Assembly (NCBI GenBank): GCA_045599365.1 | Contig: JAZRVS010000032.1 | Span: forward strand, 236-64,235 | DNA: 64,000 bases | Source: Bacteroidales bacterium | GTDB taxonomy: Bacteria > Bacteroidota > Bacteroidia > Bacteroidales > UBA1715 | Reading direction: 5' to 3' | Part shown: positions 1 through 64,000 of the stretch, one piece after another | How the letters are laid out: every line of letters begins with the position of its first letter | Numbering within the stretch: the first letter of the stretch is position 1 | The notes under the pieces: generated by a model | What the model saw: only the letters and a program-made list of their open reading frames with translations | The model's database searches: none | What the model was told of the DNA's origin: nothing | Position numbers and translations under genes: made by a program

Positions 1-2371
1 CACCTAATTCTTTAACTTCATTATAGTTATGAGACATATTTGCTCCAATACTATAGTTAAATGTGTATTTTGAATCTTCGCGGAACTTCATATTGTTTCG
101 ATATACCAAACTAAGTTCGTAACCTCTATTCAATATTTTACCTGCATTTACTGTTGGATTTTCACTAGCACCTTCACTATCGCAACCTACAACAGCAGGA
201 ACTGCTATTTGAACAAGGTTATCAATGTTATTCTTTACGAAATAGTCAAAGTTGAACATCAATTTGTTCTTCCAGAAACTAATATCTGTACCTAAATCCC
301 AACTTGTTGCTTCCTCCCAGTGAAGTTCTGTGTTTGCAACACCAGCAGATACAACACCTGGTACTGATGTTCCACCAAAATTATACCCAGATTTTGAATC
401 TTGAGTCATACTTGATACATATAAGTAGTTGGCAATATTTTCATTACCAATTTTACCCCAACCTCCACGAAGTTTGAATAAGTTGATGTTTTTCTTTAAG
501 AATTCGCTTCGTTGGAAGAAGCTTTCTTTGTTTATTTTCCATGCCAAACCAATTGATGGGAAATAACCAAATTTCTTTTCAGAACCAAAGCGAGAAGAAC
601 CATCTCGACGAAGGGTAAAGTTCATCAAATATCTATCCTTGAAAGAATATTCCATACGTCCTATGTATGACAACATAGAGTGTTCTGATGGTGCTTGCCA
701 TGATTCTGCCCAAACACCTTTTGCTGCACTTTCTCCAGAAATTACATAGTGTTGAAAATCTTCTTCACCAACATTTTCTACACGTGTCATATATGCATCT
801 TGTGTGTCGTAAATTGCTTCATGACCTAACAAGAAACGGAAACCATGGTTAACTTTATTTGTATCTATTTTATCATAGATGTTGAATGTATAGGTGAAAG
901 TATTTGATACACTCCAGTTATAGCCACCTTGCACAGTGTTTTCAATGTATGAAGGTTTGTTGTTTTGTGTTGGAGACACATCAAATTCAGGTTGGTAAAC
1001 TTTTTCTTCTGTTCCCCATTTTCCATAGTTGAATTGTGATTTAAATTCCAAACCATCTAATAAGAAATCTAATTTGTAGTTCATCCATGCACCGCCACCA
1101 ATACCGTATCCAGTTCTTTGGTCATCTTTGTATTGTAACTCTACCAATGGGTTACCATACGACTGACCAGATGCACTACTTGCAGAACGATCTTTTCCTT
1201 CTGCGTCAGCAGGAATTGTTGGATCAAAAATCAATGCCATACCAAGTACTGATTGATAAACAGGACCTTCGTAAACCAAATCTTGAGAGTGTTGGCTATA
1301 ACCCAAATTTGCACCAATATCCAAGCGCTTGTTCACCGCATACATTGATTTTAAACCGAAATCATATCGTTCGTAATTTGTGGTTTTTACGATACCATCT
1401 TGGTTTTGATAACCAGCGTTGATTGTCCAAGAACTTTTTGCAGATCCACCTTCAGCAGAAAGTCTATATTTTTCTATAGTTGCTGTTTGGAATACTTCAT
1501 CTTGCCAATTTGTGTTAGCTCCACCATAACCATTCTCTACTGAGTTAGCTTTTCCTGGTGTGATGTATTCTGCGTATTCATCTCCTGTCAATACGTCCAT
1601 TTGTTTCCATGCTTGTTGAATACCACGATATCCATCAAAATTGATGTTTACATAATCGTAGTCTGCTGCCGAGTTACCACCTTTTGTTGTGATAAGCACA
1701 ACACCATTGGCACCACGTGCACCATAGATTGCACACGAAGACGCATCTTTCAAAATTGTTAATGATTCAATGTTTCCTGGATCACCACGATATTCATAGC
1801 CTTGAGGTACACCATCAACAACATATAGAGGACGAGCATCACCAGTTGTACCACGACCACGGATAACGATATCCATACCTGCACCAGGAGTACCAGAGTT
1901 TGATGTTACGCTTACACCAGCAGCCTTTCCTTGTAATGCTTGGTCAACTGCAAGTACTGGCGCTTTTGAAATTTCATCACCACCCAATACAGTGTTAGAA
2001 CCAGTAGCATCTTCTACTTTAACACTGGCATAACCAATTTTTACAACTGTTTCTACTTGGACTGCATCTGGTTTTAATGAAACATTGAAAGTACGTTTTG
2101 CTCCGACTTTCATTGTTTGAGTTGCAAACCCAACATAAGAAAACTCAAGGACTGCATCAGCACTTTTTACTGATAATGTCCACGAACCGTCTAGTTCTGT
2201 AAATGTACCATTGGTGGTCCCAAGTTCAGCTACAGATGCCGCAATAAGAGGAGCCCCTTTTTGGTCTGTTAACTTACCTGATACGTTTATTTGTGCACCA
2301 GCATACCCTACAGAAAAAAACGTAATTAAAAAAACGACTAAGCATTTTTTTAGTTTGAAAATTTTTTTCAT
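1..2371 (-). CDS. SusC/RagA-type TonB-dependent outer-membrane receptor, N-terminal ~790 aa (C-terminus lies beyond window start)
   Basis: Own translation of the minus strand from ATG at 2371-2369 gives MKKIFKLKKCLVVFLITFFSVGYAGAQINVSGKLTDQKGAPLIAASV..., a signal peptide plus carboxypeptidase-regulatory-like domain. A plug-like region follows: ...IVIRGRGTTGDARPLYVVDGVP...LTILKDASSCAIYGARGANGVVLITTKGG. The same frame also translates sensibly over bases 2-88 (the stretch between was not translated); the ORF is absent from the track, consistent with running off the window edge. Confidence 0.85.
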   Translation of the reverse strand, partial: MKKIFKLKKCLVVFLITFFSVGYAGAQINVSGKLTDQKGAPLIAASVAELGTTNGTFTELDGSWTLSVKSADAVLEFSYVGFATQTMKVGAKRTFNVSLKPDAVQVETVVKIGYASVKVEDATGSNTVLGGDEISKAPVLAVDQALQGKAAGVSVTSNSGTPGAGMDIVIRGRGTTGDARPLYVVDGVPQGYEYRGDPGNIESLTILKDASSCAIYGARGANGVVLITTKGGNSAADYDYVNINFDGYRGIQQAWKQMDVLTGDEYAEYITPGKANSVENGYGGANTNWQDEVFQTATIEKYRLSAEGGSAKSSWTINAGYQNQDGIVKTTNYERYDFGLKSMYAVNKRLDIGANLGYSQHSQDLVYEGPVYQSVLGMALIFDPTIPADAEGKDRSASSASGQSYGNPLVELQYKDDQRTGYGIGGGAWMNYKLDFLLDGLEFKSQFNYGKWGTEEKVYQPEFDVSPTQNNKPSYIENTVQGGYNWSVSNTFTYTFNIYDKIDTNKVNHGFRFLLGHEAIYDTQDAYMTRVENVGEEDFQHYVISGESAAKGVWAESWQAPSEHSMLSYIGRMEYSFKDRYLMNFTLRRDGSSRFGSEKKFGYFPSIGLAWKINKESFFQRSEFLKKNINLFKLRGGWGKIGNENIANYLYVSSMTQDSKSGYNFGGTSVPGVVSAGVANTELHWEEATSWDLGTDISFWKNKLMFNFDYFVKNNIDNLVQIAVPAVVGCDSEGASENPTVNAGKILNRGYELSLVYRNNMKFREDSKYTFNYSIGANMSHNYNEVKELG

Positions 2372-2505
2372 GAATATTTTTTTTAGTTAAACATTAAATA
2401 ATTTATACTTCGATTTGTTTTTTACACTCCACGAATTATTGGACAAATTTATTAAAAGATTTTCTCTTTCAAAAGGAATTTGAAAAATTTATTGCAAAAA
2501 GGACA

Positions 2506-3534
2506 TTATTTGTAAATCTTATGTAGATAAACTAATGTAGCTCCAACTTTGTATTTTTGATAATCAGCGTCTTGGTAGAAAAACTGTGGGTAATCTCGAT
2601 CTAAACGACCTCTAATTTTTGCTTTTAATATTCCGTTACCAACACCATGTATAAAGACTATTTTCTCGCATTGTTCTTGTATTGCTTCTGATAGTTTTTT
2701 TTCAAAGGTCTTTAGTTGTAAGTCAAGCATTTGAGAGGGTAACATACCTGTTGTGTCATCTACTAGTTCGTGAATATGTAGATCAACTTCTTTTGTTTTT
2801 TCTGGTTTGGAAATTGGTTGGTTGTTGGTTATGTTGTCTTTTTGATCTACTATTTTTTTGATTTCATTTATTTGTAAGTTTCTTAGTTTTATTTCTTCTT
2901 CTTTGTGATTGAGTTCTGCTGCATTGTAAAAATCTATTACGTACGCATCTTCGTCAAAAAAATCATTTACAACGAAAACACCTGGTTTGTAAAATTTTAC
3001 CGAGTGAGTGTGTATTATACAATCTATATTTTTTTGTTTGGTATATTTTTTCATTTTGTAGCATATTGCCGAAAAATGTAACGTGTCATATTTCTCTATT
3101 TCATCTATTGAAATACTACAAATGAATTCTTTAGTGTTGGCATCTAAATTTCCTGTTGCAATTCTGGAAAGGGAGGTGTCTTCTATTTGTGAAAGTACAA
3201 ATAATATGCTGAAGTTTGAGTCATTTATTATATATGTATCAAATTTTTTTGTCTCATATTGGTTGCGTACAAAGGCAATAAATAGATGTGGATTGTCATT
3301 GCCTTCAATTTCTTCTATAGGCGTTTGTTGTTCTATTTCTTGAAGATTGTTACTGTTTTTGTTTGTTTGTTCTTCTGCTGGTCGTTCAATTAAAATCAAT
3401 TCTTCGGAACGGACTGGCATATTGAATCCAAATTCGTCAGTTATCTCCACTATATTGGAATTAATAATTTTTATGATGGTCCCTCCACCAACAGCATTTA
3501 AATATCGAACGATATCACCAACTTGAAATTTCAT
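2506..3534 (-). CDS. Smr-domain protein (DUF2027-like N-terminus plus C-terminal Smr/MutS2-type domain)
   Basis: 342-aa ORF. The C-terminus DLHIHELV...KIVFIHGVGNGILKAKIRGRL resembles the Smr small-MutS-related domain. Confidence 0.7.
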   Translation of the reverse strand: MKFQVGDIVRYLNAVGGGTIIKIINSNIVEITDEFGFNMPVRSEELILIERPAEEQTNKNSNNLQEIEQQTPIEEIEGNDNPHLFIAFVRNQYETKKFDTYIINDSNFSILFVLSQIEDTSLSRIATGNLDANTKEFICSISIDEIEKYDTLHFSAICYKMKKYTKQKNIDCIIHTHSVKFYKPGVFVVNDFFDEDAYVIDFYNAAELNHKEEEIKLRNLQINEIKKIVDQKDNITNNQPISKPEKTKEVDLHIHELVDDTTGMLPSQMLDLQLKTFEKKLSEAIQEQCEKIVFIHGVGNGILKAKIRGRLDRDYPQFFYQDADYQKYKVGATLVYLHKIYK

Positions 3535-3553
3535 ATCCTATTTTTTTTGAAAT

Positions 3554-3561
3554 CAAAAGTA
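3554..3561 (-). promoter_or_regulatory. Bacteroidota sigma-A -7 element TACTTTTG (minus strand) for the Smr gene
   Basis: Matches TAnnTTTG, 20 nt upstream of the start at 3534. Confidence 0.45.
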
Positions 3562-3563
3562 CG

Positions 3564-3571
3564 TATTTTTG
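3564..3571 (+). promoter_or_regulatory. Bacteroidota -7 element TATTTTTG for the queA-surE-lpxB-ruvX cluster
   Basis: Matches TAnnTTTG, 19 nt upstream of ATG 3590. It lies back to back with the divergent Smr promoter. Confidence 0.45.
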
Positions 3572-3589
3572 CAGAAATGGAAGAATAAA

Positions 3590-4804
3590 ATGTCAACTAA
3601 CGATTCCTCAACAAAAATTGCAAATTATTCCTATGTTTTGCCAGATGAAAAAATAGCAAAACATCCACTTGAAAATCGAGATGCGTCAAAACTTTTGGTG
3701 TTTCGAGATGGAGAAATAGTAGATGAGACATTCAAAAATTGTGTCAATTATTTGCCACAGCATTCATTAGTGATTTTTAATAATACCCGTGTGATACATG
3801 CTCGTATTTTAATGCAAAAAGCAACGGGCGCTCATATTGAAATACTTTGTTTGGAGCCATTCTCGCCTCGAAATTATGAACAGTCTTTTGCTCAGGTGGG
3901 TGAATGTTCTTGGAAATGTGTTGTTGGAAATGCGAAAAAGTGGAAAAATGAGCCATTGGAGTCTACAATAAAAGCAGATGAAGATATTCATTTTTCTGCA
4001 ACAAAGGCTGAAGCAACAGAAGATGGCTTTGTCGTTTGTTTTAAATGGGATAGTTCGCACTCTTTTAGTGAAATTTTGGAACTGATAGGGAAAATACCAA
4101 TACCTCCATATTTGAATAGAGATAGTGACGAAAGTGATAATGAACGCTATCAAACGGTGTATGCCGAATTTAATGGCTCGGTTGCGGCACCAACAGCAGG
4201 ATTGCATTTTACGCCTAAAATATTAGATAATTTTTCTTCAAAAAATGTTGATATTGACAAAGTTACTTTACACGTCGGTGCAGGAACTTTTAAACCAGTG
4301 AAAGTTGAAAATTTCCAAGAACACGTAATGCATCAAGAATTGTGTATAGTTAAGAAATCTTTGATAGAAAATATTAAGAATCATTTCCCTTGTATTACAG
4401 CTGTGGGTACGACATCAGTTCGTACATTGGAGTCATTGTATTGGCTCGGTGTAAAATTGAAGGTAAATTCCAATGTAGATATCACTCGTCTTGCACAATG
4501 GGAGGCTTACGATTTACCACAAAATATTTCGGCAGTTGATGCGTTAGACTCCGTTCTTGCATATATGCAAAGAAATAATTTGCAAGAAATTCAGTATTAT
4601 ACTCAAATAATGATAACTCCTTCGTATTTGTTTAGGATTGTGAAGTCTATGTTTACAAATTTTCATCAACCCCAGAGTACATTATTATTATTGATTAGTG
4701 CATTTGTTGGTGAAAATTGGAAAAAAATATATAATCACGCGCTTGAAAACGATTATAGATTTTTGAGTTATGGTGATAGTTCTCTTTTGATACCTAATGA
4801 ATAG
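3590..4804 (+). CDS. queA: S-adenosylmethionine:tRNA ribosyltransferase-isomerase
   Basis: The ORF has the typical QueA N-terminus (YSYVLPDEKIAKHPLENRDASKLLV) and a later AAPTAGLHFT motif. The ATG at 3590 is preferred over the track's upstream TTG because of promoter spacing. Confidence 0.9.
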   Translation: MSTNDSSTKIANYSYVLPDEKIAKHPLENRDASKLLVFRDGEIVDETFKNCVNYLPQHSLVIFNNTRVIHARILMQKATGAHIEILCLEPFSPRNYEQSFAQVGECSWKCVVGNAKKWKNEPLESTIKADEDIHFSATKAEATEDGFVVCFKWDSSHSFSEILELIGKIPIPPYLNRDSDESDNERYQTVYAEFNGSVAAPTAGLHFTPKILDNFSSKNVDIDKVTLHVGAGTFKPVKVENFQEHVMHQELCIVKKSLIENIKNHFPCITAVGTTSVRTLESLYWLGVKLKVNSNVDITRLAQWEAYDLPQNISAVDALDSVLAYMQRNNLQEIQYYTQIMITPSYLFRIVKSMFTNFHQPQSTLLLLISAFVGENWKKIYNHALENDYRFLSYGDSSLLIPNE

Positions 4805-4825
4805 CAATTTTTGTATCTTAGCAAC

Positions 4826-5596
4826 ATGAATGAAAATAGAACAATACTAATTACAAATGATGATGGCGTCGATGCTCAAGGTATTCAATTTTTGACGCAA
4901 GAAATGCAACAATATGGCGATGTGTACGTTGTTGCGCCTCAATTTCATCAATCGGGTATGGCACATGCGATTACATTTCAAGTCCCTTTGCGTGCGAAAT
5001 GTTTGAAAAATGAGTCGTCATTACACATTTATAGTGTGAATGGAACTCCTGTTGATTGCGTGAAATTTGCCTTGGATCAATTATTACATGGAAAGAAGGT
5101 TGATTTGCTTGTTTCTGGTATCAATCATGGACCTAATAGCGCAAATAGTACAATTTATTCTGGTACAGTTGCTTGTGCTCGCGAGGGTGCAATAAATCGA
5201 ATACCATCAATAGCATTTTCAAGTTTAGATTTTTCAGAAAAAATCAATTTTAATTCGTATAAGATTTATATTCGTTCTATTGTTGATTATGTTTTAACGA
5301 AGCAACTTGATGAACATGTATTTTTAAATGTTAATTTTCCTAAACCAAATACAAAAATTCTCGGGATGCGCGTTTGTCGTCAAACTAAAGGACTTTGGAT
5401 AGAGCGTTTCGTTTCAGAAAAGGATCCTCGTAATAGTACTTGTTATTGGCTCACAGGTGAGTATCACAACGAAGAACCGAAAAATGAACAAAATGACGAG
5501 TGGAATCTTGCTCATGGTTTTGTGGCAATTGTTCCAATTAAGGTTGAAACAACAGATGAACAATCAATATTGAAATTACAACAATTAAATTGTTAA
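4826..5596 (+). CDS. surE: 5'/3'-nucleotidase SurE
   Basis: ILITNDDGVDAQGI is the N-terminal SurE signature, and GINHGPN is also present. Confidence 0.9.
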   Translation: MNENRTILITNDDGVDAQGIQFLTQEMQQYGDVYVVAPQFHQSGMAHAITFQVPLRAKCLKNESSLHIYSVNGTPVDCVKFALDQLLHGKKVDLLVSGINHGPNSANSTIYSGTVACAREGAINRIPSIAFSSLDFSEKINFNSYKIYIRSIVDYVLTKQLDEHVFLNVNFPKPNTKILGMRVCRQTKGLWIERFVSEKDPRNSTCYWLTGEYHNEEPKNEQNDEWNLAHGFVAIVPIKVETTDEQSILKLQQLNC

Positions 5597-5599
5597 TAT

Positions 5600-5926
5600 A
5601 TGATACCAGAAAATCAACAGGTGCCATTAGAATATGAAAAGCCAAAGAAATTTGATAATTTTTGGTTTGGTTTGTCGTTAGGAACAATTATTCCTCCTAT
5701 TGCTTTGTATGGCGTGTACAAATGGTTCAATAGAACAAATTCTTTTTTTGAATTTATTGAAAAATTAGGTGTTTGGGGCTTTAGAACAGATGTCTTTATT
5801 TGGTGTGTATTGCCAATTGCAATTGTCTTTGCTTTTTTTTATTTCCTACATTACGATAAGGCAGCAAAGGGAGTTGTTTTCCCTACAATGTTATATACAA
5901 TATTACTATTAATACTTGATTTATAA
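5600..5926 (+). CDS. small integral membrane protein, unknown function
   Basis: 108 aa with 3 hydrophobic helices, tightly packed between surE and lpxB. Confidence 0.5.
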   Translation: MIPENQQVPLEYEKPKKFDNFWFGLSLGTIIPPIALYGVYKWFNRTNSFFEFIEKLGVWGFRTDVFIWCVLPIAIVFAFFYFLHYDKAAKGVVFPTMLYTILLLILDL

Positions 5927-7050
5927 TGAATTACTATTTGATTGCTGGCGAGGCTTCTGGAGACTTACATGGGGCAAATCTTATAAAAGAACTACGAATT
6001 GCTGATGCAAATGCAACTTTTCGTATTTGGGGAGGAGATTTAATGTCGCAAGCTGCAGAAACAGAACTTGTAAAACATTATAGAACATACGATTATATGG
6101 GAATTGTTGAGGTGGTAAAACACGCTCGATTGATTCTTAATAATATCAAATTTTGCAAAGAGGATATTGCAGCTCATCAACCAGATGCTATTATTTTTAT
6201 TGATTTTCCTGGTTTCAATTTGAAAATTGCTCCATTTGCAAAACAATTGGGAATACCAACATTTTTCTATATTTCGCCAACTGTGTGGGCGTGGAAAGAA
6301 AATCGTGTAAAGACGATTAAGAAAAATGTTGACCACATGTTTGTTGAATTACCTTTTGTAAAGAAATTTTACGAAACGCGACATAATTATCATGTTGATT
6401 TTGTCGGACATCCTTTATTGGATTCAATAGCACAATTTAAGGAGAAGCATTCTTTGGAGTCATTCAAAATCGCAAATAATCTGCCAAATAAAAAATTGAT
6501 TGCCGTTCTTCCTGGAAGTCGAGAATATGAAATACGAGAAAATTTAAAAACGATGCAATCAATTTCTGAAAAATATACAGATTATCAGTTTGTTGTGGCT
6601 GGAATGTCAAGGTTTGCGGCAGCATTTTATAATAAATATATTACGGCAAAAAATATTTCTGTCATTTTTGATCAAACGTATGAATTGTTAAAAAAATCAG
6701 ATGCTGCAATTGTTGTGTCTGGATCTGCTACTTTGGAAACGGCGATTTTGAATGTGCCAGAAATTATTGTGTATCAAACAAGTCCGTTGACATTTTATCT
6801 TGGAAAATTATTTGTAAAACTTGAAAATTTAGGATTGCCTAATTTGATTATGGAGCATCAAATTGTTCCTGAGTTGTTGCAAAGTGATATGACATCAAAA
6901 AATCTTGCACAAGCTTTGGATTCAATTCTATTTGATGAGAAATTTAGACAAGATATTTTGGATAATTATGATGAATTGCGTAATCGTTTGGGAAATGAAG
7001 GAGCTGCTCGTAGGGTAGCAAGTCATATTCAAAGTTATTTAAAGAAATAA
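5926..7050 (+). CDS. lpxB: lipid-A-disaccharide synthase
   Basis: MNYYLIAGEASGDLHGANLIKEL is the classic LpxB N-terminus, and the length fits. Confidence 0.9.
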   Translation: MNYYLIAGEASGDLHGANLIKELRIADANATFRIWGGDLMSQAAETELVKHYRTYDYMGIVEVVKHARLILNNIKFCKEDIAAHQPDAIIFIDFPGFNLKIAPFAKQLGIPTFFYISPTVWAWKENRVKTIKKNVDHMFVELPFVKKFYETRHNYHVDFVGHPLLDSIAQFKEKHSLESFKIANNLPNKKLIAVLPGSREYEIRENLKTMQSISEKYTDYQFVVAGMSRFAAAFYNKYITAKNISVIFDQTYELLKKSDAAIVVSGSATLETAILNVPEIIVYQTSPLTFYLGKLFVKLENLGLPNLIMEHQIVPELLQSDMTSKNLAQALDSILFDEKFRQDILDNYDELRNRLGNEGAARRVASHIQSYLKK

Positions 7051-7056
7051 AAATAG

Positions 7057-7470
7057 ATGGGAAGAATTTTAGCAATTGATTATGGTACAAAACGTACGGG
7101 AATTGCGGTAACCGATCCGTTACAAATTATAGCGACCTCATTGACAACTGTTCGTTCTTGTGATTTACTACAATTTTTAACAGAATATTTTTCAAAAGAA
7201 ACGGTTGAGCAGGTCGTTATTGGAATGCCAACAACATTGCGAAATGAACCATCGCAAAATGCTCAATATGTAAAAGCATTTGAAAAGCAATTTAAAAAGC
7301 AATTTCCAACTATGCCGATAACAGAAATAGATGAGCGATTCACATCAACAATTGCACATCAAACCATGATTGCTGGTGGTATGAAAAAGAAAGATCGACA
7401 AAATAAAGAAGTTGTTGATAGTATTAGTGCAACGATTATTTTACAATCGTATATGGAACAATGTAAATAA
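7057..7470 (+). CDS. ruvX: putative pre-16S rRNA nuclease / Holliday-junction-resolvase-like YqgF
   Basis: ILAIDYGTKRTGIAVTD is the RuvX/YqgF signature. The ORF is 137 aa. Confidence 0.9.
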   Translation: MGRILAIDYGTKRTGIAVTDPLQIIATSLTTVRSCDLLQFLTEYFSKETVEQVVIGMPTTLRNEPSQNAQYVKAFEKQFKKQFPTMPITEIDERFTSTIAHQTMIAGGMKKKDRQNKEVVDSISATIILQSYMEQCK

Positions 7471-7499
7471 AAAAAGACGCTATGTGCGTCTTTTTTTTC
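7471..7499 (+). terminator. rho-independent terminator after ruvX
   Basis: AGACGC-tatgt-GCGTCT hairpin followed by T8. Confidence 0.6.
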
Positions 7500-7514
7500 A
7501 TCTAATTAATTATA

Positions 7515-7650
7515 GGTAATGATATACATCTTGGCTGTATTTTAGTCGTCCAATGAAGTCTCTTTGTGTAATCAACTTACCATTATGAAAATCAAGCTAA
7601 AACCTGTCAACTGATACCTGATTACAAGTGATTATACAGCCAACTTGTAA
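7515..7650 (-). repeat. ~140-150-bp dispersed intergenic repeat, copy 1 (inverted relative to copies 2 and 3)
   Basis: The reverse complement aligns with 12231-12377 and 35630-35783. Shared blocks are TACAAGTTGG..TATAAT, GTAAGTTGATTACAcAAAGAGA and CAAGATGTATaTCATT. The terminal 10-bp arms TTGGCTGTAT/ATACAGCCAA are perfectly complementary. Confidence 0.8.
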
Positions 7651-7666
7651 ATTATTTCCTTAATAT

Positions 7667-8428
7667 TTACTTTGAAAATGCTATTGGATTTGCAACATTT
7701 TTGTAACTAATTAAATCGCATTTAAGAGAACCAATAAGCATATCAAGTTCTATTCGAATAGGTATTTTATTTTCATCGTTGGTAACGTAGAGTGTCATAT
7801 CATCTTCATCGTCAAAAATGCGACCGACTTCGCATATTGGCATAAATTTCATTACTTTGAATTTGCCTGCTTTTGTTTTGATAGTTGTATTGCCTTTATA
7901 AACAATATACATAGGGTATACATCACCGCCAAAATATGTTATAAATTCAATTGTATCGCCTATATGGCAATTACCAAATTGATAACTGCGAGCATTGTAA
8001 AATGCAGAAACAATATCGGCAATATTTTTAGGAACTTTTTTCTCTCCTTTTTTAGAACTGATTACTACATCACGAGTTCTATCAAATGTTGTTAGTTCGT
8101 AGTCGTAGTAATCTCCTTCGTGGACATCGCGTACTGCCTTATATGGTAGGCCGTTATTTTTATCGTACCAAGTTTTGTAACGGTCAGCGAGAGGACAAAA
8201 AACTTTTGCGATGCCAGTTGTTTCTATGTAGGCTTCACCATAGTAAACATTTTTACCTTCATCGTTAATTTCTTTTACAGATAAAGTTGCAGTTCCGCCA
8301 TCAACTATTCCGTAATACACTAAATATTTGAGTTCTTCGCCAGCTTTGTATGCTTTGTTTTGTGCGAAAGATGAAAGAGCCATAAGTAGGCTTGCTCCAC
8401 AAATTGCTATTCTTTGTAATGTTTTCAT
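7667..8428 (-). CDS. DUF3108-like secreted protein
   Basis: Signal peptide MKTLQRIAICGASLLMALSSFAQ followed by a YLVYYGIVDGGTATL-type beta-rich sequence. Start moved to the internal ATG at 8428. Confidence 0.55.
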   Translation of the reverse strand: MKTLQRIAICGASLLMALSSFAQNKAYKAGEELKYLVYYGIVDGGTATLSVKEINDEGKNVYYGEAYIETTGIAKVFCPLADRYKTWYDKNNGLPYKAVRDVHEGDYYDYELTTFDRTRDVVISSKKGEKKVPKNIADIVSAFYNARSYQFGNCHIGDTIEFITYFGGDVYPMYIVYKGNTTIKTKAGKFKVMKFMPICEVGRIFDDEDDMTLYVTNDENKIPIRIELDMLIGSLKCDLISYKNVANPIAFSK

Positions 8429-8477
8429 AGTCGTAAGTTTCTTTAAAAATTCCAAATATTGTGCCAAAGCTCAACTA

Positions 8478-10877
8478 TTAAATTTTCATAGTTAATTTTA
8501 GATTTAATCTGCGAGATGTTAAGTAATTTGGTACAGCGAAATATTTATTGGAAACATCTTCAATCCAGAAGTATGAAATTTTGTTGGCATTATCAAACAA
8601 ATTGAAAATTTCCAATCCCAAAGCAAGGTTCTTTATTTTTGATTTGGATAGTTGTAATTTTTCATCAATAAAAACATACAAAAATCCAATATCCAAACGG
8701 GTGTACGATGAAATTTTATAATCATCAAATTCTTCATATGTTGCTGTTGGTGTTGCAGTTGGAATATTCGTGCCAGCAATAAAGGTCATATTCATTTTCA
8801 AGCGTTCGCTACCAGGAAGAAAATCTTGGAAGAACATACTGAAATTGAGAAATTGATCGTTTGCGCGGCGAATTTCTTCCGTTGATTTATTGGCTAAATG
8901 TTCTCGTGCGCGCATAAGAGAAATGTTTATCCACGACTCTACACCAGGAACGAATTCCCCATTGAGTTTCGTATCTATACCTGTAATGTAGCCGTCGGCG
9001 CGTAGATTTGGATAATATGAAATGGTAACATTGTCAATGGTGTAGGGAATAACATCTCGGAGAACCTTTGCATATAGTTCAGTATTCCAAAAAAAAGGTC
9101 TGCTCCATAGCGTAAGGTCTTGCGAGTATCCAAACACAAAATGTGTAGATTTCTGAGGTTTGATGTTAGTATAGAATCTTCCGCTATTATCCACCAGTTC
9201 CTTGAATTCTGTAGGTTGATAGTAGATGCCCGAAGCAAAGGAAATTCTATTGCTTTTTGCGTTGTTTGGTTTAAACAAAAATCTAATACGTGGATTCAAT
9301 AAAATTTTTTCAGAATACGTGTCGTATGTACCACGTATGCCCGCATTAATTTTGAGTGTTGACTGTTGCTCGTTGTTGAAGTAAAATCTTCGTGATACTC
9401 CTGCGTAGGTTGCTCCAATCGTTTGATTGTGCGTTATTTTTGAATTTGCCGTGTTTTTCAGCAAAATTGCTGTGTCGGAATAAGGATGGGCATAATTCGC
9501 GGAATCTATGTATGTCCACTCGTTGTACAACGCGTTATATTCCGATGAACTAATTGATGCGCCCCAGATTATGGATAGTGGTCCCAATATGTGGCAACCA
9601 TCGTGCATAACGGTTATGTTATTTGTTTTGAGCTTGTTTCGTCCGTGTTCAAGGAAGCTTCCTATTGCTAAAATTGCCGAGGAATCTTCAACTAATTTAT
9701 CTCCGTTGTTAAAACTTTCGCTCAACCGGTACTGACTTAGCACATCAAAATTTTCATCTTCCAGTGCGTGATAATACAATGCCTTAAAGTCAAGTTTTGT
9801 TCGGTGTGAAGGCATATAACTGAGAGATAGCGAGTTACCCAAATTTTGGTAGGTGTACTTTTCTTCTCCTTCAAAATAAATAGTCATTTTGTACGATTTT
9901 GTTTGACTGCCAAAATCTGTCATTCGTTTGTCTGGTAGAAAAGAATAGGTGTTGTTTGCTCCATAAATCCAGTACGATAGTGTAAGTTTTGGGTTGATTT
10001 TGTATTTCATCAAACTTTGAAAATCGTAAAATACAGGTTTGTATTCCCCCGTTTCATCGAGTGTTTTGAGTACGAGTGATGTGTTTTTGTATCGTACACC
10101 AGCAAGAATACTGAATCTCTGAGACTTATCGGTACCTTGAGCAGTAATGTTTACATCCATAAAACTTGCATCGGCCTGTATTTGAAACTCTTCAACGTCT
10201 TTGTATGTTACGTTTAAGACACTTGACATTTTGTCGCCGTAGTTGATGTCAAACCCACCGCTGGAAAAATCAACTCTGTCAACCATATACGGATTGATAA
10301 TACTTAATCCTTCTTGTTTGTCGGAACGAGCCATCGTTGGTTTGAAGGCTGGGACCCCATTGACGTAAACCAAATTCTCGTCATAACTTCCACCACGTAC
10401 TGAATATTGGGAACTTAGTTCAGATTTTGTATTTACACCAGCAAATGTTTTTAAACCGCCTTCTATACCTGAAAGTGACAATCCTGTTATTGCAGTAGCC
10501 TTTTCCGATGAAAGACTTGTGATGTTTTCTTCAGCTTCTTTGTTGTATGATATTTTGACTTTGGGTATTTCAAATACGTTGATTTTCAGTACGGGAGAGT
10601 ATGTTTTCTTTTCAGTCGTCAGTGTTATTTCTGTGGTATGATCAAAATAACCCATTTTACTAAAAAAAATGGTTGATTTTTGATTTAATGGAAGTTCAAT
10701 CTGATAATGCCCATCTTCCTTGGTAATAACAAGCGAATTTGTTTCAGTGCACGAGATGGTTGCAAACGGAATGGCATTCCCTTTTTGATCAACGACTTTC
10801 CCCTGCAGAATACCTTTGTCTTGTGCAAAAACAATGTTTGCAGCACAAAGAAAAAATATACAGAGAAATTGTTTCAT
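8478..10877 (-). CDS. TonB-dependent-receptor-like outer-membrane beta-barrel with CarboxypepD_reg domain
   Basis: Signal peptide MKQFLCIFFLCAANIVFAQ followed by GKVVDQKGNAIPFATI, then about 700 aa of aromatic-rich beta-barrel ending in ...LKLTMKI. Confidence 0.75.
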   Translation of the reverse strand: MKQFLCIFFLCAANIVFAQDKGILQGKVVDQKGNAIPFATISCTETNSLVITKEDGHYQIELPLNQKSTIFFSKMGYFDHTTEITLTTEKKTYSPVLKINVFEIPKVKISYNKEAEENITSLSSEKATAITGLSLSGIEGGLKTFAGVNTKSELSSQYSVRGGSYDENLVYVNGVPAFKPTMARSDKQEGLSIINPYMVDRVDFSSGGFDINYGDKMSSVLNVTYKDVEEFQIQADASFMDVNITAQGTDKSQRFSILAGVRYKNTSLVLKTLDETGEYKPVFYDFQSLMKYKINPKLTLSYWIYGANNTYSFLPDKRMTDFGSQTKSYKMTIYFEGEEKYTYQNLGNSLSLSYMPSHRTKLDFKALYYHALEDENFDVLSQYRLSESFNNGDKLVEDSSAILAIGSFLEHGRNKLKTNNITVMHDGCHILGPLSIIWGASISSSEYNALYNEWTYIDSANYAHPYSDTAILLKNTANSKITHNQTIGATYAGVSRRFYFNNEQQSTLKINAGIRGTYDTYSEKILLNPRIRFLFKPNNAKSNRISFASGIYYQPTEFKELVDNSGRFYTNIKPQKSTHFVFGYSQDLTLWSRPFFWNTELYAKVLRDVIPYTIDNVTISYYPNLRADGYITGIDTKLNGEFVPGVESWINISLMRAREHLANKSTEEIRRANDQFLNFSMFFQDFLPGSERLKMNMTFIAGTNIPTATPTATYEEFDDYKISSYTRLDIGFLYVFIDEKLQLSKSKIKNLALGLEIFNLFDNANKISYFWIEDVSNKYFAVPNYLTSRRLNLKLTMKI

Positions 10878-10993
10878 TCCACAAAAATACATAAAACCAA
10901 TTTAGAAACGATATAAAAGAAATGATATTATAAAATAGAATGGATAATAGTTTATATTTACAAAAAATTTGGGAGATACATATTTCGTTTAAG

Positions 10994-11464
10994 ATGAAGA
11001 AGATTTTAGTACTATTTGCTGTGGCGTTATTGTTTGTCTCGTGCGCAAAAAAAAATCCGATTGTTTTTCAAAAAAAAACAGATTTATTAGAAGTAACAGT
11101 AAGTCTTGATACCAATAATACGTTTCGTTATACTGCTAATAGTCCTATTGGCGCTGCATTTGATGAATCGGGAACATATAGTATTAAGGATTCGTTATTG
11201 ATATTACAGTTTAAATATGACAATTACGAACATCTTTGTTATACAGTTCCGTTGACAAATGATACTTCTATTATTGCAACGGTAGGAAATACGACATTCC
11301 TTTTCCCGACAGTAAAGGAAATTGAGGAATCAGGTTTTCATAGAACGGAAGCAGATATTATATTAGAATTGAATGAATTACAATCAAATTCTCAATTGCA
11401 AGATTCTATAGGGACTCGTTATTTAAAAATGATTTCAGGGGATTTGTCGTTAATTTTAAAATAG
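10994..11464 (+). CDS. lipoprotein, unknown function
   Basis: MKKILVLFAVALLFVSCAKK carries a lipobox. Confidence 0.5.
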   Translation: MKKILVLFAVALLFVSCAKKNPIVFQKKTDLLEVTVSLDTNNTFRYTANSPIGAAFDESGTYSIKDSLLILQFKYDNYEHLCYTVPLTNDTSIIATVGNTTFLFPTVKEIEESGFHRTEADIILELNELQSNSQLQDSIGTRYLKMISGDLSLILK

Positions 11465-11465
11465 G

Positions 11466-12215
11466 ATGGAAATTAGTAAAAATAAGATAAAGTATTTTGC
11501 AACATTTGCTAAAAAGAAAATTCGAGATGAGTCGGGATTGTTTATCGTTGAGGGTAATAAAATGGTGGCAGAGTTGTTACAGACTGATTACCAGATAGAG
11601 GCGATAGTGGCGACAAAAGAGTGGCTTACAAACAATACGTTACGTTGTGAGTATTATGAGGCGACATACGAAGAAATAAGTAAAATTTCTTTATTGCAAC
11701 ATCCACAAGATGTGTGGGCTTTAGTAAGAAAGAAGTCTATTAGTTCTGATATTGTGTTGAACAATTCATTGATATTGGCATTGGATGGTGTTCAAGATCC
11801 TGGAAATATGGGAACAATTATTCGGCTTGCCGATTGGTATGGGATATCACAAATTATTTGTTCAAAAGAATGTGTTGATGTGTATAATCCTAAGGTTGTT
11901 CAAGCTACAATGGGCGCAATTTATAGAGTGTCGGTTATTTATGTTGATTTATCTTTGTTTTTATCAAATCAAATAGATCAAGAAATATATATTGCTGATA
12001 TGAGTGGCGAAAATGTATATACAACTGAATTAAAACAAAAGGCAATACTTGTAATGGGAAATGAAGGTAATGGTATTAGTGAAGAAGTTGCAAAAGTTGC
12101 GACAAAAAAAATTCATATTCCAACATTTAATGTGAACCAAACATCTGAATCACTTAATGTTGCAATTGCGACAGCCGTGCTATGTTCTGAATTCAAAAGA
12201 AGAACAATCAATTAA
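11466..12215 (+). CDS. TrmH/SpoU-family RNA 2'-O-methyltransferase
   Basis: Contains the SpoU motifs DGVQDPGNMGTIIR, VMGNEGNGIS and SLNVAIATAV. Confidence 0.8.
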   Translation: MEISKNKIKYFATFAKKKIRDESGLFIVEGNKMVAELLQTDYQIEAIVATKEWLTNNTLRCEYYEATYEEISKISLLQHPQDVWALVRKKSISSDIVLNNSLILALDGVQDPGNMGTIIRLADWYGISQIICSKECVDVYNPKVVQATMGAIYRVSVIYVDLSLFLSNQIDQEIYIADMSGENVYTTELKQKAILVMGNEGNGISEEVAKVATKKIHIPTFNVNQTSESLNVAIATAVLCSEFKRRTIN

Positions 12216-12230
12216 AGATGAAAACTATAT

Positions 12231-12377
12231 ACAAGTTGGTCGCATAATTATTCTCAATTAGGCATCAGCAGTTAGTTTTCAGTCTTGTTCCCATAATAGT
12301 AAGTTGATTACACAAAGAGATTTATCTGACGACTAATAATTGGCAACTAAATTACTATCAAGATGTATATCATTACC
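12231..12377 (+). repeat. ~150-bp dispersed intergenic repeat, copy 2
   Basis: See copy 1. It fills the whole gap between convergent trmH-like and GT4 genes, ending at the GT4 stop codon. Confidence 0.8.
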
Positions 12378-13496
12378 TTAAAGATTGTTATAAACTTCGA
12401 TTGTATTTTTTGCGAAATTTTCTAAAGAGAATTTCTTCATTTGAATTAAACCTTCATCAACAAGGTGCGAACGAAGATTTGGATTTTCGTGTAAGTCAAG
12501 CATTGCTTGAGAAATACTTTCAATTTTGTATGGGTCAACGTAGTACCCTGCAGGTCCACCAACTTCAGGTAGAGAAGATGTGTTTGCTAAAATAGTTGGC
12601 GTTTTGCTTTTGAAAGCTTCTAAAATTGGAATGCCAAAACCTTCATATTTTGAAGGATATAAGAAAAATTCTGCACATTGGTACAAAATTGGCAACACAT
12701 CATTTTCAATGTTAGAACGGAGTAGAATTCTGTCCTGTAAATTGTGAGTTTCTATATAAGCGAGTAATTTTTTATAGTATTCTCGACCTTTACCAACAAT
12801 AACGAGAGGTATATCAATTTTATTACGGATTTCGTTGTAGGCTTCAACAAGGGTTAGAACATTTTTTCTATCCATAATTGCACCAACGTAAAGCATATAC
12901 TTAGGGGGAATATTCAAATTCTTTAAAACTGTTTCTTTTTGTTGACTAGAGAATTCTTGGTCAAAAATATCGCTACACGTTTGGTAAACCACGTGAATTT
13001 TTTGAGGATTAACATTGAAATGTTTGATAATATCGTTTTTTGTTGCTTCGCTCGTTGCAATGATTGCGTTAGAATTGGTACAAGCGTTTTGCCACTTTAA
13101 ATCGTATATTTTTTTATCAATCAATGGAAAATCGGCAGGAAATAATTTATAAATTAAGTCGTGAATTGTAACAACAGATTTTATGTTTGTATTTTCAATT
13201 CCAATTGGAAGTTCATGACTTAAACCATGGTAAATATCAATGTCATTGTCAGCAAGCGAATTGATGATAGTTCGCGTTCTCCAAACTGATTTTGATGTAA
13301 AAATACTAGGACAAACAACTTCAAAATTTTGGGTAAAAAAATAACTTTCTTCTTTGTATGTTACAGATGGTGTAAAAAGGATATATGAATTTTCTGGATA
13401 ATATTGATATAAGCTACGAATTAAACTTCGGCTATAATTGCCGAGACCAGTTCCATTGTGAAACAATCGTTTTGCATCAAATCCAATTCGTAACAT
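12378..13496 (-). CDS. glycosyltransferase, GT4/GT1 (GT-B) family
   Basis: The C-terminal domain carries the ...PSKYEGFGIPILEA... motif. Confidence 0.8.
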   Translation of the reverse strand: MLRIGFDAKRLFHNGTGLGNYSRSLIRSLYQYYPENSYILFTPSVTYKEESYFFTQNFEVVCPSIFTSKSVWRTRTIINSLADNDIDIYHGLSHELPIGIENTNIKSVVTIHDLIYKLFPADFPLIDKKIYDLKWQNACTNSNAIIATSEATKNDIIKHFNVNPQKIHVVYQTCSDIFDQEFSSQQKETVLKNLNIPPKYMLYVGAIMDRKNVLTLVEAYNEIRNKIDIPLVIVGKGREYYKKLLAYIETHNLQDRILLRSNIENDVLPILYQCAEFFLYPSKYEGFGIPILEAFKSKTPTILANTSSLPEVGGPAGYYVDPYKIESISQAMLDLHENPNLRSHLVDEGLIQMKKFSLENFAKNTIEVYNNL

Positions 13497-13499
13497 ATC

Positions 13500-14216
13500 T
13501 TAAAAATTAGCTAAAATATTGACAATATGTATTGGTTTTATAGGAATATTGTTTCGTTCAACGTACGCGTTGATATTCATTAAACAAGAGAATTCTGTTC
13601 CTGTAATATATTCTGCACCGGAATCTAAAGCATATCGAACTTTTTGTTCAACCATAGCAGAGGAAATGTCTTTTTGCTTTATTGAGAATGTGCCACCAAA
13701 ACCGCAACAAGTTGTACTTTCCTCCATTTCAACGATTTCAATTCCTTTAACATTTTGCAAAAGAGTGCGTGGCTCTGTTGTCATTCCGTATTCACGAAGA
13801 GCCGAACACGAGTCATGAACAGTCACTTTGCCGTTGAAAGTAGAACCTAAATCGGTAATATTTAGAACATTTACGAGAAAATCACAAATGTCAAATAGTC
13901 TATTGGAAAGGTTTTGTGCTTGAAGTTTTTCTTCTTCGTTGTCGAACAAATCTGCGTAGCGTCGTTTTATGAACCCAGTACAAGAACCACCTGGACTTAC
14001 AATATAATTAGAACCAGTAAAGTCTTTTAAAAATTTACGAGCCAATTCTTTGGATTGACTTGTATATCCACTATTAAATTGTGGCTGTCCGCAACACGTT
14101 TGATTTTGATCGTAGTGAATATTACAACCAACATGTTTCAATATTTTTATCAAATTTTCTCCAATTAGAGGTTCAATTTGATCAACAAAGCACGGAATAA
14201 ATAGATCTACTTCCAT
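13500..14216 (-). CDS. (Fe-S)-binding CCG-domain oxidoreductase, LutA/GlpC-like
   Basis: MEVDLFIPCFVDQ...CCGQP...CCGFGG shows the duplicated cysteine-rich CCG motif. Start moved to 14216 to avoid overlap with the upstream gene. Confidence 0.7.
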   Translation of the reverse strand: MEVDLFIPCFVDQIEPLIGENLIKILKHVGCNIHYDQNQTCCGQPQFNSGYTSQSKELARKFLKDFTGSNYIVSPGGSCTGFIKRRYADLFDNEEEKLQAQNLSNRLFDICDFLVNVLNITDLGSTFNGKVTVHDSCSALREYGMTTEPRTLLQNVKGIEIVEMEESTTCCGFGGTFSIKQKDISSAMVEQKVRYALDSGAEYITGTEFSCLMNINAYVERNNIPIKPIHIVNILANF

Positions 14217-14281
14217 CAAAAAATCTTTATTTGCAAATGTAATTATTTTGCTTTTAAAAAAAGTGGCGAAATGTAAAAGAA

Positions 14282-15712
14282 TTATAGTGATGCTGTTTTT
14301 TCTTTTACATCGTAAGAAACAATTATTGCAATGAATCCCCAAAATAGAGATGCAACTTTGTCCATATCAAGAAAATCATTCAAAAATGCGTGTAGATAAT
14401 AGGTTATTAGTCCCAGTAGTAAGAGCAGTACGGTTTCTTTTATCCGTTCGTTTTGTGTTTGATTGTACAAATTGAATCCAATAATTAAAACGGTAATGAG
14501 AATTGCCACAAAAGATAAACAGCCTAATAAACCTGCATCAGCCAATAATCCTAAATATTCGCTATGAGCGTTTCCTCCATTTGCGGCATTGGTGCTAATT
14601 ACGGTTTTATCTTCCGAATGTTGAAATGGTGCATAAAGAAACATATATGTGCCTGGTCCGAATCCGCAAATAGGGCGTTCTTGAAACATTCGTATGGCGC
14701 TCTTCCAACGATTTATTCGTTCTGTGTTGGAATCGTCAGATGAGGTATTACTCACCGATTTTAGATGCGATAGGAAGTCTGTGCTTGAAACTTCGGTATT
14801 TTTTGACATTTTGTACATAATGTCATTATAAAATGGAGCGATGAGCAAAATAGCGCATAAACCTGTAATAATGAGTGTTTTTATTTTTATGCGAAGTTTT
14901 AAAACTATCCATAATGCAAATACCGCTAAAATCCCTAGCCAAGCAGCTCGTGTATATGAAAATAGTAATGCAGTGCAAAGCAATAGTAGTAAAAGTATGT
15001 TGAAAAATCTAAAACTAAAGTTGTTCCTTGATTGTTTTATTACAATAAACATTGCTGGTATTAGAAGAGCCAATGAAGCGCCATACGAAGTGTGATCTTT
15101 GAAAAAAGGTTGCATCACTCGGTATGATGCATCATGCGAAAAATATGATGCTGAGTGAATTATTAGGGTATATGTGATTACAATGGAAAATCCTAAAACG
15201 TAAGCTAAAATATATTTTATGATGTTCTTTTCATCGACAACGAATTGCGTTACAATGAAATAAAAACAAACGATAAACCAAATTCTAGTTAGTAAATATT
15301 TGAAAGAAACTATCGGCATTTCGGATAATAACGAGGTGATGAAGAGCCAACCTAAGTAGATGTATATACAAATGCTAACAGGATGTTTGAGGATTTCTTT
15401 GTCAAATTTTTTTTCGCTAATAAGTTTTAGAAAAAAAATTACCATTGTTAAAAACAAAAATGGTTCAGTTGGCAAACTCATATTGAGAGGCGTGTTGGGG
15501 ATAAATTCCGATAGTTCTACAGATAGTGGCGTAAAGAACATTATGAGAATCAGCAATTTGTCTAATGCAAAAAACGATAGAAAGCACAACGCAAGAACGA
15601 AAGGTACTAATGAAACGAGATAGGATTCATTCCAAATACCAATCATACTTGCGACGATGAAAACTATTGCCGCAATGTAGGTGGAAATGATTTTTTTTTG
15701 TTCTGAAATCAC
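14282..15712 (-). CDS. O-antigen ligase / Wzy_C-domain polytopic membrane protein
   Basis: About 11 predicted TM helices and the FSYTRAAWLGILAV motif typical of the O-antigen ligase family. Confidence 0.7.
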   Translation of the reverse strand: MISEQKKIISTYIAAIVFIVASMIGIWNESYLVSLVPFVLALCFLSFFALDKLLILIMFFTPLSVELSEFIPNTPLNMSLPTEPFLFLTMVIFFLKLISEKKFDKEILKHPVSICIYIYLGWLFITSLLSEMPIVSFKYLLTRIWFIVCFYFIVTQFVVDEKNIIKYILAYVLGFSIVITYTLIIHSASYFSHDASYRVMQPFFKDHTSYGASLALLIPAMFIVIKQSRNNFSFRFFNILLLLLLCTALLFSYTRAAWLGILAVFALWIVLKLRIKIKTLIITGLCAILLIAPFYNDIMYKMSKNTEVSSTDFLSHLKSVSNTSSDDSNTERINRWKSAIRMFQERPICGFGPGTYMFLYAPFQHSEDKTVISTNAANGGNAHSEYLGLLADAGLLGCLSFVAILITVLIIGFNLYNQTQNERIKETVLLLLLGLITYYLHAFLNDFLDMDKVASLFWGFIAIIVSYDVKEKTASL

Positions 15713-16743
15713 TATTCTTGAACTTCTTTTTCCAACTCTTCTTTACGATGAAAATCGTTGACGAGTTCTATGAAAACGAGAACTATGAACGTAAATATAA
15801 ATGTAGCAAGAGTTGTTATTCCGACAATGATTGTACGTTTTGGCTTAGCTTTTTTGTCTGGAACTTGAGCCTTGTTCACAACGAAATAGTGACTTAATGT
15901 TTGTTCTGCATCAACCTTGGCTTCTTTATATTTTTGATTTAATGCACTTAAATTTTCGCTTTCAAATTCCAAGAAATCTCGAAGAGAAACATAGGCTGCG
16001 CCATATTTAGCTAACGTATCAAGTTGAGATTTTACTCGTTCCGCTCCTTTTGTGTTCCCTGATGCAACAGCTTGAGCGTAAGCTTCGTTTACGACTTCAG
16101 ATTGTGATTCATAGTCGTAAATACCTTTCAACATAATTTGTTGTAGAGAGTCTTTATAGAGAGAAATTTGTGCTTCTTTTGCTTTGTATTCGTTTTCAAC
16201 AATTCTCATTGTCTCTTTTGCACGTTTCTGTTCCATTTGGTTCATAATGGTATCAATTAAAGCAGCAAGATCGTTTGCCATTAAAGCCGCGGTATCTGGG
16301 TTTGCATCAAGAACAGAAATTTCAACAGCCATATATTCTGTGCGTTTAGCAGAAATACGTTTGTTGTATTTTTTTAACATTTTGTCATTTGGATGGGAAA
16401 CAGTGGCAGAATCAATGCCGTAGTGTTGCCATAAGTTATGTTTTTGAATCATTTTGGTTCGTAACTCATCGCTGTTTAGAACTTGAAGAAGTTGTTCTGT
16501 TTCTTTGTCTTCACCATAAATAGATTCAATTTTTGCCGCATCTTTTACTTTGATGTGTTCCGAAATAGGAAGTGATGGTGCAGGATACACAACGACAGAC
16601 GAACGATATAACGGAGTTATAAGTAAAGAAATTATAATGGCAACTACGGCACCAATAATCGTTGTTATAAAAAGAGGTTTTTTGTACTGAAAAACTTTGA
16701 AAATCAAATCGTGAGATTCAAAAGAGTAGCGATTATTTTCCAT
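15712..16743 (-). CDS. Wzz-like polysaccharide chain-length determinant protein
   Basis: An N-terminal TM helix followed by PLYRSSVVVYP, a long coiled-coil periplasmic region and a C-terminal TM helix. Confidence 0.6.
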   Translation of the reverse strand: MENNRYSFESHDLIFKVFQYKKPLFITTIIGAVVAIIISLLITPLYRSSVVVYPAPSLPISEHIKVKDAAKIESIYGEDKETEQLLQVLNSDELRTKMIQKHNLWQHYGIDSATVSHPNDKMLKKYNKRISAKRTEYMAVEISVLDANPDTAALMANDLAALIDTIMNQMEQKRAKETMRIVENEYKAKEAQISLYKDSLQQIMLKGIYDYESQSEVVNEAYAQAVASGNTKGAERVKSQLDTLAKYGAAYVSLRDFLEFESENLSALNQKYKEAKVDAEQTLSHYFVVNKAQVPDKKAKPKRTIIVGITTLATFIFTFIVLVFIELVNDFHRKEELEKEVQE

Positions 16744-16744
16744 G

Positions 16745-17359
16745 TTATTTGAATAAGCCAAAAAGTTCTGCGTCAATTCTGTTAATTATTTTGCTAAAAT
16801 CGGAAGGATTATCAATAAAATTGATTGAGTCTGTGTCAATGATAAGAGTACGACCATCGTACGATTTAATCCACGTATCGTATCTTCGATTTAAACTTTC
16901 TAAGTAATCAATACGAATGGCATTTTCGTACTCACGACCTTTGCATTGAATTCGTCTTACCAAAGTTGGAATGGATGCTTTAAGGTAAATTAACAAATCT
17001 GGTGTTTGTGTTAATTGTTCTATTTGACGGAACAAGGAAAAATAAGTTTCAAAATCTCGAGTTGCCATTAATCCCATCCCATGAAGATTTGGTGCGAAAA
17101 TATACGCGTCTTCGTATATCGTTCTGTCTTGAATTACATCCTTACCCGAATTACGAATATTCATAATACTTTGCAATCTATTGTGCAAATATGAAATTTG
17201 GACGTTGAATGCCCAAGCTTTCATATCTTGATAAAAATCGTTTAAGTATGGATTATCATCAACAACTTCGTAGTTTGCTTCCCAGTTGTAATGTTTTGCC
17301 AACATTCCTGTTAATGTTGTTTTTCCAACGCCAATGTTTCCTGCAACAGCTATATGCAT
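16745..17359 (-). CDS. deoxynucleoside kinase
   Basis: P-loop IAVAGNIGVGKTTL plus dNK-family sequence (DRTIYED). Confidence 0.85.
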   Translation of the reverse strand: MHIAVAGNIGVGKTTLTGMLAKHYNWEANYEVVDDNPYLNDFYQDMKAWAFNVQISYLHNRLQSIMNIRNSGKDVIQDRTIYEDAYIFAPNLHGMGLMATRDFETYFSLFRQIEQLTQTPDLLIYLKASIPTLVRRIQCKGREYENAIRIDYLESLNRRYDTWIKSYDGRTLIIDTDSINFIDNPSDFSKIINRIDAELFGLFK

Positions 17360-17379
17360 ATCAAAAAATATTTAGTATG

Positions 17380-17387
17380 CAAAGTTA
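17380..17387 (-). promoter_or_regulatory. -7 element TAACTTTG (minus strand) for the dNK/wzz/ligase cluster
   Basis: TAnnTTTG, 21 nt upstream of start 17359. Confidence 0.45.
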
Positions 17388-17490
17388 CAAAAAGTATGTG
17401 AAATTAAAAATTCAAATAGCGACACAATTACATTTTATGAAAGAAATATGAATTTAGCGTTAAGCGATGTCATAGATTGCCAAATTTATG

Positions 17491-17498
17491 TACCTTTG
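17491..17498 (+). promoter_or_regulatory. -7 element TACCTTTG for pheT
   Basis: TAnnTTTG, 25 nt upstream of ATG 17523. Confidence 0.45.
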
Positions 17499-17522
17499 CG
17501 TGACTAAAATTATAGGTATAAT

Positions 17523-19958
17523 ATGAACATTTCGTGGAATTGGTTAAAAGAGTATCTTCACATAGAGGAATCGGTAGAAACTGTTTCTAAAATATTGACA
17601 GATATCGGTTTGGAAGTTGAAGGTTTAGAAAAATATCAAACAATAAAAGGAGGTTTACAGGGTATAGTTGTAGGAAAAGTATTGACATGTGTAGATCATC
17701 CAAATTCAGACCATTTGCATATTACAACAGTAGATGTTGGTGGTCCAGAAATTTTGCCAATTGTTTGCGGAGCGCCTAATGTAACTGCAGGGCAAACTGT
17801 TGTTGTTGCAACAGAAGGTACAAAATTGTATGATGGAGATCAAGAATTTACGATAAAAAAATCTAAGATTCGTGGCGAAGAATCTCGAGGAATGATTTGT
17901 GCAGAAGATGAAATTGGTGTGGGAACAAGTCACGATGGAATTATGGTTTTGCCAGATTCTATTCCTGCAGGAACTCCAGCCGCAGATTATTTCAATGTGA
18001 AAGATGATTTCATTTTTGAAATAGGGTTGACACCAAATCGAGTAGATGCAGCATCACATATTGGTGTGGCGCGCGATATTGCAGCATATTTGAATGTGAA
18101 TGGTTCAGTTCAAATGAATTGGCCTTCTGTTGATGCATTTGCGTTGTCTGAAAAAAAATCGCCAATATCGGTTGTCGTTGAACGACCAGATTTGTGTCCA
18201 CGTTATTCAGGTGTTGTTGTTTCTGGAATTACCGTGAAAGATTCACCAGATTGGTTGCAAACTCGTTTGAAAGCAATTGGCTTGCGTCCAATCAATAATG
18301 TGGTTGATGTAACGAATTTTGTGTTACACGAATTATGTCAGCCACTTCATGCATTTGATGTCTCAAAAATAGAAGGAAATGAGATCCACGTAGGAACGGT
18401 TACGGATAAAACGAAATTTGTAACTCTTGATGGTGTGGAACGAGAACTTTCTTCGGATGATTTAATGATTTGTAATGCCAATAAACCAATGTGTATCGCT
18501 GGTGTATTTGGAGGTTTAGAATCGGGAGTTACAACTGAAACAACTTCAGTTTTTATTGAAAGTGCATATTTTAATCCTGTTTCTATTCGTAAAACAGCTC
18601 GTCGTCATGGATTGAATACCGATGCTTCGTTCCGTTATGAAAGAGGGATAGATCCAAATATTACAAATTATGCGTTAAAACGAGCAGCTTTATTGATTCA
18701 AGAAGTCGCTGGCGGTGAAATTTGCGGACCAATTTTTGATTCTCATGAAGCTCCATTTGCACCATTTAAAGTCTCATTAAACCTTGATAAAGCATATTCT
18801 TTAATGGGAAAGAATATTGGCGATGAAACATTCAAGAAAATATTGAAAGGTTTAGATATTGAGATTGAGTCAGAAAAAGATCGTGATTTGCAGTTGCTTG
18901 TTCCTCAATATCGTGTTGATGTTCAACGTGCAGAAGATGTAGTGGAAGATGTTTTACGCATTTATGGTTATAATAATGTTGAATTTTCAACGAATCTTCA
19001 CGCGGCCATTACTCATGTTGATGGTGTAAATCCAACAAAACTTCGCAATATGATTGCAGATATGTTGGTTGATTGCGGATGGTACGAGATTATGAATAAT
19101 TCACTTACAAATTCTTCATACTATACTGAATTAGAAAATGATTGTAAAAATCATTTGGTGAAGATAATGAATCCTCTTAGTGCAGAATTGGATTGCTTGC
19201 GTAATACTATGTTGTTTAGTGCTTTAGAGGTCGTTTCTCACAATATTAATCGTCAACAAAACGATTTGTCATTGTTTGAATTTGGTAGTATTTATTATAC
19301 CAAAGCCAATGAAGGTTGTGTTACCGAAAAATATGGAGAATCTCGACAATTGTCTTTGTGCATAACAGGAAAACAAAAAGCGCAATATTGGGCAGAAAAA
19401 CAGCAAGACATGAACATGTTTGTGCTAAAATCTGCTGTGCAAAAAGTTCTTATTAAGTTGGGAATGAACAATATTCAATTTTCAGTAAAGAGTAACGATA
19501 TGATTTCGGGATTGGAATGTACAATCTTGAATAATAAACCTGTTGCTCGTTTGGGTATTGTATCAAAATCGTTGTTGAAAAAATTTGATATAGATAAACC
19601 TGTTTATTTCGCTGAAATATATTGGGATGTAGTTCTTGCAAATTATCGCCAAAAAGTTCTATTTAAGGAATTGCCACAATTCCCATCTGTTCGTCGAGAT
19701 TTGGCATTATTGATTGATTCTCATGTCTCTTTTGAGCAAATTCAGAAAATTGCTTACCAAACAGAAAAGAAACTTTTGAAGCAAGTAAATGTATTCGATG
19801 TTTATGAGGGAAAAGGAATTCCAGAAGGGAAAAAATCGTACGCAGTTTCATTTATGTTGCAGGATGAGCAAAAGACATTGACTGATGTTCAGATAGACAA
19901 TGTGATGAATAAGTTGATTACGAATTATCAAAAAGAACTTGGAGCAGAGTTGAGATAA
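17523..19958 (+). CDS. pheT: phenylalanine--tRNA ligase beta subunit
   Basis: 811 aa. MNISWNWLKEYL is the canonical PheT start, and tRNA-binding, B3/4, B5 and FDX-ACB-like regions are recognisable. Confidence 0.95.
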   Translation: MNISWNWLKEYLHIEESVETVSKILTDIGLEVEGLEKYQTIKGGLQGIVVGKVLTCVDHPNSDHLHITTVDVGGPEILPIVCGAPNVTAGQTVVVATEGTKLYDGDQEFTIKKSKIRGEESRGMICAEDEIGVGTSHDGIMVLPDSIPAGTPAADYFNVKDDFIFEIGLTPNRVDAASHIGVARDIAAYLNVNGSVQMNWPSVDAFALSEKKSPISVVVERPDLCPRYSGVVVSGITVKDSPDWLQTRLKAIGLRPINNVVDVTNFVLHELCQPLHAFDVSKIEGNEIHVGTVTDKTKFVTLDGVERELSSDDLMICNANKPMCIAGVFGGLESGVTTETTSVFIESAYFNPVSIRKTARRHGLNTDASFRYERGIDPNITNYALKRAALLIQEVAGGEICGPIFDSHEAPFAPFKVSLNLDKAYSLMGKNIGDETFKKILKGLDIEIESEKDRDLQLLVPQYRVDVQRAEDVVEDVLRIYGYNNVEFSTNLHAAITHVDGVNPTKLRNMIADMLVDCGWYEIMNNSLTNSSYYTELENDCKNHLVKIMNPLSAELDCLRNTMLFSALEVVSHNINRQQNDLSLFEFGSIYYTKANEGCVTEKYGESRQLSLCITGKQKAQYWAEKQQDMNMFVLKSAVQKVLIKLGMNNIQFSVKSNDMISGLECTILNNKPVARLGIVSKSLLKKFDIDKPVYFAEIYWDVVLANYRQKVLFKELPQFPSVRRDLALLIDSHVSFEQIQKIAYQTEKKLLKQVNVFDVYEGKGIPEGKKSYAVSFMLQDEQKTLTDVQIDNVMNKLITNYQKELGAELR

Positions 19959-19982
19959 AACGAAGAAGTTTGATATTCAACT

Positions 19983-22235
19983 ATGCAAGAGTATATTGAA
20001 GTTCGTGGAGCAACGGAAAACAATCTGAAGAATGTTTCTGTAAAAATTCCCAAGAAACAAATCACTATTGTTACGGGGGTTTCTGGTTCGGGAAAATCTT
20101 CGCTTGTACTTGATACCATAGCGGCAAAATCTCGCCGTGAGTTGAATGATACGTTTCCCTCGTTCACTCAACAATATCTTCCAAAATATGGTCGGCCACA
20201 TGTGGAAAGCATTGAGAATCTTCCAATTGCAATTGTGATAGAGCAACGGAAACCTGCGTCAAATTCTCGTTCAACAGTAGGAACGTACACGGATATTTAC
20301 GCATTGTTACGTTTGTTGTTTTCTCGTGTTGGAACGCCGTTTGTTGGTTATTCCGATGTGTTTTCGTTCAATCATCCAATGGGAAGTTGTCCTCGTTGTT
20401 CAGGTTTGGGCGAAATTCGAGAGTTGGACATTCATAAATTGGTTGATTTTGATAAATCTTTGAATGACGAAGATACGATTCATTATATTGCTTTTGGTAA
20501 AGGTGGTTGGCGTTGGATTCGCTATGCTCACAGTGGTTTGTTTGATTTGGATAAAAAGATAAAGGATTATTCACCAGAAGAACTTGAATTGTTTTTGAAT
20601 TCTCCACAAATTAAGTTAAAAAATCCGCCTAAGAATTGGCCCAAAACAGCGAAATACGAGGGCTTAATACCAAGAATGTATCGTAGCATTATCAATTCGG
20701 AGGAAGGACTGCTTCATGCTGCGGTCTTAAATCCAATGTTGCGCATGGGTGTTTGCCCCGATTGTGGCGGTTCTCGTTTGAACAAGACTATTTTGTCGTG
20801 CCAAATCAATGGGAAAAATATAGCTGAGGTGTGTGCAATGTCAATTTCCGATGCGAAGTCGTGGATGGAAACCATTGATAATCACTTGGCAGAAGATATT
20901 AAACACAATACGATAGAGCGACTTGCAGCTTTGGAAGAAATAGGTCTTGGGTATTTAACGCTCGATCGTGCTATTGGAACTCTTTCTGGCGGTGAAGCAC
21001 AACGATGTAAGATTGCTAAATATATCAATTCGTCATTGTCGGATGTGATGTATATTCTTGATGAGCCAAGTGTTGGTTTGCATAATCACGATATTTTGTT
21101 GATGCAGAAATCTGTACAAAAGTTAAAAAGACATGGGAATACGGTGATTTTGGTTGAGCATCACAAAGATATGATTCAAATTGCCGATCACATTATTGAT
21201 ATGGGACCTGGTGCAGGTTCGGCAGGTGGCACGATTTTGTTTGAGGGAACGTATGAAGAATTACTTAAAAGCACAACAGCAACGGGGACTTTGTTGAGTG
21301 TTTCTACGCAAATAAAATCGGATATTAGGAACCCGCAAGATTGGTATTTGCTTGAACATGCTTCAATGCATAATTTGAAAGATGTTTCGGTGAATTTGCC
21401 GATGAATGTTATGGCAGTTATTGCTGGTGTTGCTGGCTCGGGAAAATCATCGTTGATGGAATGTTTTAGAAATGCCTATCAAAAGTCGGATGACATTGTA
21501 TATATCAGTCAAAAAAATATAGGAATTAGTTTGCGTTCAACACCAGCAACATATTTGGAGGTTGCCGATGACATACGAAAACTTTTTGCAAAGGAAAATA
21601 AATGTAAGGTTGAATTATTTTCGTTCAATGGGAAAGGTGCTTGTCCAGTTTGTCAAGGGAAAGGTGTGATTGTGTCGGATATGGCGTTTATGGATTCCAT
21701 TGAAACTGTTTGCGAAGCGTGTGGTGGCTTGCGTTATTCCAACGATGTACTCAAATTTAAAGTTCGCAATATGAATATTGCCGAAGTGATGGATTTGTCG
21801 GCAGAAAAAACGTGTGATTTGTTTTCGGGTAGTATTATTGCAGAAAAATTAGAGCCATTGTTGAAAGTTGGTTTGGGGTATTTGCATCTTAATCAATCGT
21901 TGTCAACACTTTCTGGTGGTGAATTGCAAAGAATAAAACTTGCATCTTATTTACGAGAGAAAGGTAAAATCTTTATACTTGACGAACCGACAGATGGACT
22001 TCATTTGAAAGATATTGATAGATTGATTTCTTTATTTGATACAATGGTTGATGCGGGAAATACAATTTATTTGATTGAACACAATCTTGAAGTACTGAAA
22101 TCGTCTGATTACGTGATAGAACTTGGTCCCAAAGGAGGAGACCAAGGTGGTAAAATTATTTTTGAAGGAACACCAGCGGAATTAGTAAAAGCAACAAATT
22201 CGGTTACTGCACCGTATTTGAGAATGAAGAATTAA
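19983..22235 (+). CDS. UvrA-family ABC ATPase, short paralogue (750 aa)
   Basis: IEVRGATENNLKNVSVKIPKKQITIVTGVSGSGKSSL, two Walker A motifs, two LSGGE signatures and CxxC zinc modules. It is about 200 aa shorter than canonical UvrA. Confidence 0.85.
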   Translation: MQEYIEVRGATENNLKNVSVKIPKKQITIVTGVSGSGKSSLVLDTIAAKSRRELNDTFPSFTQQYLPKYGRPHVESIENLPIAIVIEQRKPASNSRSTVGTYTDIYALLRLLFSRVGTPFVGYSDVFSFNHPMGSCPRCSGLGEIRELDIHKLVDFDKSLNDEDTIHYIAFGKGGWRWIRYAHSGLFDLDKKIKDYSPEELELFLNSPQIKLKNPPKNWPKTAKYEGLIPRMYRSIINSEEGLLHAAVLNPMLRMGVCPDCGGSRLNKTILSCQINGKNIAEVCAMSISDAKSWMETIDNHLAEDIKHNTIERLAALEEIGLGYLTLDRAIGTLSGGEAQRCKIAKYINSSLSDVMYILDEPSVGLHNHDILLMQKSVQKLKRHGNTVILVEHHKDMIQIADHIIDMGPGAGSAGGTILFEGTYEELLKSTTATGTLLSVSTQIKSDIRNPQDWYLLEHASMHNLKDVSVNLPMNVMAVIAGVAGSGKSSLMECFRNAYQKSDDIVYISQKNIGISLRSTPATYLEVADDIRKLFAKENKCKVELFSFNGKGACPVCQGKGVIVSDMAFMDSIETVCEACGGLRYSNDVLKFKVRNMNIAEVMDLSAEKTCDLFSGSIIAEKLEPLLKVGLGYLHLNQSLSTLSGGELQRIKLASYLREKGKIFILDEPTDGLHLKDIDRLISLFDTMVDAGNTIYLIEHNLEVLKSSDYVIELGPKGGDQGGKIIFEGTPAELVKATNSVTAPYLRMKN

Positions 22236-22279
22236 GAGTTAAGAGTTGAAACTCAAGAGTTAAGCATAATCACTAAACA
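22229..22279 (-). repeat. post-stop-codon repeat module: TTTAGTGATTA header plus CTCTTAA-type 7-mers (read on the minus strand, after the SPFH stop)
   Basis: The minus strand reads TAG-TGTTTAGTGATTATGCTTAACTCTTGAGTTTCAACTCTTAACTCTTAATTC. This is the same module as 46088-46187. Confidence 0.7.
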
Positions 22280-23266
22280 CTAAATACCTTTCTTTTTTGT
22301 GTTGTCAATAACCGACATCGCTGTAGCGAGAACACTGCTCACATCATTCATATTTTGAGGGATAATCATAGTGTTATTTTCCTTTGCTAATTTTCCAAAT
22401 TCAGTCAAATATTGTTCAGCAATACGAAGGTTTACAGCCTCAGTTCCATTTTCAGAACCAATTGCTGCGGCAATTTCGCGAAGTCCAGTCGCGGTAGCTT
22501 TTGCAATTTGTTCAATTTCGCTTGCTTTACCTGCAGCTTCGTTGATACGACGTTGTTGTTCTCCTTCGGAACGAGCGATTAACTCTTGTTTATCTGCATT
22601 GGCAACATTGATTTTTGCTTGCATTTCGCCTTCTGATTTTGCAATCAATTCTTGGCGAGCAGCTTCTGCAGCATTGATTTTTGCTTGTTTTGCTCCTTCA
22701 GATTCAGCAATAATTGCACGTTTCTCTCGTTCTGCGCGCATTTGTTTTTCCATCGCATCCTTAATACTTTGAGGAGGTGTGATATTTTTTACTTCGTAAC
22801 GTGTGATTTTTATACCCCAAGAATCACTTGCTTTATCAACTGCAGCTACGATTACAGAATTGATAGAATCGCGTTCTTCAAAGGTTTTGTCAAGTTCAAG
22901 TTTACCAATCACACTACGCATAGTTGTTTGAGCAAGTTGGATTGATGCAAATCCGTAATTATCAATACCATAAGAAGCATTTTTGGGATCCATTACCTGT
23001 AAGTACATTATACCATCAACTTCAACGGAGATGTTATCACGTGTGATACATATTTGAGATGGAACGTCTATTGCTTGTTCTTTCAAAGAATGTTTGTATG
23101 CAACTCTATCTATAAAAGGTATAATTATGTGAAATCCAGCTAATAATGTTGTGTGATATTTACCTAATCGTTCAACAATGAACGCTTCTCTTTGAGGAAC
23201 GATTTTTAAACTTCCTGTTAAAACGAAAAATGCAAGGATGCAAATTGAGATAAGAACTACTGGCAT
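22280..23266 (-). CDS. SPFH/band-7 (stomatin-like) membrane protein
   Basis: An N-terminal TM helix plus SPFH core (IVPQREAFIVERLGKY...), with repeated coiled-coil units AKINAAEAARQELIAKSEGE / AKINVANADKQELIARSEGE. Confidence 0.85.
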   Translation of the reverse strand: MPVVLISICILAFFVLTGSLKIVPQREAFIVERLGKYHTTLLAGFHIIIPFIDRVAYKHSLKEQAIDVPSQICITRDNISVEVDGIMYLQVMDPKNASYGIDNYGFASIQLAQTTMRSVIGKLELDKTFEERDSINSVIVAAVDKASDSWGIKITRYEVKNITPPQSIKDAMEKQMRAEREKRAIIAESEGAKQAKINAAEAARQELIAKSEGEMQAKINVANADKQELIARSEGEQQRRINEAAGKASEIEQIAKATATGLREIAAAIGSENGTEAVNLRIAEQYLTEFGKLAKENNTMIIPQNMNDVSSVLATAMSVIDNTKKKGI

Positions 23267-23291
23267 AATACTATATTTTAATTGTGTTCAA

Positions 23292-23299
23292 CAAATATA
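23292..23299 (-). promoter_or_regulatory. -7 element TATATTTG (minus strand) for the SPFH gene
   Basis: TAnnTTTG, 26 nt upstream of start 23266. Confidence 0.4.
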
Positions 23300-23313
23300 A
23301 ATTTTTTTAAAAT

Positions 23314-26300
23314 TTATCGCAATAGGGTAATATATCCTTTTACAAAAATTTCTTCATCTTTTAGATTTTTTGCTTTTATAGTGTATGCGTATGTGTCCAT
23401 TGCTTGAGGTTCATTATGGAATGTACCGTCCCATCCAATAGACATGTCGTCACTTTCAAAAACAATTTGTCCCCAGCGATTGAATATTTTTACTTCTAAA
23501 AATTCTTTGATTCCCCAACCACGAACGAAAGCAATGTCGTTGATACCATCATCATTTGGGGTAAATGCTTCTGGAAGTGCGATTTTTGAATCAAAAATAA
23601 TGTTGAAATGTATGGTGGTATCATTGGAGAAACAACCCAATGAATCGCTCATACTAATTTGGTAATCAAGGTAATCCGGGAAATTTAAGCATTCGTCTTG
23701 GATACAACTTAAATCAACATCAGGACTTTCACAATCAGAACAGGATAGATAGGTCATAGGAGACCAGAGGTAATTTACACCTTGGATTTTTTTTACGTTA
23801 AGATTGTATGTTTGTCCAGCGATAAGGTTGTTTGTTTTTTGAGATGCAAGTTGTGAATTACCTTCATTATTGTAAAATAATAGTAAGGAATCGGGCGCTC
23901 CGTAATAATATGGTTTTTGTTGTACATATACAAAAACACTATCTCTATGAGAACAATTGTATTTGTTTTTGCTATCAATATAAATGTATTGAGAATGCGG
24001 AATTGTAATGTTTGTATTAGGATTTTTTGAATTGGAAAACAATTTCGCTGGTTGCCATTGTATGCTTGAAAAATCTCCTGTAGCGGTTGCCGTAATAGTT
24101 TCTCCGTAACAAATGCTGGAATCCATATCAATTGAAATGTTTGCAACGGGATAAGTTGCAATATTTTTCCGAATAGTATCGTTACAAATATTTGATGTAA
24201 CTGATAATGATATTGGAATAGCTTCGTTAATGTTTGATATAGAAATGGTTGGATTTTTTTCGGTTGATGTTCTTCCATTTCCTAAATCCCATAAATAAGA
24301 AGCTTCGGGGCCTGCAACGGAGGTGTTATATAGTTGTACAGAAAAAGGAGCGCAACCTGCGGTGTCTAAATCTTCTAAACCTCTCGTAAACATTGCAATC
24401 ACTGGAAATACTTTGACATCAACCGAAATATCTCGGGTTTTACAACCTGGAGCATCAACAAAAAATTGAACATTGTATGTATTATCATCATTGATGGCAA
24501 GAGCTGTATATTGGTGTGTCGTATTAAGAGTGTTCATTTCTTTGGTTTCTCCATCACCAAATTCCCAATAGCAATTGTAACGGTATAGGTTGAGGGTATC
24601 AAAGAGTGAAAATGTAACATCTTCGTGAATACAAGCAGCGTCTTTGTCTGCAATTATACTTGCTTCGTAGCCTGGAACGTGAATTGGAATAGAAATAGTT
24701 GTATCCTCGCAACCATAGTAATCACTTTTTGTATTGAGCCAAAGCGATTGATCTCCAAAATTGTCGAATGTTACCACTTGGAATGTCCGTTTGTTGCTCA
24801 CGTAGATTGAATCACCACCATCAATTTTCCACCAAGAAAAAGACTTCGTATTGGTGTTGTATATTGTATTGTCAAGATAAACGATAAATTTTTGACCAGG
24901 TTCTTTACATAAATCGGAATCTTTTATTTTGATTTGCGCTCCAACGTCTTTAATATCAATAGAGTTAGTTGAACTATCAACACATTCATTACCTTCGGGA
25001 CTAGTGCAATAGGTGAGTAGTTTTATCTCGTATTTTCCTTTTTGTTCTTGGGTATAGATATGTTTGGTCGTGTCAGGAAGGTTACCTGTTGATTCTTCAA
25101 TAATTCCATCTCCAAACTCCCACCTATATCTTGATAGAGAATTTTCATAGCCATACGCGTGTACGTCATTTATAAATTCAGCTTCGTGTCCAAGACATAC
25201 TTTCTCATTTTTTATGTGAAATTGAGAATTGGGAAGAATTGGTTTTATGTAATCCCTTATAGTTGTGGTATCTTTACAACCATGGTCATCAATAATTGAA
25301 AGGGAAACGGTTTTATTTCCTTTTGTATTGTATTCTGTTTGTATAGAGGTTTCATTTCCTTCTGACGTTGTACCATTACCGAAATCCCACGTTCGATTAG
25401 TAATAGAATGTTCTGAAGTTGATTTATCTGTGAAATTTGAAATAAATGGTAAACAATCCGATACAACATCGGCTTCAAAATCAGCGTGGGCTTCAAAAAC
25501 GGTAACTGGTTTTGATATTAGGTCAGTACAACCATTTATGTCGGTTACTTTGACAGTCACACTGGTTATGTTTGTCGTATCAAATATATATTGTCGTGCG
25601 TTAGGATAGTAATCGTAGCGATCTATTGTATATCCAGCTTTTTGTTGTTCTGCTTTTGCGAATAGTAAAGAGTCTTTTTTTCCGTTCCAATCGTAAATCC
25701 ATTCCCAAGAAACTATATCTTGTCCCATTGTTATGGGGTCAACATCAAACTCTGCAATGTCACCTAAACAGGGTTCGTATGTTTTCAATTCAAAGTCAGC
25801 GACAATATCGGTTACCGTGGTGAGTATGCTATCACTCATATCGCAGCCAGACTCGGGATTGTGAGATGTTACTTTTATGAAATATTGTCCTCGTCCGCCA
25901 TAGTTAGAAAAATCAATTTTGAGAGTATCATTGTTTTCTGCAATTTGAGTCCATGAGTTGTCTCCAACTTTTTGAATGAACCATTCCCAAGTCTGGGCAT
26001 TATAATTTTTTGCAAATGAATATTGATATAAATAAGGCTTTTCGCAATCTGTAGGTGAAACAGTTAAGAATGTCATTGGTCCATTGATGGTTACGCCATC
26101 ATTTAAATCTATTGTAGTCGAACAGCCATTATCAGAAATTGTATATGATGCAAGGTGAAAACCTATAGTATCAGTAAATTTCATTGAAAAAGTTTCTTTA
26201 ACGGGTATTTGTTGGTCAATAGTTGGATAAATGTTGGTAGGAAGTTGGTTTGGCGCTAATGGCCATGGTTCGTATTGGGTAAAGACCATAGTTAGTGTGT

Positions 26301-28116
26301 CGTAGTTGCTTTGATAACGTTTGATATCATCAAATGTTACGTTGATAATTAAACTATCGCTTGCGCATAATTCATTAGCAAAATCAATACTTACATCGGG
26401 CGTTTTACCCACACTTATTGAGTCTTTTTCCTTAATGATATTTGAAACAACACAGCCTGTATAGGTTTGTAGCGTAATGCGGTAGGCATATACACCTTCT
26501 TTGTCGTATGTGTGAGAATGGGTTAGATTTCCTGATTTTGCTTGGGTTGAAAAATTATCAATTTCGTCGTGAGTTCCATCTTCGTAATAATCCCAAGTGA
26601 TTTTTGCAATAGAGTCTTTATCTGTCTTGTAGGAGTAGTTTGCAGAGAGAGAAACTTCTAATGGTACACAACCACTGCGAGGCGATGCGTGTGTTGATAA
26701 TCTTGGTAATGTAACTTCAATGTTGTTGTTTAGTAAAGTGTCAGCTGTACAATAATTTGGGCTGATTGCATAAACATGTGTGGAGTAAAAACCTTCTAAA
26801 TCAAACTCTTTTGAGAAAGATGCACCTTCATACATTGTCATATCGCTGATTCCCCAATAAAATTTAGTGTTGGGGACATTACTCGTCGCTGAAAAAGGAG
26901 ATGTGATGGGAATAGAGCAGTAAAATGCTTCAGTTGGAGAAGCGATAATTTGAAGAGGTTCTTCAATAGATACTGTTTCGATAACGTCTTTTTGACAAGT
27001 CCCATTACTAACGTGTAACTTTATTTTATACGTACCAGCTTCGGTAATTTCAACTTTGAGTTCTTTGGTTTCAGATTCCACTGTCCCGTCATTCAAGAAA
27101 TCCCATTCCCAAGAGTTGTTTTTGGAAGAACTTGCGTCAAAAAAAGTAATTGTTCCTGGACAATATTTAGTTTTTGTTCCTGATGTTGAAATATATGGCT
27201 TTTTTGTATTCAAATCTTTTTTTATTTCTATTGCATTGATGGTTACGGCAGGAAATTCGTCTAAAATGCTTATTTCTGGTTGGTAGTCAATCAATTGAAT
27301 GCTGCGAGCAGAAGAGTTTTCGCATTCTGTTTTACTTATAGCTGATAGTGTCGGGTAATAACTACCAAATCCGTTGTACGTATGGCTTGGAGCATTTTCT
27401 CCGTCATAATCAGTATCGTCACCAAAATTCCAATGAAACGATACAATATTTTCGTCTTCAGTTTGATTTGTAAATGTTACGGTAAGTTGAGGTTCGCAAA
27501 CGCGAGTTTTGTTGACGGAAAAAGAAACAGCAGGGTAGTCATCGTAGGTTTTTACGGAAATGGATTTTCGTTCTCTATTGGAACAATTGTGAGCGTCGGT
27601 AATAGAAAGGAATATATCAAATTCGTCAGCAAATCCGAAAGTATGTAGAGGTGGTTTTTCTGTTAAATAACTCGTTCCATCCGATAAAATCCAAGTATAA
27701 GAGACAATGGTGGTATCAGAAATTATACTATCAATTGAAAATTGAAATGGTTTGTTTTCGCATGTAAATTCCTTGTCGGATTTAATTGTTACATCGGGAT
27801 CATTGTAAACTGTAATGTAATTTTCTTTTGTTATTGTTTGTATTACTTTATTACCCTCTTTTACTCGCATAGAGATAGAGTATTTCCCTGGGGTAATATA
27901 TGTTTTTTGTATGCTATCTTTTTGCACAAAATATTTTTCTTGTTCAACACTCCATTCGTAAGTATAATTATCAATTATAGATTCATCAGTTGTATTTTTT
28001 AGAAATATTTTGAGGGGGGAACAACCACTTGTTGTGTCAGCAACAAAATCAAATCCTTGCGCAAAGGAGTTGAAAACACATAGTATGCAGACTATAAAAG
28101 CAAGGAATCGATTCAT
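23314..28116 (-). CDS. 1600-aa PKD-repeat surface protein with T9SS type-B (gliding-motility-associated) C-terminal sorting domain
   Basis: A signal peptide and many PKD-like W-x-FGDG repeats (WDFGNGTTSEG, RWEFGDGIIE, YWEFGDGETKE, LWDLGNGRTS). The C-terminus PEAFTPNDDGINDIAFVRGWGI...FNRWGQIVFES matches the type-B CTD pattern. Confidence 0.8.
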   Translation of the reverse strand: MNRFLAFIVCILCVFNSFAQGFDFVADTTSGCSPLKIFLKNTTDESIIDNYTYEWSVEQEKYFVQKDSIQKTYITPGKYSISMRVKEGNKVIQTITKENYITVYNDPDVTIKSDKEFTCENKPFQFSIDSIISDTTIVSYTWILSDGTSYLTEKPPLHTFGFADEFDIFLSITDAHNCSNRERKSISVKTYDDYPAVSFSVNKTRVCEPQLTVTFTNQTEDENIVSFHWNFGDDTDYDGENAPSHTYNGFGSYYPTLSAISKTECENSSARSIQLIDYQPEISILDEFPAVTINAIEIKKDLNTKKPYISTSGTKTKYCPGTITFFDASSSKNNSWEWDFLNDGTVESETKELKVEITEAGTYKIKLHVSNGTCQKDVIETVSIEEPLQIIASPTEAFYCSIPITSPFSATSNVPNTKFYWGISDMTMYEGASFSKEFDLEGFYSTHVYAISPNYCTADTLLNNNIEVTLPRLSTHASPRSGCVPLEVSLSANYSYKTDKDSIAKITWDYYEDGTHDEIDNFSTQAKSGNLTHSHTYDKEGVYAYRITLQTYTGCVVSNIIKEKDSISVGKTPDVSIDFANELCASDSLIINVTFDDIKRYQSNYDTLTMVFTQYEPWPLAPNQLPTNIYPTIDQQIPVKETFSMKFTDTIGFHLASYTISDNGCSTTIDLNDGVTINGPMTFLTVSPTDCEKPYLYQYSFAKNYNAQTWEWFIQKVGDNSWTQIAENNDTLKIDFSNYGGRGQYFIKVTSHNPESGCDMSDSILTTVTDIVADFELKTYEPCLGDIAEFDVDPITMGQDIVSWEWIYDWNGKKDSLLFAKAEQQKAGYTIDRYDYYPNARQYIFDTTNITSVTVKVTDINGCTDLISKPVTVFEAHADFEADVVSDCLPFISNFTDKSTSEHSITNRTWDFGNGTTSEGNETSIQTEYNTKGNKTVSLSIIDDHGCKDTTTIRDYIKPILPNSQFHIKNEKVCLGHEAEFINDVHAYGYENSLSRYRWEFGDGIIEESTGNLPDTTKHIYTQEQKGKYEIKLLTYCTSPEGNECVDSSTNSIDIKDVGAQIKIKDSDLCKEPGQKFIVYLDNTIYNTNTKSFSWWKIDGGDSIYVSNKRTFQVVTFDNFGDQSLWLNTKSDYYGCEDTTISIPIHVPGYEASIIADKDAACIHEDVTFSLFDTLNLYRYNCYWEFGDGETKEMNTLNTTHQYTALAINDDNTYNVQFFVDAPGCKTRDISVDVKVFPVIAMFTRGLEDLDTAGCAPFSVQLYNTSVAGPEASYLWDLGNGRTSTEKNPTISISNINEAIPISLSVTSNICNDTIRKNIATYPVANISIDMDSSICYGETITATATGDFSSIQWQPAKLFSNSKNPNTNITIPHSQYIYIDSKNKYNCSHRDSVFVYVQQKPYYYGAPDSLLLFYNNEGNSQLASQKTNNLIAGQTYNLNVKKIQGVNYLWSPMTYLSCSDCESPDVDLSCIQDECLNFPDYLDYQISMSDSLGCFSNDTTIHFNIIFDSKIALPEAFTPNDDGINDIAFVRGWGIKEFLEVKIFNRWGQIVFESDDMSIGWDGTFHNEPQAMDTYAYTIKAKNLKDEEIFVKGYITLLR

Positions 28117-28134
28117 GTGCTATAAATTCTTGTA

Positions 28135-28142
28135 CAAAGATA
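28135..28142 (-). promoter_or_regulatory. -7 element TATCTTTG (minus strand) for the PKD-repeat gene
   Basis: TAnnTTTG, 19 nt upstream of start 28116. Confidence 0.45.
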
Positions 28143-28152
28143 ACATTTATGC

Positions 28153-28192
28153 AAAAAAAAAGAGACGTTTGATAAAGAAACGTCTCTTCTTA
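28153..28192 (-). terminator. rho-independent terminator ending the glycogen operon
   Basis: An 11-bp perfect stem AAGAGACGTTT / AAACGTCTCTT, followed on the minus strand by T8. Confidence 0.7.
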
Positions 28193-28213
28193 TTTGTGAA
28201 TACTTATATCACA

Positions 28214-30778
28214 TTATATCCAACGAACGTAAGAGAAATCTTGACGATATGGAAGATTTTTGTTAGAAGGATACATTCGAATACCATAGTTAAATATACC
28301 AGAACGATTTGGTGTTGTTGCTAATGTGTAAACAGCCAAATTACCTTCCATTGCGGAGAATGTAAATGGATGGCATTTAACAATTTCGCGTTCTTCAGCC
28401 TCATTTTGTTCTGTTAAAATGAATTCAAAATTGATATCTTCTGGTTTCAAGCCTTTAAGGTCAACTTTAATAGTTCCGTTGTATGGCTCACCAAGTTTAA
28501 AAGGTTCGTTTGATTTGTCAATTTCAACAGATTCAACGTAGATTTGATCCCAAACTTCTGCAACTTTTTGTTTCCAACTAACTAATTCGTCAACAAGTTT
28601 ATAGTTGTCTTTTTTCAAAATTGCAGCACGTTCTCCCAATTTGTTATAGAAATGTTCTTTGTAGTCATCAATCATACGTTTTGTTGTGAATTCAGGAGCG
28701 ATTTCAGCAACGCATTTTTTGAAATATTGAATCCATGCATGAGGAACATCATCAACGCCACGTTCGTAGAACAATGGTACAATTTCGTTTTCCAAGATAG
28801 TGTAAATCATTTCACTATCAAGTTTGTTTTGCATATCTTGATTTTGATATGTACGTTTTTCAGGCAATGCCCAACCAGCACCTTCACGATAGCCTTCGCA
28901 CCACCAACCATCAAGTACGCTGAAGTTCATGGCACCATTCATTACAGCCTTCATACCTGATGTACCCGATGCTTCTAATGGTCGAGTTGGCGTATTCATC
29001 CAAATATCAACACCTTGTACTAACTGTTTGGCAAGATTCATATCGTAGTTTTCCAAGAAGACTATTTTACCCAAGAATTCAGGTAATTTGGAAATACGTA
29101 CAATTTCTTTAATAATATCTTGTCCTGGCTTATCTGCAGGGTGAGCTTTTCCTGCAAATACGAATTGTACTGGGTAGTCTGGATTGTTAACGATTTTGCT
29201 CAAACGTTCTAAGTTGCTAAACAACAAATAAGCACGTTTGTATGTGGCAAAACGGCGAGCAAAACCGATAGTCAATACATTTTTGTTTAATGTTTGGGTT
29301 ACGCGAACAATCTTCTTTGGATCTTCAAATTTGTCTGTCCATGATTTACGAAGAGCTTCTTTTGCGTATGTGATTAACTTTTCACGTTGAGCTTGACGAA
29401 TTTTCCAAATCTTTTCATCTGCAACACTATAGATTTTGTTCCAATATGATGCATCTGATTTATTTTCTAAAAATTCTTCTCCAAATGTTTCCTTGTATAA
29501 TTTTTGCCAAATTTTTGCAGTCCATGTTCCGTAGTGAACACCATTGGTAACATATCCGATAGGTGATTCATCAACTGTATAACCTGGCCATAAGTTTTTG
29601 AACATTTTTTGTGAAACAAGTCCGTGCAAACGGCTTACGCCATTGATGCCACACGATGTACAAATAGCAAAGTGACTCATAGAGAAGAATTCACCATTAT
29701 TATCTGGGTACATTCTACCAAGGTTCATAAATTCATTCCAATTTAACCCAAGACGTTCTGGGAATTGACCAAGATATGTCATCATCAATCCTTCTGGGAA
29801 AGAATCGTGTCCTGCTGGAACTGGAGTGTGAGTTGTGTACAACGAAGATGCACGAACAATTTCCAATGCTTTAGGGAAAGAACAATTTTCGTGTTTAATC
29901 AACGTACGAAGACGTTCCAAGTTGATAAATGCTGCGTGACCTTCATTACAATGGAACAAATCGCATTTTTCGCCAACAGCTTCCAATAAGCGTACACCAC
30001 CAATACCAAGCAACATTTCTTGTTTTAGACGATTTTCGTTATCACCGCCATACAATGCGTGAGTACAACCTTTATCGTCATCACGGTTTTCAGAAATATC
30101 AGTATCCATCAAATACAATTTGATTCGACCAACTTTCACCAACCAAATTTGTGCGTGCATAAGACGCCCTGGCATACCAACTTGAATCATCACTCGGTTT
30201 CCATTTGCGTCAACAACAGGAGAAATAGGTAATTCTGATTGATTTTGAGGATTATATTCTGCAATTTGGTCTCCTTCTAACGATAATGTTTGTTTGAAAT
30301 AACCATATTTATATAAGAAACCAACCGCAACCATATTTGTGTTAGTATCACTGGCTTCTTTCAAATAATCTCCAGCTAAAATACCAAGACCACCAGAGAA
30401 TATTTTTAATGAATCATCAAGACCATATTCCATACTAAAGTATGCAATACGAGGTGTTTTTTCGTCTGGTTGAACAGACATATAGTCATTGTATTTTTTC
30501 AATACAGAATTGTAACGATCAATAAAGTCTTGATCTTTTTCCAATTGACTCAATCGTTCAGCGCTAATACCTTTTAATACTGCGATTGGATTTTGTGTTT
30601 TTGCCCAAAGTTTTTCGTCTATTTCTTGGAACAATTCCATTGCTTCGTAGTTCCATGTCCACCAAAGGTTATTTGCTAATACACTCAAATTTTGCAAATT
30701 CTTTGGAAATGTTGACTGTACGATCACACTTCTCCATTGTGGATCGTTATGTCTGTTTTGATTTAAATTCGCTGCCAT
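28214..30778 (-). CDS. glgP: alpha-glucan phosphorylase (GT35)
   Basis: 854 aa. SMEYGL...GGLGILAGD and EASGTSGMKAVMNG (pyridoxal-phosphate lysine region) are typical of the alpha-glucan phosphorylase family. Confidence 0.9.
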   Translation of the reverse strand: MAANLNQNRHNDPQWRSVIVQSTFPKNLQNLSVLANNLWWTWNYEAMELFQEIDEKLWAKTQNPIAVLKGISAERLSQLEKDQDFIDRYNSVLKKYNDYMSVQPDEKTPRIAYFSMEYGLDDSLKIFSGGLGILAGDYLKEASDTNTNMVAVGFLYKYGYFKQTLSLEGDQIAEYNPQNQSELPISPVVDANGNRVMIQVGMPGRLMHAQIWLVKVGRIKLYLMDTDISENRDDDKGCTHALYGGDNENRLKQEMLLGIGGVRLLEAVGEKCDLFHCNEGHAAFINLERLRTLIKHENCSFPKALEIVRASSLYTTHTPVPAGHDSFPEGLMMTYLGQFPERLGLNWNEFMNLGRMYPDNNGEFFSMSHFAICTSCGINGVSRLHGLVSQKMFKNLWPGYTVDESPIGYVTNGVHYGTWTAKIWQKLYKETFGEEFLENKSDASYWNKIYSVADEKIWKIRQAQREKLITYAKEALRKSWTDKFEDPKKIVRVTQTLNKNVLTIGFARRFATYKRAYLLFSNLERLSKIVNNPDYPVQFVFAGKAHPADKPGQDIIKEIVRISKLPEFLGKIVFLENYDMNLAKQLVQGVDIWMNTPTRPLEASGTSGMKAVMNGAMNFSVLDGWWCEGYREGAGWALPEKRTYQNQDMQNKLDSEMIYTILENEIVPLFYERGVDDVPHAWIQYFKKCVAEIAPEFTTKRMIDDYKEHFYNKLGERAAILKKDNYKLVDELVSWKQKVAEVWDQIYVESVEIDKSNEPFKLGEPYNGTIKVDLKGLKPEDINFEFILTEQNEAEEREIVKCHPFTFSAMEGNLAVYTLATTPNRSGIFNYGIRMYPSNKNLPYRQDFSYVRWI

Positions 30779-30791
30779 TTACAGTTTTATA

Positions 30792-32264
30792 TTATTTATT
30801 GTTAGTTTTTTGTTTTTTTGTCGTCGATTTTGTTGTCTTTGTGGTTGCCTTTTTCTCTTTTTCAGTTTTTGTTGCTTTTGTTGCTTTTGTTGCTTTTGTC
30901 GTCTTTTTTTCTTTGACTACTTGGTTAGAAGCAGTTTTTTTCGTTGCTACCTTCTCAACTTTTTTAGAAGTTGTTTTTGTTTCTTTTTGTTTCTTTTTTG
31001 CATCTTCCAACTCTTTCAAAATAGCTGTATGTTTTGCAATTTCGGCATCAAGTTCATCTTTTGACAATGTTCCAAGTTTTGTACTCGTTGGTACTTTATT
31101 CAATTGTTCGGCGAAATCGGATACGATATTCATAAAGTTTATGAATGCTTCGTAAGGTGTTTGGTATGGACTAAAGCCAGCTTCATGATTGAAGAATTTC
31201 GTACTCATATAGTGGAAATTTTCGCTTGCTTGCAAACGATTCCAATCTGTTGTTAGTCTATCATCGTTTACCGCACGAACCAAACGGTGTAAAGAACTCA
31301 ATGTGTCAAACGCTTGTTTTTGAAGGTTATTTCCTAACCATGCAGATAAATCACGTTCTTCGTCAGCGCAAGATGTATATTGAGGAACACTCAAAACTGA
31401 AATTGGTTGTAGGTTCTTTATAACTTCAGAAGGTGTTACAAATGCTACATTTTTGTTAGCAACAATCATTGAAACAAAAGCCGAGAAAAAGTCAAATATG
31501 CCAGATTCAGCACGATTATGTACACCAAATGTGTTGTAGTCAAAAAACAAGTTTACTAATTCTTCTGATTCCAATGATTTTAAAATCCAAGCAGTGTATT
31601 TGTCAGCAGTTAGAGGCCATTCACTCCATGTTTGACGAGAAAAACGTAATGCTATGTCGTCTGTCAATTTGAAGTTGCGAAGAAGAACTTTTAGGCGAGG
31701 TTGTTTGTCGCAACAATACAAGAAATTTGGACTTTTCCATCCTAAAATTTGATCTGCGCCCTCAGCCAAAATACCATTGAACCCAAGATGATATATTTGT
31801 TCTCCTAATTCGTCAGAATAAACAAATCCTGTGTTTTTGAATACTTTAGGTTGTTGACCGAACAAAGCATTTATTTTTTCTACATTGGCTTGTGCTTGTA
31901 TTGCAAATTCATCGTTGTTGATAGTTGAAATCAACGAATGTGCATCTGTTTCTGCAACAAATTCAACACAACCTGTCTTTGCTAATTGTTTGAAACTCTC
32001 AATAACTTCAGGTGTGTACATTTCAAATTGTTCTAATGCACTTCCAGAGATAGAAAAACTCACTTTGAAAGCTTTCTTATTTGCATTAATAAGCGAAAGC
32101 AACAAGTTGTTCATCGGTATGAAGCACCGCTTCGCAATTGTCAACGCATTTGATTTGTTTGAAAAATCGTCATAATAATAGTGGTCCTGACCAATATCGA
32201 AGAAACGATACGAACGCAACCGAAATGGTTGATGAACCGAAAAATGCAAACAAATGTTTTTCAT
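30792..32264 (-). CDS. GH57-family alpha-amylase-like enzyme with Lys/Thr-rich C-terminal tail
   Basis: The N-terminus LHFSVHQPFRLRSYRFFDIG is GH57-like. The last ~70 aa are KKTTKATKATKATKTEKEKKATTKTTKSTTKKQK. Confidence 0.8.
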   Translation of the reverse strand: MKNICLHFSVHQPFRLRSYRFFDIGQDHYYYDDFSNKSNALTIAKRCFIPMNNLLLSLINANKKAFKVSFSISGSALEQFEMYTPEVIESFKQLAKTGCVEFVAETDAHSLISTINNDEFAIQAQANVEKINALFGQQPKVFKNTGFVYSDELGEQIYHLGFNGILAEGADQILGWKSPNFLYCCDKQPRLKVLLRNFKLTDDIALRFSRQTWSEWPLTADKYTAWILKSLESEELVNLFFDYNTFGVHNRAESGIFDFFSAFVSMIVANKNVAFVTPSEVIKNLQPISVLSVPQYTSCADEERDLSAWLGNNLQKQAFDTLSSLHRLVRAVNDDRLTTDWNRLQASENFHYMSTKFFNHEAGFSPYQTPYEAFINFMNIVSDFAEQLNKVPTSTKLGTLSKDELDAEIAKHTAILKELEDAKKKQKETKTTSKKVEKVATKKTASNQVVKEKKTTKATKATKATKTEKEKKATTKTTKSTTKKQKTNNK

Positions 32265-32270
32265 ATCTAA

Positions 32271-33572
32271 CTACCTTTCTGATAAATTTTTATACACTTC
32301 TTTGATTCGTTTTGCAGCATTATCCCATTTTATGCTGTCAACTTCTTTTTTTCCATATTCTCTAAACATTTGACCGAGAGCATCGTATGAAATAATACCA
32401 TAAATAGCATCTGCCATAGAATCAACATCCCAAAAGTCAACTTTTATGGCATGTTGTAATACTTCGGCAACACCAGATTGTTTAGAAATAATAACGGGCA
32501 CATTTGATCTCATTGCTTCCAATGGTGATATTCCAAACGGTTCTGATACAGAAGGCATTACGTAAACATCACTAATAGAAAGCATGTGAATAACGTCATC
32601 TCCTCTTAAGAAACCAGTAAAGAAGAAATTCTTTGAAATACCCAATTCGGCAGCGCGCCACATCATTTTTTCAAGCATATCGCCACTGCCAGCCATTACG
32701 AATTTTACATTCTTTTTCCTCTGTAAAACCTTTGCTGCGGCTTCCAAAAAATATTCTGGACCCTTTTGAAATGTAATACGCCCCAAGAATGTAACAATTT
32801 TGTCATCAAAAGATTTTTCAAATCGTAAAGATGATTTTGCTCCAATAGCTTCAACACCGTTATAAACGGTAGTTACTTTTGATTCAGGAACTCCATAGTG
32901 ATTGATAACTATGTTTCGAGTTAAATTGCTTACTGTCAAAACTCTATCTGCACAGTGCATTCCGCGTCGTTCCATATCGTAAACGATTTGGTTCACGTTC
33001 ATACCACTTCTATCAAATTCCGTCGCATGTACGTGTACAACAAGAGGTTTCCCTGATGCATTTTTTGCTGCAATCCCCGCATCATACGTCATCCAATCGT
33101 GAGCGTGTATTACGTCAAAATTAAATTTTTTTGCAATTTCTTCTGCAATATAAGCATAACTGCTTACTTCTTGCATAAGTCCACCACCATAGCCTCCATG
33201 AAGGTTTATTGTCCCAGTGTCGGCATTAGAGTACGTCTTGAATTGTCTATCAACAGAAACACGATTGTTAATTATATCGTAGTATTCATCTTCTGTGATG
33301 TAAGGAATCAAGTTGGCTCCAATAGTTACATATTGTATGTTCTTGTTCTTTTCTACTTCTGCACCGAAATGATAATGATTGATTTTTACTCGGATAGTAT
33401 TAGCACCTACAAGTTGCATTTTACTTTGATCCTCATCACCATAGGCACGCGGAACGACAAAAATAATGTCAACGCCCTGACGAAGCATAGCCTTTGTCAA
33501 GCCTAAACAAGCAGTTCCAAGACCGCCAGAAATATGTGGTGGAAATTCCCACCCAAACATTAGAACCTTCAT
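32271..33572 (-). CDS. GT4 glycosyltransferase, glycogen-synthase-like
   Basis: MKVLMFGWEFPPHISGGLGTAC plus a C-terminal PSVSEPFGISPLEAM motif, in a glycogen-operon context. Start moved to the ATG at 33572. Confidence 0.8.
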   Translation of the reverse strand: MKVLMFGWEFPPHISGGLGTACLGLTKAMLRQGVDIIFVVPRAYGDEDQSKMQLVGANTIRVKINHYHFGAEVEKNKNIQYVTIGANLIPYITEDEYYDIINNRVSVDRQFKTYSNADTGTINLHGGYGGGLMQEVSSYAYIAEEIAKKFNFDVIHAHDWMTYDAGIAAKNASGKPLVVHVHATEFDRSGMNVNQIVYDMERRGMHCADRVLTVSNLTRNIVINHYGVPESKVTTVYNGVEAIGAKSSLRFEKSFDDKIVTFLGRITFQKGPEYFLEAAAKVLQRKKNVKFVMAGSGDMLEKMMWRAAELGISKNFFFTGFLRGDDVIHMLSISDVYVMPSVSEPFGISPLEAMRSNVPVIISKQSGVAEVLQHAIKVDFWDVDSMADAIYGIISYDALGQMFREYGKKEVDSIKWDNAAKRIKEVYKNLSER

Positions 33573-33579
33573 ACCTTTT

Positions 33580-35529
33580 TTATTTTTGTTCTTCTGTTGT
33601 AAAATTTTCAATCAATTTACAAATTCGTAATGCTGCGCCAACCGACCACGCTTGAGAAATTGCGCCACGAGGCGTATAAGGAGGATTTCCATCAAACATT
33701 TCTCCGATTGTTCCCAATCCATATTCTTGTACCAAGTTCTCTAAATCGGCATAGATTCGTTTTATTTCAGATACACCAGAACGACCATGCAATTTTAAAT
33801 ATGCTTCAGCATACGGAGCTAAAAGCCACATTAAAACACCTCCGTTGTGGTATGCGATATCACGTTCTTCAATAGTACCTGTTATGGTCCCTTTGTAATC
33901 TCCACTTTTAGGTGATAAAGTTCTAATTCCACAGGGTGTAAGCAATTCTCGTCTCACGTGTTCAAGTACAGAATGACGTTTCTCATCATCAAGAGCAGAA
34001 AATGGCAATGAAGCCCCAAATATTTGACTTGGACGCATAGAAAAGTCTTTGTATCCATTTACACAAAAGTCTGCTAAATAACCTCGCTCTTCATCCCAAA
34101 ATGTTTCAACAAACGATTTTTCAATTTTTGCAGGAATATCTTTCCATTTATCATGGAATGACTTCTTTGTTATTAATTCTAATGCAAAGCAGATGGCATT
34201 ATACCATAAAGCGTTAACTTCAACAACATATCCCCAGCGTTTTACAACTGGAATACCATTGATTTTTGCGTCAACCCAAGTAAGTGCTTTATGTTCATTT
34301 GGCAAAAACAACAAGCCATTGTCATGCATAACCACATTGCCATTTTTTCCTGACATGTATGTATCAAGAATTTCTTCTACTTTCTTTTGATACAATTTGC
34401 GTGTTTGAGCAACGTCTTTTGTATTCCAATTGTATTGTTGTACAGAACGTATGAACCACAATGCGGTATCAATTGACTCTGTATTGGTGTGTTCTATGTT
34501 TCCTTTATTTTTGTAAATGTATCCATCAATATCAGGAGCCATTGTGTCAAGTACTGCACGACAAGTGTCCCAGTCGCCTTGAGCAAGCGTTAGTCCTGGT
34601 AATGAAACCAAACTGTCTCGTCCCCACAAACCTGTCCATGGAAAACTTGCAATCACTTCACACCCTTTAGGAGAACGATACATAAACTGACGAGCAGCAT
34701 GACGTAAACATTCTTCAAAATTGTTTTGAGAATCTCTTCCTTTGGTTTCTTTTTCAAATAGTGATTTTAACAAAGATGATTTGATTGCTTGTAATCCTGC
34801 AGAAAAGACTACTGAATCTCCTTCCTTCAACGACACTTCAAAGTATCCAGGAGTAAATAAATCTTCTTTACAATCATATCCACGTTCGCTTTCTCTGTCA
34901 TAGGTAAAATCTCTATACCAATCAGGAGCAGTGATAAATTCATTTTTCTTTGAAAGTTGCATATTCAAAGTCGGAAATTTCTCGTATAAACAACTTGCGA
35001 TACCATTTTCTATTACAGAATGACGTGTATTTGCAGATAAATTCGCATGAGTCATTTCATGAACTTTGCGGAATGCTAAGAATGGCCGTAATTGTAATGT
35101 TGCATTCTTTTGTGATGAACTTACAACAGAATAGCGAATCAAAAATCGTTCGTCATTGTCAACAAGAACCATCTCTTTTTTCAAAACTAAACCACCAACA
35201 CGAAAGACAATCGTTAAAATAGGTGAGTTTTTATATGATTCAATGTATTTGTATCCTGAAGGGAAAAATTCATTGTTGAATTTATGCGTAGCTAAATGAA
35301 ATGGAGTTTTTTCGAGAATAACTGTTTCGTCTAACGAGGATAAAAGCACATAGTTATCTCCATCAATTTCTTTGATAGGACTCACTAATAGTCCATGATA
35401 TTTACGAGTGTTACAACCAAGAATAGTTGAGTTCGCATACGATCCAGCTTTGTTCGTACGAAGGAATTCGCGTTGCAAAGAACTCTGTAAATCTGTAACT
35501 TGTTGACGAGAAAATTCTAAGTATTCCAT
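33580..35529 (-). CDS. glycogen debranching enzyme (amylo-alpha-1,6-glucosidase family)
   Basis: 649 aa. The N-terminus REFLRTNKAGSYANSTILGCNTRKYHGLL and a C-terminal (alpha/alpha)6-type region are typical of bacterial GDE-family proteins. Confidence 0.8.
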   Translation of the reverse strand: MEYLEFSRQQVTDLQSSLQREFLRTNKAGSYANSTILGCNTRKYHGLLVSPIKEIDGDNYVLLSSLDETVILEKTPFHLATHKFNNEFFPSGYKYIESYKNSPILTIVFRVGGLVLKKEMVLVDNDERFLIRYSVVSSSQKNATLQLRPFLAFRKVHEMTHANLSANTRHSVIENGIASCLYEKFPTLNMQLSKKNEFITAPDWYRDFTYDRESERGYDCKEDLFTPGYFEVSLKEGDSVVFSAGLQAIKSSLLKSLFEKETKGRDSQNNFEECLRHAARQFMYRSPKGCEVIASFPWTGLWGRDSLVSLPGLTLAQGDWDTCRAVLDTMAPDIDGYIYKNKGNIEHTNTESIDTALWFIRSVQQYNWNTKDVAQTRKLYQKKVEEILDTYMSGKNGNVVMHDNGLLFLPNEHKALTWVDAKINGIPVVKRWGYVVEVNALWYNAICFALELITKKSFHDKWKDIPAKIEKSFVETFWDEERGYLADFCVNGYKDFSMRPSQIFGASLPFSALDDEKRHSVLEHVRRELLTPCGIRTLSPKSGDYKGTITGTIEERDIAYHNGGVLMWLLAPYAEAYLKLHGRSGVSEIKRIYADLENLVQEYGLGTIGEMFDGNPPYTPRGAISQAWSVGAALRICKLIENFTTEEQK

Positions 35530-35558
35530 TTATCAAAAGGTTCTATTTCAGTCCGTGG

Positions 35559-35566
35559 CAAAATTA
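35559..35566 (-). promoter_or_regulatory. -7 element TAATTTTG (minus strand) for the glycogen operon
   Basis: TAnnTTTG, 30 nt upstream of start 35529. Confidence 0.35.
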
Positions 35567-35629
35567 GAAATTTTTTGCAAATAAAGAAATCAATTTTCTT
35601 CTTTATAATGAAAAAATTAGAGAATAATA

Positions 35630-35783
35630 TACAAGTTGGCAGTATAATCGTTTGTAATTGGGTGTCAGTAGTCAGTTTCCATTCTCAGTTTGATTTCCAT
35701 AAAGGAAAGTTGATTACATAAAGAGATTCGTTTGACAACTGATAACTGACAACTAAATTACTGTCAAGATGTATGTCATTGTC
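35630..35783 (+). repeat. ~150-bp dispersed intergenic repeat, copy 3
   Basis: See copy 1. It lies between the divergent glycogen-operon and thrS promoters. The terminal arms TTGGCAGTA/TACTGTCAA carry a compensatory change relative to copy 1. Confidence 0.8.
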
Positions 35784-35878
35784 AAAAATTATAAAAAATA
35801 TATGAGCGTTGTTAATATATAGATGTTGTCGCTAATGATATTTTTCTACATACTATTATAACGAATTTGAAATTTTAC

Positions 35879-35886
35879 TACCTTTG
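35879..35886 (+). promoter_or_regulatory. -7 element TACCTTTG for thrS-infC-rpmI-rplT
   Basis: TAnnTTTG, 22 nt upstream of ATG 35908. Confidence 0.45.
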
Positions 35887-35907
35887 CGTGCGAAAAATTA
35901 TATAGTA

Positions 35908-37854
35908 ATGATACAAATAACTTTTCCTGACGGTAGTGTTAAGGAGTTCAACAACGGAACTACTCCGTTGGAAATAGCACAAAGTTTGAGTTCTCAACTT
36001 GCTCGAGAGGTTGTGGTTGCAACTGTTAATGGTGTAGCTTGGGACTTGACTCGTGGTATTAATGAAGATGCAACTATTGCGCTTCATAAATTTGAAGATA
36101 AAGAAGGTAAACACGCTTTTTGGCATTCTTCAGCTCACCTTTTGGCTGAAGCATTACAAATATTATATCCAAATACAAAATTCGGAATTGGTCCAGCTAT
36201 CGAAAATGGATTTTATTACGATGTTGATCTTGGTGATGTTACTTTGACTGAAAAAGATTTGACGGCAATTGAAAATAAAATGCTTGAACTTGCTCGTCAA
36301 AAGAGTGATTATGTTCGTAAAGACGTGCCGAAAGCTGACGCATTGAAATATTTTGGTGATAAGAACGAGACGTACAAGGTTGAATTAATCAATGACTTGG
36401 AAGATGGTTCTATCACGTATTATACTCAGGGTTCATTCACTGATTTGTGTCGTGGTCCACATTTGCCAAATACAGAACCAATCAAGGCTGTGAAGTTGAC
36501 AAGTATTGCTGGTGCATATTGGCGTGGCGATGAAAATCGCAAGCAATTGACTCGTATCTATGGTATTACATACCCCAAAAAGAAAATGCTTGACGAATAT
36601 CTTGAACTTTTGGAACAAGCAAAACTTCGTGACCATAGAAAAATCGGTAAGGAAATGGAACTTTTTATGTTCTCCGATTTAGTTGGTAAAGGTTTGCCAA
36701 TTTGGTTGCCAAAAGGAACAGATTTACGTCTTCGTTTGGAAGATGCATTGAAGAAAATCCAAAAACGCTTTGGTTACCAACAAGTTATAACTCCTCATAT
36801 TGGAGGAAAGAACTTGTACGTAACTTCTGGACACTGGGATCATTATGGTAAAGATAGTTTCCAACCAATCACAACACCAGAAGAGGGCGAAGTGTATTTG
36901 TTGAAACCAATGAACTGTCCTCACCACTGTATGATTTATAAAAATGCACCTCGCTCGTACAAAGATTTACCATTCCGTTGTGCTGAATTTGGAACAGTAT
37001 ATCGTTATGAGCAAAGTGGTGAATTACACGGACTTACGCGTGTTCGTTCGTTTACACAAGACGATGCACACATTTTCTGCCGTCCAGATCAAGTAAAAGA
37101 TGAATTTTTGAAAGTAATTGATATTATCAACATTATTTTCAAGGCATTGAAATTTGATAAATTCGAAGCTCAAGTGTCTCTTCGAGATAAAACAAACACA
37201 ACCAAATATATTGGTAGCGATGAAGATTGGGAACGAGCAGAAAAAGCAATTATTGAGGCTGCAGCAGAAAAAGGTTTGAATACAATAGTTGAATACGGAG
37301 AAGCTGCATTCTACGGACCAAAATTGGACTTTATGGTTCGCGATGCACTTGGAAGAAGATGGCAATTGGGAACAATCCAAGTTGACTACAACTTGCCAAA
37401 ACGTTTTGATCTCGAATACATAACAAGCGAAAACACAAAAGAACGTCCAGTTATGATTCATCGTGCACCATTTGGCTCAATGGAGCGTTTCGTTGCTGTG
37501 TTAATTGAACACACTGCGGGAAGATTCCCATTGTGGTTGACTCCAGACCAAGCAGTAATCATACCTGTAAGCGAAAAATATAACGAATATGCGAAAAAAG
37601 TTTTGAATTTATTAAATAATTCCGATATTCGCACGCTCATTGATGATAGAAACGAAAAGGTTGGTAAAAAGATACGTGATAATGAGTTGAAACACATTCC
37701 ATACCTTCTTGTAGTGGGAGAGAACGAGCAAAATGAGGGTACTGTTTCTGTGAGAAAACAAGGCGAAGGAAATGGTGCTGAAGTAATGAAAAATGAAGAT
37801 TTTGTTTTGATGATTTCTGCCGAAGTTGCCGAACAAATGAATGAATTGAGATAA
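35908..37854 (+). CDS. thrS: threonine--tRNA ligase
   Basis: [14 protein letters not shown] (TGS domain), the class II core and an anticodon-binding domain. Start at the ATG at 35908. Confidence 0.95.
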
Positions 37855-37884
37855 ATATTAGTATAAACAAGATAAAACAAATAA

Positions 37885-38418
37885 ATGGGAGCAGCTAACG
37901 AATTAGCCGATAACTTTAAAACAAATCATGCCATTAGGGCACGTGAAGTACGCTTGGTTGGTGACAATGTTACGCAAGGTGTGTATTCAATTTTTGATGC
38001 ATTGAAAATTGCTGACGATCAAAATCTTGATTTAGTTGAAATTTCTCCAAATGCTGATCCTCCAGTTTGTCGTGTTATAGATTTTCAAAAGTTTCTTTAT
38101 AGTATGAAGAAGAAACAAAAAGAAATCAAAGCTAATAGTGCGAAAGTAGAAGTAAAGGAAATACGTTTTGGTCCTCAAACAGATGAACACGATTATCAGT
38201 TTAAATTGAAACACGCACAAAAATTTATTGCTGAAGGAGCAAAGGTTCGTGCGTACGTGTTCTTCAAAGGTCGTTCAATTTTGTACAAAGAACAAGGAAC
38301 AGAAGTTTTAACTCGTTTCATTAGTGATTTGGAAGATGTTGCAAAACTTGACCAAGAACCAAGATTGGAAGGGAAAAGAATGTTTATTATTCTTTCTCCT
38401 ATCTCTAAGAAAAAATAA
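37885..38418 (+). CDS. infC: translation initiation factor IF-3
   Basis: [12 protein letters not shown]...[20 protein letters not shown] is the IF-3 signature. Confidence 0.9.
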
Positions 38419-38445
38419 TTGTTTAACTAAATAAAGTGAAGTAAA

Positions 38446-38640
38446 ATGCCTAAAATGAAATCTAAATCCAGTGCAAAAAAACGTTTTACTATAACGGGTT
38501 CTGGTAAAATCAAACGTAAAAAAGCGTTTAAAAGTCACTTGTTAACAAGAAAAGAAACGAAGCAAAAAAGAAATCTTCGTTATGCTACAACGGTTGACAA
38601 GACAAATGAAAAGAGCGTAAAAACAATGCTCGCAATTTAA
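38446..38640 (+). CDS. rpmI: 50S ribosomal protein L35
   Basis: [14 protein letters not shown]..., 64 aa. Confidence 0.9.
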
Positions 38641-38715
38641 TTTATTGTATAACAATGATTCTGCAGCTAAGAACTAATGAGATAAGTAGTCGCGAATCGT
38701 TAAAATTTTAAAGGT

Positions 38716-39060
38716 ATGCCTAGATCAGTAAACAATGTTGCGTCAAGAGCACGCAGAAAGAAAATCTTAAGCCAAACAAAAGGTTATTTTGGTGCAAGAA
38801 AAAATGTGTACACAGTTGCAAAAAATACTTTAGAAAAAGGTTTGCAATATGCGTATAGAGATAGAAAAGCTAAAAAGAGAAGTTTCCGTGCATTGTGGAT
38901 TCAAAGAATCAATGCAGGTGTTCGTGCGTATGGAATGACTTACTCTCAATTTATTGGTGCGTTAGCAAAGAACAATATTACATTAAACCGTAAAGTTCTT
39001 GCTGACTTAGCAATGAATAACCCAGAAGCTTTTGAAGCTGTTGTAAAAGCAGTAAAATAA
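38716..39060 (+). CDS. rplT: 50S ribosomal protein L20
   Basis: [18 protein letters not shown]...[20 protein letters not shown]. Confidence 0.95.
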
Positions 39061-39083
39061 ATTTTTTGAAACAATTATTTTTA

Positions 39084-39110
39084 GGGAAGTCTCGGGCTTC
39101 CCTTTTTTTT
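39084..39110 (+). terminator. rho-independent terminator after rplT
   Basis: GGGAAG-tctcggg-CTTCCC followed by T8. Confidence 0.7.
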
Positions 39111-39180
39111 AATAATACATATCTAAGAAATCATTGATAAAAAAAGACAACTGATTTCGGGAAATTGAAAACTCTAAAAT

Positions 39181-39897
39181 ATGAAAATAGCTCTTGTTGG
39201 ATACGGGAAAATGGGAAAAGAAATTGAAAAAATCGCTATAGAACGAGGTCATTCAATTGTCTTAACCATAGATATAAATAATCAAGAAGATTTTACAATA
39301 GAAAATTTAAAAAATGCTGATGTTGTAATTGAATTTACTACACCAAAAACGGCATATAACAATTATCTTCAGTGTTTTAAGGCTGGTGTTCCTGTCGTTT
39401 CTGGCTCTACTGGTTGGACGGATAAATTTGACGAAATAGCTTCTATTTGTAAAGAAACGGGTAATGCTTTCTTTTATTCTTCAAATTATAGTCTTGGTGT
39501 CAATATATTCTTTGAATTGAATAGAAAGCTTGCAGCAATTATGAATAAGTTTCCTCAATATGACGTGTGTGTAGAAGAGGCTCATCACAATCAAAAACTT
39601 GATGCTCCAAGTGGGACAGCAATTACAATAGCGAAAGATATTCTTGCTAATGTTGAACGTAAAAAAGATTGGAGACTTAATGAATTTAAATCAACTGATG
39701 AATTACAAGTTGTTTCAACTCGTTTAGGAACAATTCCAGGAACACATATTGTTACGTACGATTCTGCTGATGATACATTAGAAATCAAACATTCTGCAAA
39801 ATCTCGTCGCGGACTTGCATTTGGTGCTGTTCTTGCTGCAGAGTTTGTAAAGGATAAAAAAGGCGTATTTGGAATGAAGGACTTGTTGGATATATAG
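39181..39897 (+). CDS. dapB: 4-hydroxy-tetrahydrodipicolinate reductase
   Basis: MKIALVGYGKMGKEI, EAHHNQKLDAPSGTA and the matching length. Confidence 0.9.
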   Translation: MKIALVGYGKMGKEIEKIAIERGHSIVLTIDINNQEDFTIENLKNADVVIEFTTPKTAYNNYLQCFKAGVPVVSGSTGWTDKFDEIASICKETGNAFFYSSNYSLGVNIFFELNRKLAAIMNKFPQYDVCVEEAHHNQKLDAPSGTAITIAKDILANVERKKDWRLNEFKSTDELQVVSTRLGTIPGTHIVTYDSADDTLEIKHSAKSRRGLAFGAVLAAEFVKDKKGVFGMKDLLDI

Positions 39898-39918
39898 AAG
39901 AAAATTATACAAGGATAC

Positions 39919-39956
39919 AAAAAAGGATTGGCATTTCTGTCAATCCTTTTTTTTTG
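39919..39956. terminator. bidirectional terminator between convergent dapB and pfp
   Basis: AAAAAGGATTG-gcatttctgt-CAATCCTTTTT, with an A-run on the left and a T-run on the right. Confidence 0.7.
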
Positions 39957-39974
39957 TGTTGATAATTCTAAAAA

Positions 39975-41594
39975 TTATTTGTTTTGTTCAAATTGTAATG
40001 TTTTTGTTGGTTGGTCGCAAACTTCAGATGGACCGAAGTATTGGATTGGACCTGGATATACATAGCAAGTTTCTTTAGCCCAAGTTTCGCGGTTCGCAAC
40101 AAGTGCTTTGAAAGGAGCACCATCCAATTCAACCAAAGCTTTACGGATAACAGGTTTCATTGCTCCGTGACGTTTTTCCATGTTCATCATCATTGTGATA
40201 GGAACACCAGCTGCAATCCATTGATCAGCTGGTTTAGTAGTGTTCTTAATCAATGACATATAACCAGATTTGCCAGAAGCAATCAAGTTAGCTGCATTGA
40301 AACCAAGTGAGTAACAATAGTCAGCGTCGAAGTTAGATGGAGCAGCGCAACGACCTTCGTAACCGAAGAAGTGTCCAAGACCAGAGAATTTACCCGTGTA
40401 TGAACCAGCAGCTTTTCTCTTAGCTAATTCTGTTCTAACCATTTCAATTAACAATTTTTCTGTTTCAATCAAAGAAACTTGTACGTTTCCGTGTGGGTCA
40501 CGTTCAAGAGTTAATTGTTTTTGTACGAAATCTGGAAGAGAAGCGTAAACAGAAGCTGAATTAGCCGAAAGTTTTTTAACGGCAGCAGCAACATCACCAT
40601 TAGTTTCAGCCAATAAGTCGTTCAATTCTTTTATTAAAACTTTCATTTCTGGAATGAATTCAATCAAACCTTCAGGAATCAAAACAACACCGAAGTTGTT
40701 GCCAGCAGCAGCACGAGTTGCAACAGTGTCAGCGATATTACCAACGATTTGAGCTAAAGTCATTTTCTTTGCTTCAACTTCTTCTGAAACGATACAAATG
40801 TTTGGTTGAGTTTGAAGACCGCATTCCAAAGCGATATGAGAAGCCGAGCGACCCATTAATTTGATGAAGTGCCAGTATTTTTTTGCTGAGTTAGCGTCAC
40901 GCATAATGTTACCGATAACTTCAGAGTAAACTTTACAAGCAGTATCGAAACCGAAAGATGTTTCAATTTGGTCGTTTTTCAAATCGCCATCAATTGTTTT
41001 TGGGCAACCGATTACTTGGATGCCTGTATTTTTTTGTAGGTAGTATTCTGCAAGTACACAAGCATTTGTGTTAGAATCATCACCACCGATGATTACTAAT
41101 GCTTTGATACCTAATTTATTACAAATTTCAATTCCTGAATCAAATTGAGAAGTTTCTTCCAATTTTGTACGACCAGAACCAATGATATCAAAACCACCAG
41201 TATTACGATATGCATCAATAATATCAGAAGTTAATTCAATGTATTTATGGTCAATCAATCCGCTAGGTCCACCCAAGAAACCATACAATTTAGCATTTTT
41301 GTTCAACGATTTGATACCGTCAAATAAACCAGAAATAACATTGTGTCCACCAGGAGCTTGACCACCTGAAAGAATAACACCAACATTAAAATCTCCCATT
41401 GCCATTTTCGATGCAGCTTCTTCGAAAGTTACGATAGGCATGCCGTACGTGTTAGGAAATAATTTTTTGATTTCTTCTTGGTTAGCAACAGATTGAGTTG
41501 CCTTACCTTCTTTAAGAACTACACCACCTTTGAAAGCTTTTGGCAATTTAGGTTGATACGCAGCTCTTGCTTTTTGTAATGCACTAATAGCCAT
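39975..41594 (-). CDS. pfp: diphosphate--fructose-6-phosphate 1-phosphotransferase (PPi-dependent PFK)
   Basis: 539 aa with GGDDSNT, PKTIDGD and MGR motifs, and the long-form PPi-PFK N-terminus [14 protein letters not shown]. Confidence 0.9.
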
Positions 41595-41640
41595 GTATTT
41601 AATAATTTAATTATACTTTGTTTAATGTTTGCGAAGATAC

Positions 41641-41648
41641 AAAAATAT
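41641..41648 (-). promoter_or_regulatory. -7 element TATTTTTG (minus strand) for pfp
   Basis: TAnnTTTG, 47 nt upstream of start 41594. Confidence 0.4.
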
Positions 41649-41762
41649 TCAATATAAGGATGAGAAGAATATAGATATATTTTGTTTGTGTAAGAAAAAA
41701 TGTATCTATGCGTTCTATTGCCTAAAAAATCGTATATTAGCGAAATTTTTTATCGTACGTTC

Positions 41763-44135
41763 ATGTGGGTTAAGTTTGCACGTATCATATTAAAAAATAG
41801 ATTGACAATTATTGTTGTCTTGTCGATATTGACACTTGGAATGGCGTTTGAAGCTTCAAGAGTCAAATTGTCGTATGAATATGTTTCAATGTTGCCGCAA
41901 ACGGACACTTCGTATCGTCAGTTTGCTCAATTTAAAAAAGATTTTGGTTCTGATGCTAATGGGTTAATCATTGGCTTAAAGACAAAAGATTTATTTACCC
42001 TACAAACATTCAATTCATTTATTGAGATGTGTGATACAATTCACAAACTTGAAGGTGTTGATAATGTAATGTCGGTTGGGCAAGCAGTACAAATTGAAGG
42101 CTCTAAAATAACGAAATTTTTTGAGGAAAAACCTCAAACTCAAGAAGAACTAGATTCCATTTCCCAGTTGATATTATCGCAGCCATTGTATCGTGGAATG
42201 TTGTTTAGTGAAGATACAACGACATTCGTTACACTATTAACTATGCGACAATCTATTTTGGATAGTCCTGCGAGAGAAGGTTTAATAGCTCATATTCAAG
42301 AAATTGTAAATGCTTTTTCTCAATCCGAAAATATTGAAACATTTTTCACAGGAATGCCTTATATCCGTACACAAACGTCACTTAAGTTACAAAACGAACT
42401 TGTGATGTTTATTGTTATGGCTGTTTTGGTATGTGCAATAATTTTATTACTAGTTTTTCGCTCACTCAAAAATACACTATTTTCAATGGTTGTTGTGGCT
42501 GTATCGGTTGTTTGGGTTCTTGGTTGGATGGGAATGTTCAAGTACGAAATTTCTGCAATGAGTTCTATGTTGCCACCTCTTATTATTGTAATAAGTGTGC
42601 CAAATTGTGTCTTTTTCTTGAATAAGTATCATCAGGAATTTTCAGTTCATGGAAATAAGATAAAAGCATTACAGCGAACAATATATAAGGTCGGTAATGC
42701 GGTGTTTTTATCAAATTTAACAACGTCAATAGGTTTCTTTACATTTATATTTACAAGTAGCCCAATTTTGAAAGAGTTTGGTATTGTCGCAACTCTTGGT
42801 ATTATGGGGGTTTTTGTATTTTCAATGTTAATAATGTCAATTGTGTATAGTTTCTTACCTTCTCCAACATATAGCGAGTTGAAACATCTTGAGAGTAAGA
42901 TGTTTACGAAGGTTGTTGACTTTATTTTGAATGTAACGGAAAATCGAAGAACTATTGTATATGTTTCAACGGTAGTTTTGCTTGTGATTGCGTTAGTTGG
43001 TGCTTCGCAAATAAAATCAACGGGCTATGTTGTTGACGATTTGCCACAAGATGATGCGATTATGAAGGATTTGAAGTATGCTGAGGAGAAATTTAAAGGG
43101 GTTCTTCCTCTTGAGTTTCAAATTGAAGATACTGCAAAAATCAATTTGATGACAGATAGAGCGTTCTTAAAGAGAATGCAACGTTTTACAGATAGTTTAG
43201 GAAATTATCCAGAGGTGGCGAAACCATTGTCTATTATTGACTTTTTGAAGTTTGCTTGGCAATCTAACAATGGAGGAAAACCTGAGTATTATACGTTACC
43301 AAATTCAACGGATATGTTTTTCAAAAATAAGTTGAAAAAGTTGGTAAAAGGGTCTTCTGAAGGTTTAGGTTCTCTTCAGTATTCATTGGTTGATTCAACA
43401 GGAAAAAAAGTACGTATTCGTTGCTCTGCTCAAGATATAGGAACGAATAGGATGGCAGATTTGGAAAGTCGATTAAGAACCGATTTGGATTCTGTCTTCC
43501 CAACAGATCGCTATAAAACACTGATAACTGGAACAAGTTCAATATATTTTAAGGGAACGCAATATTTGTTGAAAAATTTGTATGTAAGTTTGGCTTTGGC
43601 TATTGTGATTATTGCATTCTTTATGGCATTGTTATTCCGATCAAAACGAATGGTGTTGGTTTCGTTAATCCCAAATATTTTACCATTATTTTTTACAGCT
43701 GCATTGATGGGATTTATTGGTATTCCAATAAAATTGACAACAATATTTGTGTTTAGTGTCGCTTTTGGTATTTCTGTTGATGATACTATTCATTTGTTGT
43801 CGCGTTATCGACAAGAATTAAAGAATTCAAATGGTGTAATTCATGAATCGGTACTTTCTGCGGTTCGAGAAACATCTCCAAGTATGATTTCAACTTCAAT
43901 AATATTGTTTTTCGGATTTATGGTCTTCTCGTTCTCCGAATTTGGCGGGACTCAAGCAATGGGAATTTTGGTTTCATTGACTTTATTGTTTGCAATGTTA
44001 TTCAATAACTTGTTGCTACCAAGTTTGTTGCTTTCTTTGGATAAAAGAATTACAACAAAGCATTTTCAAGAACCCTTGTTGGATATCTATAACGAAGAAG
44101 AAGATATAGAGTTGGAGGATTTACAAATAGAGTAG
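41763..44135 (+). CDS. MMPL/RND-superfamily transporter (two 6-TM bundles, SSD-like)
   Basis: About 790 aa with two hydrophobic blocks separated by large soluble loops. GISVDDTIHLLSRY is an RND/MMPL-type motif. Start moved to the ATG at 41763. Confidence 0.7.
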   Translation: MWVKFARIILKNRLTIIVVLSILTLGMAFEASRVKLSYEYVSMLPQTDTSYRQFAQFKKDFGSDANGLIIGLKTKDLFTLQTFNSFIEMCDTIHKLEGVDNVMSVGQAVQIEGSKITKFFEEKPQTQEELDSISQLILSQPLYRGMLFSEDTTTFVTLLTMRQSILDSPAREGLIAHIQEIVNAFSQSENIETFFTGMPYIRTQTSLKLQNELVMFIVMAVLVCAIILLLVFRSLKNTLFSMVVVAVSVVWVLGWMGMFKYEISAMSSMLPPLIIVISVPNCVFFLNKYHQEFSVHGNKIKALQRTIYKVGNAVFLSNLTTSIGFFTFIFTSSPILKEFGIVATLGIMGVFVFSMLIMSIVYSFLPSPTYSELKHLESKMFTKVVDFILNVTENRRTIVYVSTVVLLVIALVGASQIKSTGYVVDDLPQDDAIMKDLKYAEEKFKGVLPLEFQIEDTAKINLMTDRAFLKRMQRFTDSLGNYPEVAKPLSIIDFLKFAWQSNNGGKPEYYTLPNSTDMFFKNKLKKLVKGSSEGLGSLQYSLVDSTGKKVRIRCSAQDIGTNRMADLESRLRTDLDSVFPTDRYKTLITGTSSIYFKGTQYLLKNLYVSLALAIVIIAFFMALLFRSKRMVLVSLIPNILPLFFTAALMGFIGIPIKLTTIFVFSVAFGISVDDTIHLLSRYRQELKNSNGVIHESVLSAVRETSPSMISTSIILFFGFMVFSFSEFGGTQAMGILVSLTLLFAMLFNNLLLPSLLLSLDKRITTKHFQEPLLDIYNEEEDIELEDLQIE

Positions 44136-44138
44136 CCT

Positions 44139-45086
44139 ATGAAGACATATATACTTGTAACTGGTGGGGCAGGGTTTATTGGTAGTTATTTGGTTGAACG
44201 TTTGCTTAAAAACGAAGAATATTATGTGGTCGTAGCAGACAATCTTTCTACTGGAGATAGAAGAAAATTACCTCCAAGTTCAACACCTCAATTCAAATTT
44301 ATTCATTGCGATGTGAATGATTACAAAAGTATTGCGTCGGTTATGCAGGCATATCGTTTTGATTATGTGTTTCATTATGCTGCTGTGGTTGGAGTACAAC
44401 GCACGCAACAACATCCAATACAAGTATTGCAAGATATAGTGGGATTGGATAATATCTGTAAACTTTCAAAAGTTACAGGCGTAAAACGATTGTTCTTTTC
44501 TTCTTCTTCTGAAGTGTATGGAGAACCATTTGAAATACCACAACGTGTTGATACAACACCTCTTAACTCGCGTGTGCCATACGCGGTAGTTAAAAATATT
44601 GGTGAGGCATATCTTCGTTCGTATTATCAGGAATATGGTATGGAATATTCAATATTCCGCTTTTTTAATACGTATGGTCCGCGACAGAGTCTTGATTTTG
44701 TGATGAGCAAATTCTTGATTAGTGCTATGAAAGATGAGGATATTACTATTTATGGAGATGGAACTCAAACCCGTACGTTTTGCTACATTGATGATAATGT
44801 AGAAGCTTGTGTGAATGCGTTTGAGAAAAATTTAATGATAAATGAAGTTGCAAATATAGGTGGCGATCATGAAATAATGATAAAAGATTTGGCGCAACTT
44901 ATTATTAGCAAAACAAATTCAAAATCAAAAATAGTTTATTTACCACCTTTGAAGGATGGTGATATGAAACGACGTTGTCCAGATAATGAATATATGAAAA
45001 CGACCTTGCTTGCTCGACCGCTTACGACATTGGATGATGGGATTGACAAAATGCTCGAACAAGGTTTGTTTGATATGAATAGATAA
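44139..45086 (+). CDS. NAD-dependent epimerase/dehydratase (UDP-glucuronate-decarboxylase-like SDR)
   Basis: ILVTGGAGFIGSYL Rossmann motif and YAVVK catalytic YxxxK. Confidence 0.8.
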   Translation: MKTYILVTGGAGFIGSYLVERLLKNEEYYVVVADNLSTGDRRKLPPSSTPQFKFIHCDVNDYKSIASVMQAYRFDYVFHYAAVVGVQRTQQHPIQVLQDIVGLDNICKLSKVTGVKRLFFSSSSEVYGEPFEIPQRVDTTPLNSRVPYAVVKNIGEAYLRSYYQEYGMEYSIFRFFNTYGPRQSLDFVMSKFLISAMKDEDITIYGDGTQTRTFCYIDDNVEACVNAFEKNLMINEVANIGGDHEIMIKDLAQLIISKTNSKSKIVYLPPLKDGDMKRRCPDNEYMKTTLLARPLTTLDDGIDKMLEQGLFDMNR

Positions 45087-45091
45087 TTGAA

Positions 45092-46087
45092 ATGAAAAGT
45101 TTAGAGTCATATCAATCTTACATAAATGCAGCTTTGCTCAATCGTTTACAAAGTGGAGATTTTGATGAACCAGCAGGTCTATACGAACCTTGTAAATATA
45201 TTTTGCAAAATGGAGGAAAACGTGTGCGTGCCTCTTTAGTGCTACTTGCAACAAAAATGTTTTCAAACAAATTTGAGACATCTTTGCCAATTGCATTAGC
45301 ATTTGAAACATTTCATAATTTTACGTTGATTCACGATGATATTATGGATAAAGCACCTATTCGTCGTGGTCTGCCAACCGTACATATAAAGTGGGATGAA
45401 AATACAGCAATTCTTTCTGGAGATGCGGTAATGATTATTGCATATCGTTTTTTTGAAGAATCAGGAAATTTTGTTCCTCAATTGTTTAAATTGTTGAATA
45501 AGACTGCATTAGAAGTGTGTGAAGGTCAACAATATGACATTGAATTAGAAAAAGCATCTTTGTCTGATTCAATTGTTAACGAGTCTATGTATTTGAAAAT
45601 GATTGAATTGAAGACATCTGTGCTTTTGGCTGCTTGTTTGAAAGCTGGAGCGATAGCTGGTGGAGCGACACAAGAAGATGCAGATAGAATATACGAAGTC
45701 GGACGGTTAATTGGTGTTGCGTTTCAACTACAAGATGATATACTTGATACATACGGAAATCAAGCTACATTTGGAAAGAAGATTGGTGGTGATATTTGTG
45801 TGAACAAAAAAACATATTTGCTTATCAAGGCGTTGGAAACATTAAAAGATGGTAAAAAACAACAACTACAAGCATTGATGCAGTTACCAGAAACAACCAA
45901 TCAAATTGAAAAATTCAATAAGGTAGTTACTTTGTATAATGAAGCTGACGTAAAAGAGCAAACAAAAGAACTTATACAAACTTATTTTAATAAAGCATTG
46001 CAATTGGTAGAGGAAATTACTGTTGCAGAATCTCAAAAGATTGAGTTAAAATTGTTTATGAACGAATTGCTTAATCGAGAGTATTAA
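45092..46087 (+). CDS. polyprenyl diphosphate synthase (trans-IPPS)
   Basis: Two aspartate-rich motifs, LIHDDIMD and LQDDILD. Confidence 0.85.
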   Translation: MKSLESYQSYINAALLNRLQSGDFDEPAGLYEPCKYILQNGGKRVRASLVLLATKMFSNKFETSLPIALAFETFHNFTLIHDDIMDKAPIRRGLPTVHIKWDENTAILSGDAVMIIAYRFFEESGNFVPQLFKLLNKTALEVCEGQQYDIELEKASLSDSIVNESMYLKMIELKTSVLLAACLKAGAIAGGATQEDADRIYEVGRLIGVAFQLQDDILDTYGNQATFGKKIGGDICVNKKTYLLIKALETLKDGKKQQLQALMQLPETTNQIEKFNKVVTLYNEADVKEQTKELIQTYFNKALQLVEEITVAESQKIELKLFMNELLNREY

Positions 46088-46187
46088 TTTAGTGATTAAC
46101 GATTAGTGATTAACTCATAACTCTTAATTCTTAATTCTAAATTCTTAACTCTTAACTCTTAATTCTTAATTCTTAATTCTTAACTCT
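46088..46187 (+). repeat. post-stop-codon repeat: header TTTAGTGATTAACGATTAGTGATTAA plus 9 tandem 7-mers (YTCTTAA)
   Basis: By direct count from 46121: ctcttaa ttcttaa ttctaaa ttcttaa ctcttaa ctcttaa ttcttaa ttcttaa ttcttaa. The module starts at the base after the TAA stop of the upstream gene. Confidence 0.85.
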
Positions 46188-46248
46188 ACTTTACCTCCAT
46201 CCTTTATAAAATTTACTATCAATATGCGTATTGTTAGCAATTATTTTA

Positions 46249-46256
46249 TACCTTTG
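46249..46256 (+). promoter_or_regulatory. -7 element TACCTTTG for bamD-rpoZ-coaBC
   Basis: TAnnTTTG, 20 nt upstream of ATG 46276. Confidence 0.45.
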
Positions 46257-46275
46257 CTCGGTTTTATGTGGACGT

Positions 46276-47058
46276 ATGCGTAGGTTGTTGTACATATTGG
46301 TGTTGCTGTCATTTGTGGCTTGTCAGAGTGAGTATCAAAAGCTTATCAAGTCAGATGATTACGATGCTATGTATGAAGGTGCTCTAAAATATTACGAAGC
46401 AAAAGACTTCTATAAAAGTTACGAGTTGTTTGAAAAAATACTGCCAGCATTTCGATTGTCCGAAAAAGGTGAAAATATAACGATGATGTTGGCAAAAAGT
46501 TATTATGAAGAAGGGGATTTCTTGATGTCGGCATATTATTTTGAACGTTTTATTTTAACATATCCTACAAGTAATCAGTTGGAGTATGCGTATTACTATG
46601 ATGGTATTTGTTACTACAATATTTCTCCTGTTGTAACTCTTGATCAAACATATACAGATAAGGCAATTGGTTGTTTTCAATTGTATATCAATAAGTTCCC
46701 GCAGGGAGCGTTTGTTTCTGAAAGTAATGAATATATTGGAACACTTCGTAATAAACTAGAGGAAAAGGCATATAATAATAGTAAGATTTACTATAACTTA
46801 GAGGATTACAAGGCAGCGGTAACCGCATTAAAAAATTGCTTGAAACAATATCCTGATTCAAAATATAGAGAAGAATTATTATTTTTGACGCTCCGTTCAT
46901 CGTATTTGTTGGCTGAAAATAGCGTAGAATCAAAAAAAGACGAACGCTACGATCTTGCAACAGATGACTATCACGCGTATATTGACGAATATCCCAATGG
47001 GAAGTGGGCAAAGGATGCAGAAAAAATTTATATACAAATAAGAAAAAGAACAAAATAA
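46276..47058 (+). CDS. bamD: outer-membrane protein assembly factor BamD (TPR lipoprotein)
   Basis: Lipobox LLSFVAC plus TPR-like repeats, and conserved bamD-rpoZ-coaBC synteny. Confidence 0.75.
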   Translation: MRRLLYILVLLSFVACQSEYQKLIKSDDYDAMYEGALKYYEAKDFYKSYELFEKILPAFRLSEKGENITMMLAKSYYEEGDFLMSAYYFERFILTYPTSNQLEYAYYYDGICYYNISPVVTLDQTYTDKAIGCFQLYINKFPQGAFVSESNEYIGTLRNKLEEKAYNNSKIYYNLEDYKAAVTALKNCLKQYPDSKYREELLFLTLRSSYLLAENSVESKKDERYDLATDDYHAYIDEYPNGKWAKDAEKIYIQIRKRTK

Positions 47059-47069
47059 ATTATATAGAA

Positions 47070-47399
47070 ATGGATTACAAAAAATCAAAAGCTCCATCAT
47101 CAACGATTACGAGAGAAGTTGAGACTTTGGAAAAAGGTACAAACAACATCTACGAATCGATTGCTATTATTGCCAAACGTGCTGATCAAATTGAAACAGA
47201 TTTGAAAAAGGAACTTGACAATAAATTGGCTGAATTTGCGTCTGTAAACGATTCTATGGAGGAAACGTTTGAAAATCGTGAACAAATAGAGATTTCAAAA
47301 TTCTACGAAAAATTGCCAAATCCAGTTCTTATGGCAATAGAAGAATTTCTTGAAGATCAAATTTACTATAGAAAACCAGTAGAAGAAACTGAAGCATAG
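47070..47399 (+). CDS. rpoZ: RNA polymerase omega-subunit-like protein
   Basis: NIYESIAIIAKRADQI resembles the RpoZ N-Y-x-L-x3-A-x-KRA-x-Q motif. Start at the ATG at 47070. Confidence 0.6.
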   Translation: MDYKKSKAPSSTITREVETLEKGTNNIYESIAIIAKRADQIETDLKKELDNKLAEFASVNDSMEETFENREQIEISKFYEKLPNPVLMAIEEFLEDQIYYRKPVEETEA

Positions 47400-48591
47400 T
47401 GCTTAACGGAAAGCATATATTATTAGGTATAACGGGAAGTATTGCCGCTTACAAGGCTGCAACACTCACTCGTTTGCTTATTAAACAAGGCGCAACGGTT
47501 AAGATTGTAATGACTCCTCTTGCCAAAGAGTTCATTACTCCAGTTACATTAGCAACGCTTAGTAAAAATACAGTATTGTGTGATTTCTTTCATCATGACG
47601 ATGGAAGTTGGAATAGTCACGTAGAATTAGGTTTATGGGCTGATGTATTTATTGTTGCGCCATGTACTGCAAATTCTTTAGCAAAAATGGCTAATGGAAT
47701 CGCAGATAATTTATTGCTAACGTCTTATTTGTCTGTGCGTTGTCCAGTAGTTGTCGCTCCTGCAATGGATATGGATATGTATGCTCATAAGGCAACCCAA
47801 CGAAATATTGAAGCTTTGAAAAATGATGGCGTTTCGTTTATAGAACCGACATCTGGAGAATTGGCAAGTGGACTTGATGGTAAAGGGCGTATGGCAGAAC
47901 CCGAAGCCATTGCACAATGGCTCTCTGATTTCTTTGACCAAAAGGAATCATTAAAAAAAAAATTCTAATAACGGCGGGGCCAACGTATGAGTCAATTGAT
48001 CCAGTCCGTTTTATTGGAAACTATTCTACAGGAAAAATGGGATTCGCAATTGCAGAGGAAGCCGCGAATCGTGGTGCTGAGATTTTGCTGATTGCGGGAC
48101 CTGTACAACTCAAAACGACCCATCCGAATATCACTCGTATTGATGTAAAGTCTGCCCAAGAAATGTGCGATGCTTGCTTGCATTATTTCCCTCAGATGGA
48201 TGCTGCTATTTTGAGTGCCGCGGTTGCTGATTTTACACCTGTAACGAAATACAATCTTAAAATCAAAGAGAAACAATCTCTTACAATAGAATTAAAACCA
48301 AATCCTGATATTGCTCAAAATTTGGGACAAATAAAAAAACAAAATCAAGTGTTAGTCGGTTTTGCTTTAGAAACTAATGACGAATTTGAGCATGCCAAGG
48401 GAAAACTTGAACGAAAAAATTTCGATTTTATCGTGTTAAATTCGTTAGCCGATAAAGGTGCTGGTTTTGGTTACGATACCAATAAAGTTACAATAATCAA
48501 ACGTTCAGGAGATGTAAAGAACTTCGACTTGAAATCAAAAAAAGAGGTTGCAAAAGATATTGTTGACGAGTTGGAAAAATTTATGGCGTGA
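47399..48591 (+). pseudogene. coaBC: coaBC (phosphopantothenoylcysteine decarboxylase / phosphopantothenate-cysteine ligase) interrupted by a frameshift in an A10 run at 47953-47962
   Basis: ORF 47399-47968 is the CoaC flavoprotein half (ILLGITGSIAAYKA). The other frame is open from 47938 and reads KKKILITAGPTYESIDPVRFIGNYSTGKMGFAIAEEA, the conserved CoaB N-terminus, with no ATG/GTG/TTG start codon before the internal Met at 48037. One extra A would fuse the two halves. Confidence 0.75.
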
Positions 48592-48656
48592 TACGAAATT
48601 TGTGTCGGTAACTCCATTATTTTCTGTGTTATTATGGATATTCCCAATAATATGTG

Positions 48657-48664
48657 TAACTTTG
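48657..48664 (+). promoter_or_regulatory. candidate -7 element TAACTTTG for the polysaccharide operon (long leader)
   Basis: This was the only TAnnTTTG match noticed by eye in the 48592-48826 gap. It would give a ~155-nt leader before upxY, and long leaders are usual for UpxY-controlled operons. Confidence 0.35.
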
Positions 48665-48826
48665 TATGTTGCACAACGATTCATTTGGTATGGCTTACCA
48701 ACGTGGACTTTTTATGATTGAATTATAAGAAATTTTGTTGTAGTAAGAAAATACACATTGATAGTCGTGTAAAATTGACTAAAATAAAGATTGTCCTTTT
48801 AATCTCAGCTGGATAGCAGATTAAAA

Positions 48827-49423
48827 ATGATAGATGAGATGGTTGAAATTCCTTCAATAGAACCCTCTGCTTCTGCAGGCGGGTGTCCCCAAGATGTGTC
48901 CATATCCGACAGTAGGTGGTATGTCATGCGTGTTACTTACAGTCGCGAGTTGAAGGCAATGCAATTATTGCAAAACTTTGGTGTGGAATGTTATGTGCCT
49001 ATGCTTTGTGTGAGAGATGGCATGGGTAAACACTTTGTCCCAGCTGTACATAATCTTATTTTTGTACATACAACACGTGATGTCCTTGATGAGTGTAAAC
49101 GTCAGATGGAGTTGGTGTGTCCGATGCGTTATATGATGGACAAATCAACAGGTCTTCCGATGGTGGTAAAAGACAAGGAAATGGCAGATTTTATGTGGGT
49201 TACAGAAAATAATAATGCGGATGTTTTTTATTTGGATAATCCATCGGTAGTGTGTGTAAAGGGTACTCCAATAGAGGTGATTGGTGGACCATTCAAAGGT
49301 TTGCGTGGTAGATTACTTCGTATAAGACGAAATCGCAAGGTGGTACTACAATTAGTGGGGCTTGTTGCTGTTGCAATAGATGGTATCCCTATTGAGTGTT
49401 GTAAAGTAATATTAGATGATTGA
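48827..49423 (+). CDS. UpxY-family NusG-like transcription antiterminator
   Basis: RWYVMRVTYSRELKAMQLLQNFGVECYVPM (NGN domain) and a C-terminal KOW-like IEVIGGPFKGLRGRLLRI. It is the first gene of a one-strand glycan locus. Confidence 0.8.
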   Translation: MIDEMVEIPSIEPSASAGGCPQDVSISDSRWYVMRVTYSRELKAMQLLQNFGVECYVPMLCVRDGMGKHFVPAVHNLIFVHTTRDVLDECKRQMELVCPMRYMMDKSTGLPMVVKDKEMADFMWVTENNNADVFYLDNPSVVCVKGTPIEVIGGPFKGLRGRLLRIRRNRKVVLQLVGLVAVAIDGIPIECCKVILDD

Positions 49424-49480
49424 TTATCTTCTATAATTACCCTCTTATTTTCACTCTTTATATAGAAAAATGAAACTATA

Positions 49481-50857
49481 ATGTATATTAAAATGGATAA
49501 ACTATTTGAATTTCACGAGTTGTATTCACACGAGACTGATGTGTACAACTTGACGGGTTTTAAGCCCCAAATTGTTGATGCAGGGTATCTGAAGAATATT
49601 GGAGTAAGTGTTGAACCCTCCGAAGCGACCCTGCAAGGGCTTATTCGCGGCTCAAAAATTTTCATGCAAAGATTGGAAAACCATACGGTTATCCCAGTCT
49701 CAAAGCTTTATCTTGAGCAGTGTGTGCCAGAGGAAATCCAGACCGAGATACACAACTACACAGGTCGTTGTCCGACACTTACTTTCGAGGTCAATCCAAT
49801 CAAGGGTTGCAACGTGGGATGCCAGTACTGTCTTGTCACCGATGGCGTGCATGAACAAAAGCTGGTGGCATACGAAAACTACCACGAGTATGTGCGTTAC
49901 CTTCTCAAGGTGATGAACGGCACTCCTACATGCGAAGTGACACAAGATGACCTGACACAACGTGCCAATTTACTCAAAGAACTAGCGGATGCCATAGAGT
50001 CTGCACCAGAAAAGAAGAAAGGAATTGAGGCAAAGATTGTGGAACTGAGCCGTGGCAAGAACTGGAACCACTACTACTATTTCTCGCCAAAAACCGAGGC
50101 ATTCCAGGAACCGACCCTCCAGACAGGCATTGCACACCGCATATTGCGTGAGTTTATAGCACATTTTGAGGAATACCCCGATTCAAACGCACGCCTGTTC
50201 ATAGCATCCAAGGCGGGAGCAAAGCATCTGCTTGTCAAAGACGAGCAAGGAGTTACCATTCTCGATTTGTTGGAACAACTCAAAGACCGCTGCCAGTTCA
50301 ACACCTCTGTCAGCATCATGCCTACCGAGTTCCGCAACCTGCTTGAGCCATACGCTGCCCCTATCGAGGAGCGTCTGAAAGCTGTCAAGATGTGTCAGGA
50401 GCGTGGCATCCCTGCCAATTCGGCACTGGTTCAACCTATCTTCACGCCGTACCTGACAGACGAGCATATCAAGGAGTTCTTCGACATGCTGCACGATGCC
50501 GGTATCATCAACTACAAACCAGAGTTCCTTACTGCCTGCATGGAGAACCTTGCACAGTTGGGTCAGTGGTTGGGCTATTTCGACAAGAGTATGGAGAAGG
50601 CACTCTACGAGGATTACATCATGCCTCAGAATGCCGACCACCGCAAACAGCGCGGACGTACAGCTCCCAACCGTGCATTGAGTACTGAAAACATTCAGCG
50701 ACTTATGAAATACACGGACTCTATCGGTATGAGTACCAGCATCTGCTTCTGGGTCCGCAAGATGCTGAACATAAGCACTGATATGATACCGATCATCAAC
50801 AGGAACGGTTTCCAATGCTTGGGCTATCAGTCAAAGCTTTTCAAGTGTAAGGAGTAA
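49481..50857 (+). CDS. radical-SAM protein, unknown function (SPL/COG1533-like layout)
   Basis: CX3CX2C motif GCNVGCQYC at aa 110-117 (DNA 49808-49831). The downstream pattern YFSPKTEAFQEP...FIASKAG...SVSIMP...LEPYAAPIEERLKAV...GIPANSALVQPIFTPY resembles the DNA-photolyase-like radical-SAM family. Confidence 0.7.
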   Translation: MYIKMDKLFEFHELYSHETDVYNLTGFKPQIVDAGYLKNIGVSVEPSEATLQGLIRGSKIFMQRLENHTVIPVSKLYLEQCVPEEIQTEIHNYTGRCPTLTFEVNPIKGCNVGCQYCLVTDGVHEQKLVAYENYHEYVRYLLKVMNGTPTCEVTQDDLTQRANLLKELADAIESAPEKKKGIEAKIVELSRGKNWNHYYYFSPKTEAFQEPTLQTGIAHRILREFIAHFEEYPDSNARLFIASKAGAKHLLVKDEQGVTILDLLEQLKDRCQFNTSVSIMPTEFRNLLEPYAAPIEERLKAVKMCQERGIPANSALVQPIFTPYLTDEHIKEFFDMLHDAGIINYKPEFLTACMENLAQLGQWLGYFDKSMEKALYEDYIMPQNADHRKQRGRTAPNRALSTENIQRLMKYTDSIGMSTSICFWVRKMLNISTDMIPIINRNGFQCLGYQSKLFKCKE

Positions 50858-50864
50858 TATTGTC

Positions 50865-51479
50865 ATGTGGTATGCAGGTTGTCTTAAAAGACTGATGGAT
50901 TTCACTATTGCTGCCGTTGCATTGGCTGCCTTATCGTGGCTGATGGTCGTGGTGGCTCTGCTGTTGCATTTTGCAAATCATGGTGCAGGCATCCTGTTCA
51001 TTCAGGATCGCCCAGGGAAAGACGGAAAGATTTTCCAGCTCTTCAAGTTCAAGTCCATGACCGATGAGTGCGACAGCCACGGCAACCTGCTTCCGAACAT
51101 GGAACGGCTGACCCCCATCGGGAAGTTTATCCGCAGCACAAGCATTGACGAACTGCCTCAGCTACTAAATGTCTTGAGAGGAGATATGGCACTGGTTGGC
51201 CCTCGCCCTTTGCTGGCAAGATATCTGCCCTACTACACGGAACGTGAACGCTTGCGCCATAGCGTCAGACCAGGCATCACAGGATGGGCTCAGGTGCATG
51301 GACGCAACGACCTGCCTTGGAATGAGCGGCTGGAGTTGGACGCTTGGTATGCTGAACACGTGTCGTTCGAACTTGATTGCAGGATTGCATGGATGACCAT
51401 AATAAAAGTAATACGTCACAAGGGGACGAGTATCGAGAAACTTGTTCCATTGGACGTGGAAAGAAAAGAAAAAACATGA
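50865..51479 (+). CDS. small monotopic phosphoglycosyl transferase (bacterial sugar transferase, PglC/WbaP C-domain type)
   Basis: A re-entrant helix, then FIQDRPGKDGKIFQLFKFKSM and IDELPQLLNVLRGDMALVGPRP. Confidence 0.9.
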   Translation: MWYAGCLKRLMDFTIAAVALAALSWLMVVVALLLHFANHGAGILFIQDRPGKDGKIFQLFKFKSMTDECDSHGNLLPNMERLTPIGKFIRSTSIDELPQLLNVLRGDMALVGPRPLLARYLPYYTERERLRHSVRPGITGWAQVHGRNDLPWNERLELDAWYAEHVSFELDCRIAWMTIIKVIRHKGTSIEKLVPLDVERKEKT

Positions 51480-52546
51480 AAATATTGATTACCGGCGCGT
51501 GTGCCGTTACCGCACGCACAATACTGAGAGGACTCAAGATGAGTCCTGAATTTGGGAATGCCGAGTTTATAGGTTGGGACATGTGCGGATTGTTGTATGG
51601 AGTGTACTCCAAGGCATTCGACAAGATGTACAAGGTGCCTGGGGTGAGCGACCCTATATACGAAGAGGTCGTCAGGAAGATACTTGCCGACGAACGTCCG
51701 GATGCCGCCATTATCGTGCCTGAAGTAGAGGTGCGATATTGGGCAAACCACGAGCTGGGTGTGCCTTGTCTGCTGCCTCCCGGCAAATTCGCCGATATTG
51801 CCGTTTGCAAGGACAAGCTGTTTGCCGCCCTTAGGGATACAGACCTCGTGCCAAGTCATTTCAATGCATCTGCCAGTGAAATCAAGTCGCTGGACTTCAA
51901 CAACACGCTGGGCTTCCCTGTCTGGATACGCGACGGAGCGGCCGGCACGGCTTCGGCACGTGGAGCGTTCAAAGCACATTCCAACGACGACCTTCGTGCC
52001 TGGGTGCAGGTGAACAACGGAATAGACATGTTCCAGCTGTCCGAATATCTGCCGGGAAAGATTTACGCCTGCGTGTGCCTCTACAAGAATGGTGTACTGA
52101 AGAAAGTGTGCCTCAGCCAGCGCATTGAATACATCATGTCCAAAGTGGCGGTATCCGGAATTACAGGCAATATATGCAAGGGCAAGCTCATCAACGACCG
52201 AAAAGTGGTTGACACGGCCATACGAACCATCGAGACACTTTGCGCTCAGACGGGGGAAGTTCCGAACGGCATCATTGATGTGGATATGCGTGACGATGTG
52301 AATGGCAATCCCAAGGTGACCGAAATCAACATGCGCTTCCTTTCGTTCAGTTCCGTGTTTGCTTCGGCAGGCTGGAACCTGTTCGAGGATCTTGTGAAAC
52401 TGACGCTGAACCGCGACGACGAGGTGTCGCCCCAGCTAGAGAAGCAATTCCCCGAAAGCAACTGGATTCTGCGCGATGTAGATGGTGAGCCCGTCTATGT
52501 GGAGAATCCTGTGGAGCTGAAGATGGGCGAGTGCTTCCGCAAATAA
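51476..52546 (+). CDS. ATP-grasp-fold enzyme
   Basis: MKILITGA..., a central glycine-rich region, and the late motif KVTEINMRF (E-x-N-x-R of ATP-grasp). The start ATG overlaps the upstream stop as ATGA. Confidence 0.65.
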   Translation: MKILITGACAVTARTILRGLKMSPEFGNAEFIGWDMCGLLYGVYSKAFDKMYKVPGVSDPIYEEVVRKILADERPDAAIIVPEVEVRYWANHELGVPCLLPPGKFADIAVCKDKLFAALRDTDLVPSHFNASASEIKSLDFNNTLGFPVWIRDGAAGTASARGAFKAHSNDDLRAWVQVNNGIDMFQLSEYLPGKIYACVCLYKNGVLKKVCLSQRIEYIMSKVAVSGITGNICKGKLINDRKVVDTAIRTIETLCAQTGEVPNGIIDVDMRDDVNGNPKVTEINMRFLSFSSVFASAGWNLFEDLVKLTLNRDDEVSPQLEKQFPESNWILRDVDGEPVYVENPVELKMGECFRK

Positions 52547-52560
52547 ACGATGTCAAGGAA

Positions 52561-53661
52561 ATGACCAGGATTGTTTTCATATTGAATACGCTCACCCAGC
52601 CACTCTGTTTCAAGCGCATCGAGGAGTTCCGGCGCAGGGGCTACCAGACTGACGTGTATGGCTTCAGTTCCGATTCGCAGGATACAGTCATCCGAAGCAG
52701 TGACATAGTGCAAGTCATAGGAACTTGTGTGCATGGGGAAGGCAACTATTTCCGCCGGTTGCTGACGATGGTGAGAGCCATCCGCAAATTGAACCGCAGG
52801 TATAGGAATGAGGACGTAACATTCTATTATTTTCAAATGGACACCTGCATTGCAGCACGATTGGTAAGCAGAAAGCCATATATATACGAGAACTACGATT
52901 TGGTGTACGGAGCGTTCCCCAATCCTTTGAAATGGATGTTCCGTCACATTGACAGGTGGCTGACCATTCATTCCGTAGCCACCGTAATGACCTCTCCTGG
53001 TTTTCAAGAATATCTATTTCGTGGGAAACACCAAGACAACGTATATATCATTCCCAACAAACTCAATCCGCGTGTATTGGGGTACCCTTACCATCCTACC
53101 GACCTCGACATTGCACATATTCGCTTTGCGTTTGTAGGTCATATACGTTCGGCTGGTTCCTTCAGATTTGCCAAAGTGGTGGCAGAAAGGTTTCCCCAGC
53201 ACTCTTTCCACTTATACGGCACAATAGGCAAGGGTAACGACTTTGCTGGACTGGCGGACCGCCATCCGAACGTGGTGATGCATGGCTCTTTCCAAAATCC
53301 AGACGACTTGCCGGGAATCTATGAACAGGTGGACGTGCTTGTCCCCTTGCTTAGCGAGAACAACACGAAGAATGTCAACAACATCTATTTGGAACCAAAC
53401 AAATTGTATGAATCGGTCTATTTCAGGACTCCCATCGTAATGACAGACGGCACCTATATGGCCCGGAGGGTGAAGGAACTGAACTGCGGGTTCGTGTTGC
53501 CTGACGTATCAGAAGAGGGAATAACCCGTTTCATCAACTCCCTTACCGAGCAATCGCTGAAAGAGATTGTGACACATATTTCAACCATTCCTCAAACCGA
53601 TGCCGTGGATGATTATGCCGGTTTCTTTGAATTTCTGAACAGCAAACTAACCAAATTATAA
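52561..53661 (+). CDS. GT-B-type glycosyltransferase
   Basis: 366 aa. MTRIVFILNT... N-domain, FAFVGHI... start of the C-domain and an EPNKLYES donor-binding-like motif. Confidence 0.55.
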   Translation: MTRIVFILNTLTQPLCFKRIEEFRRRGYQTDVYGFSSDSQDTVIRSSDIVQVIGTCVHGEGNYFRRLLTMVRAIRKLNRRYRNEDVTFYYFQMDTCIAARLVSRKPYIYENYDLVYGAFPNPLKWMFRHIDRWLTIHSVATVMTSPGFQEYLFRGKHQDNVYIIPNKLNPRVLGYPYHPTDLDIAHIRFAFVGHIRSAGSFRFAKVVAERFPQHSFHLYGTIGKGNDFAGLADRHPNVVMHGSFQNPDDLPGIYEQVDVLVPLLSENNTKNVNNIYLEPNKLYESVYFRTPIVMTDGTYMARRVKELNCGFVLPDVSEEGITRFINSLTEQSLKEIVTHISTIPQTDAVDDYAGFFEFLNSKLTKL

Positions 53662-53671
53662 ATTGCAAACA

Positions 53672-54877
53672 ATGAAATATGTAATAGACATACAGGATCC
53701 ATGGCCAGAACCATTCTGCATAAAAATCAGGAACAGGTTGTTTCGGAAATTGCTGTACCCTCCTCTGGCCAAATATGCCGATAGAGTCTATCGCAAGGCC
53801 GATGGAGTGGTGGCGGTATCGGAAACTTACCTGAAGTGGGCTGCACAGTTCAACCATAGCGCGGACTTATGGCTGTCTGTGTTTCTGGGGAAGGACTCGG
53901 CATTGTTTGACAAATACAGGAAGGAAAATGTCTTTCAACGGAACGACAATGAGCTGTGGATTGCGTATGCCGGCTCACTCAGTTACAGTTACGACCTTCC
54001 GACTGTGATAGATGCGCTTGCCTTGCTCTCTCAGCGTCAGGGAGCCGACTTACCACCTGTGCGCCTTGTTGTTATGGGAGACGGACAACTGCGTTCACAA
54101 TATGAGGCATACGCCAAGGCACACGGCATTGCCGCCGAGTTTACCGGCATGTTGCCATATCCCCAAATGGTAGGCAGGCTCTGTGCCTGCGACATCTGTG
54201 TGAATCCCATCATTATGAGCAACCGTGGCAGCATTATCAATAAGGTAAGCGATTATGCGCTGGCAGGTTTGCCTGTAGTCAATTCGCAGAATTGCGACGA
54301 ATACCGCCAGATGATAGCGCGTTATGGATGCGGCATAAACTGCGAATGTGAAAACAGCGCGGAAATGGCTGACGCCATCGGAAAGTTGGCATCGGACGCA
54401 AATCTCCGCCGTACTATAGGTGAGAACTCCAGAAGAATGGGTGAAGAGTGTTTCGACCGCCGGAGCATCTATCCGCATATTGTGGATGCCCTGGCAGGGT
54501 ATGGTGCAAAAAAGGTGATGATTGTAGCCAATTTCCACCCCACCCTCAACGGTTCCACCGAAGGAAGGTTCACCTATCTGGCACAGATGCTTCATGAGCA
54601 GGGCTTTGATGTGGAGCTGGTGGTGTCGGACTTTGAACACCGCACGAGAAAACGCCGTGAATCGCTGTCCAATCCTTATCCGTTCAAACTCACCTATCTT
54701 CACGAACCTGGTTACAGCAACATTGTATCTGTACGGAGAATGTGGAGCCATTATGTGTGGGGATGCAATGTCGGGAAATACCTGAAATCGTGCAAGGACA
54801 AGCCTGATGTGGTCTATGTGTCCGTGCCATCGCTAACGGCAGCAAGGAAGGTGTCATTTATATGTAAAAACAAGTAA
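53672..54877 (+). CDS. GT4 (WbuB-like) glycosyltransferase with apparently circularly permuted sequence order
   Basis: Aa 1 to ~280 begin at the mid-N-domain motif DIQDPWPE and run through a full C-domain. Aa ~282-402 (VMIVANFHPTLNGSTEGRFTYLAQMLHEQGFDVELV...PDVVYVSVPSLTAA) look like the first ~125 aa of a canonical GT4. Confidence 0.55.
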   Translation: MKYVIDIQDPWPEPFCIKIRNRLFRKLLYPPLAKYADRVYRKADGVVAVSETYLKWAAQFNHSADLWLSVFLGKDSALFDKYRKENVFQRNDNELWIAYAGSLSYSYDLPTVIDALALLSQRQGADLPPVRLVVMGDGQLRSQYEAYAKAHGIAAEFTGMLPYPQMVGRLCACDICVNPIIMSNRGSIINKVSDYALAGLPVVNSQNCDEYRQMIARYGCGINCECENSAEMADAIGKLASDANLRRTIGENSRRMGEECFDRRSIYPHIVDALAGYGAKKVMIVANFHPTLNGSTEGRFTYLAQMLHEQGFDVELVVSDFEHRTRKRRESLSNPYPFKLTYLHEPGYSNIVSVRRMWSHYVWGCNVGKYLKSCKDKPDVVYVSVPSLTAARKVSFICKNK

Positions 54878-54882
54878 GCATC

Positions 54883-55485
54883 ATGGATAACAAAGGAAAA
54901 AAGAAATTGAGCCTTTCCTTCAGGTTGCTGCGCCGGATGGGGTTCAACTATTCCGAAGATGAGTATGGGGATGTCTCGCTGTGGAAGGTTGTGAAACGTG
55001 TCTGTACCACCTACCGTAACATGTTTCTGCAAGGCCCAATTATGAACGGCTGGCTGTTGTCGCCGTTACAGCCCAGACGTCTCCGTGCATGGGGAATGAG
55101 GAAGATGGGCTGCCATGTTGGCAAGGGCTGTTTTATAGGCAACCATGTGCGTCTTGACTCCGGCCATGCCGATATGATAACGTTGGAGGACAATGTGACA
55201 ATAACATCTGGAGTCCACCTGCTCTGCCATCAGCGTGATATTTCGGATTATTGTGCGGGTGATGACTATATGAAACTTGGCTATGTCGTCAAACCCATTG
55301 TCCTGAAGAAGGGTTGCTCAGTGGGAATAGAGAGTGTGGTGATGCCAGGTGTCACCATAGGCGAAGGGGCAATTGTAGGTGCAGGTTCACTGGTAACGAA
55401 AGATATTCCGGCATGGACGGTGGCTATGGGACGACCCGCCAAGGTTGTCCGCCAGATACCGGAACGTAAAGGTTTAATGGTTTAA
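54883..55485 (+). CDS. hexapeptide-repeat (LbH) acetyltransferase
   Basis: Left-handed beta-helix repeats and C-terminal VGAGSLVTKDIPAWTVAMGRPAKVV. Confidence 0.8.
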   Translation: MDNKGKKKLSLSFRLLRRMGFNYSEDEYGDVSLWKVVKRVCTTYRNMFLQGPIMNGWLLSPLQPRRLRAWGMRKMGCHVGKGCFIGNHVRLDSGHADMITLEDNVTITSGVHLLCHQRDISDYCAGDDYMKLGYVVKPIVLKKGCSVGIESVVMPGVTIGEGAIVGAGSLVTKDIPAWTVAMGRPAKVVRQIPERKGLMV

Positions 55486-55502
55486 AGGTTATAGGTTTAA
55501 TG
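55468..55502 (+). repeat. 8-bp tandem array A (AAGGTTTA-type, about 4 units)
   Basis: aaaggtttaatggtttaaaggttataggtttaatg. It contains the last 5 codons and the TAA of the acetyltransferase, and the ATG of the next gene. Confidence 0.85.
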
Positions 55503-56363
55503 AATATATTGACATTCGATATAGAGGAGTGGTATATGAAAGTTGTCAAAATGGGATGGCGCGACAAACGTGCCGAGTACGACCGTTATTTCCATCGCAT
55601 CCTCGACAAATTGGATGAACGAAGCCTGAAGGCTACCTTCTTCTGTTTGGGTGAGATGGGGAGGCTTTTCCCTGAAACGGTTCTTGAGATTGACCGTCGC
55701 GGACATGAGGTTGGCTGTCATTCCAATGTTCACCTTCCGCTCAACACCCTGACAAAGGAAGAATGTCTTGACGATACGAGAAAGGCCCTGGATTCGCTGG
55801 AACAATGTCTTGGGAAGAAGATAATCAGTTACCGTGCGCCGGCATTTTCTGTTGGAGAAGAGAACAGGTGGATGTTTTCCGTCCTTACGGAGTGTGGCAT
55901 AGAGCGTGACTCGTCTGTATATCCTGCCCGTAGGGATTATGGCGGCTTTCCGGATTTCGGAACACAAAGGCCTGCTTTGATAAAGGTAGGCAACAGTTTC
56001 ATCAAGGAATTTCCCATACCGCTGGCAATGGTCGCCGGAAAGCAGTTTGCCTATTCTGGGGGCGGTTATTTCAGGGTACTCCCATACGGATTTATCCGCA
56101 GGCAGATGATGAAGTCGGACTACACTATGACTTATTTCCATCTGGACGACCTGCTTCCGGAATCGAAAGGGGTGATGAGTGCCGAAGAGTACCGTATGCA
56201 CTTCAACAAACCCGGAACACTCATCGAACGCTACAGACGTTGTTTCAGGGCCAACGTCGGGAAGAAAGGTGCCATGGACAAACTGATGCGCCTGCTTGAC
56301 GAAATGGATTTCATCGGACTGTCTCAGGCCGATGGGCAGATAAAACATTGGGATGTGATATGA
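55500..56363 (+). CDS. polysaccharide deacetylase family protein (DUF3473-type)
   Basis: MNILTFDIEEWY start, ATFFCLGE and CHSNVH motifs. Confidence 0.8.
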   Translation: MNILTFDIEEWYMKVVKMGWRDKRAEYDRYFHRILDKLDERSLKATFFCLGEMGRLFPETVLEIDRRGHEVGCHSNVHLPLNTLTKEECLDDTRKALDSLEQCLGKKIISYRAPAFSVGEENRWMFSVLTECGIERDSSVYPARRDYGGFPDFGTQRPALIKVGNSFIKEFPIPLAMVAGKQFAYSGGGYFRVLPYGFIRRQMMKSDYTMTYFHLDDLLPESKGVMSAEEYRMHFNKPGTLIERYRRCFRANVGKKGAMDKLMRLLDEMDFIGLSQADGQIKHWDVI

Positions 56364-56396
56364 ACCAAGCATCCAATAGCAGAATAAAAAGCCATA

Positions 56397-56825
56397 ATGA
56401 AGAATATGACTGTAAATGACTGTAAAATCATAGAGCTGCCAAAGATTGTTGACCCAAGAGGGAATCTTTCTTTTGTAGAGACCTTCAGGCATGTTCCATT
56501 TGAAATCAAGCGGACATACTGGATTTATGACGTTCCCGGAGGAGAAAACCGTGGAGGTCACGCTTTTCGCAATAATCAGGAATTTGTGATTGCTCTCTCG
56601 GGCGCCTTTGACGTGGTTGTGGATGATGGCAAGGAAAAGAATACTTTCACTCTCAACCGTTCTTACTATGGACTATATATCCCTGCCGGTCTTTGGCGTA
56701 CAATGGAGAATTTCTCCACCAATTCACTGGCTCTGGAGTTCGGATCGATAAAGTATGACCGTGAGTCTGATTACATAGAAGAGTACGAACAATTCCTAAA
56801 ACTGAAGAGCAATGGCGAAATATAA
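56397..56825 (+). CDS. WxcM/FdtA-like sugar 3,4-ketoisomerase (cupin)
   Basis: IELPKIVDPRGNLSFVE...IKRTYWIYDVPGGENRGGHAFR. Confidence 0.8.
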   Translation: MKNMTVNDCKIIELPKIVDPRGNLSFVETFRHVPFEIKRTYWIYDVPGGENRGGHAFRNNQEFVIALSGAFDVVVDDGKEKNTFTLNRSYYGLYIPAGLWRTMENFSTNSLALEFGSIKYDRESDYIEEYEQFLKLKSNGEI

Positions 56826-57231
56826 TGTATTTGATTGCTCGATGGTAGAGCTTGACAAACATCATAGTGAACGCAAGGGTAATCTCACTGTGGTGGAGAA
56901 TGGCAACAGCATTCCGTTTGACGTGAAGAGGGTTTATTACCTTTATGATGTCCCTGGAGGAGAGAGCCGTGGTTCGCACGCTCATCGTGAACTTGAGCAG
57001 CTGATAATTGCGGCATCAGGCTCGTTCAAAGTCACCTTGGATGACGGCAAGTGCAAGCGAACGTTTTTCCTGAACCGTCCCTATCAGGGCTTATATGTCA
57101 GGCTTGGAATATGGCGTGATTTGGAAGACTTCTCTTCCGGCTCAGTGTGTATGGTACTGGCCAGTGATGTATATCAGGCAGATGATTACATTCGTGATTA
57201 TGGTGAATTCCTTCGCTTTCGCGAGGGATAA
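56812..57231 (+). CDS. second WxcM/FdtA-like cupin paralogue
   Basis: VELDKHHSERKGNLTVVE...VKRVYYLYDVPGGESRGSHAHR. It overlaps the previous gene by 14 nt. Confidence 0.8.
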   Translation: MAKYNVFDCSMVELDKHHSERKGNLTVVENGNSIPFDVKRVYYLYDVPGGESRGSHAHRELEQLIIAASGSFKVTLDDGKCKRTFFLNRPYQGLYVRLGIWRDLEDFSSGSVCMVLASDVYQADDYIRDYGEFLRFREG

Positions 57232-57264
57232 GGGTTTAAAAGTTTAATGTTTAAAAGTTTAAAG
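57231..57264 (+). repeat. 8-bp tandem array B (left flank of the four-helix-bundle gene)
   Basis: agggtttaaaagtttaatgtttaaaagtttaaag. It begins within the fdtA-like TAA stop and ends at the ATG at 57265. Confidence 0.85.
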
Positions 57265-57645
57265 ATGGGGAAAGATAAGAAGTTTGCATTTGAAAATCTT
57301 GAAGCTTATAAGGTTGCTCGTGTCCTTGTAAGGGACGTTTATCGTCTTCAAGACAAATTTCCGAAAGAAGAACGATACGCTCTTGGTGATCAGATTAGAC
57401 GCTCTTCTACATCTATTACAAGCAATATAGCCGAAGGAGCGGGTCGCAATTCTTATAAAGAAAAGATACATTTTGTAGAGATTGCTTTCGGAAGTATGAC
57501 TGAATGTTTTAGCCAACTTCAAAATGCCCAAGACTTAGGCTATATTCGTGATGAAGAAGTAGAAGCCTTACGCCCTCAATTCAATCATGTGGCGGCTTTA
57601 CTTTCGCTTCTGAAGAGGAGCTATGAAGAAAAGCTAAACTCATAA
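57265..57645 (+). CDS. four-helix-bundle protein (23S rRNA intervening-sequence protein / Avd-like family)
   Basis: FENLEAYKVARVLVRDVYRL...FPKEERYALGDQIRRSSTSITSNIAEGAGRNSYKEKIHFVEIAFGSMTECFSQL is a close match to the family signature. Confidence 0.85.
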   Translation: MGKDKKFAFENLEAYKVARVLVRDVYRLQDKFPKEERYALGDQIRRSSTSITSNIAEGAGRNSYKEKIHFVEIAFGSMTECFSQLQNAQDLGYIRDEEVEALRPQFNHVAALLSLLKRSYEEKLNS

Positions 57646-57679
57646 ACCCTTAAACCTTTAAACCTTTAAACTTTTAAAC
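57643..57679 (-). repeat. 8-bp tandem array C (right flank, opposite orientation)
   Basis: taaacccttaaacctttaaacctttaaacttttaaac is the reverse complement of the GGTTTAAA-type units. It is followed by the small hairpin GTGCggcaGCAC (57680-57691) and an orphan unit cttaaaccttta (57693-57704). Confidence 0.85.
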
Positions 57680-57708
57680 GTGCGGCAGCACACTTAAACC
57701 TTTATAAA

Positions 57709-58167
57709 ATGATACACCCTTTAGCCGACTGTAAATGTCCGAATATACCGGAATCCACCAATGTGTGGCAGTTCTGTGTGATTTTCCCCAAGGCTACCAT
57801 AGGGGAAAATTGTAACATCTGCTCCCATTGTCTCATCGAGAATAAAGCTGTTATTGGAAACAATTGCGTTATCAAGTGTGGCGTACAGATTTGGGACGGA
57901 ATCACGCTTGAAGACAATGTAATGATAGGAGCCAATGTCTCCTTTACCAACGATATGTACCCAAGGGCTCACAATAAAGATTGGAAGATGTTACCGACTC
58001 GTGTTTGCAAAGGCGCAAGCATAGGTGCTGGTGCAACGATACTTCCAGGTCTAACCATTGGCGAAGGGGCTATGGTTGGTGCCGGATCTGTTGTAACCAA
58101 AGACGTCCCTGCCGGCGAAATGTGGGCTGGTAATCCTGCAAGGTTCATGAAGAAAGTTGAAAAGTAA
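57709..58167 (+). CDS. hexapeptide N-acetyltransferase, FdtC/QdtC (WxcM C-terminal)-like
   Basis: LbH repeats ([44 protein letters not shown]), in context with fdtA-like and aminotransferase genes. Confidence 0.75.
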
Positions 58168-58171
58168 AGAG

Positions 58172-59323
58172 ATGATACCTTTCCTTTCATTAAAAGACGT
58201 TACCGCTCTTCACGGTGCGGAAATCAATGAGGTCGTAACTCGTGTCGTGAACAACGGTTGGTATCTTCAAGGAGTTGAAAACGAGAAGTTCGAGAAAAAC
58301 TATGCCGACTACATCGGCACAAAATACGCCATCGGTTGTGCAAACGGTCTGGATGCCCTCATCTGGATATTCCGTGCGTACATCGAGATGGGCGTGATGA
58401 AGCCAGGTGATGAGGTGATAGTTCCTGCAAACACCTACATAGCAACCGTTCTTGCTATCACGGAGAACGGTCTTGTACCTGTGCTTTGCGAGCCGAAGCT
58501 TAATACTCTTGAGATTGATGATGACCTGATAGAAGACCTCATCACTCCGAAGACAAAGGCCATTGCGGTTGTGCATCTCTATGGACGCATTGCCATTACT
58601 CCTAAGATTCTGGAACTTTGCAAGAAGTACAATCTGAAACTTGTGGAGGACAATGCTCAGGCTCACGGATGCGTATATGCTCCTACCGGTCAAAGGACTG
58701 GAAGCATTGGTCACGCTGCTGGTCATAGCTTCTATCCCGGGAAGAACCTTGGTGCTCTTGGTGATGGTGGTGCTGTTACCACCAATGATCCCGAACTGGC
58801 AGCAGCCGTTCGTGCATTGGCGAACTATGGCTCTTACAGGAAATACGTGTTCAAATACACTGGCCGAAACAGCCGTTTGGACGAAATCCAGGCAGCAGTT
58901 CTTGATGTCAAGCTCAAGTATCTGGAAGAGGACAATGCAAAGCGCAAGGCAGTGGCTCACTACTACTATGAGCATATCAACAATCCTTTGATTACCCTTC
59001 CTGACCATCTGCCTGATGAGCAGTGTGCTTATCATCTCTTCCCAATTATCGTTCATGACCCTTCCCTTTCGGGAGGGGACGGGGGTAGGCTTCGTGACCG
59101 TTTGCACGACTATCTGGCAGATAATGGTGTGGGTACTGTGATTCATTATCCTATTGCTCCTCATAAGCAGGAGTGTTATGCGAAAGAGTCGTGGAATGTT
59201 CCTCAACTGTCTTTGCCAATAACGGAGAAGATTGCCGTTGAGGAGTTGAGTCTGCCTATCGGGCCGGCAATTACGATAGAGGAAGTGAAGGAAGTCGTCA
59301 ATTTACTTAATCTTTTCGTATAA
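58172..59323 (+). CDS. DegT/DnrJ/EryC1/StrS-family sugar aminotransferase (FdtB/QdtB-like)
   Basis: MIPFLSLKD...GWYLQG...HLYGR...[15 protein letters not shown] (PLP-lysine region). Confidence 0.9.
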
Positions 59324-59333
59324 GATAGCAGTA

Positions 59334-60875
59334 ATGACCGATCAATTATCCAGTTCGAAACGTTTGGCGAAGAACACCCTGATGTTATACTTCAGGATGA
59401 TCCTCACAACAGTTGTAAGTCTCTATACCAGCAGAGTTGTTCTTCAGACACTCGGAGTATCAGACTATGGCCTATACAGTGTGGTCGGTGGTTTTGTCTC
59501 TATGCAGGGGGTACTGAACTCACTTTTTATCAGTTCCACCCAACGATATATGGCCTTTGCATTAGGCAAAGGAGAGCAAAGTCAAGTAGAACGGGTGTTT
59601 TCAAATTCTGTGGTTATTCAACTATGTATTGCAGGCATTGTATTTATTGTTGCAGAGACTTTTGGTTTATGGTTCGTCAACAACAAGTTGGTAATTGAAC
59701 CGACAAGAATGGTGGCGGCAAACTGGGTATATCAGGCTGCCGTTCTCTCAATGGTCATCAATATCATTAGCATACCATACAATTCCTGTATCATTGCCCA
59801 TGAGCATATGGATATTTATGCCTATGTGAGTATTATTGATGTGCTAATGCGTTTGGGTATCGTATTTTTGATTCAGATAATTCCCTTCGACAAACTCATA
59901 TCGTATTCGATACTTTTAGTGATGGTTGCGGTAACAATTCGTCTCTGCTACACCATATATAGCAAAAGGAAATTTGAGGAATGCCGGACAAAGAACCATT
60001 TCAGGAAGTTTGACAAACCATTGTTCAAAGAAATGTTCGCTTTTGCAGGATGGAGTTTTCTCGGCTCCATGGGATTCTCTTTTAAGGACCAGTTCTCCAA
60101 TATGATGCAGAATATGTTCTTTGGAACAACTGTCAATGCAGCACGTGGTCTGGCTATGAGGGTGAGTTCTGTAGTGACATCTTTCTCAAACAATTTTATG
60201 ATGGCTTTGAATCCTCAAATTACAAAGCAATACGCATCAGGAGATAAAACACAATATCAGAAATTGGTTTTCACCGGGTCAAGACTATCCTTCTATCTGC
60301 TTTCGATTATCGCAATTCCGGTTTTGACCAACTTAGACTATCTATTAGGGTTATGGTTAGTGGAAGTTCCACAATATACTGACATCTTCATCAATATTTC
60401 GCTTTTTTCAGCCTTGGTTTACTCGTTGTCGCAAGGAACAACGACTGCAATATTTGCGACAGGAAAGATAAAGGCATTTGAGATAGGTATTTCAATAATT
60501 CTTCTTGCTGAATTGCCAATCGGTTATGTGTTGCTAAAATCAGGCTATCCACCTTATGCTGCAATGCTTCCTGCATTTTTGACTCAACCTGCTGGACTTG
60601 TATACCGTTTTATCCTGCTAAAGAAGAATGAACCTTCATTCAGTTATAAGTACTATTTCATCAACATAGTTCTTCGGGCATTTATATTGTTCGCCATAGG
60701 ATATGCGGCTTCCAAATTTATTGCGGATTTGATGGGGCCAAGCATCTGGGGGTTGTTATGCAACGTTGCAATCAGTGTGATGCTATACGCGTCAATTCTC
60801 CTTATCGGTGGGATGGATAAAAACGAGAGGAAAATAATAATTGAGCTCGTAAGAACGAGAGTGGTAAGGGGGTAA
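59334..60875 (+). CDS. wzx: Wzx-type polysaccharide flippase (MOP superfamily)
   Basis: 513 aa, about 12-14 TM helices, N-terminus RLAKNTLMLYFRMILTTVVSLYTSRVVL. Confidence 0.8.
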   Translation: MTDQLSSSKRLAKNTLMLYFRMILTTVVSLYTSRVVLQTLGVSDYGLYSVVGGFVSMQGVLNSLFISSTQRYMAFALGKGEQSQVERVFSNSVVIQLCIAGIVFIVAETFGLWFVNNKLVIEPTRMVAANWVYQAAVLSMVINIISIPYNSCIIAHEHMDIYAYVSIIDVLMRLGIVFLIQIIPFDKLISYSILLVMVAVTIRLCYTIYSKRKFEECRTKNHFRKFDKPLFKEMFAFAGWSFLGSMGFSFKDQFSNMMQNMFFGTTVNAARGLAMRVSSVVTSFSNNFMMALNPQITKQYASGDKTQYQKLVFTGSRLSFYLLSIIAIPVLTNLDYLLGLWLVEVPQYTDIFINISLFSALVYSLSQGTTTAIFATGKIKAFEIGISIILLAELPIGYVLLKSGYPPYAAMLPAFLTQPAGLVYRFILLKKNEPSFSYKYYFINIVLRAFILFAIGYAASKFIADLMGPSIWGLLCNVAISVMLYASILLIGGMDKNERKIIIELVRTRVVRG

Positions 60876-60965
60876 GGGGGTAAGGGTTTAAAGGTTTAAA
60901 GGTTTAAGGGTTTAAGGGTTTAAAAGTTTAAAGGTTTAAAGGTTTAAAGGGTTTAAGGGGTTAAA
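60863..60965 (+). repeat. 8-bp tandem array D (about 12 units; GGTAAGGG variants grading into GGTTTAAA/GGGTTTAA)
   Basis: ggtaagggggtaagggggtaagggtttaaaggtttaaaggtttaagggtttaagggtttaaaagtttaaaggtttaaaggtttaaagggtttaaggggttaaat. It spans the wzx stop and runs to the ATG at 60967. Confidence 0.9.
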
Positions 60966-60966
60966 T

Positions 60967-61986
60967 ATGAAAATAAGTATAATGCTTACCAGTTATAATC
61001 TGGTAGATTACATTGATACTTCAATAGCGAGTGTCGTTAACCAGGAGATGCTTTGCGATTGGGAACTGCTGATAGGCGATGACGGCTCCAACGATGGAAC
61101 TGTCGAGAAAATAAAAGCCTGGATTGAAAAGTACCCGGAGAATATAAAGCTGTTTCAGATACCAAGGGATTTATCCTCCTCAAAGGTGGGCTCACGCGCA
61201 GCAAATAACCGGGCTTTGCTATTGGAGAATGCAACTGGAGACTACTTGAACTATCTTGATGGCGATGACTGCTGGTTGGGAACAGAGAAACTGAAAACTC
61301 AAATCGAAAAGTTGGAAAGTCCTGAATATGCAGAATGCTCCTGTTGCGGCCACAACATTGAAGCATACGTCATACAAGAAAACAGAAGATATGCAATGAT
61401 GCAACCTGTAGATAGAGAATCAATCATTATTCCAAAGTTCAGGTATGAGGGCTCGTGCTATATTCATACGAATACCATAGTGTTCCGTAAGTGCTGCAAG
61501 GAGAAACTTCTGAATTCGCTCTACCGCAACTTTCTCAATGACATATTTATTACATTCCTGATTCTTCAATACGGTCCAATGCTGTATCTACCAAAGGTTT
61601 GGGCGCGTTACAATATGACCGGGAACGGTCTTTGGACCGGTAACAACCCCGTGTATGGATGTTTTCGGAATCTGCAATTGCTTGATTTGAAATTATATGA
61701 GGCCCCTGATTTGAGGAGACGGATATTGCTTTCCCATAGAATGGATGTTGTAAAAATAACGAAGCATTACAAGACGGATGATTTTCCTGTCATTGAACCA
61801 TTGTTTGACAAACTGGATGAAAAGATATTCAAGTATTCTTTCCTGTTTTCCAAAATTTCAAATGTCACCATAATTGACAGAATCGTGAAATTTCGGATGC
61901 TTGTCGAAATGAATTTTCTGTGTTACAAACGTGCTCTTACGACAAAGTTAATCAGTATATTTAGATGCAAATATGAAGGCAAGTGA
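60967..61986 (+). CDS. GT2-family glycosyltransferase
   Basis: ISIMLTSYNLVDYIDTSIASVVNQ...LLIGDDGSNDGT...YLDGDD. Confidence 0.85.
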   Translation: MKISIMLTSYNLVDYIDTSIASVVNQEMLCDWELLIGDDGSNDGTVEKIKAWIEKYPENIKLFQIPRDLSSSKVGSRAANNRALLLENATGDYLNYLDGDDCWLGTEKLKTQIEKLESPEYAECSCCGHNIEAYVIQENRRYAMMQPVDRESIIIPKFRYEGSCYIHTNTIVFRKCCKEKLLNSLYRNFLNDIFITFLILQYGPMLYLPKVWARYNMTGNGLWTGNNPVYGCFRNLQLLDLKLYEAPDLRRRILLSHRMDVVKITKHYKTDDFPVIEPLFDKLDEKIFKYSFLFSKISNVTIIDRIVKFRMLVEMNFLCYKRALTTKLISIFRCKYEGK

Positions 61987-63178
61987 ATGCATAGATAATA
62001 TCCTGAAACCCTTCAGTGGTGACGGTTGGCAGGTGAATTTCCTGGTATCAATGGTATGGGGTGCGGTAATCGTAACTTATCTGAATGCCATTTTTATCAG
62101 GCTGCCATTTTATGACGTTGTCTGGCAATATATAATCCCTGCATTGTACATCACCGTCATAGCATTGTGCTCAGGGCATTTCATAAAATTGCTGTCACCA
62201 GGTGACTATCTGTTCTGGGGTTTTCTTTCACTGGTGTATTTTGCCTATTATTTGTTTGGGCCAGACCGGAATGCCAGTTATATGCAGGAATACATGCCCG
62301 CCTTTTTTTTGACGGTGACATCTTATTATTTCATGGGGAAAGTTGTCGATGACGATGTGTTCGATATGTTGTACTGGCTGTCGATATTGACGATATTCCT
62401 AAGGGTTGTTTCTACATTTATCACTCACAGTTTTGCAGAGGCTGTTCTGTCAAACGACACTCAGGAATTTCAAGGTCAGGCCTACGAATTGCTGGTTTTC
62501 TCCCTGTTTGTTTTATGGTACCTGCTCAAAAAATTCAACATCGTATCCTTATTGTTCTCTGTTTTAAGTATATCTGTTCTGTTCGCCTTTGGTTGCAGGG
62601 GTGCCATACTTTGTGTGGTTTCTTTCATTATCTTATACCTGTTGCTGGTCAAAAGATTGATTCGGAATGTACCGTTGTTGATAATATGTCTTTCTGTATG
62701 CGGTATCTGCGTCCTGTTTGCCAATCAGATAATCACGGGTACGAGTGCAGTAATGGAAAACCTTGGTTTCAGCACCCGCATTTTTGATTTTTATTTAGAT
62801 GATGATATTTTGAATGACACGGGAAGGGATCGGATTCGAACGCTATTGTTTGATGAATTGCAGGAGCATCAATTCGGACTTGGAATATGCGGGGCTCAAG
62901 GTGCGATAGGGTCATATTCACACAATTTTATACTCGAGTTCATAGTATCTTTCGGATGGGTGTTTGGAAGTTTGATTTGCGTGGGTGTGTTCTTTATTTT
63001 GTTCAAGGGATTCAATGCCTGCGCCAATGATGAACAGCGGGGATTTTTTCTCGTTCTATTCTGTGAGTCAGTTATTCACCTGTTTGTGTCGGATATAGTT
63101 TGGAAGGAACAATTCTTTTATATGCTATTAGGTTATTGTGCAATGTTGATTGGCCGGCAAAAGGATTTAAAGGTTTAA
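61973..63178 (+). CDS. wzy: Wzy-like O-antigen/capsule polymerase (polytopic membrane protein)
   Basis: 401 aa, about 10 TM helices, a loop with GICGAQGAIGSYSHNFILE, and placement next to wzx and GTs. Confidence 0.6.
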   Translation: MKASECIDNILKPFSGDGWQVNFLVSMVWGAVIVTYLNAIFIRLPFYDVVWQYIIPALYITVIALCSGHFIKLLSPGDYLFWGFLSLVYFAYYLFGPDRNASYMQEYMPAFFLTVTSYYFMGKVVDDDVFDMLYWLSILTIFLRVVSTFITHSFAEAVLSNDTQEFQGQAYELLVFSLFVLWYLLKKFNIVSLLFSVLSISVLFAFGCRGAILCVVSFIILYLLLVKRLIRNVPLLIICLSVCGICVLFANQIITGTSAVMENLGFSTRIFDFYLDDDILNDTGRDRIRTLLFDELQEHQFGLGICGAQGAIGSYSHNFILEFIVSFGWVFGSLICVGVFFILFKGFNACANDEQRGFFLVLFCESVIHLFVSDIVWKEQFFYMLLGYCAMLIGRQKDLKV

Positions 63179-63209
63179 AGGTTTAAAGGTTTAAAGGTTT
63201 AAAAGTTTA
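63161..63209 (+). repeat. 8-bp tandem array E (6 units)
   Basis: aaggatttaaaggtttaaaggtttaaaggtttaaaggtttaaaagttta. It includes the last 5 codons (KDLKV) and the TAA of the wzy-like gene. Confidence 0.9.
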
Positions 63210-63215
63210 TTTGAT

Positions 63216-64000
63216 ATGGACAAACCTCTTGTAACAATCGGTGTGGTTTCATACAACTCGGCTGGCACTATAGTCGAGACACTTGAAAGCGTGAAAGACC
63301 AGACTTATGGGAATATAGAACTGATAATATCTGATGATGCATCCAAGGATAACACCGTAGAGGTATGCCGTGATTGGCTTGAAAGAAATGCATCGCGTTT
63401 TTCAAGAGTGGAGTTAATCACAACAGACGTAAATACAGGCACTTGCGGAAACTGCGACAGGCTTCTTGAAAAAACAACCGGGCTGTGGTTGCGCATTTTG
63501 GCTGCGGATGACATATTGTTCGCTACAGCTGTCGGAAAATTCATTGAATATGCTGCTGCCAATCCGGAGGCTCAGTGGATTTTTTCGAAAGCAAAGTGCT
63601 ATAAGCATTCATTCAAAAAGGATAATTATCTGCCGGAAAGAAATCGTCACTATCTGTTATCAAAGTTTCCTGCATTTTTTACATTATCTGCAAGAGAACA
63701 ATACTTGAAACTTATTCATATTAACGTATTGTACCCGCCGGCAGATATTGTCCTGACAGATGCTCTTCGAAACGTCGGAGGCTTCGAGGCGAAATACGGT
63801 TTGAACGAAGATATTGTCAAGGGTATCAAACTCAGCAAGGCGGGAATCAAGTGCCATTTATTAGACGATTACACAATGGGGTATCGTATGGGAGAAAGCA
63901 ATGTCTGCTCAAATACAACACGCTTGTTCAATCTCAAAAGCCTTGAAAGTTCCTTATCGATTCGGAAAGGATTGTGCTGGGACGATACTCCATGGAATCT
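63216..64000 (+). CDS. GT2-family glycosyltransferase, 5' part (continues beyond window end)
   Basis: Own translation from the ATG at 63216: MDKPLVTIGVVSYNSAGTIVETLESVKDQTYGNIELIISDDASKDNTVEVC...LAADD. The frame is open to base 64000. Confidence 0.8.
   Translation, partial: MDKPLVTIGVVSYNSAGTIVETLESVKDQTYGNIELIISDDASKDNTVEVCRDWLERNASRFSRVELITTDVNTGTCGNCDRLLEKTTGLWLRILAADDILFATAVGKFIEYAAANPEAQWIFSKAKCYKHSFKKDNYLPERNRHYLLSKFPAFFTLSAREQYLKLIHINVLYPPADIVLTDALRNVGGFEAKYGLNEDIVKGIKLSKAGIKCHLLDDYTMGYRMGESNVCSNTTRLFNLKSLESSLSIRKGLCWDDTPWN

Follow-up and report, generated by a model that had tools for sequence, protein, structure and literature searches.

A dispersed non-coding repeat in an uncultured gut Bacteroidales genome is very probably a MITE with IS1595-type ends

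Three copies of a non-coding repeat and their surroundings

The window, which is the whole 64-kb stretch of Bacteroidales DNA analysed here, contains three copies of a non-coding repeat, at 7515-7659 on the minus strand (copy 1, 145 bp), 12220-12377 on the plus strand (copy 2, 158 bp) and 35620-35783 on the plus strand (copy 3, 164 bp). An earlier note on this DNA had reported all three, and all are present, but their 5′ boundaries lie about 10 nt further out than it had placed them. When the three-copy profile was run against the window with nhmmer, only these three were found (E 1e-44 to 1e-50). Pairwise identity among the copies is 72-76%, and copy 1 has a 13-nt internal deletion compared to copies 2 and 3. 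The copies do share the conserved blocks described previously, each of which occurs exactly 3 times in the window compared to 0.04-0.23 times expected by chance, and it also holds that they are non-coding, since no ORF of at least 60 amino acids overlaps any of the three. A family-specific central block, G(T/A)AAGTTGATTACAYAAAGAGA, is conserved in 3/3 copies (35705-35726 and 12299-12320 on the plus strand, 7559-7580 on the minus strand). The candidate explanation of this block as an internal copy of the terminal inverted repeat (TIR) was rejected, as the match was no better than that of shuffled sequences. When genome, metagenome and viral collections were scanned for exact core 20-mers, all matches proved on checking by nhmmer to be due to chance, and thus the family is absent from the collections scanned. 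Exact look-ups of three proteins of the window returned no record.

The ORF positions bear out the gene contexts given before, two convergent and one divergent. Copy 1 has the stop codon of a DUF3108 gene (7667-7669) on one side and a bidirectional terminator (7469-7497) on the other, and copy 2 is inserted between convergent genes for a SpoU-type methylase and a glycosyltransferase. Copy 3 is in the divergent intergenic region between a glycogen-debranching-enzyme gene (start 35529, minus strand) and thrS (ATG 35908, plus strand), approximately 50 bp upstream of the former gene's candidate -7 box and approximately 95 bp upstream of a candidate TAnnTTTG-type -7 box of thrS. The position of the copies relative to the genes is not conserved.

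In the gut metagenome run X1, the element core has a depth of 155-208 compared to about 5-6 in the flanks, i.e., approximately 25-35 times the flank depth, and it occurs on many contigs whose flanks differ from one another. A related organism in this metagenome carries tens of copies. The central block GTAAGTTGATTACAYAAAGAGA is the part of the repeat with the highest depth in X1, a depth that unitig assembly at the ends of repeats may have inflated.

Terminal inverted repeats, target-site duplications and empty sites

Every copy is bounded by imperfect TIRs of approximately 19-25 bp, for which the pattern of the group is GGYAATGATATACnnnTTG. The right TIRs of copy 1 (7515-7533, plus strand) and copy 2 (12359-12377, minus strand), read from the outside inwards as GGTAATGATATACATCTTG, match this pattern exactly, and the right TIR of copy 3 is GACAATGACATACATCTTG (35765-35783, minus strand). 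The left TIRs are GGAAATAATTTACAAGTTG in copy 1 (7641-7659, minus strand), which is degenerate, GAAAACTATATACAAGTTG in copy 2 (12220-12238, plus strand) and GAGAATAATATACAAGTTG in copy 3 (35620-35638, plus strand), and the two ends of copy 3 are identical to each other at 14/19 positions.

Copy 2 (TTAAAGAT, 12212-12219 and 12378-12385) and copy 3 (AAAAATTA, 35612-35619 and 35784-35791) each stand between perfect 8-bp direct repeats, read directly in the sequence, while the flanks of copy 1, AATATTAA and TATAATTA, contain no clean target-site duplication (TSD). The left TSD of copy 2 includes the methylase stop codon TAA (12213-12215), and the right TSD includes that of the minus-strand glycosyltransferase gene (12378-12380). 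Copy 2 is inserted where the stop codons of the two convergent genes overlap as TTAA. The earlier note had missed these flanking direct repeats.

It had proposed a check for insertion polymorphism, and each of the three copies proves to be precisely absent at the orthologous site in at least one close relative (X1, L085 or L225). In L085, whose ThrRS is 97% identical, exactly 35620-35783 and one TSD copy are missing, leaving a single AAAAATTc; this empty site of copy 3 is precise. Copies 1 and 2 are both missing from L225, which is collinear with the window over 12 kb at approximately 87% nucleotide identity. In BLAST alignments, the copy 2 breakpoints 12219/12378 correspond to the overlapping L225 positions 5570/5577, with an overlap of exactly 8 nt, and at the copy 1 site the spacer is 37 bp. 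The copy 2 site is also empty in an X1 contig, in which 12219 is joined to 12409 with 23 nt homologous to 12386-12408 in between; copy 1 is present in the X1 relative (a contig spanning 7562-7900). The TSDs of copies 2 and 3 are single copy in the empty sites of the relatives, and the flanking genes, as well as the promoters, are intact where the insertions are missing. The thrS upstream regions of the GTDB relatives L002-L004 and L006 were too diverged and non-syntenic to be informative.

A repeat that is extragenic, palindromic, multi-copy and often located between convergent genes might also be a REP/BIME-type palindrome, spread by a RAYT (an IS200/IS605-like TnpA) that acts on single-stranded hairpins. 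This origin is contradicted by the TSDs, since the HUH/RAYT mechanism makes none, and the element is 145-164 bp rather than 20-40 bp, its termini match the TIR of an IS with a DDE transposase (IS1595 family), and no RAYT-like gene was seen; we consider it extremely improbable.

Folding of the copies and the case for a structured RNA

In copies 3 and 1, the fold is a single hairpin over the whole length (z -4.3 and -4.2), whereas the fold of copy 2 (z -1.1) is no better than that of shuffled sequences. Since the TIRs stand at both ends, the element forms a hairpin as a whole, with a terminal helix of 21 pairs that runs from the first base to the last and in which 92% of cells are paired across the copies. 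The pairing of the 5′ and 3′ ends put forward earlier is real, as the alignment shows: TTGGCTGTA pairs with TACAGCCAA in copy 1 and TTGGCAGTA with TACTGTCAA in copy 3, in alignment columns 17-25 and 140-148. A second helix, TGTAATCA with TGATTACA, which was said to be kept in copies 1 and 3, is perfect in copy 1 but is formed in copy 3 only with two G-U wobbles, and it is lost in copy 2. Copy 2 had been called more degraded in its 5′ half; this applies to its pairing, while its right end is intact. The internal helices differ between the copies.

In the earlier note, pairing-preserving substitutions were taken as an argument for RNA structure. Three pairs in the terminal helix are changed on both sides, but this number was matched by 31/500 shuffles and comes from only 3 sequences, and the covariation term of the three-sequence alignment is -0.21 kcal/mol; the covariation is non-significant. 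Pure drift explains the three both-side changes only moderately well. The helix between the 5′ and 3′ ends is the TIR plus a short subterminal extension, and the covarying pair (columns 22/143) sits in this extension.

If the copies were a family of structured non-coding RNAs, either sRNA genes or cis-regulatory 3′/5′ UTR elements, compensatory changes would keep the helices and function at each locus would account for the dispersal. The strong folds of copies 1 and 3 and the three pairs changed on both sides are consistent with such a family, as is the fact that all copies share the strand of the adjacent co-directional gene. Contigs of the metatranscriptome X2 also contain fragments of family members; these contigs are unstranded, come from a relative and are longer than the element, and they may represent read-through or DNA carry-over. 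Against an RNA family, the Rfam scan that had been recommended (cmscan at the gathering score) gave no match to a known RNA family anywhere in the window, and at E<=10 the region 7300-12600 gave only weak chance matches, driven by the terminator at 7469-7497. The TAnnTTTG promoter motif of Bacteroidetes was found on neither strand of any of the 3 copies, sigma-70-type sites were neither enriched in the copies nor conserved between them, and no internal terminator was found in any of them. In addition, the internal helices are unlike between copies, copy 2 folds like shuffled sequence, close relatives have intact flanking genes but an empty site at each of the three loci, and transposon TIRs together with the TSDs explain the end pairing. 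A structured RNA family is thus very unlikely. Of the two possibilities originally offered, a structured RNA or a REP/MITE-like hairpin, the MITE stands, with its TSDs, empty sites and the TIR of an IS, and the structured RNA is not supported, given the lack of an Rfam match and the weak covariation.

A different proposal is that the host has co-opted a MITE, and that its hairpin acts on the neighbouring genes through mRNA stability, termination or promoter activity, either as RNA co-transcribed in 3′ UTRs (copies 1 and 2) or from a place between divergent promoters (copy 3), in the way reported for Correia, ERIC and RUP-type repeats. The hairpin and the central block would then serve as a stabiliser, terminator, processing site or protein-binding site in an uncultured gut Bacteroidales. 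Copies 1 and 2 directly follow stop codons, before or instead of a terminator, copy 3 is close to two candidate -7 boxes, the conserved central block is dispensable for end recognition, and family members occur in RNA-derived contigs. On the other hand, genes and promoters are the same in relatives that lack the insertions, intergenic placement is predicted by a preference for A/T-rich targets combined with purifying selection, and the high central-block depth may be an assembly artefact. We regard co-option as unlikely. If it were true, selection on the RNA, and not solely recognition by the transposase, would explain the symmetric stem changes.

IS1595-family relatives and the nature of the repeat

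Genomes were scanned for the TIR, yielding both small and longer elements. In Bacteroidales genomes, 31 small elements of 91-408 bp were found; A/T-rich 8-bp TSDs are perfect in at least 12 of them and have one mismatch in a further 7. The right end GGTAATGATATACATCTTG is common to dozens of elements of 100-400 bp with A/T-rich 8-bp duplications in other gut Bacteroidales MAGs and to an autonomous IS of 2550 bp at 4531-7080 of L219, a Paludibacteraceae MAG and hence of another Bacteroidales family than the window genome. This IS, one of two longer L219 elements with perfect 8-bp TSDs, is flanked by the TSD CAAATTTA. Its TIR, GGCAATGATATACATGTTGACCTAG, is perfect over 25 bp, and the right end of the window repeat matches it at 17/19 positions and the degenerate left TIRs at 14/19. 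The IS encodes a 321-amino-acid protein that matches the NCBIfam model NF033547, 'IS1595 family transposase' (E 7e-55), and that has a zinc ribbon at its N-terminus together with a DDE_Tnp_IS1595 catalytic domain (Pfam PF12760, E 1.5e-7, and PF12762, E 1.1e-41). In the plasmid collection, its nearest match among annotated IS1595-family transposases, on a Bacteroides faecis plasmid, has only approximately 41% identity. The IS also carries a passenger gene. The IS1595 family was reportedly defined by Siguier, Gagnevin and Chandler in 2009, and their description is said to include passenger genes in some members.

Within the 64-kb window, tblastn found no IS1595-type transposase, and in X1 the L219 IS gave only 40-60-nt matches (80% identity or more) in the conserved transposase region, so that co-occurrence is not supported. 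Beyond the TIR, the window element and the L219 IS have no sequence in common; hence the element is no simple deletion derivative of this IS. Sibling MITEs of approximately 172-190 bp are found in the Paludibacteraceae SUG3430, MAG123, PUUB51 and LOHA and in the Bacteroidales genome HGM05431, and one of 401 bp in Muribaculaceae Horse_feces112. They are like the window family in the TIR core, in the 8-bp A/T-rich TSD and in size class; unlike it, they have GC-rich internal hairpins and a TIR that is far more strongly conserved, without variation in 19 copies, and nhmmer finds their internal sequence dissimilar. Covariation in the sibling family of approximately 172 bp was also considered, but its TIR is invariant and compensatory pairs are absent, and this result is not transferable to the window family; the interior of the sibling alignment is uninformative because the elements were extracted in mixed orientation.

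IS1595-family ISs such as ISApl4 make A/T-rich 8-bp direct repeats (PMC12561309); for the family, a length of 7-9 bp is expected. The window repeat resembles them in these repeats, in its short TIRs and in the preference for non-coding A/T-rich targets, but has no transposase. Another parallel is the ISHwa6-related (IS1595) MITE of Haloquadratum walsbyi, which is 165 bp with a 25-bp IR and an 8-bp DR (PMC3852290, Table 4). Both are non-coding elements of approximately 150-170 bp with TIRs of approximately 19-25 bp, an 8-bp TSD and several to many copies per genome, and both share their TIR with an IS encoding a DDE_Tnp_IS1595 transposase. The window repeat differs in its host phylum (uncultured gut Bacteroidales), its unrelated interior and its degenerate left TIR, and its matching IS comes from another genome, the Paludibacteraceae MAG. 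MITE-like repeats with reported RNA-level effects include Correia in Neisseria, ERIC in enterobacteria and RUP in Streptococcus pneumoniae; the target duplication of Correia and RUP is TA. Like the window repeat, these are intergenic, TIR-bounded elements of approximately 100-160 bp that form a whole-element hairpin. They are often co-transcribed with their neighbours and have other TIRs, TSDs and hosts, and the promoter motif and internal terminator are not found in the window repeat.

Taken together, the TIRs, the 8-bp TSDs and the ends matching an IS1595-type IS indicate an ordinary mobile repeat rather than a new structured RNA. The repeat is very probably a MITE, i.e., a non-coding, non-autonomous DNA transposon of 145-164 bp mobilised in trans by an IS1595-family transposase. 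The earlier note had held that TSDs with a cognate transposase elsewhere would make the repeat an ordinary MITE; TSDs are present at two copies, and the IS in another Bacteroidales genome. According to this MITE model, the imperfect TIRs of approximately 19-25 bp would be the binding and cleavage sites of the DDE transposase, which a full-length IS elsewhere would supply, and each insertion would duplicate 8 bp of A/T-rich target. Either strand would form one long end-to-end hairpin, because the ends are mutually inverted and there is more self-complementarity in the interior. Paired differences from copy to copy would stem from diverged subfamilies that had kept their two ends symmetrical. 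We infer that an IS1595-type transposase mobilises the window family and that transposition is what keeps the ends symmetrical, probably since a single transposase must recognise both.

The window family is a further member of an already known class of elements, MITEs. For annotation, its recognition prevents a candidate structured RNA from being called where there is a transposon remnant, and it illustrates how MITE ends, being inverted repeats, mimic "compensatory" covariation of an RNA. The family also adds a previously unnamed MITE/IS group in uncultured gut Bacteroidales, with the TIR GGYAATGATATACnnnTTG, 8-bp A/T-rich TSDs and a link to the IS1595 family. The group can be used for repeat masking, for explaining assembly breaks in MAGs and for strain typing by insertion polymorphism, and it is useful for studying insertions that land by promoters or stop codons, such as copy 2 in the overlapping TTAA stops.

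Position, ends and neighbours of the three copies

Direct reading of the window sequence located the three copies of the ~150-bp repeat with pairing ends that the earlier note had described, and the gene contexts of all three match its description. Copy 1 (7515-7659, minus strand) comes after a DUF3108 gene's stop codon and before the bidirectional terminator shared with ruvX. Copy 2 (12220-12377, plus strand) lies between the convergent genes for a SpoU-type methylase and a glycosyltransferase, and copy 3 (35620-35783, plus strand) between the gene for the glycogen-debranching enzyme and thrS, which are divergent. The copies align over ~165 columns (MAFFT) with pairwise global identities of 72-76%. 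The 64-kb window contains exactly three occurrences of each conserved block, versus 0.04-0.23 expected from shuffles, and a profile of the three copies recovered only these three in the window (nhmmer, E 1e-44 to 1e-50). The 5′ limit of similarity between copies lies 10 nt beyond TACAAGTTGG, where the earlier note had placed it, and the right end of the element includes GGTAATGATATAC.

The end pairings proposed for copy 1 (TTGGCTGTA/TACAGCCAA) and copy 3 (TTGGCAGTA/TACTGTCAA) are correct. Over their outermost 19 nt the two ends are inverted copies of each other (in copy 3, GAGAATAATATACAAGTTG versus GACAATGACATACATCTTG, 14/19 positions) and the complementarity reaches ~25 nt; the proposed helix between the 5′ and 3′ ends is the inner part of this terminal inverted repeat (TIR) plus a subterminal extension. 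The RNAfold results show that copy 3 forms a single long hairpin that takes in both terminal nucleotides (-45.5 kcal/mol, z -4.3) and that copy 1 forms the same whole-length hairpin (z -4.2), while the fold of copy 2 was not better than shuffles (z -1.1). The internal helices are unlike between copies (TGTAATCA/TGATTACA in copy 1, GTCAGT.../...ACTGAC in copy 3).

The length differences among the three copies fall at short direct repeats within the element. The GACAACT/GATAACT units near 35732-35752 vary, with copy 1 lacking 13 nt and a contig of the metatranscriptome run X2 carrying an extra GACAAC, and most copies in the gut metagenome run X1, which contains a relative at roughly 90% identity, lack the 6-nt insertion CCATTC seen at 35679-35684. 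Two lone 19-mers within two mismatches of the TIR pattern GGYAATGATATACnnnTTG (53037-53055, GGGAATGATATATACGTTG, and 59780-59798, GGCAATGATACAGGAATTG, both on the minus strand) have no partner end nearby and are probably chance matches within coding sequence.

The neighbouring proteins, DUF3108 and a TonB-dependent receptor that carries a CarboxypepD_reg domain, are typical of Bacteroidota, and uncultured 'Bacteroidales bacterium' MAGs of animal-gut origin have ThrRS proteins 91-97% identical to that of the window.

Target-site duplications and empty sites

With the outer boundary applied, target-site duplications (TSDs) were read directly at copy 2 (TTAAAGAT, 12212-12219 and 12378-12385) and at copy 3 (AAAAATTA, 35612-35619 and 35784-35791). 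The flanks of copy 1, AATATTAA and TATAATTA, show no clean duplication. Close relatives have empty sites. The Logan contig L085, with a ThrRS 97% identical to that of the window, aligns base for base through the intergenic region of copy 3, and exactly the 164-bp element and one of the two copies of the 8-mer are missing (...ataatga/AAAAATTc/tcaaaaaat...). At copy 2, position 12219 is followed directly in an X1 contig by 23 nt that correspond by homology to 12386-12408. The Logan contig L225 (16.8 kb) is collinear with window 4003-15999 and ~87% identical to it; here the BLAST alignment breaks off at window 12219 and resumes at 12378, and the two segments share exactly 8 nt on the L225 side (L225:5570-5577). 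At the site of copy 1, L225 has a 37-bp spacer versus 196 bp in the window; the relative in X1 has copy 1, since the contig from the DUF3108 gene enters the element (7562-7900). The empty sites in relatives therefore show that all three copies are insertions polymorphic among close relatives.

The convergent genes for the methylase and the glycosyltransferase share 4 nt in L225; this overlap, TTAA, contains both stop codons and is exactly the insertion point of copy 2. Since the duplication TTAAAGAT supplies each gene with its own stop codon, both ORFs are unaltered.

The word depth of the element core in X1 was 155-208 versus ~5-6 for single-copy flanks, and the core is found on dozens of contigs with flanks unlike the window. 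The drop in depth at the element ends is expected of unitig assembly and is uninformative.

Transcription and covariation

The alternatives in the earlier note were a structured RNA and a REP/MITE-like DNA hairpin; TSDs, empty sites and TIRs bear out the MITE part, and the structured-RNA reading is unsupported. No Rfam family was found for the repeats, and weak sRNA-like Rfam matches are due to the strong bidirectional intrinsic terminator between ruvX and the DUF3108 gene (7469-7497, AAAAAAAGACGC-ACATA-GCGTCTTTTTTT). The Bacteroidetes -7 motif TAnnTTTG is absent from either strand of all three copies, sigma-70-type sites in them are neither enriched nor conserved, and no terminator was found within the element. 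The X2 contigs contain diverged family members within longer sequence; read-through transcription or DNA carry-over could account for this, and it is uninformative on a discrete RNA.

In the three-copy alignment, where the TIR takes up columns 1-25 and 140-164, the covariation term was only -0.21 kcal/mol (RNAalifold). For the terminal helix of 21 pairs, 92% of cells were paired and three pairs were altered on both sides, which was matched by 31 of 500 column shuffles; three sequences cannot support a statistical claim on covariation. If both ends are recognised by the same transposase, symmetric changes at the ends would be expected. Although relatives at 87-97% identity lack copies 2 and 3, the two copies are ~25% different in sequence; therefore, these differences are mostly older than the insertions, and diverged subfamilies were mobile.

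Copies 1 and 2 almost certainly belong to 3′ UTRs, and copy 3 is near two core promoters. It is located between candidate divergent promoters with putative -7 boxes of the TAnnTTTG type, TAATTTTG for the debranching-enzyme gene (35562-35569, minus strand) and TACCTTTG for thrS (~35877-35886). The region of the thrS box is alignable with L085 and two other relatives (L002, L003), and its sequence is not identical there.

Related elements and an IS1595-type transposase

A set of genomes, one for each GTDB species, was scanned for GGTAATGATATACATCTTG, the right end of copies 1 and 2. Besides chance matches, the scan returned many gut Bacteroidales MAGs (Paludibacteraceae SUG3430, MAG123, PUUB51 and LOHA, Bacteroidales HGM05431 and HGM05423, and Muribaculaceae Horse_feces112). 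TIR pairing within the loci yielded 31 small elements (91-408 bp), of which at least 12 have a perfect A/T-rich 8-bp TSD and 7 more a TSD with one mismatch; none of the 31 has internal sequence in common with the window family. In a 19-member sibling family the TIR sequence is essentially invariant.

Several MAGs of Paludibacteraceae and Bacteroidales carry a widespread sibling MITE family, 169-191 bp long, which has the TIR GGYAATGATATACnnGTTGACCC, GC-rich hairpins in its interior and A/T-rich 8-bp TSDs. The fetched loci contain 24 of its members (L103, L118, L132, L135, L139, L154, L165, L166, L174, L198, L204 and others). The near-identical 401-bp elements L099:2337-2737 and L113:1085-1485 of the Muribaculaceae MAG Horse_feces112 differ at one of the 32 terminal bases that were compared at the left end. 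They have the same TIR and perfect 8-bp TSDs (TTTTTTTA, TAAATAAA), and are a third non-autonomous family on the same ends.

In L219, a locus of Paludibacteraceae MAG123, a 2550-bp element (4531-7080) is bounded by a 25-bp TIR, GGCAATGATATACATGTTGACCTAG, and a TSD, CAAATTTA, both of them perfect. Its transposase gene (L219:5965-6930) specifies 321 aa in which a Zn_ribbon_IS1595 domain is combined with a DDE_Tnp_IS1595 domain (PF12762), and the protein matches NCBIfam 'IS1595 family transposase' (E 7e-55). Among annotated proteins of the plasmid collection, its closest homologue (41% identity) comes from a plasmid of Bacteroides faecis and is also labelled 'IS1595 family transposase'. The element has in addition a passenger ORF, likewise of 321 aa (4690-5655, minus strand), with no match in Pfam or NCBIfam. 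The transposase gene is present a second time in L219, broken up by nested insertions. The nest occupies L219:3024-8000 (JAEDGZ010000020 24001-32000): the transposase halves of the outer IS1595-type copy (3178-3696 and 7545-8000) are interrupted by a ~1.3-kb element without transposase (3693-7544, same TIR, TSD TTTGGTAT), which is itself interrupted by the 2550-bp IS.

A/T-rich 8-bp direct repeats are documented for IS1595-family elements (PMC12561309), and an IS1595-related MITE of 165 bp with 25-bp IR and 8-bp DR has been described (PMC3852290). The earlier note had held that clear TSDs with a cognate transposase elsewhere would make the repeat an ordinary MITE; 8-bp TSDs are present at copies 2 and 3, and the IS1595-type transposase with matching TIR is in L219, from another genome. 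Judged from its sequence, the repeat is a MITE family whose ends and target duplication are those of an IS1595-type transposon, the matched IS being known from that other genome; a secondary, co-opted role of the MITE has a low probability.

Follow-up and report, generated by a model that had tools for sequence, protein, structure and literature searches.

Within a 64,000-nucleotide stretch of Bacteroidales DNA (hereafter the window), we describe a complete gene for a circularly permuted GT4 (GT-B fold) glycosyltransferase at 53672..54877 on the + strand, encoding 401 amino acids (aa) followed by TAA. Mapped onto a model of its canonical relatives, the protein carries the later part of the normal chain first and its beginning last, and by this comparison the circular permutation is exact. 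The best explanation, and in our judgement a very probable one, is a functional GT-B glycosyltransferase with permuted connectivity.

Gene, product and order of the sequence blocks

The gene opens at an ATG at 53672, 10 nt past the stop of the upstream gene, and is closed at 54877; its product begins MKYVIDIQDPWPEPF and ends SLTAARKVSFICKNK. An alternative TTG start at 53663 is possible, and homologues do not use it. The internal junction contains an A6 run, and the neighbouring frame there reads TGATGA. A separate polypeptide starting at Met283 was also considered and was rejected because this residue is not conserved across other lineages. An identical protein sequence is already on record, as are full-length permuted homologues.

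A homologue search returned hundreds of proteins of ~400 aa in normal order, and a 399-position hidden Markov model (HMM) from 100 canonical-order homologues served as reference. Against this subfamily HMM, aa 1-275 of the window protein correspond to canonical positions 124-396 (370 bits, E 3e-114) and aa 280-400 to positions 1-121 (159 bits, E 4e-50). Because the blocks comprise model 124-396 and 1-121, the family model is covered once without overlap, with only positions 122-123 and 397-399 missing and a linker of 4 residues between the blocks. BLASTP against the canonical homologue P0005 gave the same picture (query 2-274 to 124-394; query 283-399 to 4-119). By HMM, the protein thus departs from the canonical chain order of N-domain, C-domain and C-terminal helix last.

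Pfam profiles divide in the same swapped order as the HMM blocks. The C-terminal domain is recognized at aa 85-255 by Glycos_transf_1 (PF00534; 56.3 bits, cut-off 26.4) and PF13692 (52.6 bits, cut-off 27). Matches to the N-domain are split and sub-threshold because the chain is permuted: profile positions 9-81 of Glyco_transf_4 (PF13439) fall at aa 301-386 (27.8 bits against a cut-off of 28.5), and positions 115-144 of Glyco_trans_4_4 (PF13579) at aa 30-59 (18.8 bits against 29.7). The initial annotation had proposed a permuted GT4 order and had predicted a pair of collinear off-diagonal blocks that between them span the family model a single time; HMM and BLASTP agree on such blocks, with neither overlap nor omission of the fold between them by HMM, and the C-terminal ~120 aa proved homologous to a GT4 N-terminus at the E-value given above.

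Read from its first residue, the protein starts with the second half of the N-terminal Rossmann domain (beta5-beta7 and helices) and the inter-domain helix (aa 1-85, 53672..53926, + strand; model 124 to ~208 by HMM, and AlphaFold2 (AF2)), with the motif DIQDPWPE at aa 6-13; canonical relatives have this motif at 129-136. The C-terminal, nucleotide-sugar donor Rossmann domain follows (aa 85-255, 53924..54436, +), assigned from Glycos_transf_1 and invariant columns and containing the invariant motifs N-K-x-x-D-Y (aa 190-195) and E-Y (aa 210-211). The first homology block ends, at model position 396, in the C-terminal helices (aa 243-275, 54398..54496, +; HMM and AF2), which in GT-B enzymes cross back onto the N-domain. 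By the HMM boundaries, a 4-residue linker (GYGA, aa 276-279, 54497..54508, +) connects the former C-terminus to the former N-terminus, and Lys280, the codon after it, occupies the ancestral start-Met position. The relocated first half of the N-terminal Rossmann domain completes the chain (beta1-alpha1-beta2-beta3-alpha-beta4-alpha4; aa 280-401, 54509..54874, +; HMM 1-121 and AF2) and carries the invariant residues R299, F321, H323, E345, Y348, R356 and P386. The chain is opened in the loop that links the helix '...PSLTAA..KYCKKN' to the strand 'G.KFIIDVQDLWPE', so that the alpha4/beta5 loop provides the new termini of the enzyme.

Predicted fold

An AF2 model of the window protein, computed from 47 aligned sequences, reached a mean pLDDT of 93.1 and a pTM of 0.90 with no low-confidence segment, close to the values for canonical P0005 (92.8 and 0.87). 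The region around the linker (aa 271-290) has mean pLDDT values of 97 and 90 in its two 10-residue blocks. Predicted elements of aa 1-85 (E2-7, H13-17, H22-41, E45-48, H51-58, E66-69 and H76-85) match E124-129 to H197-206 of the canonical model, and the first block as a whole, from E2-7 through its C-terminal helices H243-261, H263-266 and H268-276, matches E124-129 to H388-396 of P0005. Elements of the relocated block (E281-285, H299-309, E313-319, E339-343, H354-373, E380-385 and H388-400) correspond to canonical E2-6 to H108-121, and the two predicted secondary-structure lists are cyclic shifts of one another.

Foldseek searches of the PDB with both models returned PimA, WaaG, HepE, MshA, BshA and PglA as top matches (probability 1.00), and phmmer of the window protein against PDB chains found zero matches. 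The canonical model aligned over 404-436 columns (ranks 1-31), with TM-scores normalized to the query mostly of 0.6-0.73, against 255-300 columns and 0.42-0.55 for the top-ranked good-RMSD matches of the permuted model; the shorter alignment is expected, because a sequential aligner loses the relocated block of ~120 residues. The N-domain is predicted to be closed, as judged from the pTM, pLDDT and element order and topology of a model that may favour the usual Rossmann packing. The structural check proposed in the initial annotation thus gave a compact and confident prediction. In this model, one polypeptide would adopt the normal two-lobed GT-B (GT4) fold with circularly permuted connectivity: the chain would open at beta5 of the N-terminal Rossmann domain, complete the N-domain, enter the donor-binding C-domain, and return through the C-terminal helices and the 4-residue linker into beta1-alpha4, normally the opening of the protein.

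Distribution of the permuted form

The arrangement is not confined to the window. The cut site (model 120-124) and the in-frame junction are common to at least 17 protein clusters, defined at 90% identity, with mutual identities of 43-94%. The closest members are P0001 (94% identity to the window protein), P0002/P0372 (85%), P0009 (50%) and P0007 (47%), and further members are P0122, P0268-P0271, P0273, P0274, P0277, P0287, P0290, P0305 and P0325. Permuted members start at most ~4 residues from model position 124 and end a few residues from 121-123; the junction is in frame in all of them, and linker sequences differ between lineages. P0290 occurs as an identical sequence on at least 24 contigs, and P0287 is encoded on a 1.38-Mb contig in a MAG from Bacteroidales (L005). 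Where identifiable, the hosts of permuted members are gut Bacteroidales. The threonyl-tRNA synthetase encoded in the window has 93% and 91% identity to counterparts in gut MAGs of uncultured Bacteroidales.

The locus itself recurs in independent assemblies. Window positions 52559-56376 are collinear with locus L003 at 90.8% DNA identity and positions 52999-54947 with locus L004 at 89%, and the junctions at start, internal join and stop all recur in these assemblies, which come from other samples.

The permuted form is rare yet recurrent in gut metagenomes. Rarity is evident from a library of 1.84 billion representatives, where only 1 of the best 150 of 36,868 matches was permuted and most matches were canonical. 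A scan of species-representative genomes with the window protein found no close relatives; with P0287 and P0290 as queries, the same scan recovered the permuted L005 and 57 other loci, all canonical on HMM check. A profile built from 12 junction-spanning segments, used to seek permuted or N-C-N(-C) proteins, retrieved only 12 short fragments with <50% query coverage.

Selection, invariant residues and alternative explanations

Both blocks are under purifying selection, as estimated from pairwise dN/dS (Nei-Gojobori). Whole-gene values were 0.087 (window versus L003), 0.176 (window versus L004) and 0.234 (L003 versus L004), and values for the relocated block were 0.017, 0.143 and 0.241, respectively. 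We also defined 40 invariant columns, each conserved to at least 93% among 264 canonical proteins; 9 of these columns belong to the relocated block. Of the 40, 38 are kept in the window protein and 39-40 in other permuted lineages; both changes in the window protein, K47R and N73I, fall in the relocated block, where 7 of 9 columns are kept. Together with the L to P change in DLWPE, these are the three unusual substitutions of the window lineage. The protein is apparently a catalytically active glycosyltransferase, with an active site that would be put together from invariant residues of both sequence blocks, like that of its canonical relatives. The suggestion in the initial annotation of a possibly functional permuted GT-B gains support from the conserved family, the selection on it, the invariant residues and the AF2 model.

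The same observations bear on the other possibility raised there, that the ORF is a functionless pseudogene in which the 3' remnant of a decayed GT4 was accidentally fused in frame to the 5' remnant of the next. Two truncations would leave such an arrangement, but pieces complementary to within 2 residues are not expected from random ones; and while the A6 run lies in the junction and the TGATGA of the neighbouring frame recalls the stop/start overlap of tandem genes, the arrangement is kept in frame, with differing linkers, across at least 17 clusters whose identity falls as low as 43%, and the 43-94% spread of identities rules out that the relatives are copies of one recent sequence. Because the arrangement is conserved, both blocks are under purifying selection (dN/dS 0.02-0.24) and invariant residues are retained (38-40 of 40), we reject the decayed-remnant reading as very improbable. 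An artefact is harder still to credit, whether from a mis-join, from collapse of a tandem repeat or from a homopolymer error in the A6 run falsely fusing two ORFs, even though the window comes from a contig of metagenome type, assigned to an uncultured Bacteroidales bacterium, and the gene has that run at its junction. Assembly or homopolymer error is excluded because collinearity with L003 and L004 spans start, join and stop, that is, all three junctions, at 89-91% DNA identity in other samples and with other assemblers; a sequencing error in the A6 run specifically is ruled out by the in-frame junction that L003 and L004 share. The same architecture also occurs in distant lineages with unrelated linkers, including P0287 on its 1.38-Mb MAG contig.

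A different kind of alternative accepts the intact fold and supposes a changed or lost role, either as a non-catalytic scaffold in a polysaccharide assembly complex or with altered acceptor or regulation. In the predicted structure, the C-terminal helix is tethered at both ends and the N-domain is broken at alpha4/beta5, which could alter closure; the window lineage is substituted in the near-invariant DLWPE motif and in two invariant columns, and long branches lead to the group of the window protein and P0009. Against this, nearly all invariant residues, including N-K-x-x-D-Y and E-Y, are kept in every permuted lineage, and a pure scaffold is not favoured because it would not be expected to retain invariant donor-site residues. 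No second copy of the subfamily was seen in the loci examined, in a search that was not exhaustive. We consider a changed role unlikely and retain the active permuted glycosyltransferase as the preferred reading.

Genomic context

Every context examined is a polysaccharide locus of the Wzy type with Wzy or flippase genes; Bac_transf is present in most, and DegT or ATP-grasp genes in several. A small Bac_transf gene lies 1-3 genes from the permuted glycosyltransferase gene in 5 of the 7 contexts examined, and one permuted member sits directly 3' of a UpxY/NusG-like gene. In the window locus, a radical-SAM gene is followed by Bac_transf, a small initiating sugar-phosphate transferase (50865..51479, +; Pfam PF02397, 198.7 bits), and a gene without Pfam match (51377-52546), whose L003 counterpart (6914-7984) likewise has none. 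The gene directly upstream (52531..53661, +) encodes a GT4-like glycosyltransferase in normal order, with Glyco_transf_4 at aa 31-176 and Glyco_trans_1_4 at aa 214-338; it is complete, separate from the permuted protein and syntenic in L003. Downstream, Pfam identifies a hexapeptide acyltransferase (54883-55485, +) and a polysaccharide deacetylase with DUF3473 (55500-56363, +), both syntenic in L003. Two small tandem genes (~140 aa each; 56397-57231) resemble the WxcM/FdtA type by eye, and ORFs of 388 aa (58157-59323) and 513 aa (59334-60875) could, judged by position, be an aminotransferase and a flippase.

From the polysaccharide-locus contexts and the nearby Bac_transf genes, we infer an early glycosyl transfer on an undecaprenyl-diphosphate-linked repeat unit. 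The permuted enzyme probably acts after the small Bac_transf initiating transferase. With a nucleotide sugar as donor, it would transfer a sugar onto an undecaprenyl-diphosphate-linked intermediate in the synthesis of a Wzy-dependent polysaccharide, either a capsule or an O-antigen-like polymer.

Origin of the permutation

Spacing across the junction suggests how the blocks may have been joined. Counted from FDRR to the beta1 motif ANF, the window protein has 28 aa and permuted proteins have 28-32; in canonical P0005, the C-tail after FDRR (19 aa) and the N-terminus up to ANF (9 aa) likewise add up to 28. Since the junction length matches native C-tail plus N-terminus, translation apparently came to run without a break from the end of one gene copy into the beginning of its neighbour. 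Where the start Met once stood, permuted lineages variously have K, R, L or G. Known permutations are usually explained either by duplication with truncation or by fission with fusion, and the junction fits the 'permutation by duplication' route reviewed in 'Circular Permutation in Proteins' (PMC3320104). A tandem duplication would have been followed by in-frame fusion of the C-terminus of copy 1 to the N-terminus of copy 2 and by loss of the outer N and C pieces.

We therefore favour an origin by tandem duplication, fusion and truncation, as the initial annotation had suggested, and the junction anatomy fits that part of its proposal. The origin is nonetheless unproven, because neither intermediates nor flanking vestiges were found. 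Unpermuted relatives exist, but tandem-duplicated N-C-N or N-C-N-C versions did not appear: longer relatives are N-C-C' or GT4+GT2 fusions, and in shorter ones the points of truncation vary and do not coincide with the cut site. Translated 1.5-kb flanks of six permuted genes contained no vestiges of lost N- or C-blocks except each gene's own first residues.

The number of events was approached with neighbour-joining (NJ) trees on alignments de-permuted in silico. Two permuted groups had full bootstrap support (40/40 each): 'core7' (P0007, P0273, P0274, P0277, P0290, P0305 and P0325) and the P0122 group. A third, uniting the window protein and P0009, was recovered in 38/40, and P0287 stood apart from the other permuted groups. 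Monophyly of all permuted proteins had 0/40 to 0/100 bootstrap support in the NJ trees and was absent in either block and in the full alignment, and each permuted group is as near to canonical proteins as to other permuted groups. Under constrained minimum evolution, monophyly added 0.063 +/- 0.036 (SD) to a tree length of 77, and a union of core7 with the P0122 group was not rejected. Rare residues shared by permuted proteins were marginally above random expectation.

The identical cut site points to a single origin and the distance trees to more than one, a conflict that could be explained by fast evolution, by a star-like radiation or by recombination with canonical paralogues. Recurrent origin of the permutation is possible, though we lean against it. 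The fuller proposition, of a first natural permuted GT-B family that arose several times, always in the same alpha4/beta5 loop, with its groups interspersed among canonical proteins, seems to us rather doubtful. If true, recurrent origin would single out this loop as a favoured and evolvable place to break the GT-B fold.

Implications

GT-B is among the most abundant enzyme folds and GT4 among the largest glycosyltransferase families. Catalysis by GT-B enzymes needs a hinge motion between the Rossmann domains together with a C-terminal helix that crosses to the N-domain. The permuted enzyme offers a ready-made natural experiment, in which that helix is continued covalently into beta1 and the chain is broken within the N-domain. 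It bears on the weight of chain connectivity in folding and domain closure, on where GT-B tolerates new termini, with use in engineering fusions, sensors and split enzymes, and on the rise of permutations in operon-packed bacterial genes. As domain annotation shows a C-terminal glycosyltransferase domain and a sub-threshold N-fragment, such proteins are easily mis-called as truncated or as pseudogenes.

Comparison with known systems

No description of a natural permutation of a GT-B/GT4 enzyme was found in the full-text literature, whose coverage was incomplete, so that this absence is no proof. Literature matches concerned GH70 versus GH13, methyltransferases, concanavalin A and software options. 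The window protein reaches no named family's threshold in NCBIfam (WcaI model NF007640, 38.6 bits against a cut-off of 276), and the label 'WbuB-like' reflects a resemblance of motifs only (DxxDLWPE and N-K-x-x-D-Y).

The closest comparison is with canonical homologues of the same GT4 subfamily (P0005, P0011 and P0027 of Butyricimonas paravirosa, recorded as a 'glycosyltransferase family 4 protein'), which are 46-54% identical to the window protein per block and share with the permuted form the length of ~400 aa, the 40 invariant residues and the predicted secondary-structure elements. They differ in order: canonical homologues run N(1-121) then C(124-399), whereas the window protein has 124-396 first and 1-121 last. 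Canonical relatives occur in Bacteroidales and Firmicutes genomes. N-C-C' relatives of 550-600 aa (P0003, P0004, P0006, P0008, P0121 and P0280) belong to the same subfamily and have a duplicated C-domain, and so indicate that in-frame internal duplication and fusion occur in it; they keep a normal N-terminus beside the second C-domain and are not N-C-N intermediates of the permutation.

Among solved GT4 enzymes, PimA (2gej), WaaG (8b5s, 2iv7), HepE (4xsr), MshA (3c48), BshA (3mbo, 6n1x) and PglA (8dqd) have the GT-B fold in common with the window model at 12-19% sequence identity, and all are in normal chain order. PglA acts on an undecaprenyl-diphosphate-linked sugar, as is proposed for the permuted enzyme. 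The relation of GH70 glucansucrases to GH13 is a known natural circular permutation (PMC11046441), and the permuted glycosyltransferase is predicted to share with this and other known cases the retention of fold and catalytic residues under a cyclically shifted order. The known permutations concern other folds ((beta/alpha)8 barrels, lectins, saposins and methyltransferases), none of them GT-B, and, unlike them, the permuted glycosyltransferase is cut inside one Rossmann domain of a two-domain enzyme.

Junction of the permuted gene

The relocated block of the circularly permuted GT4 glycosyltransferase gene (53672–54877, forward strand) opens with a run of six adenines (54509–54514), immediately past the linker. 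The frame beside this A6 run reads TGATGA, like a stop/start overlap, but the resemblance looks coincidental because Met283 aligns to position 4 of the HMM of canonical homologues and not to the ancestral start.

Organization of the polysaccharide locus

The polysaccharide locus is a mosaic of gene modules, as comparison with L003 and L004, contigs from independent assemblies that carry permuted homologues, makes plain: L003 has an extra gene and loses synteny with the window at 56376, and L004 skips two genes. The extra gene, of about 0.9 kb and belonging to the ATPgrasp_TupA family (L003 7993–8897), lies between the gene without a Pfam match and the upstream glycosyltransferase gene and is absent from the window, where the corresponding point is 52555–52559. 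The L004 alignment passes directly from window position 54947 to 56310, omitting the acyltransferase (54883–55485) and deacetylase (55500–56363) genes. Where modules of the locus meet, segments roughly 80 bp long (window 56295–56376 and 59327–59405) match second positions in L003 (13961–14042 and 13883–13961) at about 90% identity, and may be sites where polysaccharide-locus modules were joined by recombination.

Downstream of the deacetylase gene, two tandem, overlapping genes (56397–56825 and 56812–57231), each encoding about 140 amino acids, resemble by eye WxcM/FdtA-type sugar isomerase or cupin domains, and the small open reading frame 3′ of them (57247–57645) resembles, again by eye, a four-helix-bundle ‘23S rRNA IVP’-type protein. 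Elsewhere in the window, a 1600-aa open reading frame on the reverse strand (23314–28116) lies in a gene block for glycogen or glucan metabolism, with a phosphorylase-like gene (28214–30778) and a debranching enzyme gene (33580–35529) among its neighbours.

Domain architecture of related proteins

Outside the window, the GT4 subfamily also occurs joined to another domain in proteins of 596–719 aa (database homologues P0123, P0124, P0126, P0131 and P0160). In several of these fusions the added domain, judged by eye, looks like a GT2-type glycosyltransferase, lying N-terminal or C-terminal to the GT4 part depending on the protein. Other relatives of the same subfamily, 550–600 aa long and likewise outside the window, contain the C-terminal Rossmann domain twice, the second copy having diverged, which gives the order N-C-C′ (P0003, P0004, P0006, P0008, P0076, P0121, P0127, P0128 and P0280, the last a cluster of 62 member sequences on 22 contigs). 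Two donor-type domains in one GT-B enzyme, as in these N-C-C′ relatives, are unusual in their own right.

Follow-up and report, generated by a model that had tools for sequence, protein, structure and literature searches.

An apparent insertion of an S23p-family gene bracketed by inverted 8-bp tandem arrays in a polysaccharide locus of a Bacteroidales bacterium

Within the window (the whole 64,000-nucleotide stretch of DNA that was analysed), comparison with related loci shows the segment 57232-57708 to be, as judged from gene order and spacing, a 477-bp insertion at the normally translationally coupled overlap of the genes for FdtA and FdtC. In the inserted unit, inverted arrays of an 8-bp repeat flank an S23p-family ORF, inside an FdtA-FdtA-FdtC-FdtB block, and the array pair 57232-57264 / 57643-57681 can be identified with high confidence as the arms belonging to an S23p cassette that has inserted here. 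The main new result extends beyond this locus: genes of the S23p family are mostly bracketed by 7-8-bp tandem arrays across many phyla. The initial annotation did not recognise the arrangement as a described element, which is correct only in part: long simple sequence repeats and intervening sequence (IVS) elements are kinds already known, and short-period arrays as well as heptamer-bearing IVS elements have been published (PMC4679880, PMC4692102, PMC4990558), whereas no paper on a general association of short-period tandem arrays with IVS-type S23p elements was found in the literature.

Five tandem arrays of period 8, with 3.9-12.9 units each, are present at the locus according to both Tandem Repeats Finder and direct reading, as had originally been noted; the first three are delimited there as 55467-55500, 57234-57263 and 57643-57679. 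Together with the S23p gene and the remainder of the insertion, they are arranged as follows:

55467..55502, + strand: lone array, about 4.4 units, AGGTTTAA/TGGTTTAA
about 57232..57264, + strand: left arm of the S23p cassette, about 4 units, GGGTTTAA AAGTTTAA TGTTTAAA AGTTTAAAG
57265..57645, + strand: four-helix-bundle gene, 126 aa, S23p / 23S rRNA-intervening-sequence protein family (Pfam, TIGR02436, PDB, PHROG)
57643..57681, - strand: right arm of the S23p cassette, 4.6 reverse-complement units, TAAACCCT TAAACCTT and further units
57680..57708, + strand: insertion tail that ends just before the FdtC ATG (57709) and holds a small GC hairpin, a further unit in reverse complement (TTAAACCT) and TTATAAA
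60863..60965, + strand: lone array, about 12.9 units, three of GGTAAGGG and then 10.5 of RGGTTTAA
63160..63209, + strand: lone array, 6.1 units

A search of the window with the 16-mer AGGTTTAAAGGTTTAA at up to two mismatches returned 20 matches, every one within the five arrays, against an expectation of 0.15 and a maximum of 2 in shuffles; the rest of the window yielded none, including the 5′ half of the locus, which had rightly been described as free of arrays. The array at 63160-63209 is the most regular (95% matches), and at 60863-60965 a 24-bp higher-order period scores 133 versus 119 for period 8; such higher-order periods, as reported by Tandem Repeats Finder, point to slippage or block duplication.

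The earlier gene identities for the polysaccharide locus agree with Pfam, and at each of the five junctions the spacer from the stop to the next ATG is filled by array. The array at 55467-55502 overlaps the last 5 codons and the stop (55483-55485) of the acetyltransferase gene, and its last unit is overlapped by the deacetylase ATG at 55500. The left arm begins immediately after the FdtA2 stop (57229-57231) and directly abuts the ATG of the four-helix-bundle gene (57265), the TAA stop of which opens the right arm as its first triplet. The Wzx stop (60873-60875) lies inside the array 60863-60965, which ends 1 nt before the ATG of the adjoining GT2 gene (60967), and Wzy ends, with its last codons and its stop (63176-63178), inside the array 63160-63209, the last GT2 gene starting at 63216, 6 nt past it. 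The repeat-derived stops reported previously, those of FdtA2 and the four-helix-bundle gene in or at arrays included, are real, as are the three repeat-encoded tails (acetyltransferase ERKGLMV, Wzx RVVRG and Wzy QKDLKV, each followed by the stop). The FdtC ATG (57709) is 27 nt beyond the right arm, with one further unit in the gap. Because TAA is present on both strands of the unit and 8 is coprime to 3, arrays of at least three units are closed in all six frames, in agreement with the initial annotation; consequently, an array cannot sit within a gene, so that the location at gene junctions is partly forced, and a change in array copy number cannot switch the reading frame.

The case for an insertion comes from 80 related loci, in which the block FdtA1-FdtA2-FdtC-FdtB is conserved (adjacencies 46, 31 and 30). 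At the FdtA|FdtC junction, the genes overlap or are separated by at most 10 nt in 28 of 32 relatives, with ATGA overlaps or 3-nt spacers between FdtA2 and FdtC, and none of the 32 carries an array there; hence the arms either came with the cassette or grew afterwards. The actual edges of the block, deacetylase|FdtA1 and FdtB|Wzx, are array-free. The proposal that the arrays divide the locus into functionally coherent blocks is not supported: the conserved FdtA-FdtC-FdtB block is interrupted by the array pair. The alternative of footprints of a small mobile cassette fits, two of the arrays being the inverted arms of the inserted S23p cassette.

The assignment of the gene is based on PF05635 (E 4.8e-35; 120 bits versus a cut-off of 33.8), TIGR02436 (E 5.3e-32; 110 bits versus a cut-off of 24) and XCC0516 (PDB 2GSC; E 2.4e-21). 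The predicted fold of 57215-57725 (-138.3 kcal/mol, z -3.62) has the arms paired and the ORF in the loop: both the minimum-free-energy and the centroid structures pair 57223-57264 with 57643-57712, the former also containing the GC hairpin of the insertion tail (GTGCGGCAGCAC, 57680-57691), and an inverted-repeat scan agrees on the pairing of the arms (I14, I19, I22). In the same scan, the right arm matches its own left arm at 84% over 31 nt and is 91% complementary over 44-45 nt to the lone arrays at 60886-60930 and 63166-63209 (I1, I2); given this better fit to the downstream lone arrays, the simple picture of a local stem may be incomplete. The cassette borders show no convincing target-site duplication, only ATAA on both sides, and the genes that were identified near the cassette, between about 54.9 and 63.2 kb, include neither a transposase nor a REP-associated tyrosine transposase.

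In samples of S23p genes picked by protein similarity alone, with arrays scored within 150 bp of the gene, a 7-8-bp tandem array accompanies 218 of 253 genes (86%) from many phyla, compared with 62 of 259 neighbouring genes (24%) used as a control; for about 14% of the S23p genes, no array is detectable. The first set (68 of 86 genes with an array) shows periods of 7 (83 arrays), 8 (35) and 6 (3), an array density of 2.04 per kb near the gene versus 0.30 per kb farther off, and 28 inverted versus 3 direct arm pairs. With a metagenome set added, the count is 149 of 173; an independent set of Xanthomonas-type S23p genes gives 69 of 80, with 28 inverted and 4 direct pairs. The S23p gene is on the strand of both its neighbours in 96 of 119 cases, and the downstream arm begins at or before the S23p stop codon in 69 of 128. 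Among relatives with 57-83% amino-acid identity, the gene contexts differ and the units are related yet different, still being complementary; the unit varies from cassette to cassette while the two arms of one cassette remain complementary. The arms appear to be inherited with the cassette and to change quickly; their units loosely follow S23p relatedness. In addition, 25 "empty" inverted array pairs, with loops shorter than 150 nt, were found.

The closest known counterpart of the cassette is the IVS of 23S rRNA, which in Coxiella burnetii and Leptospira contains an S23p ORF and is seen as a selfish, horizontally moving element; in Coxiella, a stem cut by RNase III encloses the ORF in its loop, two to three strain-variable GACAGAT heptamers are located just 5′ of the ATG, and cleavage by RNase III occurs at the first heptamer (PMC4990558). 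The two elements share an ORF of one protein family (S23p / 23S_rRNA_IVP), its placement in sense orientation within a host transcript and in the loop of a long stem formed by inverted flanks, a stem that is predicted in the present case, and tandem repeats directly 5′ of the ATG, with a unit of 7 nt in the IVS and 8 nt here. They differ in that the IVS occupies helix 25 or 45 of 23S rRNA, whereas the S23p cassette is found between FdtA and FdtC, with no rRNA detected in the window by Rfam; in that the arms of the cassette consist wholly of the 8-bp tandem unit; in that lone arrays with the unit of the cassette occur at three other junctions of the locus; and in that RNase III cutting belongs to the IVS, while processing is predicted for the cassette.

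With moderate confidence, we favour the interpretation of the unit as an IVS-like, promoterless selfish cassette with arms that form an RNA stem, accompanied by lone arrays that are prone to slippage and either descend from the arms or are related to them; the S23p cassette itself is probably selfish. It would lack a promoter of its own and be read through from that of the operon, and pairing of the arms in the transcript would yield a long stem whose loop contains the ORF, a layout shared with the Coxiella IVS. The stem would probably be processed in the same manner, so that the element is tolerated in an operon or rRNA with little harm; by analogy, such a stem with RNase III-type processing appears about evenly balanced between right and wrong, and the fold and the IVS precedent (PMC4990558) are compatible with the earlier suggestion of RNA-processing sites, processing here being predicted. 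The arrays would provide the upstream gene with a stop in every frame and the downstream gene with an AU-rich leader reaching its ATG, and insertions would accordingly survive solely at gene junctions.

The arrays themselves resemble a second known class. Cyanobacterial STRR heptamers, to which PMC4692102 also refers, are long simple sequence repeats. Repeats of this class, with units of 5-11 nt, include GGGAATC in Xanthomonas and GGGGAYT in Nostoc (PMC4692102), and TAACTGA repeats occur in Beggiatoaceae, Cyanobacteria and Bacteroidetes (PMC4679880). All five arrays of the locus consist of units in this size range, head-to-tail and beyond chance, and all five lie at gene junctions, repeats of this class being mostly intergenic and present at many genomic sites in scattered taxa. 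Further shared traits are unit lengths that are no multiple of 3, positions often beside start or stop codons and within operons (e.g., pecE|pecF), occurrence either alone or in closely spaced inverted pairs, and among other units, a patchy spread over phyla and length differences between relatives. The unit of the locus, however, is an 8-bp one, AGGTTTAA, and neither PMC4692102 nor PMC4679880 draws a link to S23p, whereas a direct link is seen here: the orthologue of XCC0516 in Xanthomonas vasicola, located between accB and accC, has GGGAATC-type arrays on its flanks.

Three further kinds of element were compared. Miniature inverted-repeat elements and REP-type hairpins are likewise small, non-autonomous and intergenic with hairpin-capable inverted arms, but the arms of the cassette are tandem arrays, the unit of which changes per copy, with no conserved terminal sequence. 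Avd of diversity-generating retroelements has a homologous four-helix-bundle fold (PF22296, E 2.6e-4; PHROG 3206, Avd, E 4.8e-8; NF033474, E 8.4e-6); identification of the S23p gene as Avd was rejected, the NF033474 score being 26 bits versus a cut-off of 80 and the neighbours all being glycan genes (Pfam), and neither a reverse transcriptase nor template/variable repeats were found among the identified genes 9 kb upstream and 6 kb downstream of the cassette. Contingency-locus repeats, which mediate phase variation, are also slippage-prone and near surface-structure genes, but the arrays of the locus lie between stop and start, outside an ORF or promoter spacer; being closed in six frames, they were rejected as phase-variable repeats.

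The origin of the lone arrays is the weaker part of our interpretation. Lone arrays far outnumber cassettes: of 119 loci with AGGTTTAA arrays, only 4 have an S23p gene within 8 kb. Of 274 lone arrays, 83 have the unit of local arms versus 19.2 ± 3.8 expected (about four times chance); in one genome, La6_metabat2.017, lone arrays (L012, L038) occur alongside cassettes with AGGTTTAA arms (L088). The three lone arrays of the locus, which bear no trace of a second arm or ORF remnant, might be derived from the cassette arms or have a common origin with them, perhaps as residues of hairpin bypass at replication or as products of local copying, and might then have lengthened or shortened through slippage or block duplication. 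Derivation from cassette arms is proposed tentatively, falling somewhat short of even, and the direction of cause may be either: the arms may give rise to lone arrays, or local arrays may be co-opted by cassettes.

The most substantial rival, unlikely in our estimate, regards the arrays as long simple sequence repeats that are autonomous, generated by polymerase slippage at a slippage-prone length of 7-8 nt and surviving solely between genes as neutral filler; S23p cassettes would simply be prone to insert into them or recombine with them. It accommodates the predominance of lone arrays, the higher-order periods and the arrays near 24% of the control genes from these neighbourhoods, and heptamers are described as the commonest long simple sequence repeats in bacteria (Mrazek 2007, as relayed in PMC4679880). 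Moreover, at least 119 loci from many phyla contain AGGTTTAA arrays, several per genome and beside unrelated housekeeping genes. Insertion into a pre-existing array predicts direct flanks; a few cassettes do have these, in keeping with this rival, but the inverted-to-direct ratios are 28:3 and 28:4, and the rival also sits poorly with the array-free FdtA|FdtC junction of 32 relatives, with arm units that loosely track S23p relatedness and with the usual overlap of the S23p stop codon by the downstream arm. A cis-regulatory role, as protein-binding sites in RNA or DNA, translational insulators or length-variable spacers tuning glycan gene expression, appears improbable. Arrays do end at or a few nucleotides from start codons, a translational role has been proposed for TAACTGA heptamers directly upstream of start codons (PMC4679880), and sense-strand stop triplets are in excess in both upstream (76% of units versus 64% when shuffled) and downstream arms (56% versus 36%); of the insulator idea, the all-frame stops are real, but they are only modestly enriched among such arms generally. 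Against such a role, units differ so much between loci that no binding motif is shared, the orientation of AGGTTTAA arrays relative to flanking genes is roughly unbiased (by crude gene calls), all-frame stops preclude a frame switch by copy number, and overlapping genes serve the relatives well at the FdtA|FdtC junction. Promoter-like sites (30 versus 19.3 ± 4.3 in shuffles, in a scan lacking Bacteroidota promoters) and terminator-like sites (11 versus 7.5 ± 2.6) are only marginally in excess; in that promoter scan, only two sigma-70-like matches touch an array (55481-55510 and 63211-63238), and no terminator-like site found does.

The lead idea of the initial annotation, portable homology linkers for exchange of glycan modules by homologous recombination, is not supported and is now very improbable. 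One unit does recur at four junctions of the locus and in many genomes, and inversion between the inverted 44-45-nt matches, which lie 3.2 and 5.5 kb from each other, is conceivable in principle; but the only block with measurable conservation is cut mid-way rather than edged by arrays, other glycan loci have many, differing units and hence little common homology, and no locus was found that joins one module to different neighbours at an array. The expected enrichment at glycan-locus junctions is likewise not seen, the genes adjoining AGGTTTAA arrays elsewhere representing 182 unrelated Pfam families with no glycan bias. An artefact of assembly or sequencing is hardly credible as the source of the arrays: they are often found at contig ends of short-read assemblies, but complete chromosomes and genomes of isolates contain them too (among them Flavobacterium sp. 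UMI-01, Shewanella aestuarii and OW818690.1), and they are imperfect, each distinct, with intact reading frames and start codons on both sides.

The gene names given to the array region in the initial annotation are confirmed by Pfam, the Wzy assignment relying on a match below the cut-off.

Genes of the array region as identified with Pfam
Hexapeptide acetyltransferase
Polysaccharide deacetylase
Two FdtA genes
57265-57645, PF05635 four-helix-bundle protein (E 4.8e-35)
FdtC-like acetyltransferase
DegT/FdtB aminotransferase
MatE-like flippase (Wzx)
GT2 glycosyltransferase
Wzy, weak Wzy_C match (E 5.7e-4; 20 bits, under the Pfam cut-off of 31.7)

The four-helix-bundle protein belongs to the S23p family, with 110 bits against TIGR02436 (cut-off 24) and E 2.4e-21 against the structure PDB 2GSC, and has a distant match to Avd, a retroelement accessory protein. 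Exact-protein look-ups with the Wzx, the GT2 and the four-helix-bundle protein of the window returned no record, and a metagenome scan with its Wzy returned no relative. In the window, Rfam at gathering thresholds and PADLOC, for defence systems, gave no match.

Arrays were detected with Tandem Repeats Finder over the whole window combined with direct reading of positions 55300-63400.

Arrays of period 8 in the window
55467-55500, array
57234-57263, array
57643-57679, array with reverse-complement unit
60863-60965, GGTAAGGG x3 running into 10.5 RGGTTTAA units
63160-63209, array

All five arrays are thus real: a two-unit probe (up to 2 mismatches) has 20 matches in them and none elsewhere in the 64-kb window, against 0.15 expected from shuffles. 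The repeat-encoded protein tails (KGLMV, VVRG, and KDLKV) and the close approach of the arrays to the following ATG were also correctly described, the last GT2 start being at 63216. Because each strand of the unit contains TAA and 8 shares no factor with 3, arrays of at least three units are, as previously claimed, closed in all six frames and cannot sit within a gene. The 60.9-kb array has a higher-order period of 24 bp (Tandem Repeats Finder), and such periods point to array growth via slippage or block duplication.

The arrays had been proposed, as the leading idea, to be homologous linkers that delimit functional glycan modules, a reading that does not survive comparison with 80 loci containing a relative of FdtB. 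The conserved adjacencies in these loci are FdtA1-FdtA2 (46), FdtA2-FdtC (31), and FdtC-FdtB (30); deacetylase and Wzx homologues almost never adjoin the FdtA-FdtC-FdtB block. The FdtA2/FdtC junction of the relatives is an ATGA overlap or a 3-nt spacer, does not exceed 10 nt in 28 of 32 cases and contains an array in none of the 32. The same junction in the window spans 477 bp (57232-57708) and consists of an array, the four-helix-bundle gene, an inverted array, a small GC hairpin and an extra unit. Accordingly, an array pair splits the only block with measurable conservation, and the true edges of this block in the window (deacetylase/FdtA1, 33 nt; FdtB/Wzx, 10 nt) are array-free. Nucleotide homology to the related loci is only ~70%, a divergence too high for recent recombination breakpoints to be mapped. 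In the annotation of polysaccharide loci, these arrays and the small gene they enclose should be treated as insertions, not as pathway components or module borders.

Short-period arrays are also present in the 80 FdtB loci, mostly with periods of 7 bp (63 rows) and 8 bp (28 rows; only 4 rows for period 6) and with diverse sequences; some occupy stop-to-start spacers like those of the window. Two other Bacteroidales loci, L187 (9029-9520) and L183 (9471-9987), contain independent S23p cassettes (TACACCA; TTTTGAT, direct arms) immediately upstream of FdtC and FdtB, and in a further locus (L121) the FdtC/FdtB spacer is filled by a lone (TTGAGAA)n array; the junctions of the Fdt operon have been struck repeatedly. 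In another locus (L146), the FdtB coding sequence contains an in-frame, array-like stretch of AGGTTAG type at 10500-10535 (..GCLVKVRGEGLEVREMM..), a site where the FdtB of the window has different residues, so that arrays can occasionally become part of a protein where the frame remains open.

In the RNA fold of 57215-57725, the left arm pairs with the right arm and the entire ORF lies in the loop (-138.3 kcal/mol vs -114.4 +/- 6.6 in shuffles, z -3.62). The right arm is 84% complementary to its own left arm over 31 nt, less than to the two downstream lone arrays, which it matches at 91% over 45 and 44 nt from 3.2 and 5.5 kb away; judging from complementarity, alternative long-range pairings are possible, as is a role of these sequences as inversion substrates. 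The intervening sequence (IVS) of the Coxiella 23S rRNA, which has been termed a selfish element, similarly holds an S23p ORF in the loop of an RNase III-cut stem, with 2-3 strain-variable GACAGAT heptamers immediately upstream of the ATG and a cut at the first repeat (PMC4990558). The window cassette resembles this element in its S23p ORF but is located in a protein-coding operon and has 8-bp arms. The window contains an IVS-like S23p cassette with 8-bp arms within a protein-coding operon, together with lone arrays of the same family.

The link between S23p genes and arrays extends far beyond this locus. The S23p genes met incidentally in the fetched loci were all flanked by short-period arrays of varied unit; afterwards, S23p genes were sampled by protein similarity only and scored for a 7-8-bp array within 150 bp.

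S23p genes that carry such an array, by sample
80 genome loci: 68 of 86
Those 80 loci, S23p genes of FdtB loci, the window and 80 metagenome loci: 149 of 173
Independent set, with the XCC0516 sequence of Xanthomonas as seed: 69 of 80
Combined (149/173 and 69/80): 218 of 253 (86%)
Control, other genes of the same loci: 62 of 259 (24%)

Near S23p there are 2.04 arrays per kb, vs 0.30 per kb elsewhere, and their periods there are almost exclusively 7 and 8. Where arrays occur on both sides, classification at the unit level gives 28 reverse-complement pairs vs 3 direct ones, and 28 vs 4 in the independent XCC0516-seeded set. [quoted passage not shown] The arms therefore seem to move with the cassette, change fast and remain paired. 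In three metagenome contigs (L281-L283) with S23p proteins 81-83% identical to that of the window, the arms are made of longer composite units, GTTTAAGCGCC-N6-GGCTGTTTAA, in place of plain 8-mers. Each of these units is a small GC hairpin with TTTAA motifs on either side, similar to the hairpin GTGCGGCAGCAC that lies at 57680-57691 in the right arm of the window.

XCC0516 is the crystallised S23p protein (PDB 2GSC). Its orthologue in Xanthomonas vasicola (L360, NZ_JSBW02000051.1, 2959-3409), presumably located between accB and accC (names read from flanking translations), has (CGGGAAT)n upstream and (CCCATTC)n downstream. These flanks connect an S23p cassette with the published GGGAATC heptamers, which form G-quadruplexes. 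The GGGAATC family was reported without a link to any gene (PMC4692102); in the same publication, GGGAATC and GGGGAYT heptamers occur as single arrays or as 70 inverted pairs in Xanthomonas and within the Nostoc pec operon.

An exact three-unit probe of the window repeat matched at least 119 loci, and among the matches listed, which include isolates and complete chromosomes, most are in Bacteroidota (Muribaculaceae, Sodaliphilus, Prevotella, Rikenellaceae, Chitinophagaceae, and Flavobacterium); Holophagae, Omnitrophota, Cloacimonadota, Gammaproteobacteria, Desulfobacterota, Saccharibacteria and Firmicutes were also matched. The repeat is not confined to glycan loci: among the matches listed, 150 array-adjacent genes represent 182 Pfam families with no glycan bias, including trigger factor, nucleoside phosphorylase and amino-acid kinase. 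These arrays often adjoin other 8-bp arrays of unrelated unit. Gene calls in foreign loci were crude longest-ORF heuristics, which picked a wrong antisense ORF once within the window, and the orientation statistics of lone arrays are accordingly weak.

In loci with S23p cassettes, 83 of 274 lone arrays have the same unit as the local arms (1 mismatch allowed, any rotation or strand), compared to 19.2 +/- 3.8 expected from the arms of other loci, and in the genome La6_metabat2.017 AGGTTTAA-armed cassettes and lone AGGTTTAA arrays occur together. There are also 25 cases of "empty" inverted array pairs with short loops. Lone arrays may thus derive from cassettes, but we only infer this derivation because, among the matches listed, an S23p gene lies within 8 kb in only 4 of 119 AGGTTTAA loci and the lone arrays of the window have no second-arm remnant. 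In Chitinophagaceae (L042 4989-5081, L097 3975-4066, L090 near 292-330), an empty hairpin made of two inverted AGGTTTAA arrays around a ~25-nt loop abuts the 3′ end of tRNA-Leu; this hairpin is kept across several genomes and may be a terminator.

Among the other explanations considered, CRISPR was rejected because spacers are absent, integron attC sites because arms flank both sides and an integrase is lacking, a diversity-generating retroelement because no reverse transcriptase lies among the identified neighbouring genes, and telomere-like G-rich repeats because the units elsewhere are not G-rich. A promoter or terminator role was likewise rejected: sites resembling promoters or terminators are only marginally commoner than in shuffles, and almost none contact an array. 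The best-supported reading, on the present sequence comparisons, is a small mobile cassette with RNA processing, which the initial annotation listed as a minor alternative.

Many bacteria are rich in short tandem arrays of 7-8-nt units, which have been a puzzle since 1990. To our knowledge, no origin or function of these arrays is accepted, and we know of no role for the S23p ORFs of rRNA intervening sequences. The two puzzles may be parts of one thing, given that 86% of 253 S23p genes are bracketed, mostly by inverted pairs, that they are usually co-strand in the host operon and that nearby lone arrays often share the unit. This general association is a more interesting result than the window locus and renders two old questions testable. 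It would be going rather far, and is in our estimate unlikely, to regard the 7-8-bp arrays (STRR, heptamer long simple sequence repeats, GGGAATC, and TAACTGA) as largely the arms and footprints of a single, widespread class of S23p cassettes that are selfish and promoterless, with S23p acting on the arrays in trans. Such cassettes would encode the S23p four-helix-bundle pentamer, an Avd homologue, and would reside both in rRNA and at operon junctions, and S23p would bind the arrays or promote their copying or spread.

The catalogue of 5-11-nt short tandem arrays by Mrazek (2007), as summarised in PMC4679880, has heptamers as the commonest class. In Beggiatoaceae, Cyanobacteria and Bacteroidetes, TAACTGA heptamers lie shortly before start codons, intermixed with other heptamers, and are missing from close relatives (PMC4679880). 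Our literature searches found no publication on the repeat sequence of the window itself, only the Coxiella IVS paper for S23p, PF05635 or TIGR02436 together with repeats, and none joining short tandem arrays and S23p/IVS elements in general.

The polysaccharide locus (48800-64000) has a G+C content of 45.2%, compared to 37.3% for the whole window and 37.1% for the S23p cassette, and may have been acquired horizontally. A second repeat family, (TTAGTGA)x3 followed by (TTAAYTC)x11 with a higher-order period of 35 bp, is found at 46089-46187, directly after the stop of the gene at 45092-46087, and a short array at 22221-22264 (GAATTAAGAGTTAAGAGTT...) is the reverse complement of its unit, so that the genome has at least two short-period array families. 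T-rich 9-10-bp tandem repeats at 30849-30914 and 30974-31006 (TTTTGTTGC x3.7, perfect copies) are unrelated to the 8-bp arrays and probably correspond to a Lys/Ala-rich repeat encoded by the minus strand.

Follow-up and report, generated by a model that had tools for sequence, protein, structure and literature searches.

The window analysed here is a stretch of 64,000 nucleotides (64 kb) from a contig of a Bacteroidales bacterium. In its polysaccharide operon a block of 477 nt (57232-57708) lies between two genes of an fdt sugar module. Upstream of the block is fdtA2, the second of two FdtA-like 3,4-ketoisomerase genes (56812..57231, plus strand; Pfam PF05523, E 1.8e-53), and downstream is a gene for an fdtC-like hexapeptide acyltransferase (57709..58167, plus strand, ATG at 57709; Pfam Hexapep, E 4.3e-22). 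The Pfam profiles found at the locus are PF05635, FdtA (twice), hexapeptide transferase and DegT aminotransferase. The block itself holds a four-helix-bundle (S23p) gene with a PF05635 profile, which is co-directional with the operon (57265..57645, plus strand). The original prediction had placed such a gene here between oppositely oriented repeat arrays, and when the sequence was read directly all elements it had named were found where it had located them. The position of the gene was also correct, whereas its length is 126 aa and not 127, the latter being the number of codons including the stop.

The left arm of the block (57232..57264, plus strand, GGGTTTAAAAGTTTAATGTTTAAAAGTTTAAAG) consists of about four G/T-rich 8-nt units of the GGTTTAAA / GTTTAAAA type (period 8, 3.9 copies in Tandem Repeats Finder) and occupies the entire spacer between the fdtA2 stop and the ATG of the four-helix-bundle gene. 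The right arm (57643..57679, plus strand, TAAACCCTTAAACCTTTAAACCTTTAAACTTTTAAAC) begins at the stop codon of this gene and is composed of about 4.6 C/A-rich 8-nt units of the TTTAAACC type, which are the reverse complement of the left-arm units (period 8, 4.6 copies, 93% matches in Tandem Repeats Finder). An inverted-repeat search lists the right arm in the pairs I1-I8 with the left side. The arms 57232-57264 and 57649-57679 match over 31 nt with 84% complementarity and a perfect core of 16 nt, and the block is thus a discrete cassette with long imperfect inverted repeats as its bounds, as had been proposed.

Embedded in the right arm is a mini-hairpin, GTGCggcaGCAC (57680..57691, plus strand), which was read from the sequence and forms a separate hairpin in the RNA fold. 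Its module TTTAAAC-GYGC-loop-GCAC-TTAAAC was found again in the loci L170 (three copies), L083, L087 and L088; judged by sequence, the mini-hairpin recurs as a module in this clade of cassettes. The terminal unit ACTTAAACCTTTAT (57692-57705) follows and, with an A-rich leader to the fdtC ATG, completes the cassette (57692..57708, plus strand). This unit pairs with 57228-57239 in the outermost inverted repeat, I13 (57228-57239 with 57694-57705, 92% complementary), which is opened by the TAA stop of fdtA2 (57229-57231). [quoted passage not shown]

The orthologous genes were compared in 51 related metagenomic loci. FdtA2 and FdtC abut or overlap in all 51, mostly with a gap of at most 12 nt or an ATGA overlap; the FdtC homologues (70-80% identical) come directly after FdtA2, and none of these loci has a four-helix-bundle gene at the junction. 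Because fdtA2 and fdtC abut or overlap in all related loci, the 477-nt block is an insertion, which confirms the view of a segment inserted into a sugar module. Scans for sigma-70-type and Bacteroidetes-type (TTTG...TAnnTTTG) promoters gave no promoter-like site between the fdtA2 stop and the four-helix-bundle ATG. The only plus-strand match (57518-57546) falls inside the ORF, and the counts of the promoter and terminator scans are at chance level; an intrinsic-terminator scan detected no terminator-like site within or beside the cassette. The cassette would be transcribed by read-through together with the polysaccharide operon, and its A/U-rich right end may serve as a new translation-initiation region of fdtC, replacing the stop/start overlap of the relatives.

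The cassette protein matches PF05635 (E 4.8e-35, 120.4 bits against a cut-off of 33.8; Pfam), TIGR02436 (110.3 bits against a cut-off of 24) and the structure PDB 2GSC (E 2.4e-21), and by these matches it is assigned to the PF05635/TIGR02436 four-helix-bundle (S23p) family. This family was named after a handful of copies inside 23S rRNA, is very large and has no assigned function. The first search alone returned 806 relatives, many of them from gut and rumen metagenomes, and orphan genes annotated as "four helix bundle protein" are scattered across polysaccharide, restriction-modification and CRISPR loci. Exact-sequence look-ups retrieved no entry for the cassette protein, whichever start codon was used, the PADLOC defence models gave no match, and a scan of IMG/VR viral contigs found no close relatives. 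The gene is under strong purifying selection, with a dN/dS of 0.12 against L170 and of 0.02-0.12 across copies, where dS is saturated between copies that are 87-90% identical in protein.

To what extent the architecture belongs to the family can be seen from 86 homologues outside rRNA. Tandem arrays of 7 or 8 nt are present on at least one flank in 81 of them (63 on both, 18 on one), and the expectation that other family copies carry flanking arrays therefore holds. Array density is 6.4 per kb beside four-helix-bundle genes and 0.44 per kb elsewhere, which is an enrichment of about 15-fold. Among relatives, 83 of 102 arrays have a period of 7 and 17 a period of 8, and the copy number differs between strains by whole units. 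In 29 of 51 testable genes (57%) the units on the two flanks are reverse complements of each other with at most one mismatch, compared to 14% of non-cognate pairs. The mean flank duplex energy is -32.1 kcal/mol versus -21.0 for 414 control genes (Mann-Whitney p = 1e-14), a raw measure that is confounded by GC, as the values of some GC-rich control genes are no higher than those of cassettes; the mean arm energy is -46.7 kcal/mol for cognate and -34.8 for non-cognate arms. Because duplex energy is confounded by GC content, more weight was given to the unit-level reverse-complement test.

The homologues are hosted by Bacteroidales, candidate-phyla-radiation bacteria and Proteobacteria, and three further copies were found in Cyanobacteria. 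The three cyanobacterial copies lie on plasmids, and all are flanked by heptamer arrays. In Nostoc these clearly form an inverted pair, in Aulosira the inverted match is short, and in Pseudanabaena the repeats are direct. Arms that are direct instead of inverted (L023, L025, Pseudanabaena) or of opposite polarity (L002) make up about 10% of the family members. Most family genes (65/87) are co-directional with both neighbours, with median gaps of 64 and 58 nt, and 3/87 are antisense to both. Motifs typical of 23S rRNA were found beside none of the four-helix-bundle genes in all fetched loci. A small ORF inside reverse-complementary 7-8-nt arrays is the normal state of the PF05635/TIGR02436 family in ordinary operons.

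In a census of inverted array pairs, which is biased because the loci were chosen for four-helix-bundle genes, the pairs cluster at 300-600 nt spacing and 54 of the 85 pairs enclosing an ORF of at least 60 aa hold a four-helix-bundle gene. The remaining ORFs belong to ordinary genes that happen to lie between the arrays of two successive junctions. There are also arm hairpins that hold no ORF (21 pairs less than 100 nt apart), and PDDEXK_3 (GxxExxY) genes are likewise found within cassette-like arms.

Arrays of the cassette type are not confined to the cassette. The 14-mer GTTTAAAGGTTTAA occurs 24 times in the window with up to two mismatches, where 1.8 occurrences are expected and 0 of 100 shuffles reached 24. 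The matches fall in five arrays, including 55467-55500, 60881-60965 and 63160-63209. A forward orphan array with the cassette unit (55467..55500, plus strand) takes up the intergenic space from an acetyltransferase gene to a polysaccharide deacetylase gene; a second one (60863..60965, plus strand), with three copies of GGTAAGGG followed by 10.5 copies of GGTTTAAA, fills the spacer between a flippase-like gene and a GT2 gene; and a third one (63160..63209, plus strand), with 6.1 copies of AAAGGTTT, overlaps the stop of a Wzy-like gene and ends 5 nt before an ATG (63215). All three, like the left arm (57232-57264), end 0-5 nt before an ATG. Two heptamer arrays at 22221-22264 and 46089-46187 are unrelated to the cassette unit. 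The original prediction had counted four further arrays; such arrays are indeed present, but as three with the cassette unit plus the two unrelated ones. Its suggestion that they are scars or target sites finds no support, as orphan 7/8-mer arrays are abundant, with 216 of them in 61 loci (about 0.26 per kb), most built from other units. The scar reading was also rejected on mechanistic grounds, since inverted repeats that recombine flip the segment between them and cannot delete the ORF.

The abundance of orphan arrays raises the question of whether the arrays are generic intergenic spacers, so that an ordinary small gene between two of them only looks bracketed. In this part of the operon each examined spacer of more than a few bases is an array, and the FdtA2|FdtC spacers of L124, L165 and L095 hold short unit runs without a four-helix-bundle gene, which would fit such a coincidence. 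However, it would not produce the 15-fold enrichment beside four-helix-bundle genes, the excess of reverse-complementary flanks over non-cognate pairs, the clustering of inverted pairs at a spacing where most ORF-enclosing pairs hold a four-helix-bundle gene, or the recurrence of the pattern in unrelated phyla, and we consider coincidence quite improbable.

The history of the cassette was followed by comparison with L170 (SRR26714004), the one orthologous locus. Its DNA is about 85-91% identical to the window gene by gene and 92% across the aligned cassette region. The cassette is present in L170 at the same site and in the same orientation, so that the presence/absence or orientation differences expected from a mobile or invertible segment are not seen there. 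Recent mobility is likewise not indicated by the synonymous sites, which are saturated between copies. Proteins that are 87-94% identical and have the same unit type were found at six different junctions; therefore, the family dispersed over evolutionary time. Even in copies whose synonymous sites are saturated, GGTTTAAA-type units and the hairpin module have been retained. On the best reading, the cassette has long been present at the fdtA2|fdtC locus.

Such a dispersal could also be the work of a non-autonomous DNA transposon of the MITE/REP type, with the arms as terminal inverted repeats for an enzyme encoded elsewhere and the gene as cargo or accessory. The long terminal inverted repeats, the insertion relative to the 51 related loci and the presence of one clade at six junctions would fit this explanation, as would the ORF-less arm hairpins, the PDDEXK_3 genes within arms of the same kind and the pairing of the arms without strand asymmetry. 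Of the features of insertion sequences and MITEs, however, only the terminal inverted repeats are present. No direct repeat or target-site duplication is visible beside the cassette arms, near-identical cassette copies are not found because dS is saturated between contexts, and the 64-kb window contains no gene for a recombinase, transposase or reverse transcriptase. In addition, arm sequences differ between cassettes, in contrast to terminal repeats that are specific for a transposase, and the strong sense-orientation bias in operons is unexpected for a DNA transposon. Taken together, a transposon origin of this kind seems improbable to us, if less so than coincidence.

The orientation data bear on a further possibility, namely that the segment flips between the arrays in a phase-variable manner and thereby switches expression of the operon's fdtC/fdtB half. 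The segment does have inverted repeats of 31-37 nt, and invertible promoters are a known trait of Bacteroidales polysaccharide loci. However, only three of the 87 family genes are antisense to both neighbours, while 65 are co-directional with both; a recombinase gene is absent from the 64-kb window, the segment has no promoter upstream of the ORF, and the cassette of L170 has the same orientation. The invertible segment of the original prediction is therefore abandoned as very improbable.

A relation between protein and repeat became visible when units and proteins were compared. Similar proteins tend to have similar units (rho = -0.39; none of 300 permutations was as extreme), and neighbouring paralogues in one locus use different units. 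The repeat unit is private to each cassette and follows the protein lineage. Possibly the arrays are mainly binding sites for the four-helix-bundle protein, in RNA or DNA, and not RNA stems; the arms would then serve autoregulation, and the forward orphan arrays would make up a small regulon that might, for example, control translation. Unit and protein stay linked despite saturated synonymous sites, paralogues within one locus have private units, and orphan arrays match local cassette arms in 28% of cases compared to 10% for the arms of other loci. The three orphan arrays of this operon share the cassette unit and lie directly upstream of ATGs, and the homologous Avd protein is pentameric and can bind both nucleic acid and reverse transcriptase. 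However, the cassette protein is near neutral (pI 7.8; 20 K+R and 19 D+E), the reverse-complement relation of the flanks is left unexplained by binding alone, and 72% of the orphan arrays have no match to local arms. We therefore regard arrays acting mainly as binding sites as rather unlikely.

Slightly better, but still low, are the chances of a wider scheme in which S23p proteins and arrays form a coupled, cassette-specific system across phyla. Here each lineage would recognise its own unit as RNA or DNA, the inverted arms of the gene would be the cis element, and STRR/TAACTGA arrays would be trans targets or offspring. If this is true, it would provide a function for a very large orphan protein family and for a class of repeats that has been unexplained for decades, and the rRNA intervening sequences would be one special landing site of a general element.

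The reading we prefer builds on the pairing of the arms. Both the minimum free energy and the centroid RNA fold of 57222-57712 close the ORF by a stem of left and right arm, with a z-score of -3.97 and 0 of 100 shuffles folding as well, and an alternative arm register gives 33 bp and -30.5 kcal/mol. In a G·U wobble/energy comparison the sense and antisense arm duplexes do not differ (-32.1 and -33.2 kcal/mol; Wilcoxon p = 0.25); therefore, selection at the RNA level is not separable from complementarity at the DNA level. We propose that 57232-57708 is an old S23p cassette of the intervening-sequence type in a protein-coding operon, neither recently mobile nor invertible, with arms that probably pair in the transcript, and we consider this an even call, ahead of the other readings. 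In the operon transcript the arms would probably pair to a stem of about 31-33 bp around the whole ORF, which resembles the RNase III substrate of the homologous 23S rRNA elements. A cut there by RNase III would, by analogy, divide the operon mRNA and set free the four-helix-bundle message. The protein, presumably pentameric like Avd, would probably recognise its own repeat arms, as RNA or DNA. Against this reading, the three same-unit orphan arrays in the operon might take the place of the left arm as partners of the right arm, about 10% of the family members have direct arms or arms of opposite polarity, and the S23p ORF of Coxiella, unlike the conserved gene here, appears untranslated and decaying.

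These observations link rRNA intervening sequences, orphan four-helix-bundle genes and intergenic heptamer arrays, which so far have been treated separately, and the anatomy of intervening sequences is not peculiar to rRNA but occurs in operons of Bacteroidales, candidate-phyla-radiation bacteria, Proteobacteria and Cyanobacteria. In the openly searchable literature, subscription-only papers aside, no description of the S23p array architecture outside rRNA was found. For annotation, four-helix-bundle genes mark insertions that break translational coupling in operons, and the cassettes may impose mRNA processing sites.

Several known systems share single traits with the cassette. REP/BIME elements with RAYT are alike by analogy only, as dispersed repeats in operon spacers with a gene flanked by inverted copies; neither an HUH nor a tyrosine-transposase fold is present in the four-helix-bundle protein, and its repeats are tandem 7-8-mers instead of single palindromes, with units that vary between cassettes of one genome. 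Integron cassettes (attC) are also promoterless small co-directional ORFs in a transcribed array with an imperfect inverted repeat at the boundary. Here, in contrast, tandem short units lie on both sides of the ORF and there is no integrase and no attI. The Avd protein of diversity-generating retroelements has a homologous four-helix-bundle fold (Pfam bAvd, E 2.6e-4; NCBIfam Avd, E 8.4e-6), but the Avd-type profiles score far below their cut-offs (26 bits against 80 for the Avd model and 21.9 against 40). No RVT domain was found in any ORF of at least 120 aa, and the window has neither a reverse transcriptase nor a template/variable repeat (TR/VR) pair, so that the retroelement link of the original prediction has no counterpart within the 64 kb. 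With the low Avd score and without a reverse transcriptase in the window, a diversity-generating retroelement was rejected.

Closer to the arrays are the cyanobacterial STRR heptamers, reportedly described by Mazel et al. in 1990. Intergenic TAACTGA heptamer arrays occur in Beggiatoaceae, Cyanobacteria and Bacteroidetes (MacGregor 2015, PMC4679880). Like both of these, the window arrays are tandem units in intergenic spacers, of 8 nt here instead of 7, mostly forward and ending a few nt before a start codon, with stop codons in all three frames, strain-variable length and hosts in Bacteroidetes and Cyanobacteria. The difference is that here reverse-complement pairs with cassette-specific units surround one gene family; the TAACTGA-array literature has no mention of S23p/four-helix-bundle genes or inverted pairs (PMC4679880).

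The closest relative is the 23S rRNA intervening sequence with an S23p ORF, known from Coxiella burnetii, Leptospira, Xanthomonas, Brucella and Haemophilus, and the link to these elements made by the original prediction was apt, since the Coxiella element combines the same ORF family with heptamers and a terminal stem (PMC4990558). The cassette differs in its site, as it lies not in a 23S rRNA gene (helix 9, 25 or 45, the one in question being helix 45) but between two coding genes of a polysaccharide operon, fdtA2 and fdtC, and an Rfam search of 45000-64000 with E up to 1 gave no match and no rRNA near the cassette. It also differs in its ORF, which is strongly conserved, whereas that of Coxiella appears untranslated and decaying (PMC4990558). 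In Coxiella, the S23p ORF is preceded by tandem GACAGAT heptamers of strain-variable copy number, and the element of 428-444 nt has a terminal stem of 28 bp that is cut by RNase III, an excision established for the Coxiella, Leptospira and Salmonella elements (PMC4990558). With its PF05635/TIGR02436 ORF, its size of 477 nt, its 7-8-nt tandem repeats of strain-variable copy number directly upstream of the ORF and its complementary ends, the cassette has the same plan, and its inverted arms and their folds supply the predicted counterpart of the terminal stem, about 28-33 bp around the ORF.

The four-helix-bundle gene of the cassette (126 codons, ATG at 57265, TAA stop at 57643-57645) is a clear match to PF05635/TIGR02436 (S23p) and is related to PDB 2GSC. 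To its left, the TAA stop codon of fdtA2 (57229-57231, read from the sequence) is followed by a G/T-rich array of 33 nt, GGGTTTAAAAGTTTAATGTTTAAAAGTTTAAAG, at 57232-57264, and to its right a C/A-rich array of 37 nt occupies 57643-57679, both detected by Tandem Repeats Finder with a period of 8. Reading on, the mini-hairpin GTGCggcaGCAC (57680-57691) and a terminal unit ACTTAAACCTTTAT (57692-57705) are found, the latter separated by AAA from the fdtC ATG at 57709. In a repeat search the two arms form an inverted repeat of 31 nt with 84% complementarity and a 16-nt perfect core, and an outer inverted pair (57228-57239 / 57694-57705) is 92% complementary. Around the cassette lie two FdtA genes, a hexapeptide acyltransferase gene and a DegT aminotransferase gene, in a polysaccharide locus headed by a NusG/UpxY-like gene. 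The original observation of a four-helix-bundle gene with paired arrays among fdt genes was correct, as the ORF, both arrays, the inverted arms and the fdt neighbours were confirmed.

GC content is 0.44-0.51 in the central polysaccharide locus (~50-60 kb) vs ~0.34 in the remaining window, and from this rise at ~50000-60000 the central part of the locus, including the cassette, appears to be horizontally acquired. A glycosyltransferase ORF at 53663-54877 has Glycos_transf_1 (residues 88-258) ahead of Glyco_transf_4 (residues 304-389), the inverse of the usual GT4 order. At 47399-48591, coaBC is split into two ORFs, Flavoprotein (47399-47968) and DFP (48037-48591), with the break at an A10 homopolymer (~47954-47963) that suggests a frameshift or sequencing error.

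Locus comparison shows the window cassette to be an old insertion. FdtC as the query of a metagenome scan gave 80 loci, 51 of which have both FdtA2 and FdtC, adjacent to each other; a four-helix-bundle gene lies between the two in none of these 51, and at most of the junctions the two genes overlap by ATGA or are no more than 12 nt apart. The nearest homologue of the four-helix-bundle protein (94% amino-acid identity) is encoded in the orthologous locus L170 at the same position, FdtA1-FdtA2-cassette-FdtC. At the DNA level the four-helix-bundle gene is 91% identical between window and L170, compared with 90% for FdtA1, 86% for FdtA2 and 85% for FdtC, and therefore cassette and flanks have diverged to a similar extent. 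Between the two loci the arrays are unlike, with other units in the left array, and the right arm of L170 has two additional hairpin modules. The cassette had been proposed to be mobile or invertible. Recent transposition is not supported, since dS is saturated, a target-site duplication is absent and the window encodes no transposase. Invertibility is not supported either, given the orientation bias in the family, the identical orientation in L170 and the absence of a recombinase from the window. FdtC-like acetyltransferase genes are also directly preceded by distant four-helix-bundle genes (40-50% identity), with no FdtA upstream, at L020:6004-6372, L025:5995-6360 and L052:5998-6366; the arms in L020 and L025 are direct, not inverted.

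The array-flanked architecture characterises the gene family as a whole. The 79 loci returned by a genome scan hold 87 homologues, and these belong to Bacteroidales, Patescibacteria/Saccharibacteria, Proteobacteria and Saprospiraceae. Around the 86 genes outside the window, tandem arrays (period 5-12) are present on both flanks of 63, on one flank of 18 and on neither flank of 5, and array density within 150 nt of four-helix-bundle genes is 6.4 per kb vs 0.44 per kb elsewhere. The period is 7 in 83/102 arrays and 8 in 17/102. The arrays abut the ORF (median 16.5 nt to the ATG, 11 nt past the stop) and have a median length of 30-31 nt. With at most one mismatch in any rotation, upstream and downstream units are reverse complements of each other in 29/51 genes (non-cognate pairs, 14%), and with at most two mismatches in 41/51 (non-cognate pairs, 41%). 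Mean flank duplex energy is -32.1 kcal/mol vs -21.0 for 414 other genes of the same loci (p = 1e-14), and cognate arms pair more strongly than non-cognate ones (-46.7 vs -34.8 kcal/mol). The units themselves vary widely among cassettes (GTTTAGA, GTTGAGA, GTGTAGA, GAATCTG, GAAGCAA, AGTACAA and others), and adjacent paralogues within one locus have distinct units (e.g., L023, L048, L068, L071).

Three cyanobacterial plasmid copies have the same array-flanked layout. In Nostoc edaphicum (GGGAGTA)x9 upstream and (TCCCTAC)x5 downstream are an inverted pair, and in Aulosira laxa (GAGTCAG)x3 is followed downstream by a short complementary stretch, CTTCTGAATTC. The Pseudanabaena galeata copy (L179, NZ_CP112875.1 46268-46627) lies in a CRISPR-Cas locus, with cas6 and cas4 on either side, and its arms, (AAAGCTA)x15 and (AAAGCCA)x10, are long heptamer arrays in direct orientation. 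In many genomes of Bacteroidales (loci L017, L018, L019, L022, L033-L035, L039, L040, L043, L044 and L050) the cassette is found between apparent fumarate reductase/succinate dehydrogenase flavoprotein and iron-sulfur subunit genes; there the upstream ORF ends in ...TRNYK, the downstream ORF starts with MDxYIDIKVRVWRQAGP and the arm units vary by genome.

The four-helix-bundle gene is, by its substitution pattern and repeat content, functional and coupled to its repeats. Its dN/dS is 0.12 against L170 and 0.02-0.03 in two other pairs with estimable dS, and for copies in different contexts with 87-90% protein identity, dS is saturated or undefined. Units of the GGTTTAAA type are kept in all six contexts (FdtA2/FdtC, Epimerase_2/Polysacc_synt_2, HAD/APH, WecG/NUDIX, an integrative-element-like and a phage-like region), and the hairpin module in most. 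Neutral flanks would be randomised at such divergence; either the protein recognises the arms or the arms are under lineage-specific constraint. Among 83 genes unit similarity follows protein similarity (rho = -0.39; 0/300 permutations as extreme), and 36% of protein pairs at 60-80% identity share a unit vs 4-9% of distant pairs. A general recognition system that ties four-helix-bundle family proteins to heptamer arrays is rather unlikely.

In the RNA fold of 57222-57712 the arm-arm stem closes the entire ORF in both minimum-free-energy and centroid structures (z-score -3.97). A promoter scan gave no promoter-like site 5' of the four-helix-bundle ATG and a terminator scan no terminator-like site at the cassette. 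Co-directionality with both neighbours is seen for 65/87 family members, which are separated from them by medians of 64 and 58 nt. [quoted passage not shown] We propose that operon read-through would transcribe the cassette, that its arms would pair with each other and that RNase III may cleave this stem as in rRNA elements; the right end would make up for the lost translational coupling of fdtC. Arm complementarity could equally be kept at the DNA level, and a comparison of sense with antisense arm strands showed no G·U asymmetry (p = 0.25).

The unit pattern of the cassette occurs 24 times in the window vs 1.8 by chance. The matches are in the two arms and in three arrays elsewhere in the operon (55467-55500, 60881-60965, 63160-63209), each of which occupies the spacer of a co-directional gene pair and stops 0-5 nt short of the following ATG. 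Two heptamer arrays with unrelated units are located where the window is low in GC, (AAGAGTT)x5.4 at 22221-22264 between convergent ABC-ATPase and Band_7 genes, and TTAGTGA followed by (TTAAYTC)x11 at 46089-46187 between polyprenyl synthetase and BamD-like genes. The suggestion that the orphan arrays are excision scars is not supported; 7/8-mer arrays of this kind are common in these genomes (216 in 61 loci) and only 28% match local cassette arms, vs 10% background. A study that does not mention S23p genes describes arrays that they resemble in Beggiatoaceae, Cyanobacteria and Bacteroidetes, namely forward heptamer arrays ahead of start codons (PMC4679880). Membership of the cassette in a diversity-generating retroelement is likewise not supported.

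Inverted short-unit arrays also surround small nuclease-family genes of the PDDEXK_3 (GxxExxY) type (L028:9273-9650, L058:8813-9184, L058:10899-11273 on the minus strand, L080:3333-3707; units GCAGATAA, ACGAATY, CGAAAAACA), and therefore four-helix-bundle genes are not the only ones with an array-stem cassette. An insertion signature unlike array arms is seen at two small GIY-YIG genes of a polysaccharide locus (L080:2898-3191, L080:6575-6892), each of which is bordered by a directly repeated copy of the 3' end of the upstream host gene's coding sequence. Moreover, 21 inverted array pairs less than 100 nt apart have no ORF inside (e.g., L026:689-900, L061:4702-4852, L007:2911-3026, L047:7402-7550), and these hairpins recall short ORF-less rRNA intervening sequences.

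A full-text literature search returned no description of array-flanked S23p architecture outside rRNA, and a motif search of the loci gave no 23S rRNA signature beside the four-helix-bundle genes. We class the cassette as an intervening-sequence-type S23p element that is housed in mRNA operons and whose repeat arms are cassette-specific. [quoted passage not shown] Copy number varies here by sample, as the upstream array of the P0008 cassette (WecG/NUDIX junction) measures 33, 57 or 81 nt while the other displayed sequence is identical. The window cassette has every anatomical feature in common with the Coxiella element, but not its location in rRNA.
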